Positions 1-64,000 of a DNA stretch of 64,000 bases are shown here, piece after piece. The position numbers were made by a program, and so were the translations under genes. Origin of the DNA: Chiloscyllium plagiosum (Eukaryota). The notes beneath the pieces were generated by a model. That model ran no database searches. It worked only from the letters and a program-made list of their open reading frames with translations, and had not been told where the DNA came from. The DNA lies in contig NC_057718.1 of assembly GCF_004010195.1 (NCBI RefSeq), positions 67,893,872 through 67,957,871 of the forward strand. The letters are read 5' to 3'. Numbering within the stretch: the stretch's first letter is position 1; each line of letters starts with the position of its first letter.

Positions 1-1101
1 TGCTTTAACTACTTCACCCTCATCTGATATCTTCCGGGTGAAGACAATAAAATCAGACTCAACAGAGTCTTTTACAGAGCTTCAGTTAGATCATTATACT
101 CTACTTGCCATTGTGACTTTCTTCCTGCTCCAAAAGAGTATTTGCTGTGACCATCTCTTCAACCAATCATATGAATTGAAGGGCCAATCTTATTATCATC
201 CCTTCGAATGTTATCAAGTGATTTTCTGCATTAACACTGACTTCATCTTCCTCTTTTCAATCTTGGGGAAAATCACTTGTTATCTTTAACAACATTGTTT
301 TGAATATGTCTGGAATGGAAGATTTAGAATTGGAACTGCCTTTATTTCATACATTAACTGAGTGCACAGAAACCTAATAGAATTGCTAGTGAAACTCTCC
401 TGACATTTCCATTAACAAGCTAGAACAAGGTTTAGTTTCCCCAGGCAGTGTCAAATTAGCTGTTCTCAATTTGGACAGTCTTGAAGGAGACTGCTGCAAT
501 TGATTCAAAATTTCAGTTAGGAATCCCCTTCAGTACTATTCCACCAACCTGGCACATGCATGGATGCTAAGTCAGGGATGAGTCTAACTGTGATTGTGAT
601 GCCCTCAAAAATCTGCAAGGGCTATGTACTGCACGGAGAATGGCAACTTACATGAGATTCTGAAAGAGCACTGATACTGAGCAGCTTGACAAAGAAAGGG
701 AGTCAGGGAGAAATGACCAAAATAAACTTACTACTGGCATTTTCCTGTGGATGTGCAGGCATTTGAAGCTTTTTTTACACCCAGGTGCCTTTGCTGTGCA
801 AAAGGGAGTAAGTTTCCATATTCAGAGGAAGGATCCATTTAGTAGATAAACCAGCCAAAATTGTCTTTGATACTTGTTTATTATTTGAAGTTCAGTTATT
901 TTGGTTCTACTTTTTCAAAAAAGTCAGTTTTTAGAAAATGTTGGTTTTGTCGTCCCTTAGGTTTCAGATAAAGTAATTTGGATTATATTTTAGATCCAAT
1001 TTTCTTCCCTTTGCGCCCAAATCAGGAGTTATTTGATTCAAATAAGGTTTATCAGGGCCTTTTCTCCTGTTTTGATGTCCATCATTCCTGTCTGTTCACA
1101 G

Positions 1102-1189
1102 ATCCCAGCAGATATATAATGAATTAGAAATACTAGTTGATAAACAAAGTCTTGTCTCTGAAGGAGAATATGCTTGTATTGCTGTTTGA
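1102..1189 (+). CDS. Candidate terminal coding exon of an unidentified gene (SQQIYNELEILVDKQSLVSEGEYACIAV*)
   Basis: Pyrimidine-rich acceptor ttcctgtctgttcacag ends at 1101; one open frame to TGA at 1187-1189; AATAAA at 1337-1342. No homology recognised. Confidence 0.2.
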
Positions 1190-1384
1190 GACTTCTGCAT
1201 CTTGCAGTTGGCAATCATAAACAGAGAGGAAGCTATATGAATAGAATTCAATTTTAAAGTATTAAGTTTATTTAAGGCCTTTAAGAAATATTTGTATAAA
1301 TTTTCTGAAGCAGTAGTTGATGCGTAAAAGGGCGGAAATAAAATTATCAAGGCAGTGTCACAGTTCAAAATAATTTTAAAGATT

Positions 1385-1760
1385 TAAAAAGAATAACATT
1401 ATAATCGGCCCTTAAAACATCCCAAGGTGTAATCAGCCAAAAACGGACACTGTGCTAAATAATATATCCCAGGTGATCAAAAGCTTGGTAATAAAGATAA
1501 TTTCCAAGAGGAATTAAAAGAAGAAAAAATTGGAACAGGGAATTTTATGGAACATAAGGCTGAGGCGACTGAGAGGATATAAATGTCAGGAGTAATGTGA
1601 AAGGAAGAGGGCAGAAGGGCAAAGGTGAAAGAATAAAAAATTTAGGATAAAGACTATTGTGAGATGTGTCTGGACATAGTTACAAATACATTTAAAAGAA
1701 TATATTATTTAAAATTAGATTTAGGAGACTGATGCTGAAATATGACAGACTATAAAGTTG
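1385..1760 (-). mobile_element. Old L2-like LINE 3' remnant
   Basis: Degenerate purine-rich tract (catcccaagg...caggtgatcaaaagcttggt) resembling other old remnants near 31400-31700; no ORF. Confidence 0.3.
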
Positions 1761-2030
1761 AGAATTATCCAGAGCCTACATTGGAACCAAATAGCGATGA
1801 TAATTCCAGAAAAGAGAGAAGCAGCTATGTTTCAAATGAAAAGAGAGCTATCACCAATATCATTCATTCTGCTATTGTCATGTTTTCTGCTCAAAGACAG
1901 GTCAAATCCAAAGCGTCATGACTGGGCAAATTATCAGCTCCTGAAACTTCAGAGCACACTCCACACTTATGCCACCAATCTGATCCTCACTCCAGCAGTC
2001 CAGGTAACAGAGCCAACTGGTTCCCAAGTG

Positions 2031-2730
2031 CAGAGGAACCTTGATTATCCAAACGAGATAGGCGGGCACTATTTCATTTGGATAATTGATTATTCAGTTA
2101 ATTGATTTAATGCCTTTTCTCTGGAACTCGGAGTTTTCTATTAAGTCTGCTCCCCGTTCAGGAGATTAGCAGCAGCACAATGCGTGCGAGCCCATCCCCA
2201 ACCTTGTCCGCCCACACCCCAAACCCCGTCTGACACTGCCCCTACCCACTGCCAACACCGCTGCCCCCTGCACCGTCCACCTCTGACTCACCCATCTGCC
2301 CCCAACACTGCAACCCGCCCCCACCCCTTTCCGCCCCGTTCCCTCTCCAGGGCAGCTGGACTGGGCACCAGCAACAAGACTGTTGCTGCTGCCTTTTGGA
2401 GGGCGAGTCTCCAAATAGCGTGAGCGCGCGCGCACACAACTTTTCACTGTAACTTTTTGACAGGTTCTACTTCTGCCCTGTACAGGACAATGTTGGAGAT
2501 GTTATCTGGGTAAGGGGGGGTTTGGGGTACACCCCTGTGTAGAACTCCAGGGAAAGTGTGGGAAGAGAGAGAGCGGGCAGTGGGATGTCAGTGCCTGGGC
2601 TCCCATCAATGTCCAGGACTGTTCTAGGGAGCACTTTTAATCACTGTAAACAAAAGATGCAATAAGTGTTGAACACATGTCTTTGATGTAATGTTTCTGT
2701 CGAAACCTCGAGATCTCCTTATCTCCTGTC
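2031..2730. mobile_element. Possible Tigger/pogo-like non-autonomous DNA transposon remnant (one terminus only)
   Basis: Starts cagaggaaccttgattatcc, resembling CAGTAGAACCTCGATTATCC-type TIRs; subterminal ggataattga; GC-rich interior; second TIR not seen. Confidence 0.4.
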
Positions 2731-2967
2731 CGTATCTGTGGAGAGAAATCAGAGTTAATGTTTCGGGTCGAGTGACCCTTTCTCAGAACTGATGGTAGCG
2801 AGGAAAATGTCAGTTCATATGCATAAGATTGGGTGGGGTAGGGGCTAAGGTGTAAATATTAGGTGGGGATAGAGACCAAAGAGAGAGAAGAGCAATTGGA
2901 CAGACAAAGGAGCGGATAAAACTCTGACTAAGAAGGTGAATACTTATAAATAGAGACCGGTAATGAC

Positions 2968-3475
2968 TAATAGGAAGGATATTATTAAGCTGGAGAGGGT
3001 TCAGAAGAGACTTGCCAGGATGTTGTTGTGGATTGAAGGTTTGAGTTATAAAATAAGATTGGATAGGTTGGCATTGTTTCCACTGGAGGAGAGGAAGTTG
3101 AGAGGTGACCTGATAGAAGTTTCTATAATAATGAGAGGTATAGATAGAGTTAGTGGTAGTGGTCTTTTGCCTAGGATGGGGAATTTAAAGAATAGGGGGC
3201 ACATTTTTAAAGGTGAGAGGAGAAAGATTTAAAACAGACATGAGGGGCATATTCTTTACATAGAGGGTGGTTCACGTGTGGAATGAACTGCCTGAGGAAG
3301 TGATGGATACGAGTACAACTACAACGTTTGAAAGACATTTGGATAAGTATGTGAACAGGCAAGGTTTGGAGGGATGTGGGACAGGAACAGGCAGGTGGCA
3401 CTAGTTTAATTTGAGATAATGTTTGACATGGACGGGTTGGACCAAACGGTCTGTTTCCAGGCTGTATGACTGTGA
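2968..3475 (+). mobile_element. CR1 LINE 3' fragment nested in the PLE end
   Basis: RKDIIKLERVQKR...LRGDLIEV C-terminal ORF2 motif and CR1 3' UTR ending ctgtatgactgtga. Confidence 0.9.
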
Positions 3476-4850
3476 GAATAACAGGTAGTCTATAATGGCA
3501 GGCTATGTGATAACAAGGGGATTGATATGTGGGGATTTGGGTAAGGACATGGGAGTGCTCAGTCCCTAAAGTTATTGAACTCTATATTGAGTACAAAAGA
3601 CTGCAGCGTCCCCAAGTGGAAAATGAGGTACTGTTCTTCTAGCTTGCACTGAACTTCACTGGAGCACTGCAGCAAGCCTGAAACAGAAAAGTTGGCCAGG
3701 GAACAGGGTGGTTTATTAAAGTAGCAGCCAATTGGAAGCTCAGGGTCTTTCTGGCAGACAGAACATAAGTGTTATGTGAAGCGGCCACTCTGTCTATGCT
3801 GCGCTCCCCCAGTGTGGAGGAAATAACATTGTGAGCAGAGAAGGCTGTAAACTAGATTATGGGAAATGCAGGTAAAGCACTGCTTCATCTAAAAAGTGTG
3901 TTTGGGTCCTTGAGGAGGGGGGAAGAAAACAACAGGTGTAACAGGTATTACACCTTCTGTGGTTGTAGGGTAAGGTGCCATAAGGCTTTAGGGAGGGTGT
4001 TAGGAGTGAATGAAGAGTGAATGAGGGTGTCCCAGAAGGAACAGTCCCTGTGGAAGGCTGACAAGGAAGGGGAGGGTAATAAGTGTCTAGTGATGGCACC
4101 TTGCTGGAGATGGTGGAAATGGTAGCTAACGATCCTCTGGCTGTGGATGCCAGTGGGATGGTAAGTAAAGACAAGGGGAACTCTAAAGCTGTTGCGGGAG
4201 GGAAGAGAGGGCATAAGGGGAGATAGGTTGAACCCAGCTAAGGGCCCCGTCAACAAGGTGCTGGGGAATCCTCAGTTAAGGAAAAAGGTGGGCATTTCAG
4301 AGACACCCTTGTCAAAGTTGGCATTGTTGGAACCGAAGTAATGGAGATGGAGGAACTGGGAGAATGGAATAGAGTGTGACGATGTTAGTCAAGATAACTG
4401 TGGCTTTATAGTGAATGTTGGTGGACAGTCTATCCCCAGAAATAGAAACAGAAATGTTGAGGAAGGGAAGGGAGGAGTCAGAAATGAAGGTAAGACCATG
4501 GTGGAAATTGGAAGCTAAATCGATTAACTTTTCAAATGAACAAGAGAGGGAAGAGCATCGACGATATTTTCGATATACCGAAGAATGAGTTGTGGGGGCT
4601 GGAATAGGACTTGAACGAGGAATGTTCAATGGACCCCACAGAGACAGGCATAACTGCGATGCTGTGTGGGTACCCATGGCCAATCCCCTGACCTGAAGAA
4701 AATGAGAGAAGTGAAAAGAGAAATCATTCAGAGTGAAGATGAGCTCAACCAGGTGGATGAGTTTGGTGGTCGTGGTGGATGGGGATGGTTCAGGAAGAAG
4801 CGGACAGCCTTGAAACCATTTTGGCAGGGGATGGACGCATAAAGGGATTG

Positions 4851-4980
4851 GGCAAAAGTGAGGACTGCAGATGCTGGAAACCAGAGTAGAGATCAGAGTG
4901 GTGCTGGAAAAGCACAGCAGGTCAGGCAGCATCCGAGGAGCAGGAAAATCGACGTTTTGGGCAAAAACCCTTCATCAGGA
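4851..4980 (-). mobile_element. 130-bp PLE-end mini-insertion with hammerhead motif
   Basis: Minus strand begins tcCTGATGAagggtttttgcccAAAACGTC; flanked by atggacgcataaagggattg (4831-4850) and atggatgcgtaaaaggattg (4981-5000). Confidence 0.8.
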
Positions 4981-5534
4981 ATGGATGCGTAAAAGGATTG
5001 CACATCCATGATAAAGAAAAAGCAACTGGAGCCAGCAAGCTGGAAATTCTGAAACTGGTGTAAAACATTGGAAAAATTGAGAAAAGAGAGTTGAGGTAGG
5101 AAGAGATAAATTATGTGGGACAGGATCAGACAGAAATAATGAGTCTACCTCTTTGTGGATTTACGGAAAGGTAGAAGTGAGCTGTGCAGTTGAGAGACTA
5201 CCAGCTTGGAGGCAGTTGGGGGGTGATCACCAGATCAAATAAGGTTGGCAACTGTCATTGACACAATGGCCTGATGTTCCTTCATGTGGTCATGGTCTGG
5301 TGGAGACGGGAGGAGGTATTGCTGGCATTCAGCCTCTGCAACGTAGAGGTCCGTCCGCCAGACTACAACAGCACCACCTTTCTCAGCAGGCTTAATTATA
5401 AAGTCAGGGTTGGATCTGAGAACATGGAGTGCAATCATTTCCAGGGAGTATAAGAGCATTCAAAGTTTGTGCGAAGATTTGTAGCTCGGGTGCTCGTTGT
5501 TGTGGTTCTGTTCGCCGAGCTGGAAGTTTTTGTT

Positions 5535-5574
5535 GCAAACGTTTCGTCCCCTGGCTAGGCGACATCATCAGTGC
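5535..5574 (-). ncRNA. Minimal hammerhead ribozyme motif (antisense twin of 5697-5736)
   Basis: Exact reverse complement within the left arm of the inverted repeat. Confidence 0.75.
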
Positions 5575-5696
5575 TGGGTACCCAATATACCAACCACGAC
5601 AGCGGACAGCTGAAACTGACAACAGGAAGCGGCAGGGACAGACCACTATAAACACCAGAGGAAACATCAAAGAAGCGCTTCGCAAGAGGCTCCCAA

Positions 5697-5736
5697 GCAC
5701 TGATGATGTCGCCTAGCCAGGGGACGAAACGTTTGC
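5697..5736 (+). ncRNA. Minimal type I hammerhead ribozyme motif
   Basis: GCA-CTGATGA-t-GTCgCCT agcc AGGgGAC-GAAA-CG-TT-TGC: intact core, paired stems I and II, ACGT palindrome in place of stem III. Confidence 0.75.
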
Positions 5737-5782
5737 AACAAAAACTTCCAGCTCGGCGAACAGAACCACAACAGTATAAGAG

Positions 5783-7030
5783 TATAAGAATCAAAAGAAT
5801 AAAATATTATTTTAATGGAGAATGACTCCAAAATAGTGCAGCATGAAGGGCTTTTGGAGTTCTTGTGCATGAAGCACGAAAAATGTGGTCTCCTCTACCT
5901 TGGGGAAACAAAGCATAGACTGGGTGCCCACTTTGCAGAACATCTATGTTCTGTCCCCAAAAAAGACCCTGAACTTCCAGTTGCCTGCCACTTCAACACA
6001 TCACCTGTTCCCTGGCCAACATCTCTCTCTCCAGTTTGTTGCAGTGCTCCAGCAAAGTTCAGCGCAAGCTGGAAGAACAGCACATCACTTTCCACATGGA
6101 GGCTCTGCGGCCTTCTGGACTCACTATAGAGTTCAACAGCTTTCGGACTTGAGCTTCTCTTGTCCTTACTCAACCCCCAAATTCCAGGTCCACATCGTCT
6201 GCTATTACACACAACCTATTGGCAGCCACTAATTGTCCTCATTAGTAGCTATTCATCTTCCTCGCCTGACCATTACCAACTCCTTTGTCTGTCCAACTGT
6301 CCATCTCGCTCTTTGGGCTCTATCTCCACCCATTATTTACTTCTTACTCTTTTCGCTCCACACCTTACCTACTGCATTAAAAAAAACAATATTTTCCTAG
6401 CCACCACCAGTTCTGAAGAAGGGTCACTGGACCCAAAATGTTAACTCTGATTTCACTCCATAGATGCTGCCAGACCTGCTGAGCTTTTCCGGAAATTTTT
6501 GTTTTTGTTTCTGATTTCCAGCATCCGCAGTTCTTTCAGTTTTCAAAATGTAAATACTCAGACACAGTAAGTAATTAAGAAGGCAAATAGAATTTGGCTT
6601 TTATTGTTAGAGCTTTGAAGTCTAAAGTTATAGAAGCCTTGTTACACTTGTACAAGGTATTGGTGAGGACAGACCTGGAATAAAGTTTTGGTCCCTTTAT
6701 CTCGAATGGACATGTAGGCATTGGAGGAAATTCAAAAGAGAATCACTAGGCTGATTCCCGTGTTGAAGCGGCTTGGCATGACAAGAATGGTTAAACTAAT
6801 TAAGCTTTCATTCTTTAGACGAATGAGCTCATTGAAACGTGCAAAATTCTGACAAGATTTAACATGATACGTGTTGAGACGATGAAAGTATTTAAAGAGG
6901 AGGTAGGTTAGTGTTTGATATATTGGGGCATTGAGGGTGATGAGCAGCTGGCACAAAATAAAGAGTTCCTGCTTATTGAATGGGAGCCAGGCTTGAGGGG
7001 ATGAATGGCCTACTTTAATTTCTTATGTCT
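5783..7030 (+). mobile_element. Old CR1 ORF2/3' remnant split by a PLE fragment
   Basis: Degenerate KYYFNGE..GVLVHE sequence before 5880 resumes after 6551 (aagaaggcaaatagaat...tgtacaaggtattggtgagg). Confidence 0.7.
5887..6544 (+). mobile_element. PLE 3' fragment (GIY-YIG C-terminus + pLTR)
   Basis: CGLLYLGETKHRLGAHFAEHL...LPVACHFN; hammerhead-like CTGAAGAagggtcactggacccAAAATGTT from 6413; aaaatgt repeated at 5880-5886 and 6545-6551. Confidence 0.85.
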
Positions 7031-7792
7031 ACTTCAGATAAATTACAACAGATGATGTCATGCAGAAGTTAGAAGGAGGATGGAGATGGCCAGAAGTTAT
7101 GTAAGTGAAGGATTTGTGAGGAAGAAAACACGTGCTTTGCTCCAAAGGATACAAAAGATACTACATTGTATCCACTTCCTTATATGCCTCCGAGACTAAC
7201 ACAATAAATTCTGACCTGTGGAAGAAAATACAGGTCTTTGAAATTTGCAAGTGAAGACATATGATAAAAAAATCACATCCAAACCATAAGATAAATGAAA
7301 ACTTGAAATTAGAAAAGAAAAAGTGCTTTGTAAAGTGCTTTGTAAAGTGACATCCAAAATAAAAAAGGTCTTGTTATTTTGACCAATTGATTAGGGGACT
7401 GGATGCCAGCAAGTAAAGAAATAATGAGTGACTGGGGTCTGAGGTACAGCAGGAAGTTTTTGGACAAGTAAATAGAATATAGAGGATAGGAGGCTGGCCA
7501 CGGGTATTGGATTATCAAATCTGAAGGTTACAATGGCATGGGTGAGAGTTTCATCAGCAGATGGCTTGCAGCAGGACAGATCTTACTGGTTTGTAGGACA
7601 GACTTGAAGGATATATTGATAAGAACATTCACCTTGGGGATGAATCGGATGACAAAGTTGGAAAGCATCTGTTGGAGCTTAAGACTATAGAAAAGTGAGG
7701 TGTTGAATTAAGGTCAAGGATACAAGGTTTGTGATCTGTACCAGTATGGTTGCTTTGATTGTTGAATTGGAGGAAATTGAGATTACTGCAAG

Positions 7793-7815
7793 ACTGTCTG
7801 TCTGTCTGTCTGTCT
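7793..7815. repeat. (CTGT)n microsatellite
   Basis: ctgtctgtctgtctgtctgt. Confidence 0.85.
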
Positions 7816-7919
7816 CTGTCAGTCAACCATCCTAACAATTCAGTTAATTGACAGATGGAAGCAAGTGATGAAGAAAATTGAGCTATTTAATATCAGTGTA
7901 CATGTGAGAGCTGACTCAT

Positions 7920-8021
7920 AAGTGAGGACTGCAGATGCTGGAGTACCAGAGTTGAAAAATGTGGTGCAAATGTGGTGCCCGGCCTGCTGTGTTTTTTCCA
8001 GCACCACATTTTTCAACTCTG
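7920..8021. mobile_element. Tiny fold-back PLE-end fragment
   Basis: 21-bp perfect inverted repeat 7947-7967 / 8001-8021; same family as 4851-4980. Confidence 0.75.
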
Positions 8022-8419
8022 CTATCAAGGTAAGGTATGTCACTGAGAATGAGGAGTAGGCTGAATATAGCCATTGAAAGAACCCATCACTTGCCACAAT
8101 GAATAGTTAAGAATAGAACAAAGCGAAGGAAATCCCACTAGGTGGAGTAGGATGATGTGATTAATCATGAAATGATGACAAAATTTCAAGGAGGGAATTG
8201 CACCAAGGAGGCTATTTTGGGTTCCACTTTTTGAATAGGACCATCTGAGTGCAGCAAATACTTGATTAGAAATATTACAAAAAATATTATACTGATTTGT
8301 AAGACAAGAGCAAGATTAAAGACTTCAGTGGTTTATAAAGTTGCCAAGCAAGTTGTAAGTTTGAGTATGTGAGGTATTTTAGAATTTAGCAAAGGTGGAC
8401 CAAGTGACTGATTTCTTTT

Positions 8420-10210
8420 TTTAAAAACAGCATAGAATGAAAGTAAACTAGCAAGGAGGGAGACTGTAAAAGTTGCTACATGCATGCAAAAAGGCAGAGA
8501 TTATCAAAGATAAATTAGGACTATTTTTAGTACTTATAATGGAGAATAAGGAAATGGCAGCTCTACTGAATAAATGTTTTGTCTGTCTCAATAGAGGAAG
8601 TTGCACAAAAACCTCCCAGAAATATTAGTGAACCAAGATTGAGAATGAGAAATCTTAAATTGTTATTAAAGAAATTAGATTGCCATTTGATAGTACAGAA
8701 CTTGAGCATTACTGCAAAAAGATACATTATGTCCAAGTATTTCATCCTACATTCATACAATTCAAAAGTACTACCAAAGTAAAGGAAAATCAATGTTATG
8801 CTGTATGAAAAGTCAGTACTGATTCCTTGACAAATAGATTCTAGTTGATAGAAGTGTTGCCATGGAGAATGCACCAATTATTGAATGCTGACAGTTAAAC
8901 GTCAGACGTTGTTTAAAATTTAAACAAGGCAGTTTGGCCGTTGTCAAAGCACTGTTGTGAGAAATGAGCCAGGGAATGTCAGTCTCCTATTTTGTTACAT
9001 TGAAACAGGTGCAGTATGTGTACCTGTTCTTTCTGTCATCAAAGAACCTGGGTGTATTAATATATGTGGCTTCCAATAATGCCATACTGCAAACCTGACT
9101 GATGATCAGTATAATTCTTCGAAGCAAATGTTTCTATTTGCAAAATCACATTTAATATTGGACATTAGTGTTTAGTTTTGTAAGCTAGTTAGTACATTGC
9201 TTGTTGCAAACAGCAAAGGGTTATGCTGTCTGATATGATCTGCAGTCATTGGGACATATGGCCTCCACACCTAGCGTCACACCTACGCAGACGTTCATGT
9301 ATTACATTACTCATTTGTGTGATAGGCAAAACGTCCTTATGGCTTGGCAGCAGCGTCTTGTTAGTGGAGAGAATCACTCATGTTGCTACTGCATTTTGGA
9401 AACAGTGGATGTGGTGTATTAGATTTTGAAAATCCAATTTGATAAGGTCCCAAACAGGAAGTCATTAAAATTAGAACGCATGGGAGTGACAGTCACTTAA
9501 TATTATGGATTGAGAATTAGTCAATTGAGAGAAAACAGAATGGAAGAAAAGAAATTATTCTCAGTTTGGAAAGCTATCATAAGTAAGGACTGCATGGGTC
9601 CGAATTTGAGGTCCCAGTTTTGTGCAATCTATCAACATTTTGGATTTGGGATGAAATGTAGTATTTTCAAATTTGCTAATAAAATAAAACTAAATGGTAC
9701 TGAGTGTTTGAGGAAGACATGGTTTCAAGGGAGTTTAGATGGGTTTATGTGAGTGGGCAAAAATCTGGCAGATGGAACATAATGCAGGAAGATAGGAAGT
9801 TACCCACTTTGGATGAAACAGAAATGCAGAGTTTTTTATTCTTTACCGTATTCTTGAAAATTTAGAAGAATAAGAGGCAGTCTCATTATAAAATACAGTA
9901 GGGTTAGTGAAAGAAAAATTATCCCTCAGTTTTGGGGGTTTTGTACAGGGGCATGGTCTTCGAATAAGGGAGTCAACCATTTGGGATTGAGTTAAAGATG
10001 ACTTATTTTTCACTCCGAAGGTACTGAAACATTAGAATTGTCTTGCCTAGAGGACAAGGCTTGTTATTGAACATGCCCAAGATAAGAGATCAAAGGATAT
10101 GGGTCAGTTTCGGGAAATAGCAATTGATCAAGAAAATGAGCTATGACCTAGTTGATTGACTGAATGGGAGAGAGGACCTGATAGGCCTACTCCATTGATT
10201 TCCTTGTAAA
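8420..10210 (+). mobile_element. Old CR1 ORF2 remnants
   Basis: Degenerate VDVVY.DF...FDKVP (~9405-9450) and CSIFKFAN (~9660) motifs. Confidence 0.65.
8790..9385 (-). mobile_element. Remnant of a distinct PLE family (GIY-YIG end + 3' UTR)
   Basis: Minus translation LLPSHKDVLPITQMSNVIHE...CDARCGGHMSQ*..DHIRQH resembles NVVY-C-C-YVG-T-RI-QH; a related 3' UTR piece recurs at ~42425-42530. Confidence 0.65.
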
Positions 10211-10827
10211 ATTATTCATTAATGCTGAAGTTAACTTGCAGCATGGAATAAAGCTCTGACTTGTGCAGTTCCATCATTATGCAGTAGGTATTATCTTGCA
10301 GATAGGTGCTAAGGAAGTTTTAAAGATTTAAACTTTTCATATAAATTCATTCTCAGCATTTGCATTTGTATATATATTATTTAGAAATTCATGAATCGTA
10401 ACTTGGTTTGGAGATTCCATGTGATTTTTTCAAAATCAATCGGTGCCAGGCTTTTTCAAAAGACAAGTCATATGGTGGAGCAATGTGGTTAATCCTGTGA
10501 ATTGGCAAGCATTTTAGTCCACTCTCTGATTTTTGTATTGTATTGTCAAGACAGTTAAAATATTTAGATGTTCGAATTTTGCACAAGTCCTACTGTTGCA
10601 TTAATGAAATAAATAGCAGAATTATATGAACAGGCTGCTTTTTGTAGTTGAGGTGAAAAGATCTCCAACGTTTTTGTTTCCATTAGATTTGAGTGTTTGT
10701 TGGATTTTCACTTCGTTTACCCGTGAAGAAATTCTCTTGTTAATTGTAAGAGTTTTACTGATGTAAAGGTGACTCTAAATTGGAGTTTATCCTAATTAAA
10801 ATTACTCTGTTGTCATCGCAAGGAGCA

Positions 10828-13410
10828 CCAGGTGCCAGGGTCTGTGATGATTAGATTAGATTCCCTACAGTGTGGAAACAGGCCCTTCGGCCCAATAAGT
10901 CCACAATGACCCTCCAAAGAGTAACCCACCCAGACCCATTTTCCTCTGGCTAATGCATCTAACACTATGGGCAATTTAGCATGGCCAATTCACCTAACCT
11001 GCACATCTTTGGACTGTGGGAGGAAACTGGAGCACCCGGAGGAAACCCATGCAGACACAGGGAGAATATGCAAACTCCACATAGACTGTCGCCCGAGGCT
11101 GGGATCGAACCTGGGTCCCTGGTGCTGTGAGGCAGCAGTGCTAACCACTGAGCCACCATGCCGCCCGGTGATGTTTCGGATAGTGCTTTCGGGGAGGGGA
11201 AGCAGCCCCAAGTCATGGTCCACATAGGCAGCAATGACATAGGTAGGAAAAGGATGGGGGTGTAAGGCAGATATTCAGGGATCTAGACTAGACCTAGAAC
11301 ACAGAGTTGTTATCTCTGGTTTGTTATCCGTACCATGTGCTAATGAGGTGAGGAATAGGGGGAGAGAGCAGTTGAACACATGGCTACAGGGATGGTGCAG
11401 AAAGGAGGGATTGAGATACCTGGATAATTGGAACTCATTGTGGGGTAGGTGGGACCTCTACAAATGGGATTATCTACACCTGAACCAGAGGGGTACCAAT
11501 ATCCTTGGGTGGGGGAGTTGGCTAATGGTCTTTGGGAGGTTTCAAACTAATTCAGCAAGGGGATGGGAACCTGAATTGTAGCTCCAGTGTACAGGAGGTT
11601 GACAGTAATGAGGTCATGAATCAGGTTTCAAGGTTGCAGGAGTATACCGGCGGACAGGAAGTTGGTTTGAAGTGTGTCTACTTCAGTGCCAGGAGCATCC
11701 AGAATAAGGTGTGTGAACTTGCAGCTTGGGTTGATACCTGGAACTTCGATGTTGTGGCCATTTCAGAGACATGGGTAGAGAAAGGAGAGGAATGGTTGCA
11801 GGTTCTGGTATTTAGATTTTTCAGTAAGATCAGGGAAGGAGGTAAGAGAGGGGGAGGTGTTGCATTGTTCGTCAAGAACAGTATTACAGTGGCAGAAAGG
11901 ATGTTTGAGGACTCATCTACTGAGGTTAGAAGAAGGAAAGGAGAGGTCACCCTGTTGGGAGTTTTCTATAGGCTTCCAAATAGTTCTTTATGTTGTCATT
12001 GACTATAGGAATAGTAGCAGAAGACTGGAGGATAGGACACGTTGTCTCCTTGTTCAAGAAGTGGGGTTGAGACAACACTGGTAATTATAGACCAGTGAGC
12101 CTTACTTTTGTTGTGAGCAAAGTTTTGGAAAGCATTATAAGAGATAAGATTTATAATCATCTTAAAAAGGAATAATTTGATTAGGGATAGTCAACATGGT
12201 TTTGTGAAGGGTAGGTGGTGCCTTACAAACTTTATTGAGTTATTTGAGAAGGTGACCAAACAGGTGGATGAGGGTAAAGCAGTTGATGTGATGTTTATGG
12301 ATTTCAGTAAAGCGTTTGATAAGGTTCCCCACGGTAGGCTATTGCAGAAGATTCATAGGCATGGGATTGAGGGTGTTTTAGCAGTTTGGACCAGAAATTG
12401 GCTGAAAAATGACAGAGGGTGGTGGTTGATGAAAAGTGTTCATTCTGGAGTTTAGTTACTAGTGGTGTACTGCCAAGATGTGTTTTGGGGCCACTGCTGT
12501 TTGTCATTTTTATAAACGATCTGGATGAGGGCTTAGAAGGATGGGTTAGTAAATTTGCAGATGACACTAAAGTCGGTGGAGTTGTGGACAGTGCAGAACT
12601 ATGTTGCAGGTTACAGAGCGACATAGATAAGCTGCAGAGCTGGGCTGAGAGGTGGCAAATGTAGTTTAATGCAGAAAAGTGAGGTGATTCATTTTGGAAG
12701 GAGTAACAGGAATGCAGAGTACTGGGCTAATGGTAAGATTCTTGGTAGTGTGACTGAGCAGAGAGATCTCTATGACCATGTGCATAGAAAGTTGCCACCC
12801 AGGTTGATACAGTTGTTAAGAAGGTATACAGTCTGATAGCTTTTATTGGTAGATGGATTAAGTTTCAGAGCCTTGAGGTCATGTTGCAGTTATACACACC
12901 ACATTTGGAGTATTGCGTACAGCTCTGATGGCCGCATTATAGGAAGGATGTGGAAGAAGGGTGCAGAGGAGATTTACCAGGATGTTGCCTGGTATGGAGG
13001 GAAGGTTTGAGGAAAGGCTGAGGGACTTGAGGCTGTTTTCATTAAAGAGAAGATTAAGAGGTGACTTAATAGAGGCATACAAGATGATCACAGGATTATA
13101 TATGGTGGACAGTGAGAGCCTTTTTCTTTGGATGTTGATGGCTAGCGTGAGGGGACATAGCTTTAAATTGAGGGTGGTACATATAGGACAGATATCAGAG
13201 GTAAGTTCCATGCCCTTACTCAGAGTAGTAAGGGCATGGAATGCCCTGCCTGCAACAGTAGTGGGCTCACCAACATTAAGGTTATTTAAATCGTCATGAA
13301 TAAATATATGGATAAAAGTGGAATAGTGTAGGTTAGATGGGTTTTAGATTGGCTTCACAGGTTGGCGCAACATTGAGGGCTGAAGGGCCTGTACTGTGCT
13401 GTTATGTTCT
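10828..13410 (+). mobile_element. CR1 LINE, 5'-truncated with internal deletions (ORF1 esterase part, endonuclease, RT, 3' UTR)
   Basis: VHIGSNDIGRK; LYKWDYLHLNQRGTNIL; DVVAISETW; RGGGVALFVK; QHGFVKGR, DFSKAFDKVPH, FADDTK; stops and frameshifts. Confidence 0.92.
10850..11167 (-). mobile_element. HE1-like tRNA-derived SINE inserted in CR1 ORF1
   Basis: A box tggctcagtgg, B box ggttcgatccc, (TCTAA) tail; duplication gtgatg at 10844-10849 and 11168-11173. Confidence 0.92.
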
Positions 13411-13954
13411 AAAAGTACAAGGAAAACTAATGGGGCAAAAGACCGATAAATTCCCTGGATCTGATAGAATGCATCTTAGGATATTAAAGAAAATAGCTAC
13501 AAAGATAGTAGATAGTGATGATGATCTTTTCAAAAAAGAAAGGAGACAAAGATGGGTAATTATAGACCAGTTAGATTAATATCTGCTATTGTGAACATGT
13601 TAAAGTCTATCAAAAATTATGTAATAGCAAATTATTTTGAAATGAATAATAATATCATGCTGAATCAGCATGGCTTCATGAAAGAGATAGGGTTAGGGTT
13701 AAATGCCTGACAAATTTACGAAAATTGCTTGAGGAGGTAAAGAGCAAGTTAGTAAAGGGAAAGCAGTGGAATGTAATATATTTGGATTTTGGAAGGCACT
13801 CTATAAAGTACAATACATCAGGCTGCTTAATAAGATAAGAGCCTATATTGGAGGTAGTATATTAGCGTGGCTAGAGAATGAGCAAACTAATAAAAGACAG
13901 AGTTAGGGTAAGGGTCAGCATTGCAAACTATCATGCAATGCTCTAGGAATTATT

Positions 13955-14197
13955 GATTAGATTAGATTAGATTAGATTAGATTGCAGTGTGGAAACAGGC
14001 CCTTCGGCCCAACAAGTCCACACCGACCCGCCGAAGCGAAACCCACCCATACCCCTACATTTATCCCTTACCTAANNNNNGAGGAAACCCACGCAGACAC
14101 GGGGAGAACGTGCAAACTCCACACAGTCAGTCGCCTGAGGCGGGAACTGAACCCGGGTCTCTGGCGCTGTGAGGCAGCAGTGCCACCGTGCCGCCCA
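13955..14197 (-). mobile_element. Young HE1-like SINE containing an assembly gap (14076-14080)
   Basis: (TTAGA)n tail, CpG-rich body, tRNA-like head with small A-box deletion. Confidence 0.9.
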
Positions 14198-14960
14198 CTC
14201 TGGGGCAACAATTATTAAGTTTATTAAAGACTTGAATGAGGAAAATGAATGTACTGTAGTCAAGTTTATGGATAACAGAAAAATGGTGGGAAGGCATGTG
14301 ATAAGGATGACTCAAATAGATTAAGTGGGCAAAATATTGGCATTTGGAATATGATGTGGGAAAGTGTTACATTGTGGAATTTAGCAGGAAGAATAAAAGA
14401 GCTGAATATTATTGAAATGGAGCAAGAATGCAGAAGGTTACAGAAGACGAATTTGGTAGTCCTTGTACATGAACCTGGAAAATCTAGAATCCAAGTTCAG
14501 CAGAGAATAGAGAAGGCATGCATTTCAAAGGGAATGGAGTAGGGAGGTCTTACTAAAACTTCTCAAGATACAAGTTCAATCCGAGCTGGAATACTGGGAA
14601 CAGGTTTGGTCCCTTTTATCTAAGGAAAGGTATACTGGCATTAGAGGCGCACTAAAGATTTTTCACTTGGCTAATCCCATGGTGAAGGGACTGTCTCGGA
14701 AATCATTGTAATTTAGAAGCTTGACAGGTGACCTCATTCAAACATTTCAAATTCTTCGGGAACATGACAGAGTAGATGCTGAAAGGTTTTTTTCTTGTTG
14801 AGGAAATTCTAGGAGCAGGTGGCATAATCTCAGAGTAAGGTTTACACATTTAAGACTGAGATGAGGAGGATTTCTTCTGAGGGCAGTGAATCTGTGGAAT
14901 TGTTTAGCACAGCTGGATTGTTAAGTCTACCCTTATCAAGACTAAGATAGATGGATATTT

Positions 14961-15392
14961 AGTCATAGAGACAAAAAGCGTGGAAACAGACCCTTTGGTC
15001 CAACCCGTCCATGCCGACCAGATATCCCAACCCGATATAGTCCCACCTGCCAGCACCTGGCCCATATCCCTCCAAACCCTTCCTATTCATATACCCATCC
15101 AAATGTCTTTCAAATGTTGCAATTGTACCAGCCTCCACCATTTCCTCTGGCAGCTCATTCCATACACGTACCACCCTCTGTGTGAAAAAGTTGCCCCTTA
15201 GGTCTCTTTTATATCTTTTCCCTCTCACCCTAAACCTATGCCCTCATAGCACGCATTATTCCAGCAGTGGCCTAACCAGTGTCCTGTACAGCTGCAACAT
15301 GACCTTCCAACTCCTGTACTCAATACTCTGACTGATAAAAGAAAGCATACCAAACGCTGCCATCACTATCCTATCTGCCTGCGACTCCACTT
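14961..15392 (-). mobile_element. CR1 3' fragment with internal deletion
   Basis: RDLRGNFFTQRVVRVWNELPEE. Confidence 0.9.
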
Positions 15393-17009
15393 ATGGGAAA
15401 AAGGCAGGAAGGTGGAGGTAAGGAATATTAGATCAGCCACGATTTTTGTAAATGACCTACTTCTGCTCCTACCTCTTAGGTCTTATTGTGCTTGAGCTCA
15501 AGTTTGCCAATGTTTTAATGAACACTTCAGTTGTGCGCTGGACCACTATTAAGGAATGTTTCTCTTCAGACTTGGGATGTTTTGTAGACTAATGCTTTTT
15601 GTTGTATATTAATTTTTAAATGAATATTCATGATAATCCATGAATAATAGGGATTTAGTTTGAATGCATCAGATTGGACGATTTTTGGTTAACTCCTCTG
15701 AAATGGTGCTTCCTTGTGAAGGATCCCTTTCTGCTTTTCACCACTTCCGTTGCTGATTCCTCCTTTTAATATTCTGCTTCCCTCCAAGTCCGTGTGTTAA
15801 TTCAGAGATAATTATTCATTTGGATGACACGTTCTCTATCTCATGTCTAAATAAAAGCAACCTAGATAAGCTAGTTGTTATGCTGCCTTAAAGGAAACAA
15901 ATTGAACCCTTTAAATTGCTCAGCAGTGAATCGATCAAAGTGAAAGCAAAGTGGGAGAACATAGAGGAGAAACCCAATTGAGAATTCTAGGCATGAGATG
16001 TTTAAAGGTCTTGTGAGGGATGCATGCCCGGCACTATTTTCAAGTCTCGTTCTTGCTGTAATAAATAAAGCCATTACTGCAAATCTCATTTTAAAAGGAA
16101 CGCCAAAATAATGATGAAGATTGGGGCAAATGCAAGAAATGATTCTCCCTAACATTGTTTTCTGGATTGTATTTTCATGATTTTTGTTACAGTTCTTCCA
16201 ACCCCCGCATAGAACACTACACAAAAAATTTCCCAGCCTGAATTGAAAATCTGCCTCGTTTCCTCAGAAACCGCAGCTGCTGGTAGTGGAAAACACGTCA
16301 GAGTGGCCTTCTAACACGCACAGATGTGCCTTTGTAAATCGAGGAAAACGGAGAGATGAATTGCATGCTAAGGGCAAATATACTCTCTCAGAGAGAAAAA
16401 AAAGCCAGTACAAATGCAAGCTTGTTTTTATTTTAAAGGTTTGTTTTCATGCCCCTACCATTGCCCATATTGTGTTGAAGTTTGAAGCATATCAGTAAGG
16501 ATGAAGCCATGGCTGTTAGCTAGTTTTTTTTATAACTACGAATCTTGTCAAAATCAGTTTACGCAGCCATTTTTCTTTTGGATGCCCTTAATTATAAACA
16601 TAATTTCAGGGGCATTTCCATCCACTTTAATTGTAAAAAAAATTGCTCTGCTTTTTTTTCATTTTTACTCCAATCATGAGTTCTCCTATCTCTCCTTTTT
16701 ATGCCCTCCCCCTTTGACATTTAGCTGGCTGCAGATTTATTGTTTTACGCTGATATGCTGCACTTTGAATAATGCCCCATTTAATTTACTTTTAGGAGGA
16801 GTGTTGTTTGTCATTCCATCTCCTGCCAGATCTTCACCCTTTTTTCTTTCCCAAGCCTGATGAGTTGCAGCTCGTTCTATGTAATTAAAATGAGTGCATG
16901 AGGGTGGTTGAGAGGAAGAAAAAAACACATAAAACTAAGAAGGTTGAAGCTCTGCTGAACCAGACAAAAACAGAGCTGGTTGTGCAAGCATGGAGGAGGG
17001 GTGCCTGTG

Positions 17010-17165
17010 CTGTGATTGGCCCATCTCGGGGCTCAGAGCAGCTGTGGGAGCAGAGCGGTAGATGGCAGTTACTGCTAAAGCACTTTAGTTCCATTTGTTT
17101 AATAGATGTTAGTCAGAGCCAAATGCATGTTCATCAGCCATGACTGGCGGGAAAACTGAGTCAGG
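17010..17165. promoter_or_regulatory. Candidate promoter/enhancer motif cluster
   Basis: ATTGG 17015-17019, CTCF-like GCGGTAGATGGCAG 17055-17068, E2F-like GGCGGGAAAA 17146-17155, AP-1 TGAGTCA 17157-17163, within a TE-poor island. Confidence 0.3.
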
Positions 17166-17282
17166 GCATTTTTTTTGATAAGGGGAGGAGGCAAAGATAG
17201 ACTGAGCCTGTGGACACTTTCATCTTAAAAGGACATTGTTGACCTTGAAGTCGCTATGCTTTCCTTTTGTTCCTACATACAG

Positions 17283-17350
17283 GCACTATTTGAAAACACG
17301 CAACACAGCATCCCATTTAACCCTATGTGTGGACTGTAATTTGTCCTGAG
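17283..17350 (+). other. Candidate non-coding (5' UTR or lncRNA) exon
   Basis: Acceptor tttccttttgttcctacatacag, donor GAG|gtatgt; stops in all three frames. Confidence 0.35.
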
Positions 17351-18325
17351 GTATGTTTTATTTAGTAATGTAAAATGCAAGTTATATAAAGGAAATGTTA
17401 GATTATTTAGGAAGATTCACCAAGGTAATGCAGAAAAATTTATGATGGGCTTTTTCAAAATTAAGGTGAACTGTCACTCGATATTTATAAGAGAGTTAAA
17501 TCTTCTGCGGGGTGGGGAATTCTTATCATGAAGTGATATGATACATAATAAGTTTAAGGCTCGTACGAAGACGTTTGCATCTAAAATCCCCGTGTGTCTC
17601 AACAGTTTATAGAATTGTCACGTTGCTGAAGGAGATCATTCAACCCATTGAGTCTGTGCTAGCTCTGCATTTGTCCCTCGTTAATTAAATAAACAGATTC
17701 TTGCTCCTTCCATTCCCTCACAGGACCTCCAATCTGTTATTGCTATTAATATGGATAAATGCTCTAAGTGAATAAAACATCGCAAAGTGTTGCATATTTT
17801 CGAACATTTAAAGAAGGGAGGAACTGAGAGACTGTTGTCTCTTATGTTGTTACTTTGCAATTCTTTGGGACAGTTCAGGCAGCATCTTTGAAGAGAAAAC
17901 AGAGTTAATGTTTCAGGTCTGTGACTCTCAAGTTGCAGCTTGGCATAGATTCAGTTTGTTTCCAATAGGTTTCTAAATTACTGAAGCGAATTGGGTTTTG
18001 AAGACTTGTGGAAAGATTTTGTTATTTGAAGCCCTAATCCTTCTGTGGAATATTTCATTCTTACCCAGAATGGAGGAGAAATGTTTGATTTCATTATGTT
18101 AAAGTGTGGTGGACATCGCAGCAGAGCCTAATCCTGCTCTTAACTGGATATTATCTCAATAGCAGTAATCCCAATTACTTTTTACATCCCCTCTTAAAAG
18201 TCAAGGTTAGTTATAGAATTTTGACAGCTCAATCACTTTTTGGAGGCAGGTCATTGAACCAATGACCACCTGGTCTTTGTAGCTTTGCATTACACCAGAT
18301 GGATTTATGTCCTTGGCCATTAGTC

Positions 18326-18346
18326 TATATATATATATATATATAT
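18326..18346. repeat. (AT)n microsatellite
   Basis: tatatatatatatatatatat. Confidence 0.9.
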
Positions 18347-19021
18347 CTTTTTATATAACTGTAATAGTTACTGGTTTGATTTTCTGCAGTGGTAAATGGT
18401 AAACTCCTGTTTCTTGATATTGAGATTTAAATTCCTCAGATGGCCCATTCGTTTACTGTACTCAATGTAGTGTTTCTCTTTTGCACCTCCCTTCTGCCCC
18501 ACTCTATCATTAATATCAGAGTAAAACATCTGCATGCTGGAATTCTCTTCCCAAATCCCATCATTTTCCTGCATTCTGTTTCCACCACTTGAAACATTCT
18601 CAATGGTTCTTTCAAGGATCTTGCCAATTCTCAATCCTTTTCAGTTTATTCCCATTTTGTTGGTAGGACCTTGAGATATTTGCTCCCTTAAGTGCACTAA
18701 AGTGTTAGCCTATAGTTGAGTGTTCTATTTCGTTTTCATATCCCAATGTTGAATCAAAATAGAGGGTGGATGGCAAAAAGCTGTTCCCACTCCAAGACCT
18801 CAAGAATGAGGGATTGCATATTTAAAATTGGCTAAAGAAGTGATGTCATGGAATGCACTGTCTTGAGAGTGTGATGAAGGCAAATTCAATTGAAGCAAAT
18901 TCATTTGGAGGGAATTAGACTTTTAGTTGAAAAGAAACAATCTGCAGGGCTGCAGGTAGAAGGCGGAGATTAGTGCCAAATGATATGCTTTATTTAGGGT
19001 TTGTACAAAGAAGATGGGATA

Positions 19022-19323
19022 GGGCGGTGGCGCGGTGGGTCAGTGGCTAGCACTGCTGCCTCACAGCACCAGAGACCCGGGTTCAATTCCAGCCTCTGGT
19101 GACTGTCTGTGTGGCGTTTGCACATTCTCCCCGTGTCTGCGTGGGTTTCCTCCCACAATCCAAAGATGTGCAGGTCAGGTGAATTGGCCGTGCTAAATTG
19201 CGCATAGTGTTAGGGGAAAATATAGGGTAGAGAAATGGGTCTGGGTGGATTACTCTTTGGAGGGTTGGTGTGGACTTGTTGGGCTGAAGGGCCTGTTTCC
19301 ATACTGTAGGGGATCTAATCTAA
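19022..19323 (+). mobile_element. HE1-like SINE within an old CR1 3' remnant (~18740-19350)
   Basis: tRNA head with B box ggttcaattcc; tail gggcctgtttccatactgtaggggatctaatctaa. Confidence 0.92.
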
Positions 19324-21175
19324 ATAGCCTCCTTCTGAACTGTAATAGTTTGGGATGCCGTGAAGTGGGTGAAGATCAGCATGGATTCTCATTAATGACA
19401 ATAATCCAATAATTCCAATTGGAACTCTTTGATACCATTTGGTAATTGGATTTGACTCAACAAAATTATTTTGTTCCTACACGCATTGTTGGCATTTGAT
19501 TAAAGAATAGTCACTTAGATGGGAATTCAAGGGCAACTAGCACTCAAATAACTGTACTTCAGAATGGAGGATTCAGAATATCAGGTTAATCTTGTTCTGT
19601 TTGTGCAGTTTGTTCTTAAAATTGTGAAACATCAATCCATTTCGAACAAATTGTATTGATATCTCACCTTTAATGTAATAAAGCATCCCAAGGTTAGTGT
19701 AAGTGCCATTTTGAGCTCTCTTTAGTTGTCCTTAATTGTTGTATTATTATTGATTTTAAAAGCTAGTAATACAGCCAAGTGATATAAGCACCTTGATTTC
19801 GATTAAATTTGAAGAGACTTGAAAATTATTCTTAACTTGCTCAAAAACTCATTCACTTCCATTCAATTAAAATTGGACCCTTTGGGTTGGAATTTTGTTC
19901 ATTTTACTTTATTGGAGGAGATTTGCTAGTTTGCAGGAGAGTTGGAGACTAAGTAGTGATGTTACAAAAGATGTAAATTTGACAGCACCGGTCTTCGCCT
20001 ATGAAAGTGTGGCCATCCTTTATTTGCCGTTTTGCGTGCTGTGTTATTGCACATTTATTTAGTATACATACTTGAAAGTCTGTATGTTAAGCTCCAGGTA
20101 TTGTAAGACTTTGGTATCATGTCTTAGCCACTTGAGGGCCTCAGTGAGCCATGTAATTGGAGCACCCTTTAATGATAGAGAATAACAAAGCATCTTGTGG
20201 AAATTTAAATTATCTATTTTTGAGTGGCACATCAGTTCCCTATCTCACAAGGAAGTGCTAGAACAGTTGTTCTATTGTTTCATATTAATTGCTCAAGTTT
20301 TAACATAGCTTCATTGTAAGTGATTTATACAACTATCACTATTCCAGCAGGAGTCTTAAGGTCGCAACAGTTATTCTTGATAGGTTTCCAATATTCATTT
20401 TAGCTAATGTCGGCAATAGTGACTCAAGTAGTCTGGAATTCAAATGTAATAATTTGTATATAGGTGTCAATTTGTTAATGCTTCAAAAGACATATGAAAT
20501 ATGGACTCAGTTATAGAATTTATTTTGAATTCGTCACCCCAAATATCTTTGTCAGACTCTCCCTGGATTTCACACATCACAAGCTCCAAATCTGTGAGCT
20601 ATGTTGCCACGTGAAATTAGTGAAGATCAAGTGCTTCCATGAAGGGACAGAAAGAAAATAGAGTGTTAGGTATAGTCAAGACACCAGGGATACTCTCCTC
20701 CCCTCCCCTCCCCACCACAACTCAACTCTGGAAAGCTCAATGATACCACTAAACCATTTTACCAGAACAGGCAAAGTGGGTACCTGGATTTGTTTTCCCC
20801 TGCAGAGACCTTCCCTAACCCAAACAGCCCCTCTACAGGCCAATATTCTGCATGAGATGAAGAACTCTAAGTGGGGAAAAAAAGCACCCTGTAGTAGTAG
20901 TGTCTCTACTTCTGAGCAAGGAGGCCTGGGTTCAATTCCCACTTGTTCCAGAGATGTGTCTGAAGACATTTTAAGAAAATCCACCCTACGTACATTCATG
21001 TCAAGCAGCTCGGATCTCTGGTACCAAGCCTGTCTCAATATGAAAAAAGTTTGATCGTAGTTGCCACAGCTGTGGAACAGAGAGCAAATGAAGAGTCCAG
21101 CCACTTCTCAGCTTCCAAGTCAGAGCTCAGTCCAGAGTATCAAATGCATAATGGAGTTTGAGATTCACTGGAGCC

Positions 21176-21445
21176 AGTACTGAGCCACAGCCAGAGATTC
21201 GGAGATGCAGTCTTTCAGGGCAAGACCTTAAACCGAGGAACCCACTTGCCCCCTGGGTTGGTTGGAAAAGATCTATTGTGAGGTGGGTAGAGAGGGGATG
21301 CGAAAGTTCTCTCCAGTGTGCTGAGACTCAGTGTTCAGCCCTCAACCAACATCATGTTTTAAAAATAAAAGATCTTGGCTGTTGCTATTTGTGGGAGCTT
21401 GCTGGGCTCAAGTTGGCTGCTGTATTTCCTACATTGCAGCAGCTT
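21176..21445 (+). mobile_element. Deu-domain SINE (SacSINE1/AmnSINE-like) remnant
   Basis: ttaaaccgagg, ccctcaaccaacatca and tttgtgggagcttgctg...ttggctgctgtatttcctacatt match the Deu core as I recall it. Confidence 0.7.
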
Positions 21446-21532
21446 TAGAAAAGGTGGGTGTGGAGCTAGTTTAGGGTGTGGAGATTTGAAACCTGTGTAT
21501 TATAGGGAATAGTGGCAGTCAGAACCTGTGGC

Positions 21533-21865
21533 TGGCAAGGTGACACAGTGGATACACTACTGCATCGAAGTGCCAGGGACCTGAATTTGATTCCAGCCTT
21601 GGTTGACTGTCTGTGAGGAGTTTGCATGTTCTCCCATTGTCTGTCTAGGTTTCTGCCAGGTGTTCCAATTTTCTCTCACATCCTAAGATGAGCAGTTTGG
21701 GTGGTTTGACCATGCTAAATTGCCCATAGTGTCCAGGGATGTAAACTAGGTCATGGTAAATGCACAGTTATATGGGAGGGGGGATAGGTCTGGGGGCAGG
21801 GGGATGCTCTTTAGAGGGGCAGTGCAGATTAGTTGGGCCAAATGGTCTTTGATTCTATGATTCTA
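21533..21865 (+). mobile_element. Diverged HE1-family SINE
   Basis: Degenerate tRNA head and catgctaaattgcccatagtg core. Confidence 0.85.
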
Positions 21866-22234
21866 GATGCTGAAGTTACACTTGTGTACCTCGTAAATAT
21901 CAGCTGCCAAAGAATGAAAGCACAGTTTAATTTCTGACTTGTACACGCCTGGCAATGAATATGGAAGTAAAAGAAGAAAGTATAGGAACTAGAGAAAATG
22001 TTAGGGGTGGCGGAATGCACTGAATGATTCTACAATAAAGATGTATTTCATTTAAGTGTGAAAATTTAAGTTTTTTTTTGTCAATTTGTTTATATTTATG
22101 TTTGAGTAGTAGTTAACATCCTTCTCCTCCCTTCGTTCTTCACCAAAAGCATGCTTTGATTGCGAGGTATTAAGGTATTTAAAATGTGGAGTTTTGCTGT
22201 AATTATTATAGGTGCAAGTAATTTATATTGAAGA

Positions 22235-22246
22235 ACATTGGTTCAG

Positions 22247-22278
<32 letters not shown>

Positions 22279-22793
22279 TCCTTCCTTATTGGAAGGATGT
22301 TGTGAAACTTGAAAGGGTTCAGAAAAGATTTACAAGGATGTTGTCAGGGGTGGAGGATTTGAGCTATAGGGAGAGGATGAATAGGCTGGGGCTGTTTTCT
22401 CTGGAGTGTCGGAGGCTGAGGAGTGACCTTATAGAAGTTTATAAAATCATGAGCATGGATAGGATAAATAGACAAAGTCTTTTCCCAGGGGTGGAGGAGT
22501 CCAGAACTAGAGGGCATAGGTTTAGGGTGAGAGAGGAAGGATATAAAAGAGACCTAAGATGCAACTTTTTCACACAGAGGGTGGTACGTGCATGGAATGA
22601 GCTGCCAGAGGAAGTGGTGGAGGCTAGTACAATAACAGCATTTAAAAGGCATTTGAATGGGTATATGAATAGGAAATGTTTAGAGAGATATGCCAGGTGC
22701 TGGCAGGTGGGACTGGATTGGTTTGGGATATCTGGTTGGCATGGACGAGTTGGTCTGAAGGGTCTGTTTCCATGCTGTACATCTCTATGACTC
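22235..22793 (+). mobile_element. CR1 3' fragment
   Basis: KDVVKLERVQKRFTRML...NFFTQRVVRAWNELPEEVVEA; tail ctctatgact. Confidence 0.93.
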
Positions 22794-22794
22794 A

Positions 22795-23680
22795 AATTCT
22801 GTTGATGAAGAGGTGTCTTGGTTTGAAACGTTAGCTTGCTCTCTCTCCATGGATGCTATCTGACTAGATGTGATTTCCATCATTTTTTTGTGTTCCGTCA
22901 TTTCTATTGAAGTTGGTAGTGTTATTTTGCACAAAACAAAATGTAGTTTGATATGTAGTTTCCCTAATGATTTTACATGTGACAGTAGCAAGTAATTTCG
23001 AGTTTGGTATGACTATTTCAGAACTGAAAGGTGTTAGACGATGTTTTTTTTAATGATTTTGACAGGGGCAGAGAAGGAGCAAGAGACAGATCATATGGAG
23101 GTCCAGGGCAAAGGGTTTGCTAATGATGGTGAAAGAGAAAAAGAAATGTAGTATGGATATCAATTAAGGTGTGAAATGGAGAGGATAGATCCTCTTAACT
23201 AAGAGCAAAGGCAAACAGGACAAAGCTGCATGGAGATGGAGACTCAACAATGATATTCATAACTTCAAAAAAATGGCAGTATTATGTCTTTCTCCAATTT
23301 TTCTCACATTCTCTCTTGCCCTCCGCCTCCCCTAATCCCCACACCTTTGCCTTGTTTCTGCCTTGTTTACTTTGCTCTGAATAAGGAGAACCAGTTCTCT
23401 CTCTTTAATATCTTAATTTACATTCATTTTACATCTCTTTCTCTTACACTACCATTAGCCATTCCTTTTGTCTTTTGCACTGGGCTTCTACATCATCTGT
23501 TCTCTTGTACTTCCTTCACCTCTGTCAAAAGTATAAAAAACATTTTCTAACACCTTTCAATTCTGAAGAAGTGTCATACCTGACTTGAAACGTAACTCCG
23601 TTTCACTTTCAAAGCTGCTGTCAGACCTTCTGAGTTTCTCCAGCATTCTGTTTGCTCCAGATTTACAGCATCTGCAATGT
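22795..23680. mobile_element. Old PLE-end fragments including a decayed fold-back
   Basis: ttcagaactgaaaggtgttaga (~23017) is inverted relative to tctaacacctttcaattctgaa (~23546); hammerhead-like CTGAAGA..GAAACGT at 23563-23593. Confidence 0.6.
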
Positions 23681-24257
23681 TCCCCCCCCCTGCCAAGTAT
23701 TTGAACCATACTGACCAGAAAGGATTCCAAGTCAGTTTTCAGTCTCTCTTGTTGAGTTGACTGACAACAATATGCACATTGCCTGCCGACACTGCTGGCT
23801 TTGTCAGGATAGGTTGTTCCTTATTGTTCACTCAAACTGCCTGTGTCCAAATTGGTTATAATTCTATTGCATTGGAGTGGAAATAGCCGATACTGCACTC
23901 CCACATTCAGCACCACTTAAGTGAGAACCGACACAAATGATTGATACCTGTGAAACATGGTTCAGGAAGAAAATAATAGGTTCATTAAAGACTGGAAGAA
24001 AATTGATCGAGAAAAGGAAGCTGCTTGGATCTTCGATTGGAAGACCTGTACTTAATATAAAAGAGCGGTATAAAACGGTGCTTCCTGGCATGTATCATCT
24101 AATACCATTGCAACTCTCAGATACTGAAGCAGTCTGTTAATCTAACGCAACAAGACCTGGACGATATCCAAGCCTGGCCGGAAAACTGGCAAAGAACACT
24201 CGTGCTGCAGAATGCCAGGCAATTACTCTCTCCAGTAAAAGACGATCTAACCATTGC

Positions 24258-24576
24258 GGAGGAGAACATGAGGATTCCTACCTTGAAGACCTTACTGCGA
24301 AGTCTCTTCCAAGAATGCCTACCTTGAAGTTCTCCTCCTCCCTCTACAAACTGGGCATCCTCCACTGTCAAACCATTACCACCTGATGCCTGGAGGAAGA
24401 ACACTTCATTTTCTGCCTTGGGACCCTCCAATCACATAGGATCAATGTGGATTTCATCAGTCTCCTCTTAGACCACAAGCCTTTTCCTGATGAAATGCTT
24501 ATGCTTGAAAAGTCAGTGCTCCTTTTCCTCGGTTGTTGCCTGACTGGCAGTGCTTTTCCAGCACCACACTCTTTGA
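24258..24576 (+). mobile_element. PLE 3' fragment inserted in LINE
   Basis: EEEHFIFCLGTLQSHRINVDF; CTGATGA at 24487; flanks atctaaccattgc (24245-24257) and atctaaacattgc (24577-24589). Confidence 0.75.
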
Positions 24577-25204
24577 ATCTAAACATTGCCCCTTGATATT
24601 CAGTGGCATTACAATCACTGAATTCCTAACTATCAACATCCTGGGGGCTACCATTGACCAGGAACTCACTGGACTGACTGTATCAATAAATCATTACAAG
24701 AGCAGACCAGAGGCTAGAACTGTAATAAGTAATTCACCTCCTGACTCTTCAAAGCCTATTGCCATCAAAAAGTGCAAGTCAAGAATGTGATGAAATACTC
24801 CCCACTTGATTGTATGAGTGGAACTGTAACAAAAGTTTTACTGCATACAGTACAAAGCAACCTGCTTGATTGACACCACTTCTGCAAATATCCCTCCACT
24901 ACTGCTCTCAGTTGCAGCAGCATGTACTCTCTACAAGATTTCTTGCAGAAATTCACCAAACATCTTTAGCACCTCCAAATTCATGACCATTTTCATCTAG
25001 AAAGACCAGGGCAGCGGATTTGTGGGAACACTACTATCTGCCAGTTCTCCTCCAAGCCACTCACCATCTTGACTTGGAATTTTGTTGCAGTTGCTTCACT
25101 TGCTGGGTCAAATCCTGGAATTCCCTCCCTATGGCATTGTGGGTGTATCTACAGCTCAGGAATTGCAGTGGTTCAGGAAGGCAGCAAGACGGCCCATAAA
25201 TGCA

Positions 25205-25478
25205 GAAGAGAAAATGAGGTCTGCAGATGCTGGAGATCAGAGATGGAAATGTGTTGCTGGAGAAGCGCAGCAGGTCAGGCAGCATCTAGGGAACAGGAGA
25301 ATCGACGTTTCGGGCATTAGCCCTTCTTCAGGAATGAGGAAAGTTTGTCCAGCAGGCTAAGATAAAAGATAGGGAGGAGGGACTTGGGGGAGGGGCGTCT
25401 GAAATGTGATAGGTGGAAAAAGGTCAAGGTGAGGGTGATAGGACAGATTGGGGTGGGGGCGGAGAGGTCGGGAAGAAG
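25205..25478 (-). mobile_element. Young PLE pLTR fragment
   Basis: Same family as 33275 and 61911 inserts; CpGs retained. Confidence 0.8.
25302..25334 (-). ncRNA. Minimal hammerhead ribozyme motif, intact core
   Basis: ttcCTGAAGAaGGGCtaatGCCCGAAACGTCga. Confidence 0.7.
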
Positions 25479-26464
25479 GCTATCCAGTGATGCACGCTTC
25501 CCACAAGTGAATTAAAACCAATAATAAAGAGAGCCTTGCACCTATGTTATAGAGTTTCCAGCATGGGAAATATGCATAGGAGTTGCATAAGTACCAGTAA
25601 AACATTTCATTTTATTAAATGGGTCCGATTAGTTTATACAGATTATCTGTATGTTTGTCCTTATTGGTACAGAGTTTATTACATGGACGATTGTTACCTT
25701 GTATTCCATCAGTTACCCTATAAAAAGAAAAAAAGGTGCCTTGTTTCCTTTACACCAATAAAGATTAACCCAGTCTTTTCTAGCAAAAATTGTGCAATTC
25801 AAGAGTCAACCTTGCAAATCCTCTCTACAAGTTGTGTTTTCATTTCTTTGGAATTATAAATACTAGCATTTTGTTTAGTGTTTTTTTCCTATGGCTTTTG
25901 TTTTCAATGCTATCTATCTGCATTGCTACTTTGAACAAATGTGTGTACCAGGCCTTTGCTTCATCCCATTTAGATTTTAATACTCAGTAAGTATTTGCCC
26001 TGTTTATTCTTTATAAAATGTGCACTTATTTGTTTTTTGTTCCCATTCCTCAAGTTTATCAAAGTTGTCTTGTAGTTTTGTCATGCACTTCTGTTTTAAC
26101 TGCATGTCACAATTTAATGTGATCAGCAAATGCTGAAACAGTAATTCTGACTCAAGTTGAATGGTCAATGTAAATGGTGAACAACAGTGTTCCCAATGGA
26201 ATATCGCTCCCACCTTTTGCCAGTTGGCATAAACACTCTCAACTCCAACTCTCTTCTGTAGCCAGCTTATTATCCTGACTACCTAAGTCACCTAAATGTG
26301 AACAGTAGGGAGTGAACTGAGTTATGGACTGTACCTCAAAAGCAATTGACTCAATATACAATTTCTTATTGAAATCTCAGAATACACCAGTTTGACTAAA
26401 TTATTAATGCAGTTGTATCTATCTTCAATGTTTTCAATTCAAGATTTCAGTAAAACCCAAAAAA

Positions 26465-26700
26465 GAGTACTGTGAAAGCTTCTGCCCTTAGGACTAGGAG
26501 TTAAACAGGGACCAGCATGTTCCAGTAACTGAACAAAACACAACCGTCCCTTTGTTTAAAGAAGAATAGGGAGTTCTTGACAAACATCCCTCAACTAGCT
26601 TCACCCCAAAATCATTCATCTTGTTTATGTACAAAACAGTTGTAATATTTTGCCTAAGAAATAACATGAGAAATTAATTTTGAGAAATTTCAAATTACGA
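26465..26700 (+). mobile_element. Highly decayed Deu-domain SINE-like remnant
   Basis: agtactg...gttaaac...gaagaatagggagttct...atccctcaac in the same order as the 21176 copy. Confidence 0.4.
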
Positions 26701-27919
26701 GGTGAGTGTAAGCAATACATTGGAGTTATCGTTAGGTGAGATATTTATCCTCATTATCCTTTGACTCTAGTAATGCCATGCTGTAGTGGCATCTTGCACA
26801 GAACTGTTTCATTCAACATTGTTTTCCTTTGGTAGGTGCTGTAGGAAGAATCTAGGAATAGTGGAATTATCCTTGCAGGAGAAATGCAACCAATCCCCAA
26901 TAATGTGTAAATTGCCCTGTTAACGATCCTGTCTTTGAGTAGAATTAGTTCCTGGATATCAGAGAAACAGCTCAGTTTTGCTGCAAACAGAATGTCATGC
27001 ATGAAGATTGAGGGAGGAAGATGGTGTATTAGTGCTGCTACCTACAGAGCCTTTTGGCTTCTTCATGCAAGGTGTTTTTTTTCAAACTGAGCTTTGAACA
27101 ATATTTGAAAATGCTGTTTTCACCCTCAATGCCATATAATGTCTGAATAACTAATGAAAGTGGAAGGTCAGTGCTGGCAAAGTTAATTTCCGTAATCTTT
27201 CAAGCTCTGCTTCCAGGTCCACGAACAATATAGATTAGCAAAAAATTCTTGCCTTATTCTAGTACAGTGTTATGATGCAATAGTCAATTTTTCATTCATG
27301 TGTTTTGCTTTGTTTTGTTATGATTTAAGTTACATGGACAAGCATTTGAGAATGCTGAAAATTAAGGTGAGGACTAATAACTGACTGCACTTGTTGGGTC
27401 TTCCAAAAAGTGAAATCATTTACCAATGTCCTCGAAAAGCTTACACTGGAGTACTGTTGCACTTTCATTGGCTCATCACCCCTGTGTAATGAAACCTGCC
27501 TATAACCTGCCGTTACCGACTTAACATTTCATTATTTTGGGCTCGTCGAATCTATATAGGGAATGGTGTCAAAATTTTTTATAGAAGCTTTTTCTGGCAT
27601 TCACTGCCATATTACAATCAGTAAATAAATGCTCTAAAGTTTCCTCTACAGCTGCAGACAGAATTTGTGTGTAAGGTAAGTGAATGAGGTCATAAGGTGG
27701 CAGGTAAGTGAACAAGAGGGTGAAGGTTGGAAGTGGACAGGTAAGTGATGGAAGTGGAATCTGGGTGGTTGGATATTTGAATGTCGAGAGTGTGATTGCT
27801 CAGGGGTTAGTTTGAGTAATTGGGAAAGGGAGGGTGTGGTCTGTTGCATAGTTATCCAAGAGTTGGAGCAGGTTTTAATGCTCTTAATGTTTCCTGAGTA
27901 GCAATCCAATTTGGGCAAA

Positions 27920-28590
27920 AGTCATAGTTCCTTGAAAGTAGAGTCACAGGTGGATAGAATAGTGAAGAAGGTATGTTTGGCATTATTAGCCAGAGCATTG
28001 AGTGTAGGAGTTGGGAGGTCATGTTGCGATTGTACAGGACATTGGTTTGGCCACTTTTGGAATATTGCATTCAATTCTAGTCTCCTTCCTAATGAGAGGA
28101 TGTTGTGAAACTTGAAAGGGTTCAGAAAAGATGTACAAGGATGTTCCTAGGGTTGGAGGATTTGAGCTGTCGGGAGAGGATGAATAGTCTGGGGCTGTTT
28201 TCCCTGGAGCGTCGGAGGCTGAGGGGTGACCTTACAGAGGTTTATAAAATCATAAGGGGCATGGATAGGATAAATAGACAAGGTCTTTTCCCTGGGGTGG
28301 GGGGTCCAGAGCTAGAGGGCATAGGTTTAGGGTGAGAGGGGAAAGATATAAAAGAGACCTAAGGGGCAAAGTTTTCATGCAGAGGGTGATGCATGTATAG
28401 AATAAGCTGCCAGAGAAGTCTAGAACAATTACAGCATTTAAAAGACATCTGGATGGGTATATGAATAGAAAGAGTTTAGAGAGATATGGGCCAAGTGCTG
28501 GCAAATGTGACGAGATTAGGTTAGATATTTGGTCAGCATGGGAGGAGTTGGAGTGAAGGGTCTGTTTCTGTGCCATACATCTCTATGACT
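27920..28590 (+). mobile_element. CR1 3' fragment
   Basis: KVESQVDRIVKK, LERVQKR, RRLRGDLTEVYKI; tail ctctatgact. Confidence 0.92.
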
Positions 28591-28699
28591 AGCTCAGAAG
28601 GATTCCAGATGCAGGGTAATTGATCATCAGAAGTTTAAACTTCTTGACAAGTTCCCTTCTAGCCAGTGATTTGGGAATTCTGAGTCGTCCCAACGTGAA

Positions 28700-28878
28700 T
28701 CTGTCTGTCTTCATTTGTCTGAAAAATGGAAGGTCTGGGCTTGTCTTTTTGTGGACAGGTTGCAGCTTCCCCATGCAGATACATCAGAGATGTCATTATA
28801 CGCCTCTGGAGCAGGTGGAACCTGAACCTGGGTTCAGGCTCAGAGGCAATGACATAACCACTGTGCCACAAGAGCCCT
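28700..28878 (-). mobile_element. tRNA-derived SINE remnant (non-HE1)
   Basis: Minus head gggctcttgtggcacagtggttatgtc...caggttcaggttcca; similar head at ~20885-20960 on +. Confidence 0.55.
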
Positions 28879-28921
28879 CAAAAACATGCTCCTATTTGCC
28901 AACAGCAGATGGCAAAGATCA

Positions 28922-28992
28922 TCCTATTCTTGTTGGGGAATTGAATCCTGGTCTACCCCATAGCAGACCAAGATAATGACCACTATAATAAA
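28922..28992 (-). pseudogene. Degenerate tRNA-Asp-like sequence
   Basis: Minus ttattatagtggtcattatc...agaccaggattcaattccccaac resembles tRNA-Asp (tagtatagtggtgagtatc...agaccggggttcgattccccgac); anticodon arm destroyed. Confidence 0.4.
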
Positions 28993-29144
28993 GCAGATTC
29001 CAAGCTTCCTCATGCAGTGTTCATCCAACAGTAATCCTGAAAGATTGCTTATTGTTCAGTCTCTGAACCTGTCAAAAAGTATCCAGTTAGGACCAGTGCA
29101 TGTTTTAGTGCAGTGGTTTTATTCATGTATTAATTCTTGAAAAT

Positions 29145-29290
29145 TGTATGATGTGGAGGTGCCAGTGTTGGACTGTAGAAGACAAAGTTAAAAATCACAG
29201 AACCCACCAGGACAGCTCCCTGATGAAGGAGCTGCGCTCCAAAAGCTAGTACTTCCAAGTAAACCTATTGGACGATAATCTGGTGTCATG
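29145..29290. mobile_element. Fold-back PLE-end fragment (AGCT-palindrome family)
   Basis: Inverted tail followed by CTGATGAaGGAGCtgcGCTCCaaaAGCTa from 29220. Confidence 0.7.
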
Positions 29291-29661
29291 CAAAGTGGAC
29301 TGCATACATAATAGCATGTTATAAACATATAGAATTGTCAGAACATTACAACAGCAAGGAAGAAAGAATGTCCTACTGAAGATTTTGAACTTGGAGTGCC
29401 TTCAGACTCTCAGATTTTCAGAAGTTCAGAATATATTCAGAAAGTTGAAATCTATAGGTCAGTACGTTAAGATGCCTGCAGCATATTTTGTAAATGTTTC
29501 TGAATATTAATGTTTGGTGGAAACCAGAACTAATATAATGTTTTAAACTAAATTTAATAAATTGTTTACTTTGTAATTACTTATAATGTATTAATACTTT
29601 TAACATAATAAAGTGTTGCCGAGGTACTTCATTATAAAGCACAGTTTGCCACAAAGCAACT

Positions 29662-31395
29662 TAGAGTCATATAGCATGGAAACAGACCCTTCGGTCCAAC
29701 CAGACCATACCAAACATAATCCCAAACTAAACTAGTTCTACCTGTCTGCTACTGGTCCATATCCCTCCAAACCTTTCCTATTCATGTATCCACCCAAATG
29801 TCTTTCACATGTTGTAATTGTACCAGCAACCACCACTTTCTCAGGAAGTTCATTCCACCTTCCGTGTAAAAAAATGTGCCTCTTGGCTTTTTAAATCTCT
29901 CTCCACTTATCTTAAAAAATGTGCCCCCAAGTCTTGAAATCCCCCATCCTAGGAAAAAGACAGCTACCATTAACTCTATCATTATTTTAGAAACTTCAGA
30001 TCACCTCTCAATCTCCTCTGCTCAGTGGAAAAAAAGGTCCCAGCCTATCCACTCTTTCTTTATAACTCAAACCTTCCACACATGAAAACATCTTGGTAAA
30101 TCTCTTCTGAACCCTCCCCAGCTTAATAATATCTTTCCTATGACTGGGTGACCAGAACTGGAAACAGTATTCCAGAAAAGGCCTCACCAATGTCCGATCC
30201 AACCTCAACATGACTTCCCAATTCCTATACTCAGAAGACTGAGCAATGAAGACATGAGTGCCAATACCTTTTTAACCACTATATCTATATGTGAGGCAAA
30301 CCTCAACTAATTATGTACCTGCACTCTAGATCCCTCTGTTCCACAACAGGCCCTATCATTATTTGTGTAAGCCCTATCCTTGTTGTACCACATTGTAATA
30401 ACTTGCATTTATCTGGATTGATCTCCAGCTACTATTTTTCAGCCCATTGACCCATTTAATCAAGATCCCTTTGTAATCTTAGAAAACCTTCTTCATTGTT
30501 ACATTGCCACCAATTTTGGTGTCTCCTTCAAACTTATTCATCGAGTCTTCTATATTCTAATCCAAATCATTTATAAATGATAAACAAAAGAGAATCCAGA
30601 ACCGATCCCTGTGGAACACCACTGGTCACAGGTCTCCAGTCTGAAAGCAGCCCTCCACCATTACTCTGCTTCTGACGTTAAGCCAATTATCCAATTCGCA
30701 TGCTTAGTGTGAATCCCATGTGACCTAATTTTACTAATTAGTCTTTCATGCGGAACCTTTGTTGGAGGCTTTACTAAAATCTAAATAAATAACATCTGCT
30801 CTGCCATCATTAATTTTTTTGGTAACATTCCTCAAAAAAAACTTAATCAAGTTTGTGAGACATGATTTTTCTCGCCCAAAACCATGCTGACTTTCCTTCA
30901 TTTCTGCCCCTCTAAATGTCAATAAGTCTTATCTTTTATAATCGCCTCAAACAATTACCCACAAGTGAAGTCAGACTCTCAAGTCTGTAGTTCCCTGTAT
31001 TCTCCTTGGAACCTTTTTTAAACAAAGGTACAACATTAGCCACTCTCTAGTCATCAGGCACCTCACCCATAGTTATAGATGATGAAAATATTTCTGCAAG
31101 TGATCTTGTAATTTTCTCTCCTCTTCCCACAATGTTCTCGGATACATTAGTCCAGGAGATTTATCCACCTTCATATTCACTAAAACTCTCTCAAACTTAC
31201 TCTTCTGTAATGTGAACCGTTCCTTAAAATATCAAAGTTTATTTCTCTGCATTCTCTTGACTGCATTTTTTTCTCCACTGTAAAAACTGTATGAAATATT
31301 TATTTAATATCTCTCTCATCTCCTGAGGTTCAAAACAACGGCAACCTCTGTGAACTTAGAGGCCCTACTTTCTCTCTAGTTACCCTCTTGTTCTG
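29662..31395 (-). mobile_element. Decayed CR1 (RT + 3' UTR)
   Basis: LVRPFLEYCFQFWSPSHRKDIIKLGRVQKRFT; GVPQGS-like gtgttccacagggatcgg near 30610. Confidence 0.9.
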
Positions 31396-31704
31396 TTAAT
31401 AAGACATATGATCACAAATTTGGTCAAAGAAATAGGACTTAAGGTACGTCATAGAGGGCAAAAAAGTGGCAAAATGTTTGTGAATGGAATGCCGGAGGTT
31501 AGGAATTGGCAGCTGAAGGCATAGCCATAAATGGTTAATAGTACTGGTGTCGATATTGCAGCGGCCTGTGTAGTTGAAGAGATTGGAGCTGAAGAAGCGC
31601 AAGGCATGAAATATTTTGACAACAAAGTTGAAAATTGTAAAATCAGGTGTACTTCAATGGGAGCCAGTATAGTTTGGTGTGGGTACTGGGATGATGGGTG
31701 AGTG

Positions 31705-34700
31705 GATGACCATTTAAATACCCTTAAAGTTGGTGAGTCTGCTACTGTTGCAGGCAGTGCATTCCACGCCCATACTACTCTGAGTAAAGAAACTACCTCT
31801 TACATCTGTCCTATATCTATCATCCCTCAATTTAAAGCTATGTCTCCTCGTGCTAACCATCACCAATCAAGGAAAAAGGCTCTCACTCTAACCCTCTAAT
31901 TATCTTAAATGTCTCAACTAATTCACCTCTCAACCTCCTTCTCTTGAACAAAAACAGCCTCAAGTCCCTCAGCCTTTCCTCATTAGACTTTCCCTCCATA
32001 CCAGGCACATCCTAGTAAATCTCCTCTGAACCCTTTCCAAAGCTTCCACATTCTTCCTATAATGGGGTGACAAGAGCTATACACAATATTCCAAGTGCGA
32101 CCACATCAGAGTTTTGTACTGCTGCAGCATGACATCATGGATCTGAAACTCAATCCCTCTCCCAATAAAAGCCAACACACTGTATGTTTTCTTAACAATC
32201 CTATCAACCTGTGTGGCAACTTTCAAGGATCCCTCTACTCATCTACACTACCAAGAATCTTACCATTAGCCCCATCCTCTGCATTCCTGTTGCTCCTTCC
32301 AAAGTGAATCACCTCACACTTTTCCGCATTAAACTCCATTTTCCACCTCTCAGCCCAGGTCTGCAGCTTATCTATGTCCCTCTGTAACCTACAACATCCT
32401 TCTGCACTATCCACAACTCTATCAACCTTAGTGCTATCTACATATTTAGTAACCCATCCTTCTATGCTCTCATCCAGCTCATTTATAAAAATGGCAAACA
32501 GCAATAGACCCAAAACAGATCCTTACAGTACACCACAAGTAACTGAACTCCAGGATGAACATTTCCCATTAACCATCACCCTCTGTCATTTTTCTGCTAG
32601 CCAATTTCTGATCCAAACCACTAAATCACCTTCAATCCCATGCTTCCATATTTTGTGCAATAGCCTACCGTGGGGAACGTTAACAAACGCCTTACTAAAA
32701 TCCATATACACCCCATGAACTGCTTTACCCTCATCCACCTGTTTGGTCACCATCTCAAAGATCTCAATAAGGTTTGTGAGGCACGACAGACCCTTCACAA
32801 AACAGTGTTGACTATCCCTAATCAACATATCCCTTTCTAGATGATTATAAATCCTCACTCTTATAACCTTTTCCAACACTTTAACCATAACCCAAGTAAG
32901 GCTCACTGGTCTATAATTACCAGGGTTTCTCTACTCCCCTTCATGAACAAGGGGACAATATTTGCTATCCTCCAGTCTTCTGGCACTATTCCTGTAGACA
33001 ATGACAACATAAAGATCAAAGCCAAAGGTGCGGCAATCTAGGCTAAATCCCACCCGACCCAGGGGACTTATCCATTTTTACACCTTCCAGAATTGCTAAC
33101 CTCCTTGTGAAACTCAATCGCATGTAGTCTAGTAGCCTGTATCTCTGTATTCTCCTCAACAGCATTGTCTTTTTCCAGTGTAAATACTGACAAAAAACAT
33201 TTATTTAGCACTTCCCCTGTCTCCTCTGACTCCACGCACAACTTCCCACTCCTATCCTTGATTGGCCCTAACCTGAAGAAGGGCTTATGCCCGAAACGTC
33301 GATTCTCCTGTTCCCTGGATGCTGCCTGATCTGCTGCGCTTTTCCAGAAACACATTTTCAGCACTGGCCCTAACCTTATTCTAGTCATTCTTTATTTCCT
33401 GATATACCTTGGAAAACTTTAGGGTTTTCGTTGATCTTACCTGCCAACAACTTCCCATGTCCTCTCCTGGCTCCTCTTGGCTCTTCATTTAGGTCTTTCC
33501 TGGCTAACCTATAACTCTCAAGCGCACTAACTGAGCCTTCACATCTCATCCAAACTTAGGCCTCCTTCTTCCTCTTGACAAAAGATTCAACTTCTTTAGT
33601 AAGCCACGGCTCCCGAGCTCAACAACTTTTTCCCTGGCTGACAGGTATATACTTATCAAGGACGTGCAGTAGCTGTTCCTTGATTAAGCTCCACATTTCA
33701 ATTGTGCCCATCCCCTGCAGTTTTCTTCCTCATCTGATGCATCCTAAATCTTGCCTAATCAATAATAACTGCCTTTCCACCATCTATAACTCTTGCCTGT
33801 GGTATCTACCTATCCCTTTCCATCGCTAATGTAAACATAATTGAATTGTGGTCACTATCACAAAGTGCTCACCTACTTCCAAATCTAATGCCTGGCCAGG
33901 TTCATTCCCCAGTACCAAATCCAATGTGGCTTCGCCCCTTGTTGGCTTGTTTACACACTCTGTCAGGAAACCATCCTGCACACATTAGACAAAAATTGAC
34001 CCATCTAAAGTACTCTAACTACAGTATTTCCAGTCAATATTTGGAAAGTTAAAGTCCTCATACAAACTATTCCTGTTACTGTTGCTACTATCCAGAATTA
34101 TCTTTGCTATCCTTTCCTCTACATCTCTGGAACTATTTGAAGGACTATACAAAACTTCCAATAAGGTGATCTCTCCTTTCTGTTTCTAACCTCAGCCCAT
34201 ACTCCCTTAGTAGATGAGTCCTCAAACATCCTTAATGCAACTGTAATATCGTCCTTGAAATCACCACAACATTGATGTCCCAGGTACCAACCCATGCTGC
34301 AAGTTCACTCACTTTATTCCGGATGCTCCTGACGTTGAAGTAGATACGCTTCAAACCAACTTCTTCCTTGCTGGTGCCCTTTTGCAAACCTTATTTCTGA
34401 TCTCACTACTCTCAACCTCCTGTATACTCGAACTGCAATTTGGGTTCCCATCCCCCTGCAGAATTAGTTTAAACCCACCCGAAGAGCATTAGCAAATCTT
34501 CCCCCTAGAGTACAGGTAACCCTCTAGTTCAGGTGAACAGTATTCTGTTTGTAGAGGTCCCACCTACCCCAGAACATGCCCCAATTATCCAGGAATCCAA
34601 AACAGTCCCTCTTGCACCATCCCTGTAACTACGTGTTCAACTCCTCTCTCTCCCTATTCCTCGCCTCACTAGCACATGGTACGGGTAACAAACCAGCGAT

Positions 34701-35655
34701 AACTCTGTGTTAGCACTAAGCTTCCACCCCAACTCCCTGAATTTCTGCCTTAAGTCCCCATCCCATTTCTGCCTATGTGGACCATGACTTGGGGCTTTTA
34801 CCCCTATCCCTCAAGGATCCCAAAAACACAATCAAAGACATCATGAACCCAGGCACCTGGGAGACAACACACCAACCGTGAGTCGCTCTTGATCCCACAG
34901 AACCTCCTATCTGTTCCACTAACTATGGAGTCCCCAATGACTAATGCTCTGCTCCTCTTCCCTCTCACCTTATGGGCAACAGGGACAAACTCTGTGCCAG
35001 ACACCTGTGCCCCATTGCTTACCCCGGTAAGTAATCGCGCCCCCCACAGTATTTAAAATGGTATAAGTTTTGTTGAGGGCTAATGGACACAGAGGATCGT
35101 TGCACTGCCTGCTGGTTCCCTTTCTGTCACCTGATAGCAACCCATCTACCTTCGACCTTCTTCTTGTACCTGAGGCATGACTACCTCCCTGTAATTCCTC
35201 TTAATAACCCCCTCCACCTCCCAAATGATCCAAAGTTCATCCAGCTCCAGTTCCCTAACGTGGTTTTCGAGGAGCTGGAGTTGGGTGTACTTCCTGCAGA
35301 TGTAGTCAGCAGGGACACGAGTGATCCTTACCTCCAACATTCCGCAGGAGGAACAGTTAGCTGCCCTAATCTCCATTCCGACTATTCTAAATTCCCAATA
35401 AGACTACTGAAAACATTTTTTTAAAAAGTAAAAACTAGTCCACTTACCACTTTGGTGTGCAGAACCTTCTTTTTTGATTAGAGGAGGAGGATGGTTGGGA
35501 GACATTACCCGAGTAGTGTTTTGGGTAAGGCAACTGCCCAAATATAAAGCCTCATTTACCCAGCAGTCCAGGGTTCACTCCTGTTCTGCGTGCACTCCGC
35601 TTTTCTGCGGGCCTCTGGTTCTCGCTGTTGTTCCTCCCATTTCAACTGCTGCCGG
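31705..35655 (-). mobile_element. Near full-length decayed CR1 (5' UTR, ORF1 Zn-finger + esterase, ORF2), lacking extreme 3' end
   Basis: CSSCGMLEV..DYICRK (35146-35376); ALVIGDSIVSGTDRRFCG (34804-35004); DSQHCFVKG, YMDFSKAF, KYVDSTK. Confidence 0.93.
33275..33364 (+). mobile_element. 90-bp hammerhead-bearing mini-insertion in CR1
   Basis: CTGAAGAaGGGCttatGCCCGAAACGTC (33273-33300); perfect 12-bp duplication tggccctaacct at 33263-33274 and 33365-33376. Confidence 0.88.
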
Positions 35656-36549
35656 AAAAAAATGGATATCCTTTATGAAGGATAAAATGTGATTCCTTGA
35701 AATTTTCACTGGCAGAACCTCTGGAAAAGTATTAAATTTCTTAAAATTCCATCTTGCATCTGCAGGCTGACATGCGAGAGATTATTGTTCATGGAAGTGT
35801 ACCATCCTTGATTTGTAACAGGATTTAAAAGGCCAGGTCCTGAGGCAAGACTTGGTTCGTTTCAACCCCAGCCGAAGTTTATTATGTTAATAACAGAAGC
35901 TATCTGCAGTAAAGGAATTTCGCACATCTAGCAATAATACAGGGAAATACTTCTTTAAAAATTTCATGATCTTGCTAATCTTTCTGGGGCAAGCAAACTT
36001 GCTGTTCTTGAGCTGGATTTGGTCAGGTAATTGCCTAAAACTTACATAACAGCTCAGACCAAAAATCACATTTAGAGTTACCTCGCCCATAACTCTCTCC
36101 TATTTTTCCTGGTGCATCCGCATGCTTAATACGCATTTCTGTTGAAATATTTATATCTTGTAGTTTGTTCCACTGTTACATATTGTTGGATCATTACACT
36201 GTAGGTTATTGAGATACACTATGCTCTAGAATTAGGTCATGTAAGTTTATCTGCACTAGGCCACTTGACATTCTCTGGCATAAATGTTTAGACATATTTC
36301 TGATCATTTTACTTTGATGTGTAGTTTCTGATTGTGGCGTTATGTGCAAACCAAAAAATAAGTAGACTTTAGTTAAACCTTACGAGTGCACACCAGGGGC
36401 CCGCTTAATTCCAATTTGACTTTGAGGTTATGCGTAAGGAGATTAATGACAGAAGTAAACTGAAGTCAGAGCCTCCTGTAAAGAAGGACTTGTATTTGTA
36501 TAGCACTTTGCACTATTTCAGGACATGTCAAAATATGTTACAATTAATA

Positions 36550-36712
36550 AACAAAAGCCAAAAGAACAATGGATGCTGTAAATCTGAAACAAGAACTAAA
36601 ATTGTCATAAAAGCTCAGCAGGTCTGACAGCATCTGTGGAGAGAAATCAGAGTTAATGTTTCAGATCGAGTGACTCTTCCTCTGGGTTCCTCCCAATTTC
36701 TGTTTTGGTTGC
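36550..36712 (-). mobile_element. PLE pLTR tail fragment in an old SINE/L2 tail
   Basis: cagcatctgtggagagaaatcagagttaatgtttc matches 2734-2765. Confidence 0.7.
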
Positions 36713-39700
36713 AACCAATAAAGTACTGTTAATTGTAGTCACTGCTGTAATGCAGTTTACAGTAGTCAATAATCAGCTATTGAAATATAAATTCAGTTTT
36801 TAAATGAAAATAAGTTTATTGACACTTGCATTTTCTTTCATGTAATTAAAATGGAAATGACTGAAATACCAATAACTTAGTGGCACGCTACAGAACATAG
36901 AGCATATTAGTGCTCCATGTAACTGAAATGTGATAATAGGTAGTATGGCTTCATGTAATTATGCATGAGGGTTTATGTTTGAGCTGAAGGGAGGATAAAG
37001 GAAGTGTACTAGAATTCCACTATTCTGATTATAATGCTACTTCAAAAAAATACTATTGTTAAGTGTCTTAATTTAGTTGGTGACAGTGTATTCCTCTGCC
37101 ATCCACTGGATAATCTGAGAATTGCAGTGCAAACCCATCATTGTTTTCCAGGTTGTCCCTCCCTTGAACATGCAGCTGTGGAAGAAATATTTTAGTCGAG
37201 TTGCCAAGCATGGACCTTGACACGTGCATATAATTTTCAAAGTGCTAATGCCATTTCTTTCTATAAAAGCTCTTTATTTGAATTCAACCAAAAATTGACT
37301 TTTCTCATTGAATAAATATGGCAATATTGAACTTTGAAAATCCTGTAAGCTGCAAGGCATTTTCTTTCTTCTTTAAAAAAAAGCCTTATCAAAAGGCTAA
37401 TCAGGTGAATATTGTCAGTGCAAATTTAAAACAAAGTCACATGGCTTTGGTTAAAAAAATTGCTTGAGACCAGTCAGAACCAGGTGTTGACTTCCAGTAT
37501 TCCAGAGAATAAAGCTAATATTTTGAGCACAGATGCAAATAAGACTGTTGAGAAGTAGCTGTTGTTCGAGGGCTGCTTTTTTCTCTCCTCCTCCTTCCCC
37601 ATGTGAGCAGACTATCACTTTGTGTCAGCAGTTTGTGTACTACATAGTTAATGAAGGCAGCAGTTCAGCACCTTACGTTAACAGAATGTCGATTACAAGA
37701 TTTATTTGGGAAAAGGATCTAAAGGACAGTATTAACCTGACACCTTTGGGCTGGATTGAAGTACCTATTCCTCTCCCCTTCTTAGGAGCAAAATAGGTTT
37801 TACTCCATTTCATTTGTTTAACAAGTGTGAAATCCTTTTCAGGGATAAACCTGCTTTAAAAAAAAAGGGTGCAAGCAGCTTGCTCTAAATCATGGTTAAG
37901 AGATGGCTTGTGTGATTTGACACTCAGGTTTTATTCTGCAAGAAGGTTTGTGATTAGTGCAGCTTTTGCTCAATTATGCTGTGATTATTCCAACACACTG
38001 TAATTGACTGGGGAGATATGCTAATACCTGTCATTTGGGATGATAAAGGATGAGTGGAGGCCGCAATGCATTATTTAGCTAGCTGTCTGATAGATGAGAG
38101 ATGTTCAGAGTGCTTTAATTGCTGAGAAGAGGTTAAGCTGAGGGAAAGGATGAATTAGAAATGAGATTTTCTTAATAGAACTGTAGAAAACAAAACTTTC
38201 ATCAATCTGCATGCAATTGGAATTACAAATAAAACCTCCTGCATGGCTGGTCAGATATTAAAGATTGTTCTGCTATGTAAGTGTCAGACACTTGAATTCA
38301 ATAAATTAGGAACCAAATTTAATCAACTTCCTTTCAGTGCAGTGTTACAAATGTTTCTGGGGAACAGAAATGCAGCAACAGCAAATACCATATATGTCAA
38401 GTGTGGAAATGGCATTAAATCATAAACAATTCAAACTGGAACCCATGACAGAAGCCTTATTCAACCTATATCTTAAAGAATTGCTGCTGAACTGTCCCAC
38501 CAGCAAAACCACTTTATATATAATAACATCTAACAATTACGGATTTATTGTTTTGTGTACATTAATTTACTCAAAGCACAATGAAAAATATGTTTTAGAT
38601 ATTTGCACCTTATTTCTTTTTATTAATGCAGTTACTCTCCTATTACTCCAAGTCTCACATTTTGCACAGATCCCTTATATGGACATTTTCTTATGCCAGG
38701 TAATAGTTTAGTAGAAATGATGTTATATTGTTAAGTTTGTTGTGATAGTGTGCAAAATGTGGCTGCCTCTTTATTTTGTCATTCTTCCAAAGTTTTTCTT
38801 CAGAGACTACTATGTTTCACTATACAGTTGAACAGAAATTGTCTACTTTGCAGTATTCATTTTGCATTTCTTGACCTGAAGAGTCATACCCACTATTCAA
38901 ATACAAATAGCTGAACACTTCGAGCTCTGCATCAATTTTCCACTGGCATCAAAACCATGACTCTACCATTAGTCTGTCAAGACTTTCAGATTCTTCTGAT
39001 ATGGCCCACAGACTTAAACATAGATATAAAACGAATCATGAGTGGAGCCTGTACATCTGTAGACTACCTTTCAGTTCCCTGGAGTCATTGGAGAATTTAT
39101 CGAGATTCAGTATCTCAGAGCTTCATCTGCATCTTTGTATGTTTTGACATCTAAAGCCCTGTGCCATTTCTCTCAACTACAGACCACTTCAGTGCTATCA
39201 GACTAACCATCAAAGTTACATTATGCTGTAGCCTAAATTGCTATAACTTAAATAGTGGAAGACGGAAACCATTATTTGGGCCCACTGTAAACTTTAAAGC
39301 CTTGCCCTTTATTTTGTTGCCTTCACTGACCATATGCTCAAGCTGAACCAAACTGTGAAAAATGTTTGGTAGCCTGCTTAATGCAAACCCAGCTTTGCCA
39401 ACAGGTTAGCTCCTTCAATGTTGATTCTTTGTGACCCCTCAATTCTAGTCCAAAGATCTCTTTTATAGTCAACTATCCTGCACAATCTTCAACTTAAGCA
39501 AAGCTTAGTTGCACACTTCTTGACTTGCATTAAATATCCTTAACTATGTTCTGCCCTTGTGGCATCCCATAACTTAAATATTCTCAACTTTAAATTCCTC
39601 ATGCCTTGCCATGTATCAATTTGTGAAATCCCAAATGCCTTCATTCTAACACCTTTTGCAGTTTTGTGGATCTCCTTTTAAACACGTTTTCAAAATCACT

Positions 39701-39904
39701 TTTGATGAAGCTGTAACTCACTCCTCCTTTACTTGGTGCCCATTGCTCAGACGTTTGTAAACATCTGAAGAATTTTTCGACAAAGATAAAGACACTAATA
39801 CAAAAAAGATTTAGTACAACACAGTTAGTTTGATTGTTTATTTTATTTAGACTTACTATATAGTTTCATATATAATGTTTTCAAGAAATGCAATATAATA
39901 ATGA

Positions 39905-40092
39905 GGTTGGGTGAATTGGCCATGCTAAATTGCCCATAGTGTTCAAGGATGTGTAGGTTAGGCGCATTAGTTAGCGGTAAATGTAGAATAATATTCCCAT
40001 CCGAAAGAGACTGGGTCTTGTTGGGTTACTCTTCGTCGGGTCGGTGTGGACTTTTTGGGCCAAGTAGCCAGTCTCCACACTAGGGATTCTAT
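39905..40092 (+). mobile_element. 5'-truncated HE1-like SINE
   Basis: gtgaattggccatgctaaattgcccatagtg core and tail. Confidence 0.85.
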
Positions 40093-40907
40093 TCCATGAT
40101 AATATTCAATGTGAGTGTTCATTATTTATTTAATATTTAGTGCAGAAGCAATCTACCAGGGTGATTTCAGGAATGAGGGTAGTTTGAAGAAGTTAGGGTA
40201 ATTCTTCTTGCAGAGGTTAAGGCTGAGAGTAGATTTGATTGAAGCTTTGAAAATCATGAGCAGGTTGGAGAGAGTAGATAGGGAGAAGCTGTTCCTATTC
40301 ATTAAAAAAAACGGAACAAGAATGAAGGGCATTGAGTTCAAATGCAAAGAACAGAGGCTGATGTGAGAGAAAAAAATGTTTTACTCCACAGGTTGTTAGG
40401 GTATGGAATGCACTACAGCAAATGTTTTATTAACTGGTATCTGTGGGTCCAGGCATGTACTGGCGGATGAAGAGTTCCATCTAATCAATGTAAAAACACA
40501 CACTAAGTAATAGAAATATAATGCAGGGGGCATAGAAATCACTGTTATACTTCATTTACAGCATACATCAATTAAGTAATAATGCAAAATTTCCTTAAAT
40601 AAAACTTAGCTGCAGAGAGCTTTCTCACTCGCACCCTCAGCTGACTCTGACATCGTGATTCAGTTATATAATTTTTTTGTCAATTAGTTGAGTGTGCTGG
40701 TTCAAATGGTAACTGGAAGTGCAGTGGTGGGGCAGACTTAATTGAGACATTCAAGACTGCATTGGTTAACTATTTGGATAAAAATAGTTTGCTAGGATAT
40801 GGGGAAAAGCAGGAGGTTGACAGTAGAAAATGATGCTTGTTTGATAGCCGGTGCAGGCACAATGAGCTGTATGACCTTCTGCTCTGTTATATGAATAATG
40901 AACCTAC

Positions 40908-41107
40908 ATAGTTATATATAAAAGTCAACATTTAGATGTTGCATTTTATGTACTTGCTCATTCGTGAATGATCTTGATTTCGATGGCCGAAGGGCCTGTT
41001 TCCACACTGTAAGTAATCTAATCTAATCTAATAGTTATATATAAAAGTCAACATTTAGATGTTGCATTTTATGTACTTGCTCATTCGTGAATGATCTTGA
41101 TTTCGAT
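40908..41107 (+). repeat. Perfect 77-bp direct duplication flanking a 46-bp SINE/LINE tail
   Basis: 40908-40984 = 41031-41107; insert ggccgaagggcctgtttccacactgtaagtaatctaatctaatcta. Confidence 0.92.
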
Positions 41108-41406
41108 AAATACATGCCCTCTCTGATTCCCTGCTTTCAATCTAGCAAACTGATTCCCCTCCTTCCAATCAGTGACTAGCAATCATTCTCTTCCTTTCTA
41201 AGAGGTAACAAAGTAAGTTAGCCGCACTTATTTGCGGTTTTCCTAATGTTAACAAATTCAAAGGGATAACATTCATGAACATTTAAACGTGTAAGTTAAT
41301 TACGAATAACAAACAGAAATATGTGAAGGACAGATTATACCTAACTAACTTAATCAAATTCTTCAGGGATATTAACACACATAGAAACAAAGGAAGTATA
41401 AGATGC

Positions 41407-42334
41407 TGAAGCCTCCCCGAGAGCTTCAGTGGGTAAGGGAGGACTCCCTACTGGAGTCTACTCGACTTTCCCTGAGATTGTTCAATTGCCTGGAATAAAA
41501 TTCTTACAAGCAGTCCATTAAAGGTTTAACACATTTATTTAAACATTTACTACTGTATCACAGTTACAGAGTAACAAGACACCAAGCCCTAGTCTAGGTA
41601 GAAGTTCTAAAACCTCATTAGAGTAGCAGTACCGACACTTGCCAACCACATGCTCTCTGACTACTCCGAAAATGGCAGTCTCAATCTTTAGTATTTATAT
41701 AGTTTTTGCCCACTAAACATGTCAATCAAACTCCTGCTGATGAACATGATGCCCTCTCCATATTCCTGTTGTGCTTGTGATGAACTTGTTAGTCTTTTGT
41801 TACTAGGTTCACAAGAATATGGAATTTTGTTACATTACTAGAATAGCGATAATGAAACTGCCCTTGTACTGACTCGGGTGATGACATTAAGTGTTGATAT
41901 CCTTTAAAGTTTGGTCACATACTCATCACGTCATGTCCTTGTTTAAACCTGATTACTGACTGTTTTTTATGTCTTAAAGCCATTCCTCATTGTTTTCCAC
42001 CTCACATGTTTGGTCAGTAGACTCTTTATTCAAATTCCCATTGTTTTTCCTCGTAGGTACTTTAAGTTTGAAGTGATCTGTCAAAGGCTTTTGTTCCTCC
42101 TTAATGACTAATTTTTAAGTTTCGTAGCTGTTTAAACTTGTTCTTGTACAGAGCTGGACTTCCTGCTTTTTCCAGCAAAGCTATCTTTCTTAATACTTTT
42201 CCTTCTGCTTTATTTCTAACATTCTTTGGTTTCTTTAATTCTATGCTTTCTCTCCGTGTCATTTCTCAAAGAGAAATGTTGTATTTTGACGTAGGGCACG
42301 ATACAGTCGGAATGTAACCTTGGGGATATTCTCA
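41407..42334 (-). mobile_element. Probable solo LTR (~930 bp)
   Basis: TG...CA ends; flanks atgc/atcc; minus-strand TATATAAA (41694-41701) upstream of AATAAA (41534-41539); interrupts an old CR1 RT remnant (TNLIKFF before, gcagaagctttt after). Confidence 0.6.
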
Positions 42335-43384
42335 ATCCAAAAAAAATATGTTTTGCAGAAGCTTTTCATCAGGATATTGTGCAAGAAAACAATTCAAGAA
42401 GATAACCGAAATTTATACTACATGAGGGGAGAGTGCTGATTGTTTGATTGGCAAATGGACACTGATAGAGGCATTGCTGTGGAGAATGCTTCCAGTAATG
42501 CCGATTGGCAGTTTGCCAAGCTTGCTGTACTGCCAATGACTATTTGTATATCATTGAGATATGCATTGAGATATTTATTCCTCTCCATATATCTTGCATA
42601 TTTGGATTTAGAGAGGAAAAAATATTGATACTAAATTAAGGAAATTGACAGACAGCTGCATAGCAAATGCAGATCATTGTTGTTCATTCTGGAGAAATTC
42701 TGAACAAATGCATTCTGAATGACATAGTTGAACATCGAGATTATGTATGCAGGTCAATAGAATTTTAAAAGCATAATTGTAAATAGATTAGAATAAAGGT
42801 CCAAATATGATTCTGGACTTCATACACAGCAGCGTTACGTACAAAAGCACAAAAAGTATTTAGTATGTTTATGGATTTAAAGTTGTGCCTGTCGTTTAAG
42901 GTTCACAAGAATATGGAACCATGATAAACTGCAACTCACATTTATTTGGTATATGGCTCAGGTAACAATCCAGCGATTGTTTGCTTTGAGGTTCTTCATT
43001 TTAATTGAATTCCTCAAACTCTTTTAGCAAAATATTCCTAGTTCTATCTATATTGCTGTTTCCCACATGAACTATGTAACCAGATTCCTCCCCTACATTT
43101 TCTTTTCTCCTGTAAGGCAATTTCTTTGTATTACTTGTCTGATGTAAGTATTAATGTTCAGAATTCTTGTTTGTGACCATGCAGACGGTCTGTGTTCCCC
43201 TAAGCTATCATGTCTCCTAACCTTACTTTCCTTATCTCCCACTCCTCCACTCAAATGGCTTTCTGCATCATGATGCTACGGTCAAATGTTGATCAACACT
43301 GGCATCCATATTCTGCCCGATAATTGTCAAGTACCTTGTGCTTGTTGGTCACAATCTCCAGTATCGCTGTGGAGAGAAACCATC

Positions 43385-43730
43385 TTTTTTTTAAAATGTG
43401 GGTGTTGCTGGCTGGGCTGGCATTTATTGCTTATTGCTAATTGTGCAGAGGGTAGTTGAAAGTAAACCACATTGCTGTGGGTCTGGTATCACATATAGAC
43501 CAGATCAGGTAAGGATGGCAGATTTCCTTTCCTAAAGGACATTCGTGAACCAGATAGACTTTTACAGCAATCACCATTGATTATATGGTTGTCATTAGAT
43601 TAGCTTTTTATCCTAAATTTTCTCTGCATTCAAATTTAATCACATGGTGCGATTCAAACCCATGTTCTCAGGACATTAGCCGGGGTTGTGGATTATTTGT
43701 CCAGTGCCATTACCACTATGCCACTGCCTG
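43385..43730 (-). mobile_element. tRNA-derived SINE with 3' tail shared with the 24110-25520 LINE family
   Basis: Head ggcagtggcatagtggtaat...gggtttgaatc; tail caataaatgccagcccagccagcaacacccacat. Confidence 0.7.
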
Positions 43731-44039
43731 CCCTTACTTCTAAAGTCTGCCCAGTCTAAAGCCAGTGACTGTTGGGATAACGTGTTCAAGTAACTCTCTC
43801 CCTTTCTGATTCTCCTCAGTGTCTGTAGAGCTTACCACTGATTTAGTTTTCTGGGATGGCGACATTCTGCCAAAAATTGCATGTATTGCAGTTAAGTACA
43901 GTGTCAGCACTGTCATGCTTGTCTGAACTAGTTTACTGGAGTAGTTCATTTTTCTTTGTATAGTAAAGTAATAGCACGTTTCAGTTTCCTAACCGAAGAG
44001 AGAAGAAAAACATCTACCAGTCACTCAAAGGTACGTGTT

Positions 44040-45040
44040 CAAGATGGAAGTTCTTGAAGTTTGAGTTACTACATGAACATGGATGCTTGATTGCTTAACA
44101 GCTAGGAAGCAAAGTAGAGATGAATGAGCATTTCAGTTTGAAAATTCTGTAGCTGGTAGAGTATTACAAAATTTGATTGGAGTCTTAACTAATTACATCT
44201 ATATTGACAACTTCAATGATGAAAACAAGTGTTACGTATTTAAATTTGCTAATAAAATACAGGCTAGCAGTGTAAGCTATGAGGATACAGCAAAGATATT
44301 TAAGCAAGCTAAAAAGAACAAACTAGCAGCTATAGTATAATGTGGAAAATGGGAGGTTATTTAGGTTATTCAGTTTGGTTGAAAGAATAGAAAATCAAAA
44401 TATCTTTTAAAAATATGCAATTTCTATATGTTGATGTCTGGAGAGACAATGGTGTACTTATATAAAGTCAGGAGTCACACCACACCAGGTTATAGTCCAA
44501 CAGGCTTGCTTGAAATCACAAGCTTTTTGATCGCTGCTCCTTCATAGGTGAAGTCACTTTACTTGATCCTCAGCCGGAAACATCGAGTCTCCGTTCCTTG
44601 GACCTGCCTGACCTGCTGCGCTTTTCCAGCAGCGTACACTCTCGACTCTAATCTCCAGCACCTGCAGTCCTCACTTTATCCGATACTGCCTAGATGTTGA
44701 GTTTCAATGAAATGTACAGGATTTCGAATGTTCTTGGCAGGGTGGACTCAGTGGTTGTTTTTCCTAACTGGGAAACCTGCAACTTGGGGATATTGCTTCT
44801 TTCAGGCTAAATGACTAATTATTTAGGACAGCGAGGTGAATGAATTTGTTTACTTTTTGGAATTCTCAATGGCAAAGGATTATGCATCTCCATCATTGAA
44901 CATATTCGTGGCTGAGACAGACAATTTCTTTTGGTTTTCCAAGAAATCAATGTAAAATTGGAGTTGAAGGTCAACCAAGGTTGTACTGCATGGTAGTGCA
45001 CAGCAATGTGAGCTATTTTTACTCTTTGTTTTTATGTTCA
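44040..45040 (+). mobile_element. Old CR1 remnant containing two PLE-tail fragments (~44468-44680)
   Basis: Degenerate FKFANK motif; PLE tails of both ACGT and AGCT families. Confidence 0.6.
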
Positions 45041-47589
45041 GGAAAAGGATGCAGGTACATATTGTGGTTTCTTTGGTCTCCTTCATGGTAAATTTCTCAA
45101 GGTCTTGCTTAATCAGTGTCAGGCACAACCTAAAAATTGATTGGTCTATGCTAACTACAAGAAAACAATGAAGCAATTCTCCCTATGTATATATGTCCCA
45201 CATATTTCTGTGCCAAATACTTTACTCCTCCTAATCCTGAAATCTCCTCCAAATCAGGACACAATTTTGTGCTGCTGAAATTTAAATGGCAAAATGTGTT
45301 CTGATCATTGATCTATTCACAGCTTCAGAAAAATCAAAAAAAGTAAAGGTTTCAGCGTTCAGAAATCAGCTGACCTGTTAGTCTTGACATTGAGCTTGTA
45401 CGTCCTCTCAGCCTGTGCTGCGGCTGTACTCCCTGTGCATAGTTCAGTCGCAATGCAATCAGATCATCTTGTGAATGCAACTTCAATCATAACCTAGATA
45501 AGCACCTTCGCATTTTATTTTGTTGGATGCCATTCTACTGCATTCCCACCCAAACTTCAGATTTGATCTGTCCCTGAACTACTTGTATTTTCTCATCTCA
45601 AACCCACTTAGCTCCTCCAGCTTTCCCCATATCATTGCTTGATCCTGCAGTCAACAAAAAATCCAACCAAGCTGTCATGCAAGACCATGCTGTGAACCCA
45701 TATCTCCCTGCCATGTATGAAAGCATAGTGATCCAGCCAAACCATTATTTGCATTTCAGTCTGCTATCTTGCATGACGTGCAGTATTGTGAAGTAAAACC
45801 AGATTCCGTAGAAATGAATTGATGAGGACTAAAAGCAAGATTTTCCACATTTATTGGAATAACCAAGACAATGGAGTCTCCCTTTTGACGCAGCGCTGGA
45901 TTTGCTGGAAATGAAAAAGGAAACTGAATCAGCTGGCAGAGGATTGACTTGATGCTTGTAAGCAAGAGATTGGTGCTAGTGATTGGTGTTTGTTGGGTCA
46001 GTCAGAAGATCAGAATAGAGGGTGATAAGGATCAATTGGGAGATCAGGATGGAATGTTGTGACAGCGAGTGGGGTGGTCATAAGATCAGAGCTCGAAGGG
46101 GAGGGTAATCAGGTGATCTAGACTTGCCAAGGAGGAGAAATTGAAGACACAGATGACTGAAATTTGGAGGTTGATGAAAATTTAACAAAGCAGAGATGGA
46201 GACACCGAAGGGGATAAGTTGCGAGTGTAGGGGTTTGAGGTAGGGAACCGACCAAATCAGTAGATGGAGTTCGGACAATTGAAATGGGATCGGGGGAGAT
46301 TGGGGCTCAGGTGGGGACTAAGTGAGGGTTGGGCATAGAGTCCAGCATTTTCTACAGTCCTGGATGAAACTGCAACATGGTGAATAGGAACAATACACAG
46401 TGGGAAGCCACATCTATAAGGATAAATGTAACCTGATAGCTACCATTTGCTTATTTTAACACTGCTTTTGCTGCTTGGCTAATGGAGATGAAGTGTGCAG
46501 AAATTGAGGATTCTCTGCAAACATTTCTATATGCCTTTCCCACACATTGAGGAGCAAGATAAATGAAGGCCAAGTACAGGCTCCTGCTCCTTCTCACATT
46601 GCAGAGGGGAAAGGGATAAAGCCTACCATTCCTTCACAGCTTTAAAACTGTCCCTTTTGAGCTGTGCAGTTTAAATCATCTGACGTCTGGAAGATGAGTT
46701 GGTGTTAGTTGTGCATGCTCTACCTAATTTTTCTATTTTGTGTAGATGGATCTTTCATTAATTTCAGACAGTCACAGTTAGAGCAGTGAGGATAATATAT
46801 AGTTGTACGATATATAGTGGTACAAATTGAATTTAAAACATTGCCGCACAATCAAATCCAGGACATTGCATCCAGAAATTGCTGTGCATTACAAAACATT
46901 TTAAACCTAAGAAGCACACAGAAAACAGTTTCTATTCCAATCATCAGATTGCCACTCTATTCTTACATTTTTACTCAATTACGGAGCTCCACGTCTCTGG
47001 TTGGAACTTCCAAACTTGGCCTTCTCGGAAAGGCACAGTGGTCTTTGGTCAGATTACTACTTGTAATTCTTTCTCATCGGGGGTTGACAAGCCAAGTCCC
47101 CTTTTAATGGCACCAACTGACATGTTTTGGTTTAGTTCTCACTCATTAGCACATTGAAAAGCTTTGGGGCATTAAAGTACCTTCTTAATATTTTAATGAA
47201 TGGTTGCAAGTGAGGTAACTATAGGATAGTAAGGTTGAATCAGGGAGTCAGAGGTTTGAGAGATACGGAGGTGAAGGCACGGGTCAGAGGGTCTGGGGAA
47301 TGGGTCAGGCGGTCAGGAAGGAATCAAAGGGTCAGGTTTTGAGTTATATAGTTGCCCAGGAGTTTTGATCTCTCCCGAGTCTAATTTAGAGTTAGATGTT
47401 TTGCACAATGTCTCAGAGCTGGAAAATGGTCCATCAGAAGTTTCAACTAGTTGGGTAATTCCCACAGATTTGGTGAGAGGTTACGACCTGTATCATTCCC
47501 TGGCCTCTGATCATGGTGTGGACTTGTTGGGTCGAGAGGCCTGTTTCCACACGGATTCTGTTCTTCTATTCTCCTCATGGACAGCCCCT

Positions 47590-47760
47590 TAGAATTGAGA
47601 CAAATTGCTGAAGAAATTCAGGTCTTGCAGCATCTGTAAAGAGAAAAGCAGAGTTAATGTTCTGAGTCCAGTGTCCCTTCTTCGGTTCTGATGCTGTCCA
47701 ACAAGCTGAATTTCTCCAGCAATTTCTGTTTCTTTCAGATTTCCGGCATTTGCGGATCTT
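47590..47760. mobile_element. Decayed fold-back PLE tail
   Basis: aaattgctgaagaaattcag inverted to ctgaatttctccagcaattt. Confidence 0.65.
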
Positions 47761-47779
47761 GATATTATTGCTTTAAAAT

Positions 47780-48396
47780 TGATGTGGAGATGCCTGTGTT
47801 GGACAAAATTAAAAATCACACAATGCCAGGTTATAGTCCAACAGGTGTACATGGAAGTTCGGGCTTTCAGAGTAGGAATTTATAAAACGTCACATGGATT
47901 GACTGCTTACAAGTGGTGAGGTTGTCTCTCTCTTTTTCTATTTCTCTCTCTCTCTCTCTCTCTCATGCACGCGCGCACACAAGTGTATGGGGCAAAATTG
48001 TGTTTGCAGATACATCCTGTTGTGTTCAAAAAGCACACAATCTATAGGTAGTCAATCCAGGTGACATTTTATAAATTTCTGCTTTGGAAATAGAACCAAT
48101 CTGACTCAAGATTGAAATATAGTCAGATTCGAACTCACATCTTTAATGCATTGTCTGAGCTGAGATGTCACTTTTTTTAATAAAACCTTTAGTTTTCTAA
48201 AAGATGAAAGACTTAACAGCAATCTAGTATGTTCAACATATTAAATCAGTTGAATGACACTGATCTTTTGCTATAAATTCTGTGTCCTTTGATCCTGCCC
48301 CACATAGCTACTGATGAAGGAGCAGCACTCTGAAAGCTTGTACTTCCAAACAAAACTGTTGGAACATAACCTGGCGTCGTGATTTTTAACTTTGTC
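47780..48396. mobile_element. Fold-back PLE pLTR element (AGCT family) with internal (TC)n/(CA)n
   Basis: Inverted tail 47780-47875; CTGATGAaGGAGcagcaCTCTGAAAGCTT from 48311. Confidence 0.75.
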
Positions 48397-48399
48397 CTT

Positions 48400-48650
48400 T
48401 AGAATTCAGGATGCTTGCTTCCACTCCAGTTTAATGGGTTCTGACATGGCTGATAAATCCATTGTACAAACTGCAGACTCTGCCATGTGTGAGGCAGATG
48501 ATGCTTGGAAGATTGGTAGTTGCATTGTTTGGAGGTTGTGCATTTCCGATGAACTTCCTGATGTATTTTGTGCCTTCTTGGATGAGTTTGCCATTTTCGT
48601 CTGTCGTAAGCCAATAGAGTTAGGGCCACCCAGGTTGATAGAGTTATCAA
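48400..48650 (-). mobile_element. RTE-type LINE 3' end remnant
   Basis: LAYDRRKW and, in another frame, ICLTHGRVCSLYNGFISHVRTH* (decayed C2H2-like C-terminus). Confidence 0.7.
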
Positions 48651-48661
48651 GAAGCCGTATG

Positions 48662-49473
48662 GTCATAGAGGTGTACAGCATGGAAACAGACCCTTCGGTC
48701 TAACCCGTCCATGCCAACCAGATATCCCAACCCAATCTAGTCCCACCTGCCAGCACCCGGCCCATGTCCCTCCAAACCCTTCCTATTCATATACCCATCC
48801 AAATGCCTCTTAAATGTTGCAATTGCACAAGCCTGCACCACATCCTCTGGCAGCGCATTCCATATACGTACCACCCTCTGCGTGTAAAAATTGCCCCTTA
48901 GGTCCCTTTTATATCGTACCCCTCTCACCCTAAACCTATGCCCTCTAGCTCTGGACTCCCCAACCCCAGGGAAAAGACTTTGTCTATTTACCTTATCCAT
49001 GCCCCTCATAATTTTGTAAAGCTCTATAAGGTCACCCCTCAGCCTCCGACGCTGCAGAGAAAACAGCCCCAGCCTGTTCAGCCTCTCCCTGTAGCTCAAA
49101 TCCTCCAACCCTGGCAACATCCTTGTAAATCTTTTCTGAGCCCTTTCAAGTTTCACAACATCTTTCCGATAGGGAGGAGACCAGAATTGCACGCAATATC
49201 CAACAGTGGCCTAACCACTTTCAAGGAGCTCTGAATCTGTACTCAAAGATCTCTTTGTTCAGCAACACTCCCTAGGACCTTACCATTAAGTGTATAAGTC
49301 CTGCTAAGATTTGCTTTCCCAAAATGCAGCACCTCACATTTATCTGAATTAAACTCCATCTGCCACTTCTCATCCCATTGGCCCATCTGGGCCCATCTGG
49401 TCCAGATCCTGTTGTAATCTGAGGTAACCCTCTTCGCTGTCCACTACACCTCCAATTTTGGTGTCATCTGCAA
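48662..49473 (-). mobile_element. CR1 3' fragment (fairly young)
   Basis: 151-aa open frame QFWSPPYRKDVVKLERAQKRFTRMLPG...; FADDTK at ~49470. Confidence 0.93.
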
Positions 49474-49474
49474 T

Positions 49475-50375
49475 GTGTTGACTTTTATATAGTCATAGAA
49501 TCCCTACAGTGTGGAAACAGACCCTTCGGTCCAACAAGTCCACACCGATCTTGCAAAGAATATCCCACCCAGACCCATTCCCCTACCCTATTACTCTACA
49601 TCTCCCCTGACAAATGCACCTAACCTGCACATCCCTAGATACTAGGGGCAATTTAGCTTGACCAATTCACCTGACATGTGCATCTTTGGACTGTGAGAGG
49701 AAACCAGAACACCCAGAGGAAACCTATGCAGACACGGGGAGAATGTGCAAACTCCACATACACAGTCACCCGAGGCTGGGTTCGAACCTGGGTCCTCAGT
49801 GCTAATGACTAAGCCACTGTGCTGCCCATTGGTAGAGGGATTAAGTTTCAGAGCCATGAGGTCATGTTGCAGCTGTACAGAACTCTGGTGACACCATACT
49901 TGGACTATTGTGCAAAGTTCTGGTCACCGCATTATGGGAAGGATGTGGAAGTATTGGAAAGGGTGCAGAGGAGATTTACCTGGTATGGAGGGAAGGTTTA
50001 ATGAGGAAAGGCTAAGAGAAGATGATTAAGAGGTGACTTGATAGGGGCATACAACATGATCAGAGGATTAGATGGGGTGGACAGTGAGAGTCTTTTTCCT
50101 CATGTGATGGCGAGCACGAGGGGACATAGCTAGAAATTGCGGGGTGGTAGAAAGATGTCAGAGGTAGGTTCTTTACTCAGAATAGTAGGGCGTGGAATGC
50201 ACTGCCTGCAACAATAGTGCGCTCACCAACTTTAAGGGCATTTAAGTAGTCATTGGATAAACATTTGGATGATAATAGAGTAGTGTAGGTTGGATGGGCT
50301 TTAGATTGGTTTCACAGGTCGGCGCAACATCGAGGGCTGATGGGCCTGTACTGCACTGGAATGTTCTATGTTCTG
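49475..50375 (+). mobile_element. CR1 3' fragment (same subfamily as 10828-13410)
   Basis: IGRGIKFQSHEVMLQLYRTLV; shared 3' UTR. Confidence 0.9.
49491..49827 (-). mobile_element. HE1-like SINE inserted in CR1
   Basis: B box ggttcgaaccc; HE1 core; CR1 sequence on both sides. Confidence 0.9.
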
Positions 50376-53300
50376 TGGATGTTTGGCCTCTTCAGGGATG
50401 CTTTAAGGAGATCCCAAGGAGTCTTCTGTGTTTCTCGGCGTCTCCTGCTGCATTCAAATTCTGAGTAGAGCATTTGCCTCAGGAATCTGGTGTGAGACTG
50501 GAAAAATCATGAAAAGTTGCAGGACTGGAGGAAATTACATATAGGGAGAGGAAAAGCTATGGAAGGGTTTAAAACAATTTTGAAATCAAGGTATTGTTTA
50601 ACCAAGATCCATTTTAAATTAACAAGCACAGGGTTGATGGGCAAGTGAGATGTGAATGGTTAATGTGAATTAGGACATTGGCTGGCAGAGTTCTGGTTTC
50701 ATTCAAGTTTGCAGAGAATAGTCAAATTTATGGAGATTCCAAAGGCATGGATGAGGTTTTCAAAAGATGAAAAAAAAAGGATGGGATGTTACAACGGTCA
50801 AAATAAACGGTTTTAATGACATGTAGTGAATGTTGCTAGCTCACCTCAGGGTCAGTTAAAACCGGTTTCAAATGAGCTGCCTGCCTCTCAAATGCCTGTT
50901 TCAAACAGTTGCCAGAAGATAATGGAGTTGGTGCATGTAGATGAGATATAGAAGAACTCTGATGAACTTGATAGTGAAACTCTGTGCATTTCCTTTACTT
51001 GGAACTGTGTACTCAGAAGTTGGTACTGAAAGTACTGCTATCACAAGTGTGTGAACTTGAAAGCAGTGATGTTATCACTAAACTTTGGAATTCTCTGACA
51101 ATGTCGAGGTCTAGTTACTGTGTGCAATGCGTAGACTGACCTTAATCTGCCTATTGTAGAATAACTCAAATTACAGTTCAAGACTTCTATCCCAAGGGGA
51201 TCAGTCACAAATCTGGTCCACCACCTGCCTTAAAGTTGCTGTTAACTTGTATGAAAGGGGAAAGTATTTGTAAGTATTTAGAGCTGCGATACATAGATAA
51301 ATGACAGACAGGTGCAACAGAGAAACCTACCTTTTAGATGAATATCGGACCTTTAGAGAGACTTTCTTTCACTTCAGTGACCTATTGTAAAGTTTGACTG
51401 CTACCTGCAGAGCTTGGATTTTTTTAAACTATGTTAAAGGCACTATATAAATGCAGGTTGTTGTAGTGTTTTAAAAAAATTAATTTGTTCATACTTTCTC
51501 TTAATGTTTAATTTGGGATTTTCTTTTATTTTCCTTTATGTCTGCTTGGAACTACTGTTTTTCTCCTTAGATTTTGTGCATACTATGATAGAATATTTCA
51601 GGCAAGAAAGTTTAACCAAAGCACTCTGATATTAAATTTTTCTATCTGAGTTTCCAACATCTCCAGTATTTTGCTTTAGTCTTTCCATTTGTTTAATTGC
51701 TACTATCAACAATGATTGAGTGTGACAGGACTGCTTTGTCCGCAACATGCTTTTTCGGTTGTTTCACACACATGTAGACTGTGGCGGGTCCTGGCATGTG
51801 CTTGTATATTTATTGGACCAGGGTTATCCCTGCCCTAATGGTAATGTTGGGTGGAGAGATTTGCCAGGCTATGAGATTCATGATTGTTGTGGAATACAGT
51901 TCTGCTGCTGATAGTCCATAGTGTTTGATGAAGTATTGATTTTGAGCTGCTAGATATTTTTCAGAGTCTAAACCATTTAACATAGTGATCATGCTAGGCA
52001 ACGTGGTGTATCTATAACCATACATTTTCCTTTAGGTCAAGAAAATACACAACATGAAAGGATTAGGGCTGAGAAGGGAGCTTGCAAGTACTCTCATGTT
52101 TGTTACTTTTGTCCTTGTGTGGTAGTGGTCTGATTTTTGGAAAAGGCTGCCAAATAGTCTTGTTGAGTTGCTCCAACGCATCTTACAGCTATCAATGTGC
52201 AATTCTCCTTCCAAGTCCAAGATCTATCTTGCTTGACTAACACATGCAGGAACCACTGAGCGAGTGTCTTAAATGGAGTTGTTTATAAATTCCACTTTAA
52301 TACCCAATGAATAATTTCAGTTCTGTGGCTTGAAAAGAGATCAAATATAATAACAGGAATCAAAGTAATTCCCTAGAAGTTGTATTACTTCTCGTCTCAT
52401 CATGCCTTGGGCATATTTCAGAAAAGCACAAATCGTTTTATTTAGAAGCTCTGCTATTGTGTCTCCCACTTTTATATCTAAATTCACATCCACTGATGCA
52501 AGTTCTAATCATACCACATCTTAATGACTAGTATCTTACAAAAACTGGGTTTACAAATGATGCTTACTATGCAGGCAAATATTGTAAGTAATGTATTATT
52601 GTGAGATCTCAATAACTTGGGTCCTCGGTGCTCCTTGGATGTGCATGTTGCAGCTGTGCTTAATGAGTAATACCTAATCATTTTCCTGATATTATTAGCA
52701 TTGTGGATTTACTGACAGCACGTGGGCTGCAGCAGTTTAAGAAGGCAGCTCAACGCCACCTTCTCTCGGACACCTGAAGATGCAATAAATACTGGCTTGA
52801 CTGGCAATGTCAAAATTCCATGAATGAGCAAAAATAAGTATCATAAAATTTATACCTTCTTCCATAGTCCTATTTAAAGTCATAGAGCTCTACAGCATGG
52901 AAACAGACCCTTTGGTCCAACTAGTCCATGCCCACCAATACGTACATTGTTTATTTCTGCTTGTTAATTTGCATATCTCTCTGTGCCAAAATTAAATTTT
53001 ATATGCTTCAGTCTTATCATTCCTTTCTCTTTTCTGATCTAAGGTACTCTGTTTACTGTTTACATGAGACACAGGAGCAGGTATAGACTGTGTAGTTCTT
53101 CAAACCTGCTGTGACAGCACTTTCATCATGATTTCATGAAAATTCTTGGCTAAACCTTTAAATGATTAAACTTTATTTTCTTAACTGGTTCTAGCATTCC
53201 ACCCAGTTCTTTTATTTCCATCCACTCCAGTTCAGTCATTCCTAAAATTATTAATACAATGCTTGAATATGCCTTGAGAAAGAACTTGAGTTTATGTTGA

Positions 53301-54950
53301 AATTCCACGTTTCCCAGGGTTTCCCAAAGAATCCATAGCCATGAAATTCGTTTTTTAAATTCGACTTCTGTTGTATGGCCAAAAGTGGGAGTGGGTTTAC
53401 AAGCATCAAAGTCCAAAAAACTACCAGAAGGTAACTAATTAAAAAATTATTAATGGTGGTTTTTGAGGGAGAAGTATTTATCTTAGTAATTGGAAAACTT
53501 GCTGCTGTACTCAGTGCGCAGTGGGATTGTTTATATTCACTTGAACAGGCACAAACTATCTCCGTTTAATCCTACCAGCTGAAATTTGGTGTTCAAGTTC
53601 AGAATGGATTTGGAGTCCATGGGTTGAATGTTATGGGGCCTGTAAAAATGGAAAATGGGGGGGAGGGGGAGGTGATTTAATTAGGTGGGAGGTGAAATTT
53701 CATTTTCCAATGGGTTCAGATTTAGAATTTAACTTTTATGTTTGTGGCAGGTCAGGCCTTCTGCTATCCCTAGTGCATCCCCAGTTGCAATCTATCTGCA
53801 TGCTGTGAAGGCTAATTCAGTGGTACTCAGTTAAAATGCATTCAAAGGTGGCATGCAGTAGATGGCTTTGTTCTGTTGTTTCTAAAGTCAGCAGTTGTCC
53901 TTATTGAGAGAGAAGTAGAATGGCTTGCATGGGGGTTCAGGGCCAGCATTGGTGAGTTGGTAGTAGTGGGCTGCGTGGATTGGAGTCAGTGATGTGGTAT
54001 CAAAAAGAGATATGAATGACAGACAAAGGATGAGATTGGGGGTATGGAGGAGTGATGCATAAAGGGTCTAAAACTCTGGTTCTGATCAGGGTGATGGGAA
54101 ATCGAAATAAGAAAATAAGGGATACAAGGGGCAGTGTCAGTAAAACCATCTCAGGGTTTCGGCTGGTATAGTCCTTATGGGGCTTTGAGTTCACTTACAA
54201 CACTTCAGTTATTTCGACTGTATGATTTAGACAATGTCCTTTACAACGTGTAGAAGGAAGGGCCATTTGAGTCTTAAAATAAAACAAAGAATTGCAGATC
54301 TGAAACAAAAACAACAAATTGCTGAAGAAACAACAAAACAAAAGCAGCATCTGGAGAGAAAACAATTAACATTTGGTGAGGTGGTGTTCCCATGGATCAC
54401 TAAACCTGAGAGAAATGGACAAGAAAAAAAAACTGAAGTGCTAATAATGAGAACTGATGAGACTACTGTGTTTATTTACGACCTTAAGCTTCTGTCAGCT
54501 GTTGAGAGAAATTTATGTGTAAACATAATTGTACTTTGGCACTGTAACAAAGATCCAGGTAAACATTAGCACTTTCAATACTAAACCATTTTTAATGTAT
54601 TATCAAAGAAAATTAAATATTAATATCAAGATTGATAACAATCTCAAATTATAATTCCATTTAGTTGTAATATCTGTATAATGTGAACAGAGAACAATCT
54701 TCTCAGCTATACTTTTCAATGGTTTTTTTTACCATGGAATGCCAGTTAACAACTTAAAACCCACCTGTTCTGTGAATTGGTATACCTGTGGGCACTTTAA
54801 TTTGCAAAGCAGACTCTGTTTCATGATCTTTAAAGTGATTGTTTGAAATAAACACAACAGGGTTTTATTTTCATCCAAGTACTTTACATACAGAATGGTC
54901 AAATGTAGAGATTTTAGCCACAATTTTCTCTCAACATAAGAAGTTAAAGA

Positions 54951-57730
54951 TGAAATAACTCCACAGAGGCTGGTTTCCCATCACCAAGTTGTCCTTTACT
55001 TACAAGTGCACCTCAGAGCCAGCTCTGAGTGAAGAGAATCTCTGAGAATATCTGTTAGCCGGGGCTGCCTGTTTGGGACTGTTAACTTGGTCCAATCAGG
55101 GAACTCTTATATCCCTCCCCCTCTAAGTCCAGGGATACAGACTTGTTCATTTTCTTGTATCCTCCTGCAACATTTTCACAATGGGTCTGGTTCTTCTGAC
55201 TCTGCTTTGGACATGGATGATGTGTACCAGACCATAGCCTGCGTCTTTTACCTGACCTTCTCAGAAGAAATTCTTCCTCTTCAGGCGGTAAAAGTATTCA
55301 GACTACAACATCCGCCGAGTCCGTCTCAGCCTCTGAGGTTTCTTTGCTAGATGGAGGGGGAGAACGCATGGGTTCCAATAGCCTTTCTAGCTGTTCTGAC
55401 CTGATTGAGTATGTTTTGCTCCTGCTTCGTTCACGACTTTGCAGCTTTCATATGGTCCACTTGCTTGTTCAGACTGTCTCACCTACCCGAACTTGGTACG
55501 TCACAGTACCTGACCGGATCTCACATTGACCATGCCACTTACCCATGCAGGGCCATTTCCGTGGTTTTGGCGCCAAACGTCATTCCCCGAAGTAAAAGTC
55601 TCTGTTGCTTAGAGGAGTTTTGCATGCAGAATTGGCATTCCTAAAGCTGTTGACACCTCAGTCCCCCATCCGAAGATCAGATTTAACCTTGTGCAGAGTC
55701 TCCTCCCCATTAGCCACTCTGCTGGAACTATCCGTATAGTTCTGTGAAGGGTAGTCCGATAATCAAATAGGAATCAGGACAATTTGGTGTGAGGTAAAGC
55801 TGTAGACTGTTTCTTTAAGCTTGCATCCAAAGTTTAGACTGCTCTTTCCACCAAGCCATTGGACAATGGATGGTATGGAGTTGTCGTTGTATGCCAAATG
55901 CCATTCGACTTTAGGAAATACTGGAATTCCCTGCTGGTAAATGACAGCCTATTGTCTGTGGCCAACACTTCCGGGAGTCCATGTATTGCAAAAGTTGCTT
56001 GTAGCTTTTCTATCGTCATCCTATGTTTGACAAGTGAACTTTATTCACGGCCAACCACTTTGAATGGGTGCTCATAATGAGTAAGAAGGTTTCGCTCATG
56101 AAAAGAACAGCATAGACGACTTTGGTTCACCCAACCATTCTCACAAATGTGGGGAAGTTGCTGGTGATAATTTTCGTCCTTGTTGGCAATCTGGGCATCA
56201 GATAGAACTTCTTTCTTCATTTTGGACACCCCCCGTGGAGTTCAGCCAGTATAAAGCGACAAACTTTGCTCGGGCCAACTACTCTTGCTCCTCATAATAA
56301 ATTGCTGTCTGCGATAGTGATCTGGTCTCACCAGGTCCAGAGATGTTTCAGTTCTGATTGTGATGGCCCTTTTGTAACCCCCCCCCCCCCCCAACCACCA
56401 TTTTAGTTTTAGCAGGACGTGATCTTTTTGGATCCACAGTCTGTTATTGTCAGTGGTGACCAGAAGGAAATCCAGAAAGTTAAAAACCAGAATGGAATCT
56501 TCCAGCAGAGGCACCACTGGTGGTGTACCTGCCAGCGGGAGGTGACTCAAGGCATTGACATTTGTCTCTTGGCCTCCTCCACAATGTTCTAACTTTCACT
56601 TAAAGTAAGAACCCACCATTGAATTCAACCTGAAGCTTTGGGCAGCACAGCCTTTGGCATATTTGCACTCTGTATCAGCCAAAGTCTAGGAAACGCACTG
56701 TTGGGCATTCGTCTGCATTGGGCCATCTGTGAAGCAAAACTACCCTGATGCCGTGTGGAGAGGCATCATGTGTCAGTACCAGATCTCACTTGGAATCAGT
56801 GTTCGTCAACACCTTAGACGATGATGGCTGTTACTTGACTTGCCTAAAGACTGGCTATGAGATCATTTCCAAGGCTGACCCTTTTAAAATAGCAAATGTA
56901 AGGGTACCAGAATGGAGGCAAGGTTACGTATGAACTGTCAGTAATAATTCATCAACCGAAGGAAAGACCTAAGCTCTGGTACAGACGTGAGAGCCAGGGC
57001 ATCTTTGATTGCCCTCATTTTATCTTGCAACAGGTGTGACCTGGTATTTCGACTCCAGCCCAAGTAGGTCACTTGGAATGCCTGAAGTACATTTTTCCTT
57101 CCATCAGGCTTGGGTCCGAGTCTTTTACTACAATCAGTGGTAACTGAACCAGCTGCTTCTCATACAAGACCAGAACCAAAGTTGTACTCTTAATCTGTAA
57201 GCATTCACCAGTATAGGTTCTCAGTCTAGCCGAGGCCTTATGCAAACTTAAGGGTTGGAGTCCACAGAGAATTTTGTCAAATGCTGGTCCTACAACCAGC
57301 AATATAGCTGTGTCGGTGTAAACCTCCATTAGGACCAGGTGACCATTTAACCAGTTGTCTATTTTGATTGGTTCTGATTTGGATGTGGCTGAGTAATTTA
57401 ACTGTTCCAAACCAGATGTAGATGGACTTGCCAGGATGTGTACTCTCTTAGATACCGGTCTATGAGTTCTCTTACATTTAGGTCTACTGGGACTCTCACT
57501 GTCTTGACTCTGCAAACTGGCAACAACTACAATGACTTGCTGGCTTGGATCCTGGAGAAAATGTTGACTGTTTGATCGAGGCATGGTTTTATTTTGGGGT
57601 TTTGCTGTGGGATGACCTAGACTCCCTCTGTTCAGGAAATGTTCTGAGTTAGGCTGTGTAATTGCCTTCACTTAAATGGTGTTCAACTGACTTGCTGCCA
57701 GTTTTGCCAGAGACACCAACTCGGTAGCAT
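54951..57730 (-). mobile_element. Decayed Gypsy/Ty3 LTR retrotransposon with 3' LTR
   Basis: Order protease (LMEVYTDTA) - RT end (ELRSFL.LMNYY) - RNase H (DASPHGI) - integrase (HGLPEVLATDN..PYHPLSNGLVERAV); PPT AGAGGGGGAGGGA at 55112-55124; short LTR ~54951-55111. Confidence 0.85.
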
Positions 57731-59341
57731 AGTGTTAAGATTCTCAACTACTTTGTTTCTAAGAAATTCTCCTATATTCCATCCTAGTGCTCAATTCCTC
57801 TCAGCATATCTCTGCACTGCATTACAAAACTTCATCCTAAACCTACTTAGATTCAAAACAATTTTGTCATTTTCAGTTTCTTTAACATGTTTGAACCAAT
57901 TTCTTAGTGAGTTATTTCTCATTGAAAATACCACAGCAGAAAATTTTTTATTTTTGGTCATTAGAGATGTACTGAGGGCATTACCTTTGCACTCAACACC
58001 TGACAAAATAGGGTGTGGGCACTGAGAAAAGAATGGAGATGCACAGCAATTGGATCTCTTGCTTGTGGTGCTATAGTATGACTAGAAGACCAGACTGACT
58101 TGGAGCTTTCGTTGTGGGAGATCCGAGAGTCTGAAGTTTTCGCATAAAGAGCAAGAATTAAGACAGTGCCAACTGTTCTCTCCCTTCTCCATCTGTATCC
58201 CTTCTGCACGTTTCTTGATAGAATATTGGAGATCCCAAGAGTCTGTGGACCTCTCGTTTTGGAATCCTGGATCTTCCTTTGCTGTTGAGCAGAAAATGGT
58301 ATTTGGAGAAGGAACTGCACACCAAAAAAAAAGTACTGACTTTTAGCTAATGCCTTTGGGACTCCAGCTAAATGGTGATGATAAACTGCTGAATGATAGT
58401 GTTGAAGGAGTACATTTACATCCCTGTTGGTTAATCCAGTGAGAATAAAAACTGTTCTTACAACTGGAAAGTTTGAGGACCCCTTTAAGATTTGACCTGT
58501 CAACTTTCGTGTAATTTTCATGTCACATGGTGTGGTCTTGATTAAATGATTGAACTCATTCAAACCATCTTGTAACTGAAAGCAATCCCACTGATGTGGC
58601 AGTCCTGAAAGACTTTGTGGTTAGAAGTGCTTTCTATTCTATGGTCCCACTGGGCCACATACCTTTTATATTGGTCTCAACTTTTAGGTGTTGGTGACAA
58701 ACAGAGACGATAGTACCAAGCACATTTCCCTATTTGGGAAAGTGTGTTAGTTCTCAAGCCCTACTCCTCACAGAATTGCCATGAAGGTTAATGGTCTAAT
58801 CAAAACATGCAAAGTTCCTGATTTAAATTTCGGAATTATGTTAGCAGAAAATATTGACCAGAATTTCTGTACTTAACAAAAACTGCTGTTATCAACTCAT
58901 TATTTCTAATCACAAGTTAACAGCATAACAGCATAAACTGTCAGCATAACGCTCCACTAGTTAAAAATCACAATTGAACAAACTAATCAGCTACTCGTTG
59001 ATGAAATCTCACTCTGCACATATCTACTGGTGGCATTTACTAACAGCTTTCCCATTGCTTGAAAAACCAGTAGTCTAAATTTAATGAGTTTCATTAACTT
59101 GTGCAGCCGTTTCTTCCACAGATTTCCTTTCTTTGTTTTTAAAACAGTCCTTGTTTTTCATTTTAGTCCACAATCAAAAACAGAATGATATGGTCTTACA
59201 GAAGTGGCAAATTCTAACTAACATAACACAGTCTGACATAACACATTTTGTCAAAATGAATAGGGAAAGGCCATGTAGATTTACTGGCACATTTCTAAAG
59301 AGTATACAAGGATAAAGGAACCTGAAAGTTCATGTGCACAT

Positions 59342-59506
59342 ATGATTTGGAGATGCCGGTGTTGGACTGGGGTGTACAAAGTTAAAAATCACACAACACC
59401 AGGTTACAGTCGAACAGGTTTATTTGGAAGCATTAGCTTTCGGAGTGCTGCTCCTGCTTCCAAATAAATCTGTTGGACTGTAACCTGGTGTTGTATGATG
59501 TTTAAC
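59342..59506. mobile_element. Fold-back PLE mini-element
   Basis: 52-bp inverted arms 59381-59432 / 59455-59506 (4 mismatches); duplication catgtgcacat at 59331-59341 and 59507-59517. Confidence 0.85.
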
Positions 59507-59820
59507 CATGTGCACATCACCTGAGGGTGGAAGGATATATTGAGAGAGCAGTTAATCAAGTACCTGAACAGTATATGGAATTTTGGACGTCATAAATTGA
59601 GGTATTTTGTATTAGAGCAGGCAACTGTTGCTGAGGTATCCTAAAGTTCTGGTTAGGCTACAACTGGGTTATTGCTTCCAGTTCTGGTGATCATACTTCA
59701 AGAAAATTTTGAGAGTTTTTGAGAAGGTGCAGAGGAGATTTAACAGAATTGTTCTAAGGATGAAGTAGCTTACCCACAAGGTTGCATTGGAGAAGCTAAA
59801 GTTGTTCTGCTCAGAGCTTG

Positions 59821-59946
59821 AACTACCTGATGAAAGAGCAGTGCTCTGAAAGGGAGTGCTTCCAAATGAACCTCTTGGACTATAACCTGGTGGTTTGTGA
59901 TTTTTAACTTTGTGCACCCCAGTCCAACACTGACACCTCCAAGTCA
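59821..59946 (+). mobile_element. PLE-end mini-insertion (AGCT family) starting near hammerhead
   Basis: CTGATGAaAGAGCagtGCTCTGAAA from 59827; palindrome mutated. Confidence 0.75.
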
Positions 59947-60369
59947 TGCTTGGAGCAAAGCAGATTTAATAGAAGTTATGACAGATTTAGATAACGTAGG
60001 CAAAGAAAAGCTGTTTGCATCAGTTGATGTTAGAAGGAATAGTGGACAAAGATATAAAGTTTGAGTGAAGCGGGGGTGTGGGAAAAACTTTAGTCAGTGA
60101 GTGATAATGACCTGGACCCCTCTGCCTTGGAGGGTAATGGCAGTAGAGACTATTGATGATTTAGATAGTGTGTTCAATGAACATTTGAAGCAAGTAAATA
60201 GGCAGGGTTACAAGGATAGAGAAGATGAATAGGATAGATTGGATTACTCTTCCAGGAACTGCCATGGAATGCCCCCTTATATCATAATGACTGGTAACTA
60301 ATTATTTGGCTAAATTCATAATCTGTTATCAACAGTAATTTATATTTATGATATGGAAGATTTGAGGAC

Positions 60370-60730
60370 GTTGAGAGGTGACCTTGTAGAAGTTTATAAA
60401 ATAATGAGAGGGATAGATAGAGTTAATGGTAGTTGTCTTTTCCCTCGGATGGGTGATTTCAAGACTAGGGGGCGCATTAAGTCAGAGGAGAGAGATTTAA
60501 AAAAGACATGAGGGCCAAATCTTTTATAGAGGATGGTTTGTGTGTGGAATGAGCTGCCTGAGGAAGTGATGGATGTGGTATTATTAAAACATTTAAACGA
60601 CCTTTGGATAAGTACATGAATAGGAAAGGTTTGGAGGGATATAGGCCAGGAGCATGCAAGTTTAATTTGGGATTGTGTTCGGCATGGACTCGTTGGACCA
60701 AAGGGTCTGACTCCATGCTATATGACTCTT
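60370..60730 (+). mobile_element. CR1 3' fragment (subfamily of 2968-3475)
   Basis: LRGDLVEVYKIMR; tail ctatatgactct. Confidence 0.9.
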
Positions 60731-61619
60731 ATGTAATCATAAGTGCTTCAACAAAGATCTTTGCAGATTATAAGTTGCTATCCTCCAAAGCAATGTAGAA
60801 AATGCATTGACCTCTGTGATGTGGTACAACATTCACTATACATCTACATACTCTTCTAAAACATTCTTGGGCCTTAAATAGTATTTCTGCAGGTACCATT
60901 ACTTTTGTTTATAGTTTGTTTTTAGAAGACCAGAAGACATAGGAGCAGAAGTGTGAGTAAGTTAACTCTTATCATTGGGCTAAATGCATTGTCTGCATTT
61001 TCCCCTCTATTATCTGGACTCATTTTACTTCCTGTGAGTTTCACGACCGAACTAGTCAACCTAATTCTGAAACTGCAATCTGTGTTCTTAATTGTCATTA
61101 TCATAGACCACTTAGTTCTCATTCTGACACCTCACTCTTGAATGCCCAGGCTGCTCCGAAAGAGCTTGTCAAGCACAGCACAGTCTTTAATAAAACAAGG
61201 TTTTAAAACAAAACTGTTCTACAGAGCTGTCATTGCTTAGACCTTGTTCAAATAGATCTGACATCAATGTTACTCACCTTATTCAATGTTACTGAAGAAA
61301 TTCAAGAAAGACATTTTCAGGTTTTCCTCTGATATCCAAGATTAGGTCATGAAATATCATTATAAACATCCCATGGTGCTTCACCAGCTAAACGTTTGAC
61401 ACAGCTATTAAGACAATGTAGTCCAAAGCTTGGTCAAAGATCAATCTCTGCTGTCCTCTGTTTACAGCCTCTTGCACTTCGCCTAGTTTCAATCAGTCTA
61501 CCATTGGCAGTCATGCCTTCAGCTGTCTGGGCCCTGAGCTCTGAAATTCCCTCCATAAACCTTTCTGTCCCATACCCATTATTCCCTAATACCAGCACTT
61601 AGAGGGAAAATAAGTGGCT

Positions 61620-62270
61620 GTAGTTCACCTGGTGTATGTACTCCTAAAATGCTGTTAGAAAGGGAGTTCCAGCATTTTGACCGAGCAGCAGTGAGAGAAT
61701 GGCAATCCAGTTCTAAAAACGGATGGTTTATGGCATGGAGGGAAACTTGTAGTTGATGTTATTCCGATGTATTTGATGCTGATGTGCTCCTATGTACAAG
61801 AGACTGTCCTCCTGGCACTGTGTATTGGTGTAGAGGGAGTAAATGTTTTGGATGGCAGGTAAAGTGAATTAAAAAGAAAGCTTTGTGCTGGATTGTGTAG
61901 AGCTTCTGGATTCCTGATGAAGGGCTTTTGCCCAAAACGTCGATTTTATTGCTCCTCGGATGCTGCCTGAACTGTTGTGCTCTTCCAGCACCACTAATCC
62001 AGTATCTGGTTTCCAGCATCTGCAGTCATTGTTTTTACCTAGAGCTTCTGGAGTCTTGTTAGTGCAATACTTCTTGAGGCAAATGGAAAATATTGCATTG
62101 CATTCCTGATTTGTGTCTTGTAAGTGACATACAGGCTTTGGGGAGTCAGGTATGAGGAACTTGTTTCAGAACTTCCAGTCTCTGATCTAGCAGTCATAGT
62201 ATATGTATGGCTGTTCTAGTTTAGTTTCTGGTCAAGCATATGCCCCTGGATGTTGACGGAAGGGGTCTTA
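61620..62270 (-). mobile_element. Remnant of the same LINE family as 24110-25520
   Basis: agggagttccagcattttgacc is the reverse complement of ggtcaaatcctggaattccct (~25107). Confidence 0.6.
61911..62039 (+). mobile_element. 129-bp hammerhead-bearing mini-insertion
   Basis: Starts ttcCTGATGAaGGGCttttGCCCaaaACGTC; perfect 13-bp duplication tagagcttctgga at 61898-61910 and 62040-62052. Confidence 0.88.
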
Positions 62271-62559
62271 ATGAAATACTTGCATTTTGGTTTAAATTTC
62301 CACTTCCAGTGTAAATTATCTCAACCATGTGCTCTTGTTTGCAGATGAGTACTTTCCATTGAAGCTATGAAAAAGTTGGCTTTAAGTTAAAGATATGGAA
62401 TGTTTTGTATCATACAGTACAAAAGAGGCCCTTTGGTCCATCTAGTCCGTACTGCTAAAAATATGCTAACTTGACACCACTCTCACTTTCCAACGTAAGG
62501 CTCATAGCCTATTCTCCTCTAGGAAATTTTAATTTCTTTCTGCTTCCATGCCTTTATTT

Positions 62560-63366
62560 AGAACATAGAACAGTACAGCACAGAACAGGCCCTTCAGCCC
62601 ACAATGTTGTGCCGACCATTGATCCTTATGTATGCACCCTCAAATTTCTGTGACCATATGCATGTCCAGCAGTTTCTTAAATGTCCCCAATGACCTTGCT
62701 TCCACAACTGCTGCAGGCAGCGCATTCCATGCTCTCTCAACTCTCTGTGTAAAGAACCCGCCTCTGACATCCCCTCTATACTTTCCTCCAACCAGCTTAA
62801 AACTATGAACCCTCGTGTTATCCATTTCTGCCCTGGGAAATAGTCTCTGGCTATTGACTCTATCTATGCCTCTCATTATCTTGCATATCTCAATTAGGTC
62901 CCCCCCTCCTCCTTTTCTCCAGTGAAAAAAGTCGGAGCTCAGTCAACCTCTCTTCATAAGATATGCCCTCCTGTCCAGGCAGCATCCTGGTAAACCTCCT
63001 CTGAACCCTCTCCAAAGCATCCACATCTTTGCTATCAGAGGGTGACCAGAACTGGACGCAGTATTCTAAGTGAGGTCTAACCAAAGTTTTATAGAGCTGC
63101 AACAAGATCTCACGGCTCTTAAACTCAATCCCCCTGTTAATGAAAGCCAAAACACCATATGCTTTCTTAACAACCCTGTCCACTTGGGTGGCCATCTTAA
63201 GGGATCTATGTACCTGCACACCAAGATCCCTCTGTTCCTCCACACTGCCAAGAATCCTATCCTTAATCCTGTACTCAGCTTTCAAATTCGACCTTCCAAA
63301 ATGCATCACCTCGCATTTATCCACGTTGAACTCCATCTGCCACCTCTCAGCCCATCTCTGCACCCT
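62560..63366 (-). mobile_element. Young CR1 3' fragment running into an assembly gap
   Basis: RWAERWQMEFNVDKCEVMHFG...LVRPHLEYCVQFWSP; (catagaa)-type tail. Confidence 0.93.
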
Positions 63367-63593
63367 NNNNNNNNNNNNNNNNNNNNNNNNNNNNNNNNNN
63401 NNNNNNNNNNNNNNNNNNNNNNNNNNNNNNNNNNNNNNNNNNNNNNNNNNNNNNNNNNNNNNNNNNNNNNNNNNNNNNNNNNNNNNNNNNNNNNNNNNNN
63501 NNNNNNNNNNNNNNNNNNNNNNNNNNNNNNNNNNNNNNNNNNNNNNNNNNNNNNNNNNNNNNNNNNNNNNNNNNNNNNNNNNNNNNNNNNNNN
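63367..63593. other. Assembly gap
   Basis: Run of N. Confidence 1.
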
Positions 63594-63740
63594 GAGGAAA
63601 CCGGAGCACCCGGAGGAAACCCACGCAGACACGGGGAGAACGTGCAAACTCCACACAGTCAGTCGCCTGAGGCGGGAATTGAACCCGGGTCTCAGGCGCT
63701 GTGAGGCAGCAGTGCTAACCACTATGCCACCGTGCCGCCC
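63594..63740 (-). mobile_element. Young HE1-like SINE 5' half
   Basis: A box tggcatagtgg, B box ggttcaattcc; near-identical to 14081-14197. Confidence 0.92.
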
Positions 63741-63789
63741 ACATATGATCAAACCTTCCAGAGCAGCCTACCGTGTGGAATCTTAACAA

Positions 63790-64000
63790 AGGCCTCACCG
63801 AACTCCCCCCTACAAAGTTTGTTTCTTTTGTAAAGACAGAAGCAAAAAACTTATTTAGGGCTTCCCCTACCTCCTCAGTTTCAGCACATCAGCTTCCTCT
63901 ATCTCTATCCATTCCAGCATGCACACCTGCTCTTCGTTTACTACAAAGTTTATTTCTTTTGTAAAGACAGAAGCAACCTCCTCAGACTCCACACACAAGG
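63790..64000 (-). mobile_element. CR1 ORF2 fragment with local duplication
   Basis: tacaaagttt(g/a)tttcttttgtaaagacagaagcaa at 63811 and 63942; similar to CR1 sequence near 33170-33240. Confidence 0.55.

Follow-up and report, generated by a model that had tools for sequence, protein, structure and literature searches.

The 64,000-nucleotide stretch of Chiloscyllium plagiosum DNA analysed here (the window; NC_057718.1, 67893872-67957871) lies within one intron of ARID1B, flanked by exon matches at 67839038-67839160 and 67981952-67982200. Judging from this exon order, the intron is presumably transcribed across the whole window, which agrees with the original prediction that hammerhead ribozyme motifs sit inside host transcripts. 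All 13 motifs that it named are present, at or within about 35 bases of where it had placed them; for minus-strand motifs the earlier positions marked the low end, and the cores start at 5571, 25331, 2786 and 4978. Further copies occur at 36684(-) and 44548(-), in an inverted pair at 59342-59498 and as several fragments. The features of the window are:

1..64000, plus strand: ARID1B intron of about 143 kb, gene on the plus strand, exon matches on both sides
2757..2786, minus strand: decayed minimal hammerhead of family B, with changes in G8 and the palindrome, at the 3' pseudo-LTR of a Penelope remnant
3519..4812, minus strand: Penelope-type reverse transcriptase (RT) and GIY-YIG remnant interrupted by stops and frameshifts, lying upstream of the motif at 2786 (tblastn; queries were fragments of L033, L037 and the window)
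4863..4988, minus strand: family A stub with hammerhead at 4978-4951, G12 lost; diverged target-site duplication (by eye)
5447..5780, no strand assigned: young family D fold-back insertion of two inverted pseudo-LTR ends, predicted to fold in host sense as one long hairpin (-198.5 kcal/mol, z -20)
5535..5575, minus strand: complete family D minimal hammerhead, core from 5571, predicted cut after 5538
5696..5736, plus strand: complete family D minimal hammerhead oriented in host sense; its core starts at 5700 and the predicted cut follows 5733; ATG where stem II begins; pairs with its inverted partner in the predicted fold
5803..6138, plus strand: remnant of the GIY-YIG endonuclease from a Penelope element truncated at its 5' end
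6213..6552, plus strand: family B pseudo-LTR, decayed hammerhead at 6413-6442
23563..23594, plus strand: B-like hammerhead with 16-nt stem II, stems decayed
24481..24570, plus strand: old stub of family A whose hammerhead at 24487 has decayed
25242..25478, minus strand: family A pseudo-LTR piece, host antisense, with a complete hammerhead whose stem I begins at 25335 and core at 25331; predicted cut after 25304
29219..29286, plus strand: family C stub, G12 lost
33272..33362, plus strand: host-sense stub of family A that keeps core, stem II and palindrome but has lost stem I; target-site duplication of 11-12 nt
36561..36684, minus strand: family B stub, decayed
44464..44551, minus strand: family C stub, decayed
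48192..48398, plus strand: part of a family C pseudo-LTR; the hammerhead at 48311 has all core letters exact but lacks stem I, and its closing pair is G-U
59342..59498, no strand assigned: inverted pair of family C ends
59821..59913, plus strand: family C stub, palindrome and U16.1 lost
61910..62041, plus strand: family A stub that begins 4 bases before the core and has lost G12; target-site duplication of 13 nt

The window motifs are genuine minimal type I hammerhead sequences in the pseudo-LTRs of at least four repeat families. In the representatives of five families, the catalytic core (CUGANGA / GAAA with U16.1 and H17) is exact in all five, the closing pair of helix II (G10.1-C11.1) is always G-C, and an extra A or T follows A9. 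Helix III is replaced by the palindromic 15.2-16.2 pair, which is C-G in four families and G-C in family C, and the short helix I of this type I fold has 2-4 pairs, with four different pairings seen at positions 1-3. The four stem II types (GGGC/GCCC, GGGTC/GACCC, GGAGC/GCTCC and GTCgCCT/AGGgGAC) and the two palindromes (ACGT, and AGCT in one family) are as originally described. Canonical type I hammerheads, as modelled in Rfam, possess a helix III and a full helix I, and the window copies go undetected by these models: neither at gathering score nor with E relaxed to 10 did an Rfam scan of the window report a hammerhead family. A sub-threshold Rfam match to MIR862 turned out to be the inverted pair of family C ends at 59342-59498.

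The covarying stems of the original prediction hold between families but not among copies. Across the five families (family B being represented by a natural copy), pairing in stem I, stem II and the palindrome is kept at 33 of 35 positions, against a mean of 17.2 after shuffling, and none of 50,000 shuffles scored as high. This between-family covariation reflects selection on the parent elements and not on the inserted copies, which decay neutrally, CpG first. Core mutations numbered 27 against 34 expected in family A (71 copies) and 34 against 30 expected in family C (40 copies), and G12 is lost at the ordinary CpG rate; apparent selection on inserted family A cores (raw 2.4% versus 5.4%) vanished after matching by base and CpG. 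The CpG-type damage originally noted, at C11.1-G12, affects 8 of the 13 window motifs, with G12 lost in 4978, 6413, 29220 and 61914 and C11.1 in 23563, 24487, 48311 and 59827. Five copies had been called intact, and their catalytic core is indeed exact (5571, 5700, 25331, 33273, 48311); stem I, however, is kept only in 5571(-), 5700(+) and 25331(-), while 33273 lost it to the flank and 48311 lost both stem I and the G10.1-C11.1 pair.

The proposed origin in Penelope pseudo-LTRs is borne out by GIY-YIG or RT remnants upstream of families A, B and D. Among long copies, a GIY-YIG domain lies upstream in sense orientation in 5 of 6 from family B and in 3 of 13 from family A, RT reading frames lie upstream of D and A copies, and a locus related to the remnant at 5803..6138 has a weak match to Pfam PF01541, below cut-off. 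Among long family C copies neither an upstream GIY-YIG match (0/9) nor an RT frame was found; the architecture of this family (TATA box, stubs, inverted pairs) is the same as in the others. Going by motifs and not by a tree, we take families A and B to be Neptune-like and D to be Poseidon-like. Pfam searches with 34 window frames returned only LINE-type RT and endonuclease pieces, the family D RT had no match among solved structures, and no intact full-length element was recovered; a 10-kb stretch considered as a full-length family D candidate was mostly assembly gap. The copies show 5' truncation and inverted 5' partners, which are listed, along with an optional 30-40-base tail, as insertion marks of Penelope-like elements in the available text of PMC8557442. 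Families A and D have at least two preferred 3' ends, and head-to-tail tandem units each with a hammerhead, as in a retrozyme array, were absent within the window.

Where copies begin is informative about the RNA from which they were made. Stubs run from the first bases of stem I to a point 90-130 bases further down, and many form inverted pairs or carry target-site duplications. In a 5'-end map from a 1.0-Mb sample, with copies found by sequence past the cut, 74 of 151 family A copies begin at -12 to +1 (mode -4, just upstream of the core), 26 continue into the pseudo-LTR, 33 end inside the core or stem II and only 7 lie within 3 bases of the cut. Family C is similar, with 19 of 61 ends in the start region and one at the cut, while 15 of 16 family D copies extend far upstream with no pile-up at the start; the ends of family B are hard to resolve, its downstream sequence being shared with related families. 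A pile-up of ordinary copies at the cut, the fossil expected from cleavage, was thus absent from this map, and as half of the family A copies start just upstream of the core and few at the cut, most templates were uncut. RNA reads of run X7 likewise show a step at -4 and none at the cut, which they cross in both directions. A TATA-like box lies about 30 bases upstream of stem I in families B and C and is weaker in A; on balance, we favour the stub start as the transcript start.

We consider it likely that the motifs are minimal type I hammerheads of Penelope-like pseudo-LTRs that spread as stubs of the uncut front end of the element RNA and then decay neutrally. Transcription would start at stem I, the RT of the element would prime internally 60-100 bases past the ribozyme and run off the 5' end of the RNA, and therefore every stub would carry a hammerhead. 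The ribozyme itself might serve the parent element, either as a dimer formed through the 4-base palindrome or with help of an element protein, with only a minority of transcripts being cut. Alternatively, with the same ribozymes, the stubs could start at stem I owing to RT stalling or strand switching at the folded hammerhead, or belong to a non-autonomous, SINE-like family with its own fixed start. This has some appeal given the 33 family A copies that end within the core or stem II, the lack of a pile-up in family D, the inverted partners of 39 of the 74 start-site copies (35 have none, and a few of the 74 owe their position to chance extension where inverted copies meet) and a cap-derived G that was not significant before the stub start (8 of 29 solo copies versus 20% background, p 0.21). 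However, the modal end lies upstream of the core and beyond the stable stem II hairpin, families A and C share the same start relative to the core, about 30 bases behind the TATA-like box, and the stubs match several pseudo-LTR subfamilies and not a single master, which makes this explanation rather unlikely.

Intact intronic copies might cut pre-mRNA often enough to matter and be selected against in sense orientation. Complete copies in ARID1B introns are indeed biased (2 sense versus 10 antisense, p 0.04), and a similar trend is seen in seven genes pooled (9 versus 19, p 0.087; 5 versus 15 for complete solo copies, p 0.04, a subset chosen post hoc), where broken copies (44 versus 48) and two control repeats (39 versus 36 and 49 versus 50) are near parity. 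On the other hand, the six genes without ARID1B have 7 versus 9 complete copies, so that the ARID1B bias was not repeated, albeit at low statistical power, and complete and broken copies do not differ significantly in strand bias (Fisher p 0.19). Cores moreover decay neutrally, the X7 reads span the cut both ways with no step, splice or promoter signals in the pseudo-LTR could also produce such a bias, and published monomers are inactive and dimers weak in the available text of PMC4209133. The depletion of sense copies in introns thus stays unproven, and selection against pre-mRNA cutting seems improbable. There is no good sign that ARID1B RNA is cut by its intronic copies; the only complete sense copy of the window (5700) is, by the predicted structure, locked in its fold-back, and little cutting is expected from copies in host introns in general, since these are single, broken or paired with an inverted partner.

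Evidence for occasional cleavage comes from chimeras with U6 RNA. Among 32 U6 loci examined, both U6-family A chimeras (2/2) are joined at offset 0 from the predicted cut, whereas only 2 of 151 ordinary family A copies end at that exact position; a pattern search for one exact form of the U6 junction gave no match. These joins suggest that the hammerheads sometimes cut in living cells, and we think that the junctions probably do reflect cleavage in vivo, whereby cut ends would occasionally be ligated to U6 RNA and then copied to DNA. They resemble the U6/LINE-1 chimeras made via RtcB (Moldovan et al. 2019, PMC6789731), where the U-tract end of U6 is joined to a 5'-truncated retroelement. According to the available text, this ligation requires a 5'-OH, the kind of end that hammerhead cleavage produces; the nuclease that cuts LINE-1 RNA is not known and those junctions are variable, whereas both junctions here fall on the scissile bond. 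A motif that has lost its ability to cleave and persists as a protein-binding or structural signal of the element would fit the finding that neither ordinary copies nor read ends are enriched at the cut, as well as insertion in vitro without cleavage (PMC11167929, as far as its available text goes). It is nevertheless very unlikely, since all catalytic letters and the NUH triplet are kept across families that are otherwise little alike and the two U6 junctions lie exactly on the scissile bond.

Coincidental matches to a short pattern have practically no standing and are refuted by the counts. A relaxed motif does turn up about 6 times in a shuffled window, but the strict one (exact core, paired stem II and palindrome) occurs 6 times in the window and never in 60 dinucleotide shuffles, and the exact core with its stem 8 times where shuffles average 0.28. 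In the genome the exact pattern occurs 157,630 times against 676 for the control, and the families covary. The very large population that had been suspected is therefore real, and Rfam yields no hammerhead in the window; the more than 150,000 motif copies of this genome are mostly short decaying stubs. Because over 100,000 of the copies are near-intact, insertion ends, chimeras and intron strand bias offer a direct genomic test of cutting in vivo, of which the U6 junctions and the stub start are the informative parts and the effect on host genes is the least supported. The fullest version, with some 190,000 structurally complete hammerheads, stubs marking the uncut start, U6 chimeras marking germ-line cleavage and sense intron copies thinned by pre-mRNA cutting, appears doubtful.

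The ribozyme class is already known and the window-wide set itself is no surprise. Metazoan Penelope-like pseudo-LTRs carry minimal hammerheads in a massive dispersed population (Cervera and De la Pena 2014, PMC4209133), and the available text of that study describes the same core, extra base between 9 and 10.1, G10.1-C11.1 pair, palindromic 15.2-16.2, short helix I and loopless helix III, with several covarying families per genome and copies mostly single or in opposite-strand pairs, few in full elements. It gives about 4,000 copies for coelacanth and 9,000 for Xenopus, compared with 157,630 here under a different descriptor, and does not cover copy ends, chimeras or sharks. For the Poseidon element PAc of the green anole (Frangieh et al. 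2024, PMC11167929), the RT starts internally past the ribozyme in vitro and cleavage is dispensable for insertion in that assay; cleavage is protein-assisted in vitro, with no in vivo trace and no RNA ends found at the cut, and neither stubs starting at stem I nor U6 junctions are described in the available text. The function of Penelope hammerheads is called unclear in the accessible part of PMC8557442. A literature search, thin for subscription titles and supplements, found no paper on such hammerheads in sharks. Non-LTR retrozymes (PMC7229834; Li et al. bioRxiv 10.64898/2026.07.22.740005) also carry type I hammerheads of Penelope origin, many of them intronic, and going by the available texts they form head-to-tail tandem arrays, whereas the window copies are solo or inverted stubs. 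The retrozyme survey of Li et al. (bioRxiv 10.64898/2026.07.22.740005), in its available text, sampled one cartilaginous fish.

The hammerheads of the window are genuine and abundant and belong to a known kind, and the original prediction read them correctly. All 13 motifs that it listed were found in the sequence, and a strict search for the exact core together with a paired stem II and the palindrome gave six matches in the window and none in 60 dinucleotide shuffles; an Rfam search found no hammerhead in the window. Only three copies, named here by the start of their core, are complete when core, palindrome, stem II and stem I are scored jointly: 5571 (-), 5700 (+) and 25331 (-). The very large population that had been proposed was recovered across the 3.56 Gb genome, where a generic pattern gave 157,630 matches (a few overlapping ones counted twice) versus 676 for its control, and exact patterns gave 95,594 matches for family A, 20,635 for family C and 4,124 for family D, each with zero for the reversed control. 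Within 92 ten-kb stretches at arbitrary positions (0.89 Mb) we counted 47 complete copies and 332 recognisable fragments, which scales to roughly 140,000-250,000 complete copies and of the order of one million fragments genome-wide. In the literature searched, this scale, the start of stubs at stem I and the U6 junctions go beyond published work. A decayed copy at 22799-22860 (+), immediately 3' of a LINE 3' end, belongs to one more hammerhead-bearing family, whose stem II is longer.

The window families agree point by point with the minimal hammerhead of Penelope-like elements as defined in PMC4209133. The covariation already noted for stem II and the palindrome was borne out across five families (A, B, C, D and D2) and extends to stem I, with up to four pair types at one position. 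Pairing holds in 33 of the 35 positions of stems I, II and 15.2-16.2, a descriptive figure because the set comprises one natural copy from each of only five families, of which D and D2 are related; with partners shuffled among families, the mean was 17.2 paired and 33 was never reached in 50,000 trials. After matching by base and CpG status, core mutations were flank-like in family A (27 observed versus 34 expected, 71 copies) as well as family C (34 versus 30, 40 copies), and G12 was lost at the ordinary CpG rate (11/71 and 12/40, respectively). Since cores mutate like their flanks, the covariation reflects selection on the parent elements and not on inserted copies. In one family A subfamily (loci L125, L022 and L079) the U-U mismatch of stem I has been replaced by U-A, so that four pairs follow one another without a break, which suits assay constructs.

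The proposed origin in Penelope elements is supported for families A, B and D, and coding remnants lie upstream of two window motifs:

4812-3519, minus strand: broken frame of Penelope-type RT and GIY-YIG, upstream of the 2786 (-) motif
5803-6138: GIY-YIG remnant, upstream of the 6413 (+) motif

A first look across the genome gave 55,413 candidates for the second remnant. In the sample, a GIY-YIG match lay upstream in sense in 5/6 long family B copies and 3/13 long family A copies, counts that include some of the reference sequences themselves, and the GIY-YIG queries found nothing upstream of long copies of families C (0/9) and D (0/7). Upstream RT frames passed Pfam RVT_1 in two family D copies and one family A copy. 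A G+C-rich low-copy repeat (2022-2720, three matches in the sample) adjoins the Penelope remnant.

To keep the hammerhead from biasing the selection, copies were identified from sequence downstream of the predicted cut, and the position of each 5' end was determined in 99 stretches (1.02 Mb). For family A, 178 matches left 151 after score and edge filters; 74 of these end at -12 to +1 of the core, most often at -4, where stem I begins, 33 end within the core, 11 beyond the cut and 26 continue into the pseudo-LTR. Ends within three bases of the cut (7/151) were not above the neighbouring background. Family C (n=61) had 19 ends in the start zone, 10 in the core, one at the cut, two past it and 29 copies continuing into the pseudo-LTR, and 15 of 16 family D copies extend far upstream. 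About 30 bases upstream of stem I, families B and C carry a TATA-like box, which is weaker in A. These findings suggest that reverse transcription was primed internally, downstream of the ribozyme, and ran off at the 5' end of an uncut transcript, leaving stubs that start at stem I. An extra G from a copied cap before the stub start was not significant in the sample, so we only infer the transcript start site. In the RNA read run X7, the 25331 copy is matched by 2,016 reads at 88% likeness, of which 94% continue into unlike sequence; read depth drops at -4, with no step at the cut and no site rich in molecule ends, in reads that represent many copies within other transcripts and a library type blind to rare cleavage.

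Hammerhead cleavage yields a 5'-OH end. RtcB ligation of U6 to such an end is established for LINE-1 chimeras (PMC6789731). Among 48 scored U6 matches from an Rfam search, the 3' flank was inspected in 32, and two (L251 and L266) run into family A, each into a different subfamily, starting in both cases at the first base past the predicted cut. L266 (G000:C7:109202434-109202843) is an inverted Penelope insertion with the junction at the predicted cut on both arms. By the ordinary 5'-end distribution, two exact cut-site junctions have a chance of about 2 in 10,000, and they are suggestive of cleavage, as two cases and not proof. By eye, 14 of the 32 U6 copies have the head of the common SINE within about 20 bases 3' (L249, L256, L257, L260, L264, L267-L274 and L276), and the copy at L252 is followed by tRNA-like sequence.

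An exon 24 kb beyond the window (C9:67893872-67957871 of genome G000) matches ARID1B at 85-89%, and on the same strand the preceding exon is found 55 kb ahead of the window, so the entire window is intronic and its hammerheads are located in a host gene, as had been suspected. The sole complete sense copy in the window, 5700, is predicted to pair along its full length with its inverted partner, and the window holds no complete same-strand partner for it. Complete copies number 2 sense versus 10 antisense over 376 kb of ARID1B and 7 versus 9 in six other genes, five of them oriented by spectrin-repeat exon matches; pooled over the seven genes (9 versus 19, p 0.087) a modest sense deficit is possible but not demonstrated. 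Broken copies and two control repeats in the same genes are near parity. Residues 23-63 of the ARID1B query match twice, 22 kb apart (G000:C9:67665530 and 67687682), which may reflect exon duplication or an alternative exon.

In its SINE and LINE sequences the repeat complement resembles a shark's. Matches to the repeats of a 1-Mb sample cover at least 39% of the window. LINEs and SINEs occupy several stretches:

10841-15392, 22207-22888, 27922-35556, 48637-50377 and 62552-63748: numerous truncated copies of LINEs and SINEs

Broken frames at 54951-58620 (-) gave no match to Pfam and, judged by eye, resemble the pol/integrase end of a Gypsy-type LTR retrotransposon.

Follow-up and report, generated by a model that had tools for sequence, protein, structure and literature searches.

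A young fold-back insertion with a hammerhead motif on each strand, very probably a by-product of a Penelope/Poseidon-type element in a shark-type genome

Described relatives of the insertion

The closest described counterparts of the insertion reported here are copies of Pen2a and Pen2 in Adineta vaga, which, in the available text of PMC3846280 and the scheme in PMC8557442, have an inverted pseudo-LTR (pLTR) on the 5' side and a tail at one side only. Both features are found also in the insertion, which measures 316 bp and occupies positions 5457-5772 of the window, i.e. of the whole 64-kb stretch of DNA that was analysed, and it further shares with these copies the first ORF codons within the pLTR, a palindrome at the junction and a target-site duplication in the range of 8-10 bp. 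It differs from them in a direct unit that is cut to 193 nt and in a palindrome of 10 bp, and its tail comprises 41 nt (the family ends suggest 39-40), whereas 31 nt or "30-40" has been published for Adineta and for Penelope-like elements (PLEs).

A second relevant system is PAc, the Poseidon element of Anolis carolinensis. As far as the accessible part of PMC11167929 goes, its enzyme cuts and extends both DNA strands, is a predicted dimer and uses uncleaved RNA, and it prefers A+T-rich DNA and has two start sites, the interval between which is the tail. Like in PAc, the ORF belonging to the insertion starts at helix II of the hammerhead, and the start codon precedes the cut site by 26 bp in PAc, with 25 nt between the two here. 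Both have an end some 110 nt inside the ORF (one initiation site of PAc is at 111-118, and the distal end of the insertion is 107-109 nt into the ORF), a tail between two ends and an A+T-rich target. Host and sequence are different, the cut site here is GUU, and an inverted arm is not modelled in the part of PMC11167929 at hand.

As described in the available text of PMC4209133 (2014), the minimal hammerheads of metazoan PLEs have an unpaired base before helix II, a G-C closing pair, a palindromic helix III with a zero loop and a short helix I, all of which recur in the insertion; helix I of the putative ribozyme has 3 bp here, and 4-5 bp in the Schistosoma families. Dual minimal hammerheads on opposite strands, 100-700 bp apart, have been reported there, too, and the insertion has the same arrangement. 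Non-LTR retrozymes (bioRxiv 10.64898/2026.07.22.740005, as far as accessible) are likewise short, non-coding, pLTR-related and hammerhead-bearing, but they form tandem head-to-tail arrays, whereas the insertion is a single head-to-head unit with ORF remnants. With no tandem organisation and one core per strand, an identity with non-LTR retrozymes was rejected. The insertion is very probably a dead-on-arrival by-product of a high-copy, recently active, endonuclease-bearing Penelope/Poseidon-type element of a shark-type genome, a grading that covers its identity and its by-product status. It is thus an ordinary by-product of jumping with a layout that has already been described for the class.

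Structure of the insertion

An exact inverted repeat with arms of 78 nt (5498-5575 and 5696-5773) and a spacer of 120 nt forms the core of the insertion, and the left arm is longer by 41 nt (5457-5497). A first-pass annotation, made from the sequence alone, had described the perfect repeat, the spacer and the extra left tail in just these terms, and sequence comparison found them exact. The second-longest perfect inverted match of the window has 38 nt, and the fold-back reaches a folding z-score of -19.7, with none of 100 shuffled sequences being equally stable. The direct duplication of 10 bp at the flanks (5447-5456, with 70% A+T, and 5773-5782, both read on the plus strand) and the resulting length of 316 bp could likewise be verified; such a duplication is expected by chance with a probability of about 3e-5 if 25 end pairings are allowed. 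Base 5773 is common to the right arm and the duplication. The right copy of the duplication is part of a tandem of 8 nt (5773-5788) that seems older than the insertion, since a contig of organism B aligns to 5773-5983 without a gap and since the length of the empty site, considered below, agrees with this order.

The two halves of the insertion are unequal. On the minus strand, the left unit (about 5578-5457, about 120 nt) consists of a pLTR and the tail. Its arm (5498-5575) is the inverted pLTR with a hammerhead and the ORF start (ATG at 5565-5563), and the tail (5457-5497, minus strand) is ORF sequence between the proximal and the distal family end; it is found on this unit only and translates in frame with the arm. 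The right unit (5580-5772, plus strand, 193 nt) has no tail and consists of an ORF end and a pLTR. The ORF end (5580-5716) is that of the parent, truncated at its 5' side behind the GIY-YIG motif, with 44 open codons and a stop at 5714-5716 inside the arm, whereas the pLTR (5696-5773) is in direct orientation and extends as far as the proximal family end, which is 67-68 nt inside the next ORF. The start codon of the parent ORF (5706-5708) overlaps the hammerhead core, with 25 nt between it and the cut site. At the junction of both units, where an inversion around gggtaccc had been proposed, there is indeed a perfect palindrome of 10 bp (5575-5584), the right half of which is native element sequence. 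The 5-letter motif CCCAA is present at 5581 and again at 5692.

That the fold-back is real and no product of the assembler or of a chimeric read can be stated with little reservation. High-copy perfect inverted repeats are hard to assemble (PMC8557442, in its available part), and none of the contigs listed (the best 24 of 37,437) bridges the inner or the right junction, but two studies on organism A have contigs that cross the left junction letter for letter (5392-5480 and 5392-5482; they reach 24 and 26 letters into the insertion, below the 31-letter rule for a bridge), and a clean 10-bp duplication, an asymmetric tail and the use of both family ends would not be expected of a chimera. An artefact is therefore hardly conceivable. 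One of the two studies, run X1, may be the source data of the assembly itself, and run X2 comes from a different study.

The hammerhead motifs

There is one hammerhead core on each strand, at 5700-5733 (plus) and at 5571-5538 (minus), and the hammerhead pattern occurs at five places in the window, compared with 0.02 expected. The plus-strand motif (5697-5736) is of the minimal type I by its core pattern and helices. It has a helix I of 3 bp (5697-99/5734-36), a core at 5700-5706, an unpaired U at 5707, a helix II that begins at 5708/5725, and a palindromic zero-loop helix III, and thereby shows the core, the helix I, the helix II with an extra 5' base and the palindromic helix III of minimal hammerheads. 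Cleavage is predicted after 5733, with GUU at the site, which is the majority sequence also among the family-aligned contigs of organism A. The mirror copy (5535-5574, minus strand) was identified by pattern match, and the pattern search thus bears out the claim of a hammerhead on both strands and of a plus-strand cut after 5733, while Rfam at its gathering score had no match across the window.

It is a different matter whether such a motif would act. In the available text of PMC4209133, minimal PLE hammerheads are inactive as single motifs and weakly cleaving as dimers, and in that of PMC11167929 the anole hammerhead cleaved only with protein. By analogy, self-cleavage of the single minimal hammerhead would not be expected here, because such a motif needs a second sense copy or the help of a protein and there is one core per strand. 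No pile-up of read ends was seen at 5733 in one polyA library, a type that is ill suited to reveal cleavage.

The parent element

The spacer can be translated from 5582 on into a peptide of 44 codons, and this peptide matches four proteins among 1.84 billion representatives (best E-value 1.8e-08, 70% identity). Three of the four are proteins of Chiloscyllium punctatum with 60-70% identity, in which the matching part is the C-terminal stretch that follows a GIY-YIG-type motif; the fourth, P0006, was rejected as a relative, as it is an unrelated repeat protein. A search with the best match led to six longer proteins, five of which have a precomputed reverse transcriptase (RT) domain. The peptide of the arm and tail begins with the ATG inside the hammerhead and corresponds to the start of an RT ORF, being identical to residues 19-54 of P0013 (656 aa) at 32 of 36 positions in a direct comparison. 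P0013 has an RVT_1 domain (43.5 bits, cut-off 29.6), and in a tblastn search of the window with P0013 and P0003 all three matches were inside the insertion and none elsewhere. Pfam recognised no family in the two peptides, both of which are short, and when the spacer peptide was compared with longer proteins by word index, none of four candidates scored. The end had been annotated as Penelope-like, and the matches of arm and spacer to RT and GIY-YIG-type proteins agree with that; by P0013, the C. punctatum proteins and the tblastn result, the arm is related to an element of this kind.

The relatives also give an idea of the complete enzyme. A GIY-YIG-type motif is visible in four of the five examined, and two of them (P0009 and P0010) have RT and the GIY-YIG-type motif in one chain. 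Pfam GIY-YIG is the sole endonuclease match in the relatives, with scores of 15.2-22.2 that are under the cut-off of 22.6, and P0003 has no such match. Other features of an endonuclease-bearing (EN+) PLE are present, namely an RT domain in the parent ORF (indirectly, via P0013), a pLTR with the ORF start and a hammerhead, and an inverted 5'-truncated copy with a tail of about 30-40 bp at one end and a short duplication. In the available text of PMC8557442, Neptune and Nematis carry a CX2-5CxxC zinc finger in the linker. Such a finger between RT and endonuclease is found in none of five relatives, and its lack, together with the overlap of hammerhead and ORF, points to a parent of the Penelope/Poseidon clade. 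The copy itself is unable to encode an RT or an endonuclease. No paper that names the shark family was found in a literature search, out of the reach of which Repbase lies.

The family and its ends

Four sequencing runs were aligned to 5000-6250 at 90% likeness. The summed depth over the whole insertion is 0.3-1.6 million in X1, a value that is not a copy number, compared with about 8 on a unique flank contig, and the parent family is clearly a very common one. Loose ends of the aligned sequences pile up at 5458/5459 (71 and 97 contigs in X1, 74 and 83 in X2, 58 and 96 in X9), and, among the best 24 of 1167 positions listed, such a pile is present in all four runs. A second pile is at 5773/5774 or at the mirror position 5496 in three of the four runs, again among the best 24 of 1167 (26 at 5774 in X1, 12 at 5496 in X2, and 20 reads at 5773 in X21). 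The flanks of these loose ends are mixed and mostly A+T-rich. Counted from the ORF start, the family ends lie at 107-109 and 67-68 nt; both outer ends of the insertion coincide with them and agree with the pair of initiation sites that has been published for the anole element. The 27-nt tail pattern had no match in metagenome contigs.

The inner boundary is another case. Ahead of 5580, the aligned sequences run into the parent ORF (23 in X1, 37 in X2, 23 reads in X21), and 5580 is therefore a truncation point that is private to this insertion. This bears on the idea, implied in the first-pass annotation, that the 316-bp unit is a family of its own, i.e. a non-autonomous, MITE-like or retrozyme-like mini-element that is copied as a unit. 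The very high depth across the whole insertion, the intact duplication and the perfect arms would suit a mini-element, but the depth drops to 277,000 in the junction bin, with 996,000 and 972,000 in its neighbours (X1), the spacer is the end of the parent ORF, and the family contigs continue into that ORF. There is also no tandem organisation as in non-LTR retrozymes, and no second copy of the family was found in the window, which at the same time upholds the observation that the insertion differs from the other PLE ends there. Further head-to-head joints use other breakpoints (among them 5479 to 5580, 5511 to 5748, and 5523 to 5732; they have short sides and are weak), and the family alignments gave no sign of the same internal junction at other sites among the rows listed. 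A mini-element is thus very unlikely, and a by-product of the parent element is the reading that is followed below.

Age and the empty site

The insertion is young. It had been judged the most recent element of its kind in the region, and this stands, with 98.8% for its inverted repeat and 65-87% for nine other inverted repeats within 3 kb. Its 18 CpGs correspond to an observed/expected ratio of 0.87, as compared with 0.27 for the window, and in 1245 sliding windows elsewhere the highest ratio was 0.89, in a window with 8 CpGs. The statement that there is no CpG decay was nevertheless too strong in one detail: at 5657 the insertion has CpA, where CpG makes up 92-96% of the family depth in X1 and X2. 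Gene conversion is not needed to explain the identical arms, since identity has a probability of 0.13-0.46 at a divergence of 1.3-0.5%. Letters that differ from at least 96% of the family depth in X1 occur at four of 116 spacer positions and at none of 119 positions of arm and tail (Fisher p 0.06; among the best 40 of 76 rows listed), and the four deviant spacer letters were probably for the most part inherited from the source copy.

A relative of the host seems to lack the insertion. In a contig of 266 letters from organism B, 211 letters align to 5773-5983, and the other 55 have just the length of 5392-5446, 5392 being also the position at which the contigs of organism A begin. An empty site with a single copy of the 10-mer would have exactly 266 letters, and from this length match we infer that organism B carries the empty site; the joint is not among the best 15 of 104 joints. 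A 9-bp duplication with a new 8-nt slip was rejected, as the empty site would then have 258 letters and not 266. In the flanks, the window and organism B differ at 23 of 901 letters (2.6%). At six diagnostic places (5472, 5682, 5704, 5711, 5717 and 5745), a letter other than that of the window is found in 97-100% of the depth in organism B and in 31-60% in X1, and by these letters the subfamily of the window is largely confined to organism A.

Formation of the fold-back

How the inverted arm of Penelope-like insertions forms is unsettled in the literature, judged from the accessible parts of PMC3846280, PMC8557442 and PMC11167929; in the first, junction palindromes are taken as a sign of self-priming with an antisense template, and in the second the tail is ascribed to a resolution by the endonuclease. 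A simple mirror image of the right unit was excluded, since it would contain the spacer a second time and have no tail. We give about an even chance to a joining of two primed cDNAs head to head, a step that is deduced from one locus. The endonuclease of the element would cut both strands 10 nt apart, and each 3' end would prime reverse transcription, with the top strand starting at the distal site, which would give the tail, and the bottom strand starting at the proximal one. The two cDNAs would extend through the uncleaved hammerhead and then stop early, the right one at 5580 and the left one just upstream of helix I. The right cDNA would thereafter snap back by about 5 nt and anneal to the left cDNA via the shared CCCA motif, and the loss of one base at the annealing would lead to the junction palindrome. 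A snap-back of about 5 nt and an annealing at CCCAA appear feasible, as the motif is present at both cDNA ends (5581 and 5692).

The same by-product of the same element could also stem from one cDNA that folds back and primes itself on the antisense template, as has been proposed for Adineta, if it then jumps over the two CCCAA motifs, whereby about 112 nt are dropped, and if the endonuclease trims one of the tails. This route, which is possible and yet the less probable of the two, is closer to the published reading of palindromes and tails (PMC3846280 and PMC8557442, in their available parts), and the perfect 10-bp palindrome, the two occurrences of CCCAA and the 100% identity of the arms are all in line with it. 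It needs two extra steps, however, the jump and the trimming, and the in vitro work in the accessible text of PMC11167929 shows both ends to be initiation sites and both strands to be extended. The term "twin priming" was not found in PLE papers among the matches listed in a literature search (titles and texts as far as available). A single locus is of little weight, as stubs of this known class of retroelements are very numerous, but the insertion is a clean specimen: it is young, its outer ends are the two family ends, its junction is intact, and a relative probably has the empty site. A genome-wide count of such copies could tell two-ended priming from self-priming.

Hairpin and RNA

The arms of the insertion would form a duplex of -160.9 kcal/mol in folding calculations. 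As had been claimed, a transcript from either strand would contain one ribozyme and its exact antisense arm, and the antisense arm precedes the ribozyme on either strand, so that it is made first in both directions. In the full insertion the pair probabilities of the ribozyme helices I and II are 0.000 on both strands, and this holds also for transcripts that end just past the ribozyme, while they are 0.67-0.96 in the left unit alone; the isolated right arm, too, folds poorly into the ribozyme (0.004-0.06). The predicted competition of hairpin and ribozyme is thus correct as far as the helices are concerned, which are abolished in the calculations, but there is probably no activity that could be suppressed. 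Most likely, in any read-through RNA, the ribozyme would be trapped in the 78-bp duplex without a sense partner and be silent.

A long perfect duplex, if transcribed, is a plausible substrate of ADAR. RNA data came from one polyA single-cell run, of which about 2% was read and which gave 293 reads on the region. Family-like RNA is found on both strands in this library, but 16 of the 293 reads are 99% alike, 90% run on into other sequence, and in the same portion of the run the unique flanks (5084-5419 and 5798-5923) are free of reads and no pile-up of starts or ends is seen. There are 11 A>G places in the RNA and 9-12 in the DNA contigs, of the same kind as the variants of the family DNA. The suggested action of ADAR or Dicer therefore found no backing in this one run, which is weak evidence either way. 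A functional RNA device, in which the hairpin controls the ribozyme or provides ADAR or Dicer with substrate and has a role for the host or in the control of the element, could be seen in the stable duplex, in the drop of the ribozyme probabilities to 0.000 and in the RNA from both strands, but it is very doubtful in view of these reads, of the poor folding of the right arm, and of the apparent absence of the insertion in a relative 2.6% apart, which means that there is no conservation.

Returning to the by-product reading, one may speculate, although the idea as a whole is rather improbable, that fold-back stubs arise when an enzyme acting as a dimer starts from both cut ends, with one initiation site used at each, and that, because the antisense arm comes first on either strand in the head-to-head layout, any read-through gives long perfect dsRNA against the ORF start. 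If this were true, a young lineage-specific subfamily would, as a side effect of its mobility, produce the RNA that triggers its silencing, and wherever a relative has the empty site, such a locus would document integration directly. Among the matches listed in a literature search, no paper on PLE hairpins was recognised by title or the start of the abstract.

Surroundings in the window

The insertion is enclosed by older, decayed PLE sequence of another kind, with an RT fragment on the left (4855-5450, minus strand) and an endonuclease fragment with its end on the right (5880-6536, plus strand), both of which, by their motifs, may be Neptune-like; the outer ends of the two fragments make up an old inverted repeat (4861-4933 and 6463-6534, 75%). 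Between the insertion and the right fragment, 5786-5882 is 69% like 14389-14482 and is presumably a piece of a CR1-type LINE. The 10-bp palindrome of the junction recurs 908 bp upstream at 4667-4676, inside the old RT fragment, probably by chance, though the recurrence might also be the source of a templated patch.

As to host genes, Pfam, run on 8 of the 39 long frames listed, had no match, one frame had no usable atlas match, and one had none among 656 candidates of the word index. Three overlapping or adjacent long open frames of 200, 125 and 219 codons at 57069-58620 are possibly non-coding; they have no Pfam match, and one is without an atlas match and one without a word-index match. Two assembly gaps (14076-14080, 5 N, and 63367-63593, 227 N) both adjoin repeats. 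An exact direct repeat of 77 bp (40908-40984 and 41031-41107) surrounds an insert of 46 bp that looks like a short SINE end with a tail of the TAATC type, the duplication being unusually long and perfect for this.

Another family of PLE ends has minimal-hammerhead matches at 25304-25331 (minus strand) and 33273-33300 (plus strand). Older fold-backs lie at 59342-59947 (85% arm identity), 47801-48397 (79%) and 22996-23590 (66%), and they contain hammerhead-like cores at 59827, 48311 and 23563.
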